Of a stretch of 32,893 nucleotides of DNA, positions 1 to 32,893 are shown piece by piece; position 1 is the stretch's first letter, and the number at the start of each line of letters is the position of its first letter. The position numbers were made by a program, and so were the translations under genes. This DNA is from Chiloscyllium plagiosum. Its lineage: Eukaryota. Where the stretch lies: contig NW_025213411.1 in NCBI RefSeq assembly GCF_004010195.1, positions 1-32,893 of the forward strand. Direction: 5' to 3'. The notes beneath the pieces are model-generated. The model worked only from the letters and a program-made list of their open reading frames with translations, was not told the DNA's origin and did no database searches.

Positions 1-97
1 ACACAGACCACAACAGCCCAGAACTCCCAACCTTAAGTCATCCAGCAGCCTCAGCCTCCCAGCAGTGGGAGTACAGGCGCGCGCCACAGCCCCCGGC
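1..97 (-). ncRNA. RN7SL: 7SL/SRP RNA gene copy 1 (5' 97 nt only; the rest lies beyond the window edge)
   Basis: Reverse complement reads GCCGGGGGCTGTGGCGCGCGCCTGTACTCCCACTGCTGGGAGGCTGAGG..., the SRP Alu-domain 5' end; near-identical to the copy at 29853. Confidence 0.9.
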
Positions 98-191
98 GAT
101 CGCGTGGCGCTTCCCTCAGTCGCCTTCAGTTCAAACGGCAGCAACAGCTCCACTGCAGACGTTGCTGCAAAGACAACAGGCGGCTGCAGTT
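98..191 (-). promoter_or_regulatory. Conserved ~94-bp upstream block of 7SL copy 1 (candidate extragenic Pol III promoter)
   Basis: The same block lies directly 5' of copies 1, 3, 4 and 5 even though flanks further out differ between copies 1/5 and 3/4. Function is inferred. Confidence 0.5.
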
Positions 192-451
192 GGTCGTCTG
201 GAGGAATTGGCGCATGAGCTGCTACTTTCCGCCTGACTCTGCCTCTGAGTGAGAGCGTTGATTGCATTTGACAGAATTACTCTGTTGTTTGCTGAATTTC
301 GTCTGTTCAAATGTGCTCTTTCATTGCAGACACAGTCGAGTAGATCAGTGCTGGAGAAAAGCAATTGATTTCGAGTATGGCAACATGAAGATGGTCCGAT
401 ATGATGAATGGACACTTTGCAAATTATGACCAGCTTTGTTGGAGTCTGCAA

Positions 452-3400
452 TCATAGCGTCTTGGAGCCACGGAAACAGACCCTTCGGTCCAACTCGTCA
501 TACCGATCAGACATCCAAACCCAATCTAGTATCCCAACTGCCAGCACGCAGTCCGACTCCCTCTAAAACCTTCCTATCCAGATGCCTTTTAAATGTTGCA
601 ATGGTACGAGCCTTCACCACTTCCTCTGGCAGCTCATTGCATACACGTACCATCCTCTGCATGAAAAAGTTGCCCCTAAGGTCTCTTTTATATCTTTCCC
701 CTCTCTCCTTAAACCTATGCCCTCTAGTTCAGGACTCCCCACCCAGGGAAGACATTTTGTCTATTTATCCAATCCATACCCCTTCTGATTTTATGAACCT
801 CTATCAAGTCACCCCTCAGCATCTGACACTCCAGTGAAAACAACCTCTATTCAATCTCTCCCTATAGCTCAAATTCTCTAACCCTGGCAACATCCTTGTC
901 AATCTTTTCTGAACACTTTCAAGTTTCACAACATCTTTCCAACAGGAAGTAGCCTCACCAATGTCCTGTACAGCTGCAACATGACCTCCCAACTCCTGTA
1001 CTCAGTACTCTTGACCGATGAAGGAATGCATACTAAATGCCTCCTTCACTATTCTATCTACCCGTGACTCCACTTTCAAGCAACTATGAATCTGCACTCC
1101 AATATCTCTTTGTTTTGCAAGACTCCCTCGGACATTAGCATTACGTGTATGAATCCTGCTAAAATTTCCTGTCCCAAAATGCAGCATCTCGCATATATCT
1201 AAATTAAACTCCATTTCCACTTCTCAGCCCATTGGCCCAACTGATCAAGATCCATTGTAATCTGAGGTAACCTTCTTTGCTGTCCACTATACTTCCAAAT
1301 TTTCGTGTCATCAGCAAACTTACTAATTCTATCTCTTATGGTCACATCCAAATCATTTATATAAATGATGAAAATTAGTGGACCCAGCACCGATCCCTGT
1401 GGCACTACACTGGTCACAGTCAGAAAAACAAGCCCTCCACCACCACCCTCTGTATTCTTCCTTTAAGCTGGTTCTGTTTCGAAATGGTTAGTTCTTCCTG
1501 TATTCCATGAGATCTAACCTTGCTAACCAGTCTCCCATGGGGACCCTTTTCGAACACCTTACTGAAGTCCATGTAGATCACACCTACCACTCTACCCTCA
1601 GCAATCCTCTTTGTTACTTCTTCAAAAACCTCTGTCAAGGTTGTGAGACATGATTTTCCACACAAAAAGCCATGTTGACTATCCCGAATCAGTCCTTGCC
1701 TTTCCAAATACATGTGCATCCTGTCCCTCAGGATTCCCTCCAACAACTTGACAACACTGATGTCAGGCTCACCGGTCTATAGTCCCTCAGTGTGTCCTTA
1801 CCACCCTTCTTAAACAGTGGCACAACCTTAGACAACCTCCAGTCTTCCAGCACCTCACCTGTGACAATCAATGATACAAATATCTCAGCAAGGGGCCCAG
1901 GAATCCCTAGCTTCTCACAGTTCTATGGTACACCTGATCAGGTCCTGGGGATTTATCCATTTTCCTGCATTTCAAGATATTCAGCACTTCCTTCTCTGGA
2001 AGATGGACATTCTTCAAGATATCACCATCTATTTCCCTACATTCGCTACCTTCCATGTCCTTTTCCACAGTAAACACTGATGCAAAATACTCATTTAGTA
2101 TCTCCCCCATCTCGAGAGGCTCCATACAAAGGCCGTCTTGCTGATCTTTGAGGGGCCCTATTCTCTCCCTAGTTACCCTTTTGTCCTTAATGTATTTGTA
2201 AAAACCCTTTGGATTCTCCTTAACTCTATTTGCCAAAGCTATATCATGTCCCCTTTTTTCCCTCCTGATTTCCCTCTTAAGTATACTCCTACTGCCTTCA
2301 TACTCTTCTATGGATTCACCCAATGTATCCTGTCTATACCTAACATATGGTTCCTTTTTTTGCTTAACCAAACCCTCAATTTCTTTAGTCATCCAGCATT
2401 CCCTATACCTACCAGCCTTTCTTTTCACCCGAACAGAAATATACTGTTTCCAGACTCTTGTTGATTCATTTCTGAAGGCTTTCCATTTTCCAGCCATCCC
2501 TTTACATGCAAACATCTGCTCCCAATCAGTTTTTAAAAGTTCTTGCGTAATACCATCAAAATTAGCCTTACTCCAATTTAGAACATCAACTTTTAGATCA
2601 GTTCTATCCTTTCCATTGCTATTTTAAAACTAAGAGAATTATGGTTGCTGGCACCAACATGCTCCTGAACTGACACATCAGTCATCTGCCCTGCTTTATT
2701 TCCCAAGAGTAGGTCAAGTTTTGAACCTTCTCTAGTAGGTACATCCACACGTTGAATCAGAAACTTTTCTTGCACACACTTAACAAATTCTTCTCCATCT
2801 GAACCCTTAACACTGTGGCAATCCCAGTTTATGTTTGCAGTTTAATTTATCAATCCTACCTTGCTCGCTGCTTGCCCTGACTGTTTGACTTGCTTCTTTT
2901 CTCAACTGTACTGGTCTCAGATTGATCTCTTTCCTCATTAACAACTTGAGTCCCAGCAACCTCATCCCCCACCTTAACAGTTTCAATCCTCCTGAGCAGC
3001 TCTAGCAAATCTCCCTGCCAGAATATTAGTCCCCTTCCAACTGAAGTGCAATCCTTCCTTCTTGTACAAGTCACCTCTACCCCAGAATGGACTCCAATGA
3101 TCCAAAAATGTGAATCCTTCTCCTATACGCCAGCTCCTTAGCCACGCATTCATCTGCTCTATCTTCCTATTCCTACCCTCACTAGCTGGCAGCACTGGGA
3201 GCTATCCAGGTATTACTATGCTGGGGGGATTTTAAATTCCTGCCTAACTCTCTCTGTTCTCCCTTCAGAAACGCATCCTTTTGCCATCTATGTCATTGGT
3301 TGCAATGTGTACAATGACCTTGAGAACATTCTGCTCCCTCTCTGAGACATCCTTGATCCTGGCACCAGGGAAGCAACACACCATTCTGATCTTTCGCCGC

Positions 3401-3620
3401 TGGCCACAGAAACTTCTATCTGTGCCTCAGAATAGGGAGTCCCCTATCACAATTTACCTCTTGGAACCCGACGTACCCCTCATTGCATTAGAGCCAGTAT
3501 CGATACCAGAAACTTGGCTTCTTGCTACATTTCCCTGAGAATCCATCACCCCCTACATTTTCCAAAACAGCATACTTGTTTGAAATTGGGATAGCCACAG
3601 GAGACCCCTGCACTACCAGG
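452..3620 (-). mobile_element. Degenerate CR1-clade LINE: ORF1 SGNH-esterase remnant plus ORF2 RT, with an internal deletion of most of the endonuclease
   Basis: Minus-strand fragments PQGSVLGPLIFIIYINDL, KFADDTK, DSQHGF..KSCLT, KSPGPD, LDLLLGN..SNHNS; ORF1-like FLDHWSPFWGRGDLYKKEGLHFSWKGTNILAGRF at 2983-3195; many frameshifts. Confidence 0.93.
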
Positions 3621-4107
3621 GATTAATACTCTGGCACTAAATGAGAACACTTACTTAATGTAGGGGACACAAATGATTTTTTATAATAATGCCTTCCCAA
3701 TGTGTGCATTGCAGCAGTAAGAGCGGCTTATTATTTTATTATTTCTTGTTTTATTTCTTGGGAAGCACGGGTACACTGTCTGCTGGTGATATTTCCACCT
3801 CCGTGAGAATAACACCCGAGAAAAACACAAAACATTCGCCTTGTCGATCTGTCAGATTGACGTTCAGATTCCATCAACTGAAACTTCTCAGACTCTACCC
3901 TTCAACCTATGAAGGTATTGTTTTGTTGATTTTCATTGGTTTAATTTGATTGAACTCGTCTTATGAGAAATGTGGAATTAATCCCCTCAAAGCTGCTCAG
4001 TTCAGAACTCTCAGACTCAGTAGTGGTATCAGCATCATATAAGAGTCAGAATCTGAGCAAATAAATAACATCAAAGTGTCCTCTCTATTAACAAAACTAG
4101 ACAACTC

Positions 4108-4369
4108 AATCCCACTGCTGGGAGGTTGAGGCTGCCGGATTTCTTGAGGTTGGGATTTCTGGGCTGTTGTGGTCGGTGCCGATCGGGTGTTCGCACTAAG
4201 ATCAGTGTCCACATGGGAACCTGGGTGTACCAGTTGTGCTGCAGAGGGGTGAACCGGCCCAAGTCGGAAACGGAGCAGGTCAAAGGCCCTGCACTGGTCA
4301 GTAGTGGGATGGCACCTGTGAATAGATGCAGCAGTGCAGCCTGACCAATACAGTGAGACGCAGCCTTCT
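4108..4369 (+). pseudogene. RN7SL: 7SL/SRP RNA pseudogene, copy 2
   Basis: Matches the other copies from AATCCCACTGCTGGGAGG but lacks the first ~25 nt and ~11 nt of helix 6. Helix 8 CCCAGG is changed to CCCAAG, and the terminator CAGTCTTTT to CAGCCTTCT. Confidence 0.88.
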
Positions 4370-5039
4370 ACACCAGTCTTTGCAGTCCAACACAATCTGT
4401 TCCAATCACTGTACAAAATTTTGCTGACTCTTTTCTCCTTCCTTCTAAATTCATTCACTCCTCATTTTATTATCCAATACCACCGTTACAATCTTCATGA
4501 CGAAAACATTTGCAATTTCATACGCATCACAACAAGCAAATCTATCCGAGTTCTCCACATACACAAACGCAAACATTCCTTCCCTCATTCGACCAGTCAA
4601 CAGCCACTTTCCACACCACCGAATACAGCATTTGGTTCTTCAGTACTATTGCTCTCTGCTGTTCTCTGCAGGTACTGTAACCAGAAAATTGCTTCATAAT
4701 CCTGCCAGCCCACGGCCAGTGGAGGGCTCAAAACTCGTCATTCTCGTCCTCATTTCTCCATTGATTCAGTCACCGCTGTTCTGTTGCCATCCCGACCAAA
4801 CAATTAACCTGTTTCTCGTTTTCCGATCTGTATTCATCTTCAGTACGCAGGTGGACTGGGAATATCAGATTGGTAGCGGATCTGATGATGATATTATCCG
4901 AAGTGACCTCTTACATTAAAATGAATTGGATACCCTCCTTCGAGTGTTTTGAGGCATTTGAGATGGTTGTGCAATTTGCTCATTGCTGACATATTTCTCA
5001 ACTCCACTCTCCCGCCTTCTTCTTGTAATCCTAGTATCC

Positions 5040-5520
5040 TTTACTTATCAAGAATCTATCAATCACTATCTTAAATAGTTTCAATAACTTGTCCTCCACA
5101 GCCTTCTGTGGCAGTGGCTTCCACAGATCTACCACCGTCTGGCTGATGAAATTCCTCCTGAACTCAGTTCTAAAGGGCTGCCTCTACACTCTGACTCTAC
5201 ATGCCTGGTCCTAGTCTCTCCTATAATTGAAACATTTTCTCCACGACCACTCTCATGAAGCCTTTGAATATTCAGTAAATTTGAATGAGACCCTGCATCA
5301 TCCTTCTAAAATCCATCGAATACAGATCCAGAGATGCTCCTCAGATGGCAAGCTCTTCATCCCTGGGATCATTCTTGTAAACTTCTTCTGGACCACTTCT
5401 GATGTCAACACATCCTTATTTACGGGGCATAAAACTGCGCACAATACTCCAAATATGGCCTAAACAGCACCTTACACCGCCTCAGCAAGACATCACTGTT
5501 ACTTCATTCTCGTCCTCCTA
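5040..5520 (-). mobile_element. Old CR1/L2-like LINE 3' fragment
   Basis: Reverse complement resembles the RT C-terminal/3' region of the other CR1 copies (ttccacagatctaccacc...gaaattcctcctgaactcag). Confidence 0.6.
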
Positions 5521-5530
5521 AAATCATTTT

Positions 5531-5620
5531 TTGATGAAGGGCTTATGTCCAAAACGTTGATTCTCCTGCTCCTCTGATGCTGCCTGACCTACTGTGCTTT
5601 TCCAGCACTACACTCCTGAC
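5531..5620 (+). repeat. Short interspersed repeat with a degenerate hammerhead-like core (possibly Penelope-derived)
   Basis: tTGATGA-AGGGC-TTAT-GTCC-aAAAC-GTTGA; a sister copy lies at 17335-17450. Confidence 0.5.
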
Positions 5621-5621
5621 T

Positions 5622-6200
5622 CACAAAATGAATGCTGACATTACAATTGTCTTCCTAACTCTCAACCGAAACTTTGTGTTAGCCTTCGGAGAATCCTGAC
5701 CTCAGTTTTCAAATTTAATTTGTGCTTCAGATTTCCAAAGCCTTTCGTAATTTAGAAAATTGTCAATGCCTCCAATCTCCCTAATAAAGTGCAAATTTGT
5801 AGCAATGATGTCAGTGAGAGCTATTCCTGCCATTTGAACTGAATGTTGCTCAGTTAAGACTCCGAGTTGCTGTATATATGAAAATGTCCAGTTTTCACAA
5901 TCATTATAGTCACAGCCACAAGAGTGTGTAAAATTCTTCACACATTCCACCTCATCTGCTCCATTGACCAATTAATCCGAGCCCACCATTCAATCAGATT
6001 ATGGTTGATAGGATAACTAGACAAAGTCCTTTCCCTGGGGTGGGGGAGTCCAGAACTAGAGGCCATAGGTTTAAGGATCGAGGGGAAAGATATAAAAGAG
6101 ACCTAGCGGGCAACTTTTTCACGCAGAGCGTGTTACATGCATGGAGCGAGCTGCCAGAGGAAGTGGTGGAGGCTGGTACAAATGCAACATTTAAAAGAGA
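5622..6200 (+). repeat. Older direct duplication of 32249-32893
   Basis: cacaaaatg..ctgacatt..tgtcttcctaa..ctcaaccgaaacttt..gagaatcctgacctcag is shared and colinear, including the same CR1 3' fragment. Confidence 0.88.
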
Positions 6201-6367
6201 TCTGAATAGGAGGGGTTTGGATGAATTATATCAATAGGAGGGGTATGGATGGATATGGACCAGGTGCTGGCACATGGAACTACATTGGGTTGGGATATCT
6301 GGTCGGCATGGATGAGTTGGACCAAAGGATCTGTTTCCATTCTGTACATCTCTATGACTGTGACTAT
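6000..6367 (+). mobile_element. 5'-truncated CR1 3' end
   Basis: FPGVGESRTRGHRFK..FFTQSV..WSELPEEVVEAGT, then a 3' UTR ending ctctatgactgtgactatg. Confidence 0.85.
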
Positions 6368-7369
6368 GAAAGCATGGGAAGGGTTAAAGCATGAAGACCA
6401 CTGGAGATCTGTTGCAAGAGGTCTTAGAATGCTACACTAGTGAAAAGGTCACTATGGCAAAGGTTGATGCTGAAAGGTCACTATGGTGGGATGAAATAAC
6501 ACAGTTAGTAAAATCAGCCTCGCTTGCTAAATATCATCATGGCAGGGTTGGGACAGGTTGTAGCAATAAATGTTTGGGACATGACAATAAATATTTAATT
6601 AATAGTTAGTAGAGTCAGCCTGCTTGAGACCCTTGACAGTAAAATATCTGATCATGGCATTAGAAAAATATTAAGTAGGGTCTGGGATGAAAGACCATTG
6701 TAGCAGAGCTAACACAAAATATCTAACCGTGACATTAGAATAACTTTAAGTAGAATGTAGGAAAGGCTATAGTGGCAGAATTAAAGAGATAATAGGAACT
6801 AACATCATTGTTTTATAGTATAGCTGGAGTGAGGTAATTTTGATTAACACAGTTGGACATGCTGATAAGCTCACAAAAACATGATAAAAGAAGGTATAAA
6901 GAGTCACGGATCCTGAGGTTTGGGGGCATTCAAGAATTTGCTTCCTGAGTGCCATGGTTTATTATTTGCAAATAGATGCAAAGAGGATGCAATGAACTCT
7001 TTGCATCCCTGGTGATTCTCCACATTTTCTCCATGACAATACTCTGTCTCATACCACATTACTGTTCTCTCCCAATGTTCCATCATACACTTCACCCGTC
7101 TAGATTTAGCTATTTATTTCTTAAATATCTTTTATGACTGGGCCTTCACAGATGTTTGATTTCAAAAATTGCACAGGTCTGCCAACTTCTGAGTGATGAA
7201 ATTTCACCTCATCACAATTGGAAATGACTAACTCTACAGTCTGAGACAACGTCCCATTCTTGTGAATGCCCTTTTGAGGGAAAAACATTATGCCTGTATG
7301 CAATCATTCTGACTCAATAAGCCTTCGCTGGAACTGTGTTTTTGGTTTTGCCACTGTTTACCCACATGA

Positions 7370-10265
7370 GAGTAGGGAGTTCCCAAATCAAGTATCTGAC
7401 ACTGGCAAGCGAGAACCTGGTTTGAAGTGTGTGTACTTCAACGCGAGGAGCATCCAAAATAAAATGGGTGAACTGGCAGCGTGGGTTGGTACCTGGGACT
7501 TCGATGTTGTGGCCATTACGGAGACATGGAGAGATCAGGGATAGGAATGGCTGTTGCAGGTTCCGGAATTCAGATGTTTCAGTAAGAACAGAGAAGATGG
7601 TAAAAGAGGGGGAGGTGTGGCATTGTTGATCAGGGACAATATTACAGTTGTAGAAAGGATGTTTGGTGACTCATTAACTGAAGTAGAATGGGCTGAGGTT
7701 AGAAACAGGAAAGGAGAAGCCACCAAGCTGGGAGTTTTCTATAGGCCTTCAAATAGTCCCAGAGATGTAGAGGAAAGGATAGCAAAGATGATTCTCGATA
7801 GGAGTGAAAGGGGCAGGGTAGTTGTCATGGGGGACTTCAACTATCTAAATATTGACTGGTATCACTACAGTACGAGTACTATAGATGGGTCAGTTTTTGT
7901 CCAGTGTGTGCAGGAGGGCTTCCTGACACAGTATGTAGACAGGCCTACAAGGTGCGAAGCCACTTTAGATTTAGTACTGGGTAACGAGCCTGGCCAGGTG
8001 TTAGATTTGGAAGTAGGTGAGCACTTTGGAGACAGCGATCACAATTCTGTCAAGTTTACTTTAGTGATAGAAAGGGATAGGTGTACTCCACCGAGCAAGA
8101 GTTACAGCTGGGGGAAGGGAAATTACGATGCAATTATGAAAGATTTAGGAAGCGTAGAATGGGGAAGGAAACTGCAGGGGATGAGCACATTAAAAACGTG
8201 GAGCTTATTCAAGGAAAAGCTCCTGTGTGTCCTAAATAAGTATGTATCTGTCAGGCAGGGAGGAAGATATAGAACGTGTGAGCCGTGGTTTACTACGCAA
8301 GTGGAATCCCTGGTCAAGAAGAAGAAGAAGAAGAAGGCTAATGTTAGAACAAGATGTGAAAACTCAATTAGGGCACTTGAGGGTTATAAGGAAGTCAGGA
8401 AAGACCTAAAAAGAGAGCTCAGAAGAGCCAGAGGGGACATGAGAAGTTGTTGGCTGATAGGATCAGGATTAACCCTTAGGCTTTCCATAGGTATGTCAGG
8501 AATAAAAGGATGACGAGAGTTAAATTAGGGCCAATCAAGGATAATAGTGGGAAGTTACGTGCGGAGTCAAAGGAGATAGGGGAAGCACTAAATAAATATT
8601 TTTTGACAGTGTTCACTATAGAAAATGAAAATGTTGGTGAGGAAGATTTCGAGATACTTGCATCTAGATCAGAAGAGATTGAGGTTCACAAGGAAGAGGT
8701 CTTAGAAATACTGCAGAGTGTGAAAATAGACAAGTCCCCTGGGCCGATGGGATCTATCCTAGGATCCTCTGGGAAGCAAGAGAAGAGATTGCCGAGCCTT
8801 TGGCATTGGTCTTCAAATCATCATTGTTTACAGGAGTAGTGCCTGAGGACTGGAGAATAGCAAATGTGGTTCCCTTGTTCAAAAAGGGTAGTAGAGACAA
8901 CCCTGGTCATTACAGACCAGTGAGTCTCACTTCAGTTGTTGGTAAAGTGTTGGAAAACATTATAAGAGAGAGGATTTATAAACGTCTAGAAAAGAATAAT
9001 CTGATCAGGGACAGTCAGCATGGTTTTGTGAAGGGTAGGTCGTGCCTAATGAATTTTATTGAGTTTTTTGACAAACTGACCAAACAGGTAGATGAGAGTA
9101 TACCGGTTGATGTGGTGTGTATGGATTTCAGCGAGGCATTCGATAAGGTTCCCCACAGTAGGCTATTATACAAAATGCGGAGGAATGGGATTGTGGGAGA
9201 CATAGCAGTTTGGATCATTAATGGCTTGCTGAAAGAAGTTTATGGAACATGTTCATCTTGGTGTCCAGTTACTAGCAGCGTACCGCAAGGGTCAGTGTTG
9301 GGTCCACTGCAGTTCGTCATTTTTATAAATGACCTGGATGAAAGGTTAGAAGGGTGGGTTAGTAAATTTGTGGATGACACTAAGGTCGGTGGAGTTGTGA
9401 ATAGTGACGAAGGATGTAGTAGGGTGCAGGGAAACATAGATAGGATGCAGAGCTGGGCTGAGTGGTGTCAAATGGAGTTTAATGTGGAGAAGTGTGAGGT
9501 GATACACTGTGGCCGAAGTAATCAGAATGCAAAGTATTGGGCTAATGGTAAGATTCTTGGTAGTGCAGATGAGCAGAGAGATCTCAGTGTCTATGTACAC
9601 AGATCCCTGAAAGTTGTCACCCAGATTGACAGGGTTGTTAAGAAGGCATACAGTATTTTGGCCTTTATTAATAGAGGGACTGAGTTCCAGAACCAGAAGG
9701 TTATGCTGCCGCTGGACAAAGCTCTGGCACGCCACACTTGGAGTATTGTGTACAGTTCTGGTCACCGCATTATAAGAAAGATGTGGAAGCTTGCGAAAGG
9801 GTGCAGAGGAGATTTACTAGGATGTTGCCTGGTATGGAAGGAATGTCTTACGAGGAAAGGCTGAGGGCCTTGATGCTGTTCTTGTTAGAGAGAAGAAGGT
9901 TGATAGGTGACTTAATAGAGACATACAAGATAATCTGCGGGTTAGATAGGGTGGACAGGGAGAGCCTTTTTTCCAAGTATGGGGACGGCAAACATGAGGG
10001 GACACAACTTTAAAGCGAAGGGAGATAGGTATAAGACAGATGTCAGAGGTAGTTTCTTTACTCAGAGAGTAGTAAGGGTATGGAATGCTTTGCCTGCATC
10101 GGAAGTAGATTCACCAAGTTTAAGTGCATTTAAGTCGTCATTGGACTGGCAAATGGACGTACATGGAATAGTGTCGGTGGGATAGGCTTCAGATTAGTAT
10201 GACAGGGCAGCGCAACATTGAGGGCTGAAGGGCCTGTACTGCGCTGTAACGTTCTATGTTCTATA
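7370..10265 (+). mobile_element. CR1 LINE with near-complete but disrupted ORF2 (APE endonuclease plus RT)
   Basis: LKCVYFNARSI, AITETW, GVFYRP, MGDFN, SDHNS, KSPGP, YRPVSLTS, PQGSVLGP, KFVDDTK; stop at 7542-7544 and several frameshifts; 3' tail gttctatgttctat. Confidence 0.96.
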
Positions 10266-10270
10266 TTCCA

Positions 10271-10385
10271 TATTATTTACTTATCTATGCTATTTAACTA
10301 TGTGATCTGCCTGTATTGCTCACAATACAAAGCTTTTCACTGTGCCTCGGTACATGTGACAATAAATTCAACTCAATTCAATTCA
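10271..10385 (+). mobile_element. Short 3' end of a Rex1/Babar-like LINE
   Basis: Similar to the reverse complement of 18157-18240 (3' end of the Rex-like element); ends in AATAAA plus an (attca)n-like tail. Confidence 0.55.
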
Positions 10386-12261
10386 TACAATTCAAAATGC
10401 GATTTACTCTAATTCTTCAAAACTCCAGTGAGCACATGCCTAATTGAAACAAATTCTCCTCATGCAACAACCTGCCATCCCAACAATCATTCCAGTGACA
10501 TTTACTGCATTTCTGCAATGATAGTATATATTTTCTTTCGTAAGCAGAGCAAAATCACACCCGGTACTCCAGTCATTGTTTCACCAAAGCCCTGCATGCC
10601 TGCAAGAGGTTGCCGTTGCTCTTATACACAAACAATCTTGCAACAAGAGCCATCATATCACTTGCTTTCCCAACCATTTGCTGAACTTGCATCTTAGTTT
10701 GACTAATCAGTGTTAAAAGGACACTCAGTTTACTTTGTGCATCAACAATTCCAATCTATCACTATTTAAAGATTTCTTCCTATTCATTTTTGCTTACCGA
10801 TATGGACAATTTCACACTTAGCCAAGTCATCAATTTGAAGGTAAAATCTACTTGATGTGATTGGATCTCAGTGTGACTGAACAGGCCAATTTTCCACCTG
10901 GAGAACTTTAGACTCATGGGGACTCACCATGATGCAATTGAATCTAGAGTACAGAATTTCTTTCATTTTGTTCCTTTCTTTGCCGCTACCCTATTTCATA
11001 TTTAAGGCTCAACAGGAAAAAGAGAGCTCCTTGCTGACTTCTTTCATCATCTAGCTTGACATACATTTTTTTCTCCATTTTCAATGATTGGTAGCAAATG
11101 TCTCCAAATTATTAATGTCAATGCTGCAACGACATCTTCAGGTCCTTTAAAATGTTTTCTTGCTCCTGCTCTTGAACTTGATGGTTGTGAAACTAAAACC
11201 TGGGTTAGGGGTATTTGGGAAAGATTCAAAAAGGAGTCTTGGGCACAGTGTTCGGTCGCATAAAGTAATGGCATGCAGAGGGTGGGGAGGATGTCGACCA
11301 CAGAGGACGGGGAGAAGAAAGAGGCTCAGAGAGTCAGAAACATGAAGAGGCTTCAAGGAACAGTGAGGAAAAAAAAAGAAGTCTCCACATTTGGTGGAGC
11401 AGAAAGACCCTGCAAGCTTGTGATGGATTAAAATCAAGAAGGACAAATGGAGTGGCTGCGGAGCTGAGGGAAACCACAAGTGCCAGGTTGAAAGGGGTGG
11501 GGGTGGGGGTGGTGAGGTGACTGCACATGTTGGGCAGAGGAATGACTACAAGCCTGTCAGATGGGCAGGTTGTAGGTAGGGAACGGTGAGCTGCAAAGAA
11601 GGTGGGTGCAGGGAAGTTGAAAAGAAAAGAGAGGATTTTTAAGTTTGGCACAAAGGAGAATGCACCAACATCAGAGCTCTGGCACTTATGATCACTGAGT
11701 TTGTTGCAAATGAATATGGAAACTATAGCTTATTGCTGCATATCTTGAAGACCCACATTTTCAGAGAGGTACAGTGCCAAGTATTTTCATAGCACAGTTT
11801 CAGCTGGTAAATTGTATCAAATATTGACATCTGAGGTGCCATTAAAATCACACTTACTGCCTGGTTAAGTCTTCTAGCTGTTACCTCAGCGGTCTGAAAA
11901 GTAGTCTTAGGGTGTTGGAGGCGTATGTACCAATTATTCTGAAAAATAAATGTGCATTTCCACCTATACCTAATCATTTATGTCAATTTAAATGCAGTGA
12001 TGTCCAAGAAGCTAAACATTTCTTATGGGTTATGAGTTTACATTGAATACAGAGTTTATAATTACAAATGACATAATCAATCCCTCTAATTCTGCTTATG
12101 TTTAAATCCAACTTCTATTTATAGAAAGTGATGTTGCCATAGGACTGTATCAAATGCTACATTAGCTTATGAGAATGAGGAGAGAGCCACTGAAAACCCG
12201 AATGGTGTCTTGAGAAAGTCTAACAATAGTCGCAGAAGAATAGTCCAAAAGTTATAAAAAC

Positions 12262-12460
12262 CAAAAGAACTGCAGATGCAGTAAATCAGAAACAGAAACA
12301 GAAATTGCTGGTAAAGCTCAGCAAACTGGCAGCATCTGTGAAGAGAAATCAGAGTTAATGTTTAGGTCTGAGTCTGAGGAAGGGGCACCAGATCTGAAAT
12401 GTTCACATTGATTTCTCTCCCTAGATGCAGCCAGGCCTGGTGAGCTGTTCCTCCAAATAT
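12262..12460. repeat. Palindromic short repeat with a degenerate hammerhead-like core
   Basis: ggcagcatctgtgaagagaaatcagagttaa...tgatttctctccctagatgcagcc form imperfect inverted arms around CTGAGGA-AGGGGC..GATCT-GAAAT (12374-12400); the paralogous half is at 31700-31822. Confidence 0.5.
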
Positions 12461-12664
12461 CATTATTTTGTGCCTTGTCTAAGATGAGGAATGATTGATC
12501 ACTGTTGAATCCATATCTGAGTATCATTTTGGCAACATTCAATAACAGGCCAAGGTCCTGGGCTGGAGAATGGAAGAGATTGAGGGTGGCTTTCAAACTG
12601 GCACATCAGGACCACAGCAGTTGTTTGTATGCTGCCAGCTATGTTTTTCTGTGACAGTTTAGTT

Positions 12665-13680
12665 GTAGTGAGTTTGGAGAAGATTTGTCGCACAGGTTGA
12701 GGTTCTCGTTGTAAGTTTCCTCACTGAGCTGGGAGATTTGCTTTCAGACATTTCATCACCATACTAGGCAACATTATCAGTGAGCCTCCGGTGAAGCACT
12801 GGTGTTATGGCCCACTTTATATTGATGCGCTTAGGTTTCCTTGGGTTGGTGATGTCATTTCCTGTGGTGATGTCATTTCCTTGTCTTTTTTCAGAGCATG
12901 GTAGATGGGATCAAAATCGATGTGTTTGTTGATAGAGTTCCAGTTCAAATGCCATGCTACTGGGAATTCTCTGTTTGGCTTGTCGTAGGATGGATGTGTT
13001 ATCCCAGTCAAAGTGGTGTCTTTTCTTATCTGTACATAAGGCTACTAGTGATAGAGGGTCATGTCTTTTTGTGGCTAGGGCATGTTCATGTATCATGGTG
13101 GCTAGTTTTCTACCTGTGTGTCCACTGTAGGGTTTGTTACAGTTCTTGCAAGATGTTTTGTAAATGATGTTTGTTTTGTTTTTTTTGTCTGGAGACGGTC
13201 TTTCAAGTTTATTAGCTGCTGTGCTAGTGGGTTAGTGGGCTACCATGATGCTAAGACGCCTGAGTAGTCTGGCACTACATTGGACAAACAGGCAGAAAAC
13301 TAGCCTCCAGAATACATGAACATCAACTCGCCACAAAAAGACATGACCTACTATCTTAGATACAGATGAGGAAGACACCACTTTGACTGCGACAACACAT
13401 CTATCCTAGCACAAGCCAAAAAGAAATGACACAAAAATTCCTAAAAGCATCACATTTCAACTGGAACTCTCTCAACAAACACATTGATTTGGATCCCATC
13501 TACCACCAATGACATCAACACAGGAAATGATATCGCCAAACCAAGGAACCTGAAACACAACAATAGAAAGTGGACCATAACACTCGGCCTTCACTGGAGG
13601 CTCACTGATGATGTTACCAAGCGTCGTGATGAAAAGTCTAAAAACGAATCTTCAAGCTCAGCAAGCAAACTTACATCGAA
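12665..13680. mobile_element. Penelope-like element: inverted pair of 3' (GIY-YIG/pLTR) fragments
   Basis: Plus strand from 13276 reads YIGQTGRKLASRIHEHQLATKRHD; minus strand reads IHEHALATKRHD..HHFDWDNTSIL. Flanked by agtttagtt (12656-12664) and agtttaatt (13681-13689); absent from the paralog at ~31432. Confidence 0.88.
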
Positions 13681-14994
13681 AGTTTAATTTTGACACTGTT
13701 GAAGATTCGTTTGTTACAATATGTGTAGATGTATTGGGGATGAGGTTATAATGATTAATTGTCAGGATACGAATGGATGTGAGAATGAATAAAAGGATGA
13801 GGGAATGTGGGGCGAATGAATGCAGAGTGAACCTGGTGACTGAGACGCTGAATTCAGACACCTTCAGGTCACACGGCAGCCAGAACTCCTCTTCATTGCT
13901 GTAAAGAAAACAGGCTGCTGCAGTTCCTCATCTGGGGCAATTGTTGAAAAGGCTGTGTGTTCTTATGACTAAAAGTGAGGGCAGGGGCTGATTTTGTGCG
14001 ATCGAACAATTGGATAAATGACACCGGTTCTATTATATCGCTCCATTGCTGGCAAGAAAAACGCAGTGCTGTAGTAAATCAGGATTTGTGTTCAATCATG
14101 GAGTGGGAAGCAGCAGGTTGACTGAATGTCAGCGATATTCCAGTTGACTGTGAGAATCGCAGCAGCGAGACACAGACAGCTTTCATCTGACTGATCTCCC
14201 ACGTGGATCAACAGTTGCTGCAAAGTGAGGGTGGCATCGCCCACCTTTGGAAATAATGCATATCAAGGGCGCGATTTTATTTGCGGCCTTCTCTAAGAAC
14301 ATATACCCGGTAGTAAGGATACCGAGAACCGGCTTGTCTTGCGACTTCGACTTAAACCCGGGAATAGCGAATGTTACTGCTCTCCCTCTCTCTCTTTCTC
14401 TCCCGTTCTCGCTGATATTGCAACATGAGGGAACATAAGGTGACAATTGCAGGGTTGCACGATTTTGCGGGAGAGATATTGGCAGAAGTGAATGAATGAA
14501 TGGATGACGCATAGGGGAAGGAGCCGGGAGGCAGCTTGAACGCTTGGTGGTTGCAATGGAAGTTTCGGCAATGTGAGCAATGGAGAATTCGGGCAGGAAA
14601 ATGAAGAGAGTTTTGCGCTCTCTGCTGGCCGTGGCTGGTAGGATTGTGTAAAGTGGAGATTTTCTCAGAACAGTAGGTGCTGTGAACAGCAGGGAGCAGT
14701 AAAAGAGAAGTGAATATTGAGGAGAGGTAGAAAAGGGCAGTGTGGGAAGTGTGAGGTAATGACTGAGAGAGTGTGTTTGGGTGAGTGTGGAGGACTTGTA
14801 GAGAGATTCGATTGTTGTAAAATGTGTGGATTCGTTGTTGACTTTGTAAAGATTGGTTATCGTGAGAGTGAATAAACGCGGCGGGCGTAGGGGGTGGAGG
14901 GAGTGAGTGGGGAAGGAAGGAAGCAGGATTGAGACATCGAGATTGTTTGCACTGATGCCAAAAGATGGGAATGCCGCAAGGTAAAGAATGGTGT

Positions 14995-15292
14995 AAAAGA
15001 CTGCGTCTCACTGTATTGGTCAGGCTGCACTGCTGCATCCATTCACGGGTGCTATCCCACTACTGAGCAGTGCGGGGGCTTTGACCTGCTCCGTTTCCGA
15101 CCTGGGCCGGTTCACCCCTCTGCAGCACACCTGGTACACCCGAGTTCCCCGAGGAGCACCATGTGGACACTGCCCTGAGTGTGGGCACCCAATCGACACA
15201 GACCACAACAGCCCAGAACTCGCAACCTCAAGTCATCCGGCAGCCTCAGCCTCCCAGCAGCGGGATTACAGGCGCGCGCCACAGCCCCCGGC
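14995..15292 (-). ncRNA. RN7SL: 7SL/SRP RNA gene copy 3, full length (298 nt including TTTT)
   Basis: 5' GCCGGG, TGTAA Alu-domain motif, GGAA helix-6 loop, helix 8 CCCAGGTCGGAAACGGAGCAGG, AGTAGTGGGAT, Pol III TTTT terminator. Confidence 0.95.
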
Positions 15293-15386
15293 GATCGCGT
15301 GACGCTTCCCTCAGTTGCCTTCAGTTCAAACGGCAGCAACAGCTCCACTGCAGACATTGCTGCAAAGACAACAGGCGGACGCAGTT
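15293..15386 (-). promoter_or_regulatory. Conserved upstream block of 7SL copy 3
   Basis: Same ~94-bp block as copies 1, 4 and 5; a CR1 3' end begins just beyond it. Confidence 0.5.
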
Positions 15387-15389
15387 TCA

Positions 15390-17210
15390 CAGAGAGTCAT
15401 CGAGTCATGCAGTACGGAAACAAACCCTTCAGCCCAATCACTCTGTGCCGAACATAATCTCAAACTAAACTCGCCGTAGCTCACTGCTACTGGTCCAGAT
15501 CCAAACTTTCCCTTTTCATGTACTTACCCAAATATCTTTTAAACATTGTAACGGTTCCCACATCCATCAGTTCCTCAGGAACTTCATTCCACTGGCTAAC
15601 CCCCACCCTCTATGGAAAAAAAGATGCCCCTCATGGCTTTTTTAACTCTCGCACTTCTGCCCTTAAAATGTGCCCCCTCTCCTGAAATCCCCCATCCGAG
15701 GAAAATAGACAACTATTCTTCAACCTATCTATACCCTTCATTATTTTATTTTATAAACGTCCATAAGGTTTCCACTTGACCTGCTACTCTCCAGTGTAAA
15801 AGGTTCCAGCCTATCGCTTCACTTCACTTCAGCTCTGATGTAGATTCATCGAGATTCATAACACGAGCTTGCTTTCTCTCCATCGACCATTGTGATCTCC
15901 AACACTTTTTGTTTCCTGTTACAGATTCCAGCATCTGCAGTAATTTGTTCCTACCCAGTCTATCCAGCCTTTCTTTACAGCTCAAACTTTCCATACCTGG
16001 CAAAATCCAGTAAACCTCTTCTGAATTCCTCCAGCTTAAAAATATCCTTCCTATTACTTGGCAAACAGAACTGAACACTATATTCCAGAAGATGTCTCAC
16101 CAATGTCCTGCCCAAACACAACGTGACTTTTCAACGCCTATACTCAAAGGATTGAGCAATGAAGGCACAGCGTGCAAAATGTCTCTTGAACCACCCTGTC
16201 TATATGTGATGGAAACTTCAAGGAATGGTGTACCTGAACCCATTGGCCTCTCTGTTCTACCAACACTACTTGTGTATAAACACAACCAAGGCCCTACTTT
16301 TGGTTGTGCCCTATGTGTCCTACCCTTATTTGTTGAACCCAAATGCAATACCTTCCATTTATCCAGACTGAACACCATCTGCCATTTATGAACCCATTGA
16401 CCCATTTGAACAAGGTCCCTTTGTAATCTTAGGAAACTTATTTCACTGGCTACCAAACTAGCACTTTTGGTGCTGTCTGCAAGCTGACTAACCATGCCTT
16501 CTATATGCTCATCCAAATCATTCATATAGATGACAAACAAAAGATTTCCCAGAACCGATCCTTGTGGAACACTCTGGTGACAGGCCTTCAATCTGAAAGC
16601 AACCCTCAACCACTAGTCTCTTACTCCTTCCATTAAGCCAGTAATGCGTCCAATTGGCAAGCTCAATCTTGTGATCTAACTTTACTAATTAGTCTATAAT
16701 GTGGAACCTTGTCAAAAGTTCTACTAAAGTCCAAGTAAACAATATGTACTGCTCTGCCTTCATCAATCGTTTTGGTAACTTCTTCAAAACTGCAAGCATG
16801 TTTGTGAAAAATTAGTTTTCTCACACAAAGCCACGCTGACTATCCCGAATCAATTTATGTCTCTCTAAATGTCCATAAAGTTTATGTTTTAAAATCACCT
16901 CCATCAATCTACCCACAACCAAAGTCAGACAGGCCAATAGTTCCCGGCTTTCTCCTTGAAACATTTCTTTAGCAAATCTTGGAAAAAATGTCTACTCCTA
17001 TCTCTCCAAACCTTTGCTATTCACATATTAACCTACGTGTCTTTTAAACATTGCAATTGTGCTCAACATTCAGGATTTCCTCAGGAAGTTCATTCCACAT
17101 GTGAATCACCTTCTGTGTAAAAATAAATTGCCCCTCATGTCTTTTTAAAATCTCCCTCCTCTCACCTTAAAAATATATCCCCTGTTCTTGAAACTCCCCC
17201 ATCCTAGGTC
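15390..17210 (-). mobile_element. Decayed CR1 fragments (RT and 3' end), interrupted by a short repeat at ~15830-15950
   Basis: VPQGSVLGNLLFVIYMNDL, QLADSTK, LQRDL..WVHKWQMVFSLDK on the minus strand; a second 3'-region fragment at ~17000-17210. Confidence 0.85.
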
Positions 17211-17264
17211 TCACTCATGTCCTGAACAACCTCAACATGACAACACTCAAAGTATAGACAACCA

Positions 17265-18075
17265 CATATGTCCCAGGCTATGCTTGTGCCTTTGGTGGTA
17301 TTTGGAACATGGAAAAGATGAGGACTTCTCATTCCTGATGAAGGGCTTATGCCTGAATGTCAATTCTCCTGCTCCTCGGATGCTGCCTGACCAGCTGTGC
17401 ATTTCCAGCATCACACTGACCAGCTGTGCTTTTCCAGCATCACACTCTCAACTCAGTATGTGAAACATGCCTTGTTGTGTTTCTATTCCGAGACTACCAA
17501 CAACTCTTTATCTGATATATCGATGATGTCATACCTGTGCCTATCCCTAATTATGACACTCACCAGCCAGTTGTTTGCCTTTTCACTTAAACCATCATGT
17601 TCCCATGCTAAAATTCCCATCCTGGGTGTGCTATAGTGTTGTATTAATGTTCAATGTGAACTGGAGGAACAACATCACATTTTCATGTCACATCTCCCTA
17701 TGCTAGCCCTGACATTGAGTCAACAAACTTCACAGCATGACATCTACCCCTCCAGTTGGTTTAGAAATGGACTCCTTCCTTCACCTCCATTGCTTTTTTT
17801 ATAAAAATGTATCGTGTTGTTTCACTCTCAACAGAATAGATTTTCTTTCTCTCTTTTGCACCCAGTATCTCCATGCATTTTACATTTCTATCTCACTTTT
17901 ACTAACATTACCACTCTTTTTGTCTCCTGCTCTGAGCACCATTACCATTTATTCTACTTAATGTTTCTCCCACTCTCTCAACAGCATAAAAATGTTTAAA
18001 TTCCAAGACTGTTCAGTTCTGAAGAAAACATTTCAGACTCAAAATGTTAATGCTGTTTGTTTTTCCATGTCATGT
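17265..18075 (+). mobile_element. Highly decayed Penelope-like remnants, including a short hammerhead-like repeat (17335-17450)
   Basis: 17560-17690 translates with frameshifts to HQPV..SHAKIPILGVL..ELEEQHHIF, resembling a PLE GIY-YIG C-terminus; CTGATGA-AGGGC-TTAT-GCCT-GAAT at 17335 and CTGAAGA at ~18019. Confidence 0.4.
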
Positions 18076-18156
18076 ATGCAGCTGGACTTTGTCAGTTGCA
18101 AGTGGTGACAACAGCTCCACTGCAGTCACTGTGTAAGTCGAGCAGGCTGTTGCACT

Positions 18157-20210
18157 TGATTTGATGTGATTTATCGTTGTCACACATACCTAAGTGCAGT
18201 TGAAAGTTGTGTTTTGTGTACAGAATAAGCAGATCATAGGGTGATTGAACAGAGCAAGGCAGAGAAAGTTCTGGCAGCAAGGAGAGTACAAAAAGAGATC
18301 GCCATTAGATTTGAAATTTGAGAGACCCATTCGAGAGACGAATAACAGCGAGTAAAAATTTGTTCTTGAACCCACTGGTATGTGCGTTTAAGCTTTTGTA
18401 TCTTCTGCGTGATGGAAGAGGTTGGGAGAGATTATTACCAGGATTGGAGGTGTCGCTGTTGACGTTCGCTGCCATTCCGGAACTACAGTATACGTAGAGG
18501 GAGTCCATGGCTTGTGTGATTGTCTGGGCTGCTCACATAACTTTCTGTAGGTTCTTATGGCCATGGGTAGAGCAATTACCGTACCAGGCCATGATTTAGC
18601 TGGGTAGAAAGCTTTCTATGATGCATTTATAAGAGTTAGTGAGGGTCCTTACAGACATGCTGAATTTCATAAGCGTTCAGAGGAAGAAGAGGCATTGTTG
18701 TGCCTTCTTGATTATCACACCTCTGTGGGAGGTTCAGTGCAGGTTGCTGGTTATCATCACTCCAAGGAATTTGACGCTATCGACCCTCTCCACCTCAGCT
18801 CCATTGTTGTAAGTAGGGTCATGTTCTTCTTCTTTCTTCCGGAGGTCGATGATCAAGCTCCTTAGTTTTGCCCACCACTTTGGAGGAGAGCTCGTTACCT
18901 TTGCATCACAAGATCAAGCATCCTATCTTCTTTCTGTATACTTACTCATGGTTGTCTGATATCTGTCATACAATGGTAGTGTTTTCAGTGAACTTGGAAA
19001 TGGCATTCGGATGAAATTGTGCCACATAGTCCCGAGTGTACAGGGAGTGCAGTAGGAGCTTGAGTACATATTCTTGGGAGGCGCCGTTGTTGAGGCGCAT
19101 CGCAGAGGAGGTGATTTTATCTTTCTTTACTGACTGCAGTCTATGGGTCAAGAGGTTGAGGATCCTGTTGCAGATAGCAGACCCAAGACCTAGGTCTCAG
19201 AGTTTGGAGGTTAGTTTGGTTGGTATTATAATGTTGAAGGTGGAGCTGTAATCAATAAGTAGAAGCCTGACACAGGTATCTGTATTATTCAGATGTTCGT
19301 CGAATGAGTGCAGGATGAGAAAAATGGCATCTACCGTGGACCTGTTGCACTGGTAGGCAGATTGCAAGGGATTGAGGCAGGCTGGGGGTCTAGGGTTGAT
19401 GTGATCCATGACTAACCTCTCAAAGGACTTTGTAAATATGGAAGTCAGAGGCATCAAGCGGTAGTCATTGAGACACATTGCATGTGCTTTCTTTGGTACC
19501 AGAATAATGGAAGCAGTTGGGGACTTCAGATTGTAACAACGAGGGGTTAAAGATGTCAGAAAGTTCTCTCGCTAGCTGGTCTGCACAGGATCTAAGTGCA
19601 TGGCTGGGGACTCCATCCGGACAAGTTGCTTTCCTTGGGTTCACTCTCAAGAAGGCGATCTGACATCTGCAGCAGCGACTGGAGGAATAGGAAGATCTGG
19701 GGTTGTTGGGGGCAGGTGGTACCATTCCATTGGCATTCTATTTGAACGGATTGTAAAAAGAAGATCAGGGAAGGCTGTGTTTTTCTCTGCTATTCTGTTC
19801 TGCTTCAATTTGCATCCTGTTATGCTGTGCAGGCCTTGTGACAGGCGATGGGTGTCCATTTGGTTAGTTTGGGTCTCTAACGTAGTCCTGTACTGCCTCT
19901 TGGCATCTGTAATAGCCTTGCAGAGGTTGTATCTAGAATTGTTATGAAAGTCTGAGTCATTCAACTTGAATGCCACATGCCCGGTCTTCAGTAGGCAATG
20001 GATATCCCAGTTCATACAAGGTTTCTGGTTGATGAACGCACTGATTTTCTTCTTTGACACACAGCCGTCGAAACATATGCCAATCACGTCTGTGACGGTG
20101 ACAGCATACTTGGCTAGGATGACTGCTGAACTCTGAAATATGGTTCAGCCCAACGATTCCAAGCAGTGCCACGGAAGCCCTTCTGCAGCTTCAGACCAGC
20201 ACTGTCCTAC
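18157..20210 (-). mobile_element. Rex1/Babar-clade LINE, decayed RT region plus 3' end
   Basis: NQKPCMN..CKAITDAKRQY, RKATCPDGVP..LRSCADQLA..DIFNPSL, CLNDYRLMPLTS..KSFERLV, LNPLQSAY..NRSTVDAI, LLIDYSSTFNII, KFTENTTIV; (atcaa)-like tail. Confidence 0.9.
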
Positions 20211-21376
20211 TTTCTGTGCTTGGTCCTCAAGTTTCAGATTCTGCTTATAAACTGGGAGCAGGAACACAGTGCTGTGATCTGATTTTCAAAAGTGTATTTG
20301 TGGTATGGGGTGGTAGGCATTGTTGGTGGTTCAGTAGCAATGGTTCAACATCTGTTGCGGAAGCTTCTATGTTACATGCTCTTGTGACTGTAAGGGAAGG
20401 CAGTCGCATGATTTTGTGTGATAGAACCCTTGAACAAATTACACCTCTGCTACTATATTGCTCCATTCCAGCAATGGCCAGGATATGTTTTCAATATTAG
20501 AGTGGGAAGCAGAAGACTGAATACCGGTGGCATTCAAGTGGAGTGCGAGAATATCAGCAGAGAGGAACAGAGAACTTTCTTCTAACCGATCTGCCACTTG
20601 GACCACCGCCAGTTGTAAAGTGAGGCCAGTAAGGCCCCCGTTCTTGGAAATAACGTGCATCTCGGCTGCTATTATTTCTCGCTGTCTTGTGTAAGACCTC
20701 ATACTCGGAAGTGAGGAGATGGAAAAATGGGCTGTTGGTCAACTTGATTGTGGCATCATGGAAATGCCAGTCTTGCTGCCTCTTTCTTTCTCTCTCGTAA
20801 CTACAGCATGAGAGAAGTTAGAATGAGAGTTCAAGTGTTGCACAGTTTTGCAGGAGAATCATTTGCCGAAGTGAATGAATGAATGGATGACGGAGAGGGG
20901 AAAGAGCCGGGAGGCAGCTTGAACTCTTGGTGGTTGCAATGGAAGTTTCGGCAATGTGAGCAATGGAGAATTCGGGCAGGAAAATGCAGAGAGTTTTGCG
21001 CTCTCTGCTGGCCGTGGCTGGTAGGATTGTGTAAAGTGGAGATTTTCTCAGAACAGTAGGTGCTGTGAACAGCAGGGAGCAGTAAAAGAGAAGTGAATAT
21101 TGAGGAGAGGGAGAAAAGGGCAGTGTGGGAAGTGTGAGGTAATGACTGAGAGAGTGTGTTTGGGTGAATGTGGAGGACTTGTAGAGAGATTCGGTTGTTG
21201 TAAAATGTGTGGATTTGTTGTGACTTTGTAAAGATTGGTTATCGTGAGAGTGAATAAACGTGGCGGGCGTAGGGGGTGGAGGGAGTGAGTGGGGAAGGAA
21301 GGAAGCAGGATTGAGACATCGAGATTGTTTGCACTGATGGCAAAAGATGGGAATGCCGCAAGGTAAAGAATGGTGT

Positions 21377-21674
21377 AAAAGACTGCGTCTCACTGTATTG
21401 GTCAGGCTGCACTGCTGCATCCATTCACAGGTGCTATCCCACTACTGAGCAGTGCGGGGGCTTTGACCTGCTCCGTTTCCGACCTGGGCCGGTTCACCTC
21501 TCTGCAGCACACCTGGTACACCTGAGTTCCCCGAGGAGCACCATGTGGACACTGCCTTGAGTGTGGGCACCCGATCGATACAGACCTCAACAGCTCAGAA
21601 CTCCCAACCTCAAGTCATCCGGCAGCCTCAGCCTCTCAGCAGCGGGATTACAGGCGCGCGCCACAGCCCCCGGC
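21377..21674 (-). ncRNA. RN7SL: 7SL/SRP RNA gene copy 4, full length, with clustered G>A changes (possibly impaired)
   Basis: Same landmarks as copy 3, helix 8 and TTTT intact; seven private substitutions in 21499-21636. Confidence 0.92.
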
Positions 21675-21768
21675 GATCGCGTGACGCTTCCCTCAGTTGC
21701 CTTCAGTTCAAACGGCAGCAACAGCTCCACTGCAGACATTGCTGCAAAGACAACAGGCGGACGCAGTT
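21675..21768 (-). promoter_or_regulatory. Conserved upstream block of 7SL copy 4
   Basis: Matches 15293-15386 with no difference seen by eye. Confidence 0.5.
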
Positions 21769-21771
21769 TCA

Positions 21772-24478
21772 CAGAGAGTCATCGAGTCATGCAGTACGGA
21801 AACAAACCCTTCAGCCCAACCACTCTGTGCCGAACATAATCTCAAACTAAACTCGCCGTAGCTCACTGCTCCTGGTCCAGATCCAAACTTTCCCTTTTCA
21901 TGTACTTACCCAAATATCTTTTAAACAGTGTATCGGTGCCCACATCCATCAGTTCCTCAGGAACTTCATTCCACTGGCTAACCCCCACCCTCTATGGAAA
22001 AAAAGATGCCCCTCATGTCTTTTTTAACTCTCGCACTTCTGCCCTTAAAATGTGCCCCCTCTCCTGAAATCCCCCATCCGAGGAAAAAGACAACTACTCT
22101 TCATCCTATCTATACCCTTCATTATTTTATTTTATAAACGTCCATAAGGTTTCCACTTGACCTGCTACTCTCCAGTGTAAAAGGTTCCAGCCTATCGCTT
22201 CACTTCACTTCAGCTCTGATGTAGATTCATCGAGATTCATAACACGAGCTTGCTTTCTCTCCATCGACCATTGTGATCTCCAACACTTTTTGTTTCCTGT
22301 TACAGATTCCAGCATCTGCAGTAATTTGTTCCTACCCAGTCTATCCAGCCTTTCTTTACAGCTCAAACTTTCCATACCTGGCAAAATCCAGTAAACCTCT
22401 TCTGAATTCCTCCAGCTTAAAAATATCCTTCCTATTACTTGGCAAACAGAACTGAACACTATATTCCAGAAGATGTCTCACCAATGTCCTGCCCAAACAC
22501 AACGTGACTTTTCAACGCCTATACTCAAAGGATTTGAGCAATGAGGCACAGCGTGCAAAATGTCTCTTGAACCACCCTGTCTATATGTGATGGAAACTTC
22601 AAGGAATGGTGTACCTGAACCCAATGGCCTCTCTGTTCTACCAACACTACTTGTGTATAAACACAACCAAGGCCCTACTTTTTATTAATGACTTGGATGA
22701 GGGAGTCGAAGGGTGGGTCTGTAAATTTGCAGATGATACGAAGATTGGTGGAGTTTTGGATTGTGAGGAGGGCTGTTGTCGGCTGCAAAGAGACTTAGAT
22801 ATGATGCAGAGCTGGGCTGAGGAGTGGCAGATGGAGTTCAACCCTGCCAAGTGTGAGGTTGTCCATTTTGGAAAGACAAATAAGAAAGCGGAATACTGGG
22901 TTAACGGTAGGGTTCTTAGTGAGGTGGAGGAACAGAGGGATCTTGGGGCCTGTGTTCATAGATCTTTGAAAGTTGCCACTCAGGTGGATTGAGCTTGTAA
23001 GAAGGCCTATGGTGTATTAGCGTTCATTAGCAGAGGGATTGAATTCAAGAGTCGTGAAATGATGTTGCAACTGTACAGGACTTTGGTTAGGCCACATTTG
23101 GAGTACTGTGTGCAGTTCTGGTCGCATCACTTTAAGAAAGATGTGGAAGCTTTGGAGAGGGTGCAGAGAAGATTTACCAGGATGTTGCCTGGAATGGAGA
23201 ATAGGTCGTACGAGGATAGGTTGAGAGTGCTAGGCCTTTTCTCGTTGAACGGCGATGGATGAGGGGTGACTTGATAGAGGTTTATAAGATGATCAGAGGA
23301 ATAGATAGAGTAGACAGTCAGAAACTTTTTCCCCGGGTGCAACAGAGTGTTACAAGGGGACATAAATTTAAGGTGAAGGGTGGCAGATATAGGGGAGATG
23401 TCAGTCGTGGGCTCTTTACCCAGAGAGTGGTGTGGGCATGGAATGCGCTGCCTGTGGGAGTGGTAGAGTCAGAATCTTTGGTGACCTTTAAGCCGCAATT
23501 GGATAGATACATGGATGGGTGCTTAAGCTAGGACAAATGTTTGGCACAACATCATGGGCCGAAGGGCCTGTTCTGTGCTGTATTGTTCTATGTTCTATGT
23601 TCTATGTTTTCGTTGTCCCCTATGGGTCCTACCCTTATTTGTTGAACCCAAATGCAATATCTTCCATTTATCCAGACTTAACACCATCTGCCATTTATGA
23701 ACCCATTGACCCATTTGAACAAGATCCCTTTGTAATCTTAGGAAACCTATTTCACTGGCTACTACGCTACCACTTTTGGTACTGTCTGCAAGCTGACTAA
23801 CCATGCCTTCTATTTGCTCATCCAAATCATTCATATAGATGACAAACAAAAGATTACCCAGAACCGATCCTTGTGGAACACTCTGGTGACAGGCCTTCAA
23901 TCTGAAAGCACCCCTCAACCATTAGTCTCTTTCTCCTGCCATTAAGCCAATAATGCATCCAATTGGCAAGCTCAATCTTGTGACCTAACTTTACTAATTA
24001 GTCTATAATGTGGAACCTTGTCAAAAGTTCTACTAAAGTCCAAGTAAACAATATCTACTGTTCTGCCTTCATCAATCGTTTTGGTAACTTTTTCAAAACT
24101 GCAAGCATGTTTGTGAGAAATTATTTCTCTCACACAAAGCCACGCTGACTATCCCGAATCAATTTATGTCTCTCTAAATGTCCATAAAGTTTATGTTTTA
24201 AAATCACCTCCATCAATCTACCCACAACCAAAGTCAGACAGGCCAATAGTTCCCGGCTTTCTCCTTACAACATTTCTTAAGCAAATCTAGGAAAAAATGT
24301 CTACTCCTATCTCTCCAAACCTTTGCTATTCATATATTTACCTCGGTGTCTTTTAAACATTGCAATTGTGCTCAACATTCAGGATTTCCTCAGGAAGTTC
24401 ATTCCACATGTGAATCACCTTCTGTGTAAAAATAAATTGCCCCTCATGTCTTTTTAAAATCTCCCTCCTCTCGTCTTA
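21772..24478 (-). mobile_element. Duplicated decayed CR1 fragments (paralog of 15390-17170), split by a younger CR1
   Basis: VPQGSVLGNLLFVIYMNDL at 23595-23918; colinear with the first copy. Confidence 0.85.
22681..23606 (+). mobile_element. Younger 5'-truncated CR1 insertion
   Basis: FINDLDEGVEGWVCKFADDTK..LVRPHLEYCVQFW..; (ttctatg)3 tail; empty site at ~16298 (ctacttttggttgt); possible TTTT target duplication. Confidence 0.95.
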
Positions 24479-24721
24479 AAAATCCTTTCAAGGAGCTGAC
24501 TTTCACCCGCAGAGAAAAAAACGTCAACGCCGCTGGCGTTTCCCCTCGCCGCACAGCTCGACTTTCTTCCCACGCTGCACCGTGAAATGGCGGGACCGGC
24601 CTGTCGCTCACGCTTGAAGCTTTGATCGGGACCACTCTCAGGGAGGCGGCGTCCGCCAACGGTATTCCGTCTGCTGCAGACCAGCCGAGTGAGAGGTTGC
24701 ACTTGCGATTTTAAAAGGAAG

Positions 24722-24794
24722 TGGAGAATGCGGGTATCAATCCAGCTACCTCTCGCATACAGAGCAAGTGCTCTACCATTTGAGCTAATCCCCC
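24722..24794 (-). tRNA. tRNA-Ala-type gene, probable pseudogene (anticodon position reads TGT)
   Basis: Reverse complement GGGGGATTAGCTCAAATGGTAGAGCACTTGCTCTGTATGCGAGAGGTAGCTGGATTGATACCCGCATTCTCCA (73 nt): vertebrate tRNA-Ala(AGC)-like body with G3:U70 and TTTT 6 nt downstream; U33>C, T-stem mismatch and damaged B box. Confidence 0.88.
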
Positions 24795-25128
24795 AGTCGG
24801 CCAGCTGGCACTCTTTACACTCCTTCCACAGGGGATATTGAGCAATCATGCTCCGGGATGTGCAGGAAATCCTCTCACCCATCGGACGGCTGAGACCAAA
24901 CATTGCTGATGCCTGTCTCAATGAAACAACCAACTTGTTGGAGGAGCAGCAGCGGCAGCTGGTGGACTCAGGCGAGGCTGAAGGTCTCATGAACGAGGAA
25001 AGACGTGCTGTGCATATGGCAATTGCTGATTGGAGGTCGAAACTACTTCAACCACGGCGCAGCCACCACGAGCGTGAGCTGATGTTGCAGGGCCCCGCCT
25101 GACTGATAGAAGACTTCATTTAGTTGCA

Positions 25129-26508
25129 GTGGATGACGTCGCCGTTTTCTGCTAGGATCCGCTGTCCGTGCGCAGACTCATGTGCATATGTGACCAGTTT
25201 GAACGGGCCTTGGGGGCCAAGGTCAACCGAGGCAAGAGCGAGGCCATGCTCTTCGGGAACTGGGCCGACCAATCCTCGATCCTCTTCACCGTCAGGACCG
25301 ACCACTGAAGGTGCTGGGTATTTGGTTCGGAGGGGCTGGGGCATATTCCAAGTCTTGAGAGGAGTGTATCAGCAAAGTGAGGCAGAAACTGGGCAGATGG
25401 AAGCTACGGTCACTCTCCATTGCGGGAAAAAACCTGGTCATCAGGTGTGAGGCACTGTCATTGCTGTTATACGTGGCACAGGTCTGGCCTATTCCCAGAA
25501 CCTGTGCCGCTGCAGTCACCCGGGCCATCTTCCAGTTTATATGGAGGTCAAAGATGGACCGGGTCCGAAGGGACTCGCTGTACAAAGATCTGGGCAATGG
25601 GTGAAAAAATACACCCAATGCCACCCTCACCATGTTGGCCACCCTTGTGTGTGGCTGCATCAAACTGTGCGTGGATCCCCGGTACGCAAACACCAAGTGT
25701 CACCAGGTACTGAGGTTCTACCTGTCCCTGGTGTTGCGAAAGATGGGCCTGGCCTCGCTGCCNNNNNNNNNNNNNNNNNNNNNNNNNNNNNNNNNNNNNN
25801 NNNNNNNNNNNNNNNNNNNNNNNNNNNNNNNNNNNNNNNNNNNNNNNNNNNNNNNNNNNNNNNNNNNNNNNNNNNNNNNNNNNNNNNNNNNNNNNNNNNN
25901 NNNNNNNNNNNNNNNNNNNNNNNNNNNNNNNNNNNNNNNNNNNNNNNNNNNNNNNNNNNNNNNNNNNNNNNNNNNNNNNNNNNNNNNNNNNNNNNNNNNN
26001 NNNNNNNNNNNNNNNNNNNNNNNNNNNNNNNNNNNNNNNNNNNNNNNNNNTCTACGGCCTGTTCCCCGGGACACACACCGAGACGAACATCAACTGTGCC
26101 TGGAGGATCATCAGCTCGGTGAAGGACGCTCTCTGGGCGGTCCGAAACCTGTTGATCTTCCAGCTGAAGGAGTTGACCCCAACTGAGTGTTGCAGGCTGG
26201 CACATTCCATGGTCCAGGACTACGTGTTGAGGGACGCGCTGAAGCTTGGGGCAGCTGCCGCTAAGGCGCGGTGGGGAAAGACCACCGTGTAACATCTGCC
26301 TGCCTAAGAAGAACAGAGGGCCCGCGCAGTCATTTGGGCCCTGCTGACGCCTCAGCTAAAAATGTAATTGTACAGACCTGTAAATAGGAATGATTACTCT
26401 GTTTTCAGTATGCAAACAAATTGAATGTTTACATATGTATGGCATGTCCAGTTGTACAGATCATCAAAGTATTTTATGAATAAAGCATATTTTTGAAATG
26501 AAAAAAAA
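25129..26508 (+). mobile_element. Tx1/L1-clade LINE, 5'-truncated: RT C-half, 3' UTR and poly(A)
   Basis: DDVAVFC..GAKVNRGKSE..LKVLGIWF, WKLRSLSIAGKNLVI, FQFIWRSKMDRVRR, KDALWAVRNLLIF; stop 26290-26292; AATAAA 26479-26484; A8 26501-26508; includes an N run. Confidence 0.9.
25763..26050. other. N run (assembly gap or masked sequence)
   Basis: 288 Ns. Confidence 1.
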
Positions 26509-28500
26509 GCGGATGTGTACTGCCTGCAGGATTTCCCTGCGGCAGGCTATTTCGATGTGACCTTCAGGAGCGTGAAGAATTGCGAGCAGCTCCTGAAGGT
26601 CTTCAAGGAGAAGGAAGGGGAACCTCTATTCTCCATCTTGTCAGCGGTCCCGTTGTGTTTGCTTCCTGCGCAGAGGAGTCGGATTGTAACAATCCAGATG
26701 TACAACCCTCACGTCCCAGCAGCAGATGTTCTGACCTTCCTGAGAAGATATGTCCAGGTCGAAGGAGAGAGTACTGATGTGGTCAATCATTTCAGGATCT
26801 GGACCAGCAAACGACAGGTCAGGGTAACTCTGAGGGTTGATGCCAGTGGGAACATCCTCCTCCCACCCTCCAGCTTTGCCATCGGAGGAAGCAGAGGTTA
26901 CCTGACATACGCAGGGCAGCCGAAAGTGTGCCGAACCTGCGGGAGGTCAGGCCACATGGCGGCGGATTGTAAGGCGACTGTCTGCTGAAACTGCAAGCAG
27001 GAAGGCCACCCGACCAAGGAATGTAAGGAGGCCAAGAACTGTAATCTGTGCGGAGAGGCGGGCCACATTTACAAGGCCTGCCCAAGACAAGGGGCTGCCA
27101 CCTACGCACAGATGGCTGGAGGTGGCAACACAAGCCGTGGACCGCCCAAGACCAGCAAGGTACCACAAAACAGCACGGGAACGGTGTCTGGAGGCACCCA
27201 GAAGGTAGGGCAGGCTGTAGCGGAGCAGATGGCAGACAGAGGGGAGAGGCAGCAGCCGATTCAAGCTCCTTCAAGACAGACGGAGGAAATGGAAGAGGAG
27301 GGACCAAAGGAGGCAGAGGATTGGATTACTGTCAAAAGCAGGAAGAGGAAATCTCCCAAAGCCACCCAGCAAAGGGGGAAGCGACACCTACACGACGAGG
27401 ATACAGGCAGCTCTTCCGACGGTGAGGGCGGGCGCAAGGAGGGTCGTCACCAAAGGAAGAGACAGAGCGACGCGGGGAAATAGGAGGGCAGCACCGCCCA
27501 AACAGGGAAAGACAATCTCTCTGAGGGGATGGGTAAAGGCCTCCCCCGAACCAGTGAGAACCAAGAGGTACCCACCGGCCCACAGCTCCAGGTAACTGGG
27601 AGCAGCGGTCCTGTGACAGCCCCACTGTCAGATGGAGAACTGGACTATGCGGACCCTGGGCCTGACCCGAAGACACCAGAGCGGGGAAATGGCTTCAGCG
27701 TGGAGCCGGACAGCTACCTCAGCCCTGGGAGAGTCCAGCAGTTTGCCGTCACCATGGGGATGCACACAGCTACCCCAGAGGGGCAAGACCAGCAGCAAAT
27801 GGACACTGTTAACCTNNNNNNNNNNNNNNNNNNNNNNNNNNNNNNNNNNNNNNNNNNNNNNNNNNNNNNNNNNNNNNNNNNNNNNNNNNNNNNNNNNNNN
27901 NNNNNNNNNNNNNNNNNNNNNNNNNNNNNNNNNNNNNNNNNNNNNNNNNNNNNNNNNNNNNNNNNNNNNNNNNNNNNNNNNNNNNNNNNNNNNNNNNNNN
28001 NNNNNNNNNNNNNNNNNNNNNNNNNNNNNNNNNNNNNNNNNNNNNNNNNNNNNNNNNNNNNNNNNNNNNNNNNNNNNNNNNNNNNNNNNNNNNNNNNNNN
28101 NNNNNNNNNNNNNNNNNNNNNNNNNNNNNNNNNNNNNNNNNNNNNNNNNNNNNNNNNNNNNNNNNNNNNNNNNNNNNNNNNGTAGATACACCTGGTCATG
28201 GGCAGACGGGTCTATCCGCTCCAGGATAGATTACCTGTTTGTGTTCCGTACGCTCTCGGTCAGATCCACCGACGTCAAGCCGGTGTTCTTCTCTGACCAC
28301 TGCCTCCTGCTGGCCGACTGTCACCTACAGGACGAGCAGTGGGCTGGTAAGGGAACGTGGAAGCTGAACACAAAGCTGTTGACCCCAGGAAACATTGAGG
28401 AGCTCAAGAGGGACTACGCAGGTTGGAGAACTGTGAAGCCCCTCTTTGAGTCCCTAACGGACTGGTGGGAAACAGAAAAAGGGAACATCAAGAGGTTCTT
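26509..28500 (+). mobile_element. Second Tx1-like LINE: ORF1 with three CCHC zinc knuckles plus ORF2 endonuclease; truncated at both ends
   Basis: DVYCLQDFP..FDVTF; CRTCGRSGHMAADC, C*NCKQEGHPTKEC, CNLCGEAGHIYKAC; after the gap YTWS..SRIDYLF..FFSDHC..GTWKLNTKLL; premature stops at 26986 and 27481. Confidence 0.9.
27816..28181. other. N run (assembly gap or masked sequence)
   Basis: 366 Ns. Confidence 1.
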
Positions 28501-28501
28501 G

Positions 28502-29505
28502 ATGTCCGAGGGAGTCTTGCAAAACAAAGAGATATTGGAGTGCAGATTCATAGCTGCTTGAAAGTGGAGTCACGGGTAGATAGGATAGTGAAGGAGGCAT
28601 TTAGTATGCATTCCTTCTTCGGTCAAGAGTACTGAGTACAGGAGTTGGGAGGTCATGTTGCAGCTGTACAGGACATTGGTGAGGCCACTTCCTGTTGGAA
28701 AGATATTGTGAAACTTGAAAGGGTTCAGAAAAGATTGACAAGGATGTTGCCAGGGTTGGAGGATTTGAGCTATAGAGAGAGGTTGAATAGAGGTTGTTTT
28801 CACTGGAGTGTCAGAGGCTGAGGGGTGACCTTATAGAGGTTCATAAAATCATAAAGGGTATGGATTGGATAAATAGACAAAATGTCTTCCCTGGGTGGGG
28901 AGTCCTGAACTAGATTAGATTAGATTACTTACAGTGTGGAAACAGGTCCTTCGGCCAAACAAGTCCACACCGCCCCGCCGAAGCACAACCCACCCATACC
29001 CCTACATTTACCCCTTACCTAACACTACGGGCAATTTAGTATGGCCAATTCACCTGGCCCTACACATCTTTGTGACTATGGGAGGAAACCAGAGCACCCA
29101 GAAGAAACTCATGCAAACACGGGGAGAATGTGCAAAGTCCACACAGTCAGTCGCTTGAGGCGGGAATTGAACGCAGGTCTCTGGCGCTGTGAGGCAGCAG
29201 TGCTAACCACTGTGCCACCGTGCCACCCACTAGATGGCATAGGTTTAAGGTGAGAGGGGAAAGATATAAAAGAGACCTTAGGGGCAACTTTTTCATGCAG
29301 AGGATGGTATGTGTATGCAATGAGCTGCCAGAGGAAGTGGTGGAGGCTCGTACGATTGCAACATTTAAAAGGCATCTGGATAGGAAGGTTTTAGAGGGAG
29401 TCGGACTGCGTGCTGGCAGTTGGGTACTAGATTGGGTTTGGATGTCTGATCGGCATGGACGAGTTGGACGGAAGGGTCTGTTTCCGTGGCTCCAAGGTGC
29501 TATGA
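28502..29505 (+). mobile_element. CR1 3' fragment, the duplicated paralog of ~452-1135
   Basis: Reverse-complement match; HRFKVRGERYKRDLRGNFF..NELPEEVVEA. Confidence 0.9.
28915..29228 (-). mobile_element. Full-length tRNA-derived V-SINE (HE1-like)
   Basis: Minus strand has A box (TGGCACAGTGG), B box (GTTCAATTCC), V-domain-like core (TTTGCACATTCTCCCCGTG..GGTTTCCTCCCA), CR1-like 3' end and (AATCT)n tail; TSD actaga(t) at 28909 and 29229. Confidence 0.9.
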
Positions 29506-29758
29506 TTGCAGACTCCAACAAAGCTGGTCATAATTTGCAAAGTGTCCATTCATCATATCGGAACATCTTCATGTTGCCATACTCGAAATCAATTGCTTTT
29601 CTCCAGCACTGATCTACTCGACTGTGTCTGCAATGAAAGAGCACATTTGGACAAATTCAGCAAACGACAGTCATTCTGCCAAATGCAATCAACGCTCTCA
29701 CTCAGAGGCAGAGTAAGGCGGAAAGTAGCAGCTCATGCGCCAATTCCTCCAGACGACC

Positions 29759-29852
29759 AACTGCAGCCGCCTGTTGTCTTTGCAGCAATGTCTGCAGTGG
29801 AGCTGTTGCTGCCGTTTGAACTGAAGGCAACTGAGGGAAGCGCCACGCGATC
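29759..29852 (+). promoter_or_regulatory. Conserved upstream block of 7SL copy 5
   Basis: ...CTGCAGTGGAGCTGTTGCTGCCGTTTGAACTGAAGGCAACTGAGGGAAGCGCCACGCGATC|GCCGGG. Confidence 0.5.
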
Positions 29853-30150
29853 GCCGGGGCCTGCGGCGCGCGCCTGTACTCCCGCTGCTGGGAGGCTGAG
29901 GCTGCCGGATGACTTTAGGTTGGGAGTTCTGGGCTGTTGTGGTCTGTGTCGATCGGGTGCCCACACTCAGGGCAGTGTCCACATGGTGCTCCTCGGGGAA
30001 CTCGGGTGTACCAGGTGTGCTGCAGAGGGGTGAACCGGCCCAGGTCGGAAACGGAGCAGGTCAAAGCCCCCGCACTGCTCAGTAGTGGGATAGCACCTGT
30101 GAATGGATGCAGCAGTGCAGCCTGACCAATACAGTGAGACGCAGTCTTTT
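29853..30150 (+). ncRNA. RN7SL: 7SL/SRP RNA gene copy 5, full length (298 nt)
   Basis: GCCGGGGCCTGCGGCGCGCGCCTGTAC... helix 8 GGCCCAGGTCGGAAACGGAGCAGGTC ... GAGACGCAGTCTTTT. Confidence 0.95.
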
Positions 30151-32674
30151 ACACCATTCTTTACCTTGCGGCATTCCCATCTTTTGCCATCAGTGCAAAC
30201 AATCTCGATGTCTCAATCCTGCTTCCTTCCTTCCCCACTCACTCCCTCCACCCCCTACGCCCGCCACGTTTATTCACTCTCACGATAACCAATCTTTACA
30301 AAGTCAACAACAAATCCACACATTTTACAACAACCGAATCTCTCTACAAGTCCTCCACACTCACCCAAACACACTCTCTCAGTCATTACCTCACACTTCC
30401 CACACTGCCCTTTTCTACCTCTCCTCAATATTCACTTCTCTTTTACTGCTCCCTGCTGTTCACAGCACCTACTGTTCTGAGAAAATCTCCACTTTACACA
30501 ATCCTACCAGCCACGGCCAGCAGAGAGCGCAAAACTCTCTTCATTTTCCTGCCCGAATGCTCCATTGCTCACATTGCCGAAACTTCCATTGCAACCACCA
30601 AGCGTTCAAGCTGCCTCCCGGCTCTTTCCCCTCTCCGTCATCCATTCATTCATTCACTTCGGCAAATGATTCTCCTGCAAAGCCGTGCAACCCTGCAACT
30701 CTCACCCTAATGTTGCATGTACTGCAGAAAGAGGGAGAGAGGCAGCAAGATTGTAATTCCATGATTTGTCTTTGAGCCACAATCAAGTTTGCCGCCACCC
30801 CATTTTTCCGTGTCCTGTCTGCCGAGTATTCGCTCTTGGAGAAGTCGTCGAGAACGTGTATCACCCTAAATGCGCCTTATTTCCGAAGACGGGGCGTTTC
30901 CGACCTCGTTGCAACTGGTGGTGTTTCAAATGTGAGATCAATCCGAAGAAAGCTGTGATTTCTGCTGTGATTCTCGCAGTCCACTGGAATATCACCGGTA
31001 ATCAGTCAACCTGCTGTTTCCCACTCGCATGTCGAAAACAAATCCTGATTTACTTCAGTCCTGCATTTTTTCTGGCAACAATGGAGCGATATAGTAGAAC
31101 AGGCATAATTTATCCAAGGGTTCTATCCCACAAATACAGCCCCTGCCCTCACTTAGAGTCACAAGATCACATAACGTCGCTGCTTTTACTATTGTCCCAG
31201 ATGAGGAATTGCAGCAGCCTGTTATCTTTCTCGCAATCACTGCAGTGAAGCTGTGGCTTCTTTTTGAACTGAAGGCGGCTGCATCAGTCCTCACTCCGCA
31301 CTCATTCACCCCACCTTCACTTATCATTTCACTAATTCTCACATCCTTAGTTTCCCGACAACTAATCATCACAACCAGATCACCAATACATAGACACATT
31401 TTGAAACAAACGAATCTTCAACTGTGTCAAGACTAAGCTATCACAGCCGGGCATATCCCGCAGCATATAAATAACTGCTGTGGTCCTGATGCGCCAGTTT
31501 GAAAGCCATCCTCAATCTCTTCCATTCTCCAGCCCAGGACCTGGGCCTGTTCTTGAAAGTCGCCAAAAAAGATACTCAGATATGCACTTAACCCTGATCA
31601 GTCAAACATTCCTCATCCTTGACGGTGCAGAAAGTAATAATTTTTCGAAGTCCAGTTCAGTAGGTAAGAAGACAAGTTAGAGTGACTGTTTAGAGACGAT
31701 GGCCCTTCCTCAGAAGCGGATCCGAAACGTTGACTCCGATTTCTCTTCACAGATGCTGCCAGACCTGCTGAGATTTATCAGCCATTTCTGTTTTCGTTTC
31801 TTATTTACAGCACCCGCAGTTCTTTTTTTTTAACATTTGTACTATTCCTGGACTATTGTTAAGGCTACATTCGGGGTTTCAGTGGCTCTTTTCTCATTCT
31901 CACAAACGAATGTAGCAGTTGATGCAGTCATCTGGCAACACCACTTCCTGTATATACGATTTGGATTCAAACATAAGCAGAATTAGAGGAATTGATTATA
32001 TCCTGTGTAATTATAAACTCTGTATTCAATGTAAGCTGACAACTCATAAGCAACTTTAGCTTCTTGCACACCACTGCATTTACATTGGCACAAGTCATCA
32101 TCATAGGCTGGAATTGCACGTTTATTTTTCAGAATAATTGGTACATAAACCTCCAAGATTATACATTTCAAACTGCTGAGGTCACAGCTAGAAGATTCAA
32201 CCAGGCAGTAACTGCCCGTTTAATGGCATCTTAGTCACACTCCCAATGCACAAAATGCTGACATTGCATTTGTCTTCCTAATTCTCAACCGAAACTTTAT
32301 GTTAATCTTCAGAGAATCCTGACCTCAGATTTCAAATTTCATTTGTGCTTCAGATTTCCAAAGTCTTTCATCATTTAGAAAATTGTTGATGCCTCCAATC
32401 TCCCGACTAAATTGCATATTTGTAGCAATAATGTCAGTGGAGCTATTCCTGCCATTTGAACTGAAAGTTGCTCAGTTAAGACTCCCAGTTGCTATATATA
32501 TGAAAATGTTGAGTATTCACAATCATGACAGTCACAGCCACAAGAGCGAGTAAAATTATTCAGTTTTTCCACCTCATCTGCTCCATTGACCAATTTTACA
32601 AGCACAGCAATATAGAAAACAGGGAATGGAGTTGGCCATTTGACCCATTAAACCCAGCCACCATTCAGGCAGAT

Positions 32675-32893
32675 TATGGTTGATAGGAGAAATAGACAAA
32701 GTCTTTTCCCTGGGGTGGGGGAGTCCAGAACTAGAGGGTATAGGTTTGGGGTGAGAGGGTAAAGATATAAAAGAGACCTACGAGGCAACTTGTTTAATCA
32801 GAGAGTGGTACACGTATGGAATGAGCTGACAGAGGAAGTGATGGATGCTGGTACAAGTGCAATATTTAAAAGACATCTAGATGGGTTTATGAA
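32675..32893 (+). mobile_element. CR1 3' fragment (paralog of 6000-6200), runs off the window
   Basis: ttttccctggggtgggggagtccagaactagagggtataggttt...gagctgacagaggaagtg. Confidence 0.85.

Follow-up and report, generated by a model that had tools for sequence, protein, structure and literature searches.

Chiloscyllium plagiosum has two distinct types of 7SL (SRP) RNA gene in its genome; the second is certain, while its copy number (at least 15) is inexact in this gapped and fragmented assembly. We believe that the window, i.e., the whole analysed stretch of 32,893 nucleotides, which is one entire unplaced scaffold with two N gaps (the first at 25763), is part of a DNA-duplicated cluster for this second, 23%-divergent RNA, here called type B. 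On balance we favour its reading as a maternal or germ-line SRP RNA of the kind reported in zebrafish.

The preliminary description of the window proposed a genome-wide search for a separate, more canonical 7SL locus. This was done with the Rfam Metazoa_SRP model (RF00017, gathering score 70), and such a locus was found: type A consists of two near-identical genes on C3 (267 and 266 bits), 77% identical to the window type. The window type is thus not the only 7SL in the species, a possibility that the preliminary description had allowed for. Types A and B differ at 68 of 298 bases (23%), and the tree supports their split at 100/99. Type B comprises 15 cluster copies, eight of them full length, found in the window, on C16 between PIK3C2A and RPS13, and on five small contigs. 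It belongs to the RF00017 family, as its match is full length and above the cut-off (211-232 bits in seven of the eight full copies, 195 in the eighth) and its helices are kept by compensation; it has nevertheless lost family-conserved bases and stands 35 bits below type A. One type-A gene sits within a CpG island and is arranged head-to-head with an E2F gene. The upstream flank of type B is its own and has none of the GC boxes, CRE-like word or CpG-island context of type A; the human 7SL gene has an upstream ATF/CRE site. Synteny of the type-A locus with human 7SL, whose neighbour is RPS29, was considered and rejected, the matches lying on C10 and C11 and not on C3. HSPA8 was likewise rejected as the host of SNORD14; the host is RPS13.

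Features of the type-B cluster within the window
Feature	Position	Strand	Remarks
Full-length type-B 7SL gene	14995..15292	-	Rfam 223.9 bits; 3 private changes; TTTT terminator
Full-length type-B 7SL gene	29853..30150	+	Rfam 219.5 bits; 4 private changes, 3 in the Alu 5' domain; TTTT
Full-length type-B 7SL gene	21377..21674	-	Rfam 211.5 bits; 7 private changes, 4 breaking model pairs; TTTT
Old broken B-lineage copy	4108..4369 (Rfam match 4096-4369)	+	162.6 bits
Type-B gene truncated at the contig end, 5' third only	1..97	-	95% identity
Type-B upstream element (about -94..-1)	15293..15386	-	90-100% identity among copies; unrelated to type-A upstream
Type-B upstream element	21675..21768	-
Type-B upstream element	29748..29852	+
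Type-B upstream element of the cut copy	98..202	-
Downstream flank, class alpha	14593..14994	-	Common to 9 cluster places, absent elsewhere
Relic unit: decayed upstream element and decayed downstream flank joined, gene deleted	31197..31423	+
Decayed upstream element of a second relic unit	13861..13935	-
Duplicated 2.3-kb segment, first copy	13958..16301	.	90.5% identical to 20377-22682
Duplicated 2.3-kb segment, second copy	20377..22682	.

The five copies first listed in the window are confirmed: three are complete, one is truncated where the contig stops, and one is old and broken. Four of them stand as 7SL genes or a gene part; the copy at 4108 does not: its upstream flank and nucleotides 1-25 are absent, helix 6 has lost 11 nt, and the last letters are TTCT. 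This copy bears seven type-A states, which are likely ancestral, and its one shared flank is a second, older one downstream, which matches C56914 at 378 of 475 aligned bases. The spread of the window copies by DNA duplication, also claimed earlier, is borne out by comparison within the window: the three full copies have in common about 90 nt upstream, several hundred nt downstream and the TTTT end, and none of these three has a poly(A) tail. The orientations -, +, - and - all occur within a single gap-free piece, so they are not a product of scaffolding. In the relic unit with both parts joined, the flank scores 69, against 32 +/- 5 (maximum 44) for shuffled sequence.

Copies with a similarity of only about 72% in their downstream flanks still agree at 96-99% in the gene and at 90-95% in the proximal upstream. 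Two full copies, from different contigs, are identical to the family majority, which indicates that a sound master was copied recently; the rest are 2-9 changes away. The eight full copies carry 29 private changes, 15 of which break pairs (14.4 +/- 2.4 by chance) and 24 of which fall at sites invariant between A and B (22.4 by chance); a single one is in helix 8, where 4.5 are expected (Poisson about 0.06). Five of the 15 cluster copies are broken. By the counts for pairs and invariant sites the present copies drift neutrally, as is expected of single members of a redundant family. We presume that birth and death maintain the family: a sound master would give rise to new copies, and individual copies would then accumulate changes and become defective.

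Type-B RNA is predicted to fold like an SRP RNA. It keeps 96 of the 120 Rfam model pairs (type A keeps 97), whereas the same 68 changes placed at random leave 79.4 +/- 3.5 (maximum 93 in 2000 trials). Two-sided compensatory swaps between B and A number 11, against 2.1 (maximum 7) for random placement and 4.9 (maximum 10 in 5000 trials) with positions fixed and letters random. Minimum free energy gives no separation from the randomised control (-124.6 versus -124.2 +/- 6.2). Helix 8 (46 nt) has a single A/B difference; the sites for SRP9/14 (UGU turn), SRP19 (GNAR loop) and SRP54 (helix 8) have identical letters in the A and B majorities. Two pairs of helix 3 are lost in B, and its internal box A is altered. 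The bases that contact SRP68/72, i.e., the helix-7 U-turn adenines and the 5e-loop bases, are changed in B: U110C, C242A, A172G and A173C in human numbering (a +2 offset fitted to residues named in the available parts of the human S-domain structure work), all four being canonical in A. These changes mark B as a variant; they are no demonstration that function is lost. One genomic locus each was found for SRP68 and SRP72 (the SRP68 search having a stricter first look).

Further evidence comes from at least 13 dispersed 7SL places (all dispersed counts are lower bounds), of which eight are B-type, four A-type and one mixed; the excess of B over A is not significant. The B flank was sought at the dispersed places, and none has it. 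Two dispersed B copies start at +1/+2 and three stop at the terminator. Target-site duplications were tested for in 12 dispersed copies and are convincing in two, both of type B (7-8 nt and 16-18 nt), the remainder being chance-length words. In three B copies a SINE head follows on the same strand (background 0.0007 per site); the partners to which B pieces are joined are a tRNA-headed SINE and a Penelope-like tail. A and B retro-copies are joined once within a single insertion. The B retro-copies branch from the B stem at several depths, the youngest having diverged by 4-7%. Flank-free B fragments, several with a start or stop at an RNA end, imply germ-line transcription, so type B was likely transcribed there; the retro-copies point to the germ line and not to the oocyte specifically, and A has them too. 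This supports the germ-line part of the isoform suggested in the preliminary description and makes it unlikely that type B was never transcribed. Many copies with a deleted S domain, a tail and target-site duplications, as in a 7SL-derived SINE (SINE1), were sought among the copies and not found; the copies of the window have flanks in common and retain their S domain, and the dispersed B pieces (at least eight) have unlike ends.

Four sequencing runs were queried with the 3' end and flank of one B copy: two poly(A) single-cell runs of one sample gave 0 reads, and one run of presumed RNA gave 0 contigs, zeros that are uninformative about expression. The only match was a contig spanning the gene end through the flank, which for that reason is DNA and not a transcript.

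The explanation that we find somewhat more convincing than its negation is that type B was transcribed in the germ line and serves as SRP RNA of the oocyte or early embryo, and that the two type-A genes supply the body. Pol III would read B from its own upstream element and the altered box A to TTTT; the RNA would bind SRP9/14, SRP19 and SRP54 in the usual way, its binding to the single SRP68/72 would be somewhat altered, and the large number of copies would provide what a big oocyte needs.

Type B might instead be expressed broadly, or in all dividing cells or testis, with no special tie to the egg. We regard this as rather doubtful: the retro-copies, which both types have, need only germ-line or early-embryo presence, and the authors of the zebrafish preprint (bioRxiv 10.1101/869651) report RNAs of maternal type from testis and consider that these may be specific to proliferation; yet the GC boxes, CRE-like word and CpG-island setting of A are missing from B, and the clustered zebrafish type is nearly absent from adult tissue (same preprint). 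That B was once a functional germ-line 7SL whose family is now silent or decaying seems unlikely. The pairing-neutral private changes, the broken third of the cluster, the relic units without a gene, the lack of reads in the runs queried, the altered box A and the four changed SRP68/72 contacts would fit it, but the recent sound master and the near absence of private changes from helix 8 argue otherwise, and drift of single copies is what redundancy predicts.

We give very little credence to the proposal that B has left the SRP for another role or gives rise to a small selfish retroposon derived from 7SL. Its helix 7 loop and 5e-loop bases, the sites of the changed contacts, and the SINE and Penelope-like tails of its pieces could be so explained, and 7SL-headed SINEs arose in this way in hagfish, according to the available part of PMC7245038; against it, the entire S domain is kept with compensatory swaps, helix 8 is nearly unchanged, and the dispersed B pieces found are just eight, each differing in its ends and partners. 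It is hardly credible that the cluster is mostly an assembly artefact, in which one or two genes would appear several times over as alleles or duplicate contigs. The assembly is indeed fragmented, with gaps within the cluster, and some small contigs are 95-97% identical to stretches of C16; however, four copies with different flanks lie in one gap-free piece, long matches between the window and C16 reach only 82-88%, and the gene end together with its flank occurs in an independent run.

Returning to the germ-line reading, it is tempting, with much doubt, to propose that cartilaginous fishes evolved their own germ-line translation kit, with an SRP RNA of retuned SRP68/72 contacts, so that one protein set would form two particles. 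If so, the two particles would contact the ribosome differently or arrest with different strength, type B would amount to a naturally occurring, selected mutant of the SRP regulatory site, and SRP RNAs of the egg type would be a repeated invention among vertebrates with yolky eggs. Evidence for a dual translation system comes almost entirely from zebrafish, with a single preprint behind the SRP RNA part; another case, in a cartilaginous fish and with far greater divergence, would mean that the system is general or has evolved repeatedly. Retro-copies offer a record of germ-line expression that can be read without RNA data. As 68 diagnostic bases make A and B easy to tell apart in a total-RNA library, the maternal question is directly testable.

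The open-access literature searched contained nothing on two 7SL types in sharks. The idea of a clustered maternal SRP RNA is less new, being already reported in zebrafish, where a clustered maternal type, which dominates in eggs, gives way during embryogenesis and is nearly absent in adults, stands against a solitary somatic one (bioRxiv 10.1101/869651). The layout there matches the present one and supports our reading: many clustered copies of one type against a solitary other (15 B and two A genes here), the solitary gene close to a protein gene start (emc10 there, the E2F gene here), and differences in both the Alu and S domains. A second RNase P RNA type exists in both species (about 80% alike there, 82% here), and separate protein partners were found in neither (here sought for SRP68 and SRP72); a second 5S type was absent from the 30 copies examined of at least 47 matches. 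The differences are the copy number (67 there, at least 15 here), the expression (measured there, implied by retro-copies here) and the reported divergence of the types (about 7% there, 23% here). The much smaller distance between the zebrafish types than between A and B suggests that type B is probably of separate origin.

Type B resembles RF00017 and the human RNA in the full 298-nt match, the Alu UGU turn, the loop-loop bases, the GNAR loop of helix 6, helix 8 and the equivalents of 5f-loop A231/G232, and differs from the human RNA in the four substitutions given above. In the available parts of the human structure papers (PMC5224484, PMC4615810), C242 clamps R576/W577 of SRP72, A172 stacks on F108 of SRP68, and U110C, made on purpose, weakens SRP72 binding twofold; type B carries this change naturally, with three more at SRP68/72 contacts and one locus for each protein. 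Finally, the flank-free dispersed pieces, some joined to retroelements and ending at RNA ends, resemble the small-RNA retropseudogenes and RNA/retroelement chimeras of PMC13174262, as far as its available part describes them; the likeness applies to the dispersed copies only, as the window copies are DNA duplicates, and the partners here are not L1.

Searches of the genome, using as queries one copy from the window, two segments of the ordinary 7SL (SRP RNA) gene and the Rfam model, yielded two sequence groups: the ordinary genes on the genomic sequence C3 (type A) and the divergent clustered form of the window (type B). The types differ in 68 of 298 bases, and a 20-row tree separates them with support 100/99; the separate, ordinary locus that the preliminary description named as support for two isoforms does exist. 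Type A comprises two genes 1.38 Mb apart (267 and 266 bits) that differ in 1 base and have about 100 nt of upstream sequence in common (95% alike). One of them sits within a CpG island and faces an E2F-family gene head-to-head (L047:2780-5896; C3:18.71 Mb), and the island is likely to be a shared promoter region.

Gene sequence of type B is present in 15 cluster copies: the window has 5, C16 carries 4 at 33.31-33.34 Mb, and five small contigs have 6. Of these 15, 8 are full length, 2 are truncated at contig ends and 5 are broken. The C16 cluster is bordered on either side by the final exons of a gene: those of PIK3C2A, with C2-domain exons lying some 17 kb to the left of the first type-B gene, and those of RPS13, which carries two intronic SNORD14 (L045:4759-7394) and lies some 8 kb beyond the last type-B gene on the right. 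The copy number is uncertain both ways: further copies may lie in the six gaps of this cluster, and alleles may account for some of the small contigs. The window, one entire unplaced scaffold of the 3.56-Gb genome, is inferred from common flanks to belong to this C16 cluster.

Features of the window and RNase P RNA loci of the same genome
Feature	Position	Strand	Remarks
Full type-B 7SL	14995-15292	-	Rfam Metazoa_SRP, 211-224 bits for the three full copies
Full type-B 7SL	21377-21674	-	Rfam Metazoa_SRP, within 211-224 bits
Full type-B 7SL	29853-30150	+	Rfam Metazoa_SRP, within 211-224 bits
Broken 7SL copy (4108 copy)	4096-4369	+	Rfam Metazoa_SRP, 163 bits
Fifth 7SL copy, truncated by contig end	1-97	-	
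Decayed tRNA-like sequence	24722-24794	-	Rfam 41.7 bits; no ARAGORN call; in CpG-rich patch
Tx1/L1-type element pieces	25150-28502		3' end, then directly ORF1 with ZCCHC3-like and zinc-knuckle domains
Broken CR1-type LINE copies	7545-9864 and 600-3600		Endonuclease and reverse transcriptase domains at 7545-9861
RNase P RNA loci	C15:44412773, C18:34848401, C82180, C11; C95523, C1:16918057, C1:16867185		L085-L096

The window had been described as holding at least five divergent 7SL genes in mixed orientation, spread by DNA duplication. Five copies are indeed present (the Rfam matches and the contig-end copy), and since four of them precede the first N gap, the mixed orientation is genuine. Only three are complete, each ending in the TTTT terminator reported earlier: the 4108 copy is missing nt 1-25 together with the upstream flank, is 11 nt short in helix 6 and has no terminator, and the copy at 1-97 is cut. 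Duplication is borne out: the full copies lie in segments as long as 2.3 kb that recur at 84-97% identity. The window copies differ from the type-B majority in 3, 4 and 7 bases. Both N gaps fall inside the Tx1/L1-type pieces; elements of this type can be site-specific.

Judged by the Rfam structure, type B evolved under structural constraint. Type A forms 97 and type B 96 of the 120 pairs, while the same 68 changes placed randomly leave 79.4 +/- 3.5 (maximum 93, 2000 trials). Eleven pairs are altered on both sides yet still paired, the expectation being 2.1 under random placement and 4.9 with positions fixed and letters randomised. Folding energy was uninformative on type B versus the control. 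The differences fall in the Alu 5' domain (7/45), helix 5 (24/81 and 19/79), helix 6 (14/40), helix 7 (3/7) and helix 8 (1/46); helix 7 is a T-loop fixed to helix 5 according to PMC4615810. The Alu UGU turn, the loop-loop bases, the helix-6 GNAR loop and the 5f loop are identical in both types.

Type B carries U110C, C242A, A172G and A173C, the human numbering being set by a +2 offset alone, fitted to residues named in PMC5224484. According to that paper, engineered U110C weakens SRP72 binding twofold, SRP72 R576/W577 are clamped between C111 and C242, and SRP68 F108 stacks on A172. SRP72 and SRP68 were each found at a single locus, and the exons matched there show almost no difference from the mammalian proteins, the SRP72 motif included.

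The type-A upstream region contains GC boxes and, near -40, a CRE-like word, an element with a role in human 7SL. Type B has an unrelated upstream element of 90 nt, 90-100% identical between copies, beyond which the sequence is replaced or about 70-80% alike. It matches 19 places: 14 closely, at cluster copies (one beside a gap), and 5 in decayed form in cluster-type sequence. Transcription of 7SL genes relies on elements inside the gene as well as upstream of it (PMC10498592). Compared with the boxes in PMC7245038, both types have box B unaltered; in box A three bases distinguish type A from type B. The CpG observed/expected ratio, 0.90 in type A and 0.54 in type B, is a weak hint that type B is methylated at some stage.

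Past transcription of type B is implied by dispersed copies. By diagnostic bases, 13 places outside both loci hold 7SL pieces (8 of B type, 4 of A type and one insertion with both; all lower bounds), and none of the 13 carries B flanks. B-type diagnostic ratios are, e.g., 43:1, 23:3, 18:1, 17:1 and 14:3, with 35:9 and 24:12 in old copies and a weak 8:0. The B copy at C1:9.085 Mb begins exactly at +1 and ends at nt 180, with a 7-8-nt target duplication; that on C31 begins at +2. The terminator is the endpoint of three B copies; in one of these (C1:20.16 Mb) six A and a 214-nt Penelope-like tail follow within a 16-18-nt target duplication. A control A copy on C35 reaches from +1 as far as the A gene's second T-run. 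A same-strand SINE head lies within about 30 nt after 4 of 12 tested copies (3 B, 1 A; one by construction, being the query source), the background being 13 in 280,125 bases, or 0.0007 per site; RNA/retroelement chimeras including 7SL are known (PMC13174262). A mirror-image insertion (L018:1096-1678; C15:50.464 Mb) joins B nt 121-226 to A nt 235-298 and inverted A nt 28-132, which suggests that both RNAs were in one cell at insertion.

Since these retro-copies were inherited, the RNA was present in the germ line or early embryo; they do not separate oocyte from testis or embryo, and 8 versus 4 is not significant. B retro-copies leave the B stem of the tree at several different depths (support 85-91), so type B existed over a long time; the youngest are already 4-7% different.

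Type-B copies whose downstream flanks are 72% alike still have genes 96-99% identical, which requires selection or conversion restricted to gene and promoter. The 29 private changes (differences from the family majority) in 8 full copies break pairs in 15 cases versus 14.4 by chance and fall on A/B-invariant sites in 24 versus 22.4; helix 8 is somewhat spared (1 versus 4.5 expected). Two copies equal the majority exactly. Relic units, which have lost the gene so that the upstream element directly abuts the downstream flank, are present at window 31197-31423 and elsewhere. The pattern fits birth-and-death turnover; a family that recently began to decay also fits it.

Of 22 sequencing runs listed, 11 contained part of the gene, one of them on record as RNA. 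For the 3' end and flank of one B copy, two poly(A) single-cell runs from a single sample, of which 2% and 6% were read, gave 0 reads, and a run guessed to be RNA gave 0 contigs; one contig of unrecorded kind continues through the flank and confirms the type-B locus in another data set. The four-run result bears on the presence of the locus, not on expression.

RNase P RNA also has two types (239/293 aligned bases alike, 82%), both with dispersed copies. Type 2 copies have in common an upstream flank that contains a TATA-like word. For type 1 the search gave only copies with unrelated flanks (at least 8), likely retro-copies, its source gene being absent among the 15 matches. The 30 5S rRNA copies fetched (L097-L126) are of one type, and 29 have the same 45-nt upstream flank though on many chromosomes; either a unit that was mobilised or one array whose copies were placed in scattered positions could account for this.

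The preliminary description proposed a germline or maternal isoform. We lean, with some reserve, towards a germ-line SRP RNA, probably of the oocyte and early embryo, for type B and a body type for type A; the many type-B copies would supply the RNA in bulk.

We found no report of two 7SL types in sharks among open-access papers. In zebrafish, according to bioRxiv 10.1101/869651, the egg form of SRP RNA stems from 67 clustered copies and differs by 7% from the adult form, which is made by one gene 448 bp from emc10. The shark resembles this system in layout, with a type-B cluster and separate type-A genes, and the second zebrafish RNase P RNA type is paralleled by the two types here. Relative to the zebrafish report, the threefold greater divergence of the pair, the altered bases at the SRP68/72 contacts and the record left by retro-copies are new.

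What the first reader, a model, noticed from the sequence alone, without database searches (positions are those of the whole stretch)
29853..30150. Compensatory base-pair changes suggest the divergent 7SL evolved under structural selection
Seen: GGGCAGTGT pairs fully with GCACTGCTC (9 bp including G-U), CGGGTGC with GCACCTG, and GGTGC with GTACC. The helix-6 loop is GGAA (GNAR, the SRP19 site), helix 8 is intact, and the Alu loop-loop pairing G(C/T)GGC/GCTGC is still possible. Recalled human 7SL has GTTCGGCAT/GTGCTGATC at the first helix, which implies several double substitutions. Inference: divergence happened while the RNA was functional and is not random decay.
Basis: partly seen in the sequence, partly recalled or inferred. 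Interest (0 to 1): 0.7.

Follow-up and report, generated by a model that had tools for sequence, protein, structure and literature searches.

The report
Amplified second 7SL class, helices conserved
This is a full-length gene for 7SL RNA, the scaffold of the particle that steers new proteins into the secretory pathway, belonging to a second, multi-copy class whose changes keep the RNA's base pairs far more often than chance, so it likely diverged while working, probably as an egg-type stock like that of zebrafish, although some protein-contact bases are altered.

Summary
29853-30150 is a full-length Metazoa_SRP match (219.5 bits), one of five copies in the window, and the three named helices pair as stated. 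Against an outside 7SL (L001), 24 of 33 touched pairs are kept (8 by double change) and 9 broken; random placement breaks 20.5. RNA reads show this is not the species' main 7SL: 51 of 53 reads at 29937-29949 belong to another class. Of 14 changes specific to the variant, 12 keep the pair (null 7.8, P=3e-4). Contig depth suggests roughly 35-100 copies. Against a simple reading: differences between recent copies break 6 of 9 pairs and are as frequent as in flanks. The helix-7 U-turn (A172, A173) and the U110-G243 wobble, both SRP68/72 contacts, are changed, and the -50 CRE is absent. Best reading: an amplified, likely germ-line-type 7SL class under past structural selection, with individual copies decaying. 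Oocyte expression is untested. The zebrafish precedent is published, and the scan noted similar clusters on other DNA before.

The parts
29853..30150 (+). Full-length variant-class 7SL (SRP RNA) gene, the copy named in the finding
   Evidence: RF00017 219.5 bits, model 1-299
29759..30709 (+). Recently homogenised or amplified core unit: about 95 nt upstream, the gene, about 560 nt downstream
   Evidence: 951 nt at 97% to the copy at 15292; 92-100% per 100-nt bin inside, 62-81% over the next 700 nt
29853..29897 (+). Alu 5' domain; G4, U23, G24 triad kept; helix 3 has two family-wide broken pairs and a third private to this copy
   Evidence: triad from PMC12265939 passages
29954..29960 (+). Helix 5 strand pairing with 30093-30099; its last base is the U110C equivalent at the 5e loop
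   Evidence: PMC5224484 passages
29970..29978 (+). Distal helix 5 strand pairing 9 of 9 with 30072-30080; two double changes and three single changes against L001, none broken
   Evidence: model pairs 120-228 to 126-222
29979..30018 (+). Helix 6 with GNAR loop GGAA at 29997-30000; double transversion G-C to C-G at its base; three pairs broken against L001
30019..30025 (+). Helix 7 loop, changed at 4 of 7 positions against L001, including the A172 and A173 equivalents
   Evidence: numbering checked against PMC5224484
30026..30071 (+). Helix 8 (SRP54 site), 45 of 46 positions identical to L001
30147..30150 (+). T4 run, likely Pol III terminator
   Evidence: sequence; function inferred
14995..15292 (-). 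Second full-length copy
   Evidence: 223.9 bits; 97.7% to the named copy
21377..21674 (-). Third full-length copy, 7 private changes, 4 of them pair-breaking
   Evidence: 211.5 bits
1..97 (-). Fourth copy, cut by the window edge; shares the long upstream flank with the named copy
   Evidence: 94.8% over 97 nt
4108..4369 (+). Older copy of the same lineage, 5'-truncated with an 11-nt deletion in helix 6; likely pseudogene
   Evidence: 162.6 bits; shares 43 of 53 family differences from L001
31197..31442 (+). Older unit with upstream-like and downstream-like flank but no 7SL
   Evidence: 80% over 80 nt to the upstream element; alignment

Best explanation
This gene belongs to a second, multi-copy class of 7SL genes, distinct from the class that dominates two RNA runs, and its fixed changes keep base pairs far more often than chance, so it likely diverged as a working SRP RNA and is probably a germ-line (oocyte-type) stock. 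Shown: full-length fold, intact SRP54 and SRP19 sites, DNA-level duplication with flanks, pair-keeping bias, minority share in the RNA examined. Inferred: a duplicate lost or never had the -50 CRE, was amplified as a ~950-bp unit to roughly 35-100 copies, and is transcribed by Pol III mainly in oocytes to load eggs with SRP. Selection would act on the family as a whole, so single copies drift and die (birth and death) and the SRP68/72 contact bases are relaxed or retuned.
For: 24 of 33 touched pairs kept, 8 double; null 20.5 broken. 16:1 transition asymmetry. 12 of 14 variant-derived changes keep the pair, null 7.8 +/- 1.2, P=3e-4. 6 of 56 differences fall on the 68 highly conserved Rfam positions, 12.8 expected, P=0.01, and 3 of the 6 match the consensus. 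After the split from the old copy at 4108, 4 of 5 family-derived paired changes are paired. RNA run X21: 51 of 53 reads at 29937-29949 carry another class; run X20 (RNA by guess) shows the same 7 differences in 9-11 contigs. 3 of 55 X21 reads are 95% or more like the variant, and no depth lies upstream of about 29856. DNA run X5: family contigs at depth 384-502 against 4.9-10.9 for single-locus pieces. Zebrafish has 67 clustered maternal copies and one somatic copy (10.1101/869651, whole main text read).
Against: No ovary or egg RNA was examined; the tissue of X21 is unknown. Private changes break 6 of 9 standard pairs and are as frequent in the gene as in the flank. A172 and A173 of the helix-7 U-turn, both capital positions in Rfam, are changed in all copies; U110, G113 and A118 changed after the split from the old copy. 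The model structure is less stable than in L001 (-106.5 against -121.6 kcal/mol), and two sister copies fold poorly into it (mean pair probability 0.24 and 0.15 against 0.74). Doubles in the polarised set are not significant (P=0.053). The 3 variant-like reads may be genomic DNA. The outgroup is one sequence. The 3' strand of the expressed class was not seen.
Confidence: 0.55

Rival explanations
1. The class was selected in the past but is now relaxed or dead: a once-functional 7SL paralog that was carried to high copy number by segmental duplication and now decays.
For: 6 of 9 private changes break pairs against 9 of 33 fixed ones (Fisher P=0.049); gene no more conserved than flank between copies; no CRE at -50 whereas L001 has it; about 4% of reads despite tens of copies; SRP68/72 contact bases changed.
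Against: Helix 8 is 45 of 46 identical to L001; the homogenised core is centred on the gene and starts 94 nt upstream in two copies; pair-keeping changes continued after the split from the old copy (4 of 5, small n). New mutations in a redundant family are expected to look neutral even when the family works.
Confidence: 0.27
2. The class is functionally specialised: it keeps SRP54 and SRP19 binding but has a rebuilt SRP68/72 platform, giving a particle with different receptor-GTPase activation or a storage form.
For: Changes cluster at helix 7 (4 of 7), U110, G113 and A118 while helix 8, A231, G232, C111, A240 and U241 equivalents are kept; human U110C halves SRP72 RNA-binding-domain affinity and A172 stacks on SRP68 F108 (PMC5224484 passages). 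The four helix-7 changes allow a two-pair hairpin shifted by one base (read from the sequence; weak).
Against: The expressed class also differs at the G113/C114 equivalents in one X20 contig, its helix 7 was not seen, a two-fold affinity change is small, and relaxed selection gives the same pattern. No binding data.
Confidence: 0.12
3. It is simply this species' ordinary 7SL, diverged with the lineage.
For: Full-length, high Rfam score, several copies.
Against: 51 of 53 reads in X21 and 31 of 31 contigs in X20 belong to other classes. By-eye comparison gives about 29 differences in 87 positions between the classes over model 59-146.
Confidence: 0.03
4. It is a 7SL-derived SINE or retrocopy family.
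For: Many copies in mixed orientation; 5'-truncated copies exist (4108 here; one more in X5).
Against: Copies share upstream and downstream flanks at 95-100%, keep the whole S domain and have no A-tail; SINE1 families lack the S domain (PMC7245038 passages).
Confidence: 0.03

Closest known systems
Metazoan SRP RNA (7SL), Rfam RF00017
   Same: Full-length match, 219.5 bits; GNAR loop, helix 8, Alu G4/U23/G24 triad kept; 65 of 68 highly conserved positions kept in the family majority, as many as in L001.
   Different: Helix-7 A172/A173 equivalents changed, U110-G243 wobble replaced by C-G, Alu helix 3 weakened, no CRE at -50; 81% identical to L001.
Zebrafish maternal-type SRP RNA clusters on chromosome 11 (Breit et al., bioRxiv 10.1101/869651; whole main text read, supplements not seen)
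   Same: Tens of clustered near-identical copies (67 there, an estimated 35-100 here) beside a different class that dominates other RNA.
   Different: Zebrafish classes differ by about 7%; here about a third of positions differ over model 59-146. Units here are spaced kilobases apart in mixed orientation. Egg expression is shown there and untested here. The paper has no base-pair test.
7SL-derived SINE1 families and 7SL retrocopies (PMC7245038, passages read)
   Same: Multi-copy 7SL-derived sequence with conserved Alu pairing.
   Different: S domain retained, shared flanks, no tail; duplication is at the DNA level.

Membership tests
Metazoan SRP RNA (RF00017) | Full-length covariance-model match above the gathering score | tested here: met
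   219.5 bits against 70, model 1-299
Metazoan SRP RNA (RF00017) | Helix 8 with its loops (SRP54 site) | tested here: met
   1 difference in 46 positions against L001; 39-nt identical run
Metazoan SRP RNA (RF00017) | GNAR tetraloop on helix 6 with A at the third position (SRP19 site) | tested here: met
   GGAA at 29997-30000; definition from PMC4615810 part 1
Metazoan SRP RNA (RF00017) | Alu U-turn triad G4, U23, G24 | tested here: met
   present in all four recent copies; nt 27 is privately changed in two copies
Metazoan SRP RNA (RF00017) | Helix-7 T-loop/U-turn with conserved UAA (A172 contacts SRP68) | tested here: not met
   model 171 A>G and 172 A>C in all copies that cover it; whether another loop forms is untested
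Metazoan SRP RNA (RF00017) | 5e K+-turn wobble U110-G243 (SRP72 site) | tested here: not met
   C-G in the recent copies, U-G in the old copy, L001 and (5' side) the expressed class; the position is not a capital in Rfam
Metazoan SRP RNA (RF00017) | Assembles with SRP proteins and targets nascent chains | not testable with these tools
   needs biochemistry
Vertebrate housekeeping 7SL gene | CRE/ATF site near -50 | tested here: not met
   no TGACG or CGTCA in the 100 nt upstream of this copy; L001 has it at -50 to -43; definition for mammals from PMC7279448 passages
Vertebrate housekeeping 7SL gene | Dominant 7SL in cellular RNA | tested here: not met
   2 of 53 reads at 29937-29949 in X21; 0 of 31 contigs at 90% or more in X20
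Maternal-type SRP RNA (zebrafish pattern) | Many clustered near-identical copies | tested here: met
   5 copies in 33 kb; depth ratio 35-103, a rough estimate
Maternal-type SRP RNA (zebrafish pattern) | A distinct class dominates other RNA | tested here: met
   two runs; tissues unknown
Maternal-type SRP RNA (zebrafish pattern) | Dominant in eggs and early embryos | not testable with these tools
   no run identified as ovary or egg
7SL-derived SINE1 | Central S-domain deletion and insertion without shared flanks | tested here: not met
   S domain whole; flanks shared at 95-100%

The most novel reading that the evidence does not exclude
A cartilaginous fish keeps a germ-line SRP RNA class that has held its SRP54 and SRP19 sites nearly fixed while rebuilding the SRP68/72 platform (helix-7 U-turn, K+-turn wobble, 5f neighbourhood): a second, mechanistically different signal recognition particle for eggs, and a natural mutant set for asking what SRP68/72 do.
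Probability: 0.12. Interest if true: 0.75.

Novelty: new variant of a known kind. Interest (0 to 1): 0.42.

Why it matters
Compensatory change in an SRP RNA is ordinary. What matters is that it is found in a second, amplified class that is not the main expressed 7SL. If the class proves oocyte-specific, the dual maternal/somatic translation system reported for zebrafish SRP RNA would extend to another vertebrate lineage, with far deeper divergence between classes. The variant also carries, naturally, a substitution studied in human SRP (U110C) and changes in the SRP68-contacted U-turn, so it offers a direct test of how much the SRP68/72 platform can change.

Tried and rejected
No whole genome is held, so copies could not be counted directly and no main-class gene could be fetched. 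A motif search of viral contigs found 0 matches; metagenome contigs gave 1 (L001), so R-scape-type covariation on many homologs was not possible. Run search: no RNA holder listed; this is not evidence on expression. Folding z-score is uninformative (-0.02 for this copy, -1.66 for L001). The A at the human C242 equivalent was first counted as a lost contact and dropped, because the Rfam consensus has A there. ARAGORN found no tRNA gene. Look-ups of earlier scan notes by sequence and by relatives found nothing. Paper searches for a shark or ray 7SL variant (7SL, shark, chondrichthyan, cartilaginous fish, elasmobranch; SRP RNA genes, tandem, oocyte-specific, 7SL, germline) listed none; only 15 of 1,777, 2 of 2 and 15 of 20 listings were seen, and subscription papers are not in the library. 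The SINE reading and the 'ordinary 7SL' reading were rejected as above.

Full report
Observation. Rfam RF00017 (Metazoa_SRP) matches 29853-30150 on the + strand over the whole model, 219.5 bits against a gathering score of 70. Its species is unknown. That the window comes from a shark is taken from earlier scan notes and was not tested.

Surroundings. The window holds four Rfam matches (29853+, 15292-, 21674-, 4096+) and a fifth copy cut by the edge (97-1). The four recent copies are 95-98% alike and share flanks: 951 nt at 97% around the gene, falling to 62-81% over the next 700 nt. This is DNA-level duplication with a recently homogenised core, not retroposition. The copy at 4108-4369 is older, 5'-truncated and lacks 11 nt of helix 6, but shares 43 of the 53 family differences from L001 that it covers. 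In DNA run X5, family contigs have depth 384-502 while pieces of single loci have 4.9-10.9; two of those pieces carry the unique flanks of window loci 4108 and 31197. The ratio, 35-103, is a rough copy estimate; the tool warns that depth is no exact copy number.

I took the Rfam structure (120 pairs), kept the 101 that are standard in L001, and scored the majority of the three full recent copies. The alignment needs no fitted gaps. There are 56 differences in 298 positions. They touch 33 of the 101 pairs: 16 kept by one change, 8 kept by two, 9 broken; 4 further pairs are gained. Re-placing the same substitutions at random among same-letter paired positions breaks 20.5 +/- 2.0 (lowest 11 in 20,000) and gives 1.9 +/- 1.2 doubles (P=5e-5). 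The named copy alone has 10 broken and 8 double. Single transitions beside a Watson-Crick pair go 16 times to or from G-U and once to A-C (P=2.7e-4). Only 6 of the 56 differences fall on the 68 positions printed as highly conserved in the Rfam consensus, 12.8 expected (P=0.01; positions read by eye). This comparison cannot say on which branch the changes arose.

A second class in the same species. Reads were laid on 29760-30020 only (4 of 24 listed runs). In RNA run X21 (about 2% of the run read), 52 of 55 reads are under 90% alike, and 51 of 53 reads over 29937-29949 carry another class with 7 listed differences; run X20, a separate study and RNA by guess, shows the same 7 in 9-11 contigs and has 0 of 31 contigs at 90% or more. 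So the window's genes are not the main expressed 7SL. Three of 55 X21 reads are 95% or more like the variant, and depth begins near 29856 with none upstream; two or three molecules cannot exclude genomic DNA, and the tool drops some reads unseen. The main class did not appear in DNA run X5, which I cannot explain from the output beyond that filter or the likeness threshold. Using the listed differences and loose ends, aligned by eye without gaps over model 59-146, I found 16 positions where the expressed class agrees with L001 and the variant differs; 14 other positions where the expressed class differs from L001 were left out of the null's pool. Fourteen of the 16 lie on L001-standard pairs and 12 stay paired (null 7.8 +/- 1.2, P=3e-4; free-letter null 4.8, P=8e-5); the other two gain a pair. 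Four are double changes against 1.6 expected (P=0.053, not significant). The 3' strand of the expressed class was not seen.

Evidence against. Among the four recent copies there are 18 private differences from the majority; 9 hit standard pairs and 6 break them, against 9 of 33 for fixed differences (Fisher P=0.049). Gene and flank differ alike between copies (7 and 11 of 298; 16 of 548, 10 plus a gap of 550). Some may be assembly errors. The named copy has private changes at nt 8 and 12, inside the A box as placed at 6-15 for human (PMC7245038 passages), at 27 and at 64; X5 shows G at nt 64 in all depth there. The 9 broken pairs sit in Alu helix 3 (2), helix 5 (2), helix 6 (3) and helix 7 (2). 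With human numbering equal to model position plus one (checked against G109, U110, C111, G113, A231, G232, A240-G243 in PMC5224484 passages), the family has A172G and A173C in the helix-7 U-turn, where SRP68 F108 stacks on A172, and U110C, the change that halved SRP72-RBD affinity in that paper; U110, G113 and A118 changed after the split from the old copy. There is no CRE upstream, whereas L001 has one at -50, the position given for mammalian 7SL genes (PMC7279448 passages); the promoter of this species' main class is unknown. The model fold is 15 kcal/mol weaker than in L001, and only the named copy folds mainly into it.

Mechanism. Shown: an amplified second class, pair-keeping fixed divergence, intact SRP54 and SRP19 sites (helix 8, 45 of 46; GNAR loop as defined in PMC4615810, part 1 of 3 read), neutral-looking differences between copies, minority share in the RNA seen. 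Inferred: the class works as a family, supplies SRP RNA where demand is high, most likely oocytes, and turns over by birth and death. I put this at 0.55, past selection with present decay at 0.27, a functionally rebuilt SRP68/72 platform at 0.12, and the ordinary-gene and SINE readings at 0.03 each.

Comparison. It is a member of RF00017 by fold, but fails two local features (helix-7 UAA, K+-turn wobble), so a normal particle is not assured. It works like the zebrafish maternal SRP RNA clusters in layout (10.1101/869651, whole main text read; its supplements, which hold the sequences and counts, were not seen), but egg expression, the defining feature, is untested. Divergence between classes is much deeper here, about 29 of 87 positions by eye over model 59-146 against about 7% overall in zebrafish. 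PMC12265939 and PMC5807370 were seen as passages only. My searches listed no paper on a shark or ray 7SL variant. Earlier scan notes describe similar clusters in three other genomes; these are unchecked and are not counted as support.

Verdict. Observation confirmed; interpretation supported for the lineage, not for each present copy. New variant of a known kind; interest 0.42.

Noticed in passing
window 31197-31442 (also 13861-13943, 32419-32465, 5796-5843, 18109-18158): Older copies of the upstream element, at 31197 followed directly by downstream-like flank with no 7SL between them: an empty unit, either a deletion or the pre-insertion state.
   Followed up: partly
window 29759-30709 against 14436-15386 and 20818-21768: Sharp drop from 95-100% to 62-81% identity at about 30710, suggesting gene conversion or recent re-amplification of a core inside older duplicated units.
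   Followed up: partly
run X20 laid on window 29936-29967: Minor loose ends and partial depths hint at more than one expressed 7SL class besides the variant.
   Followed up: no
run X5 laid on window 29866-30020: A further single-locus, 5'-truncated copy with 17 differences and an unrelated flank, and a loose end keeping A118 beside variant-type helix letters: intermediate family members elsewhere in the genome.
   Followed up: no
window 24722-24794 (-): Degenerate tRNA-like sequence, 41.7 bits in Rfam, not called by ARAGORN; resembles tRNA-Ala by recall.
   Followed up: no
window 27000-28500: Purine-rich stretch split by a run of N; by eye it looks like a coding remnant of a retrotransposon; not searched.
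   Followed up: no
L001:162-170: Perfect CRE at -50 to -43 upstream of the outside 7SL, the same position as in mammalian 7SL genes.
   Followed up: yes
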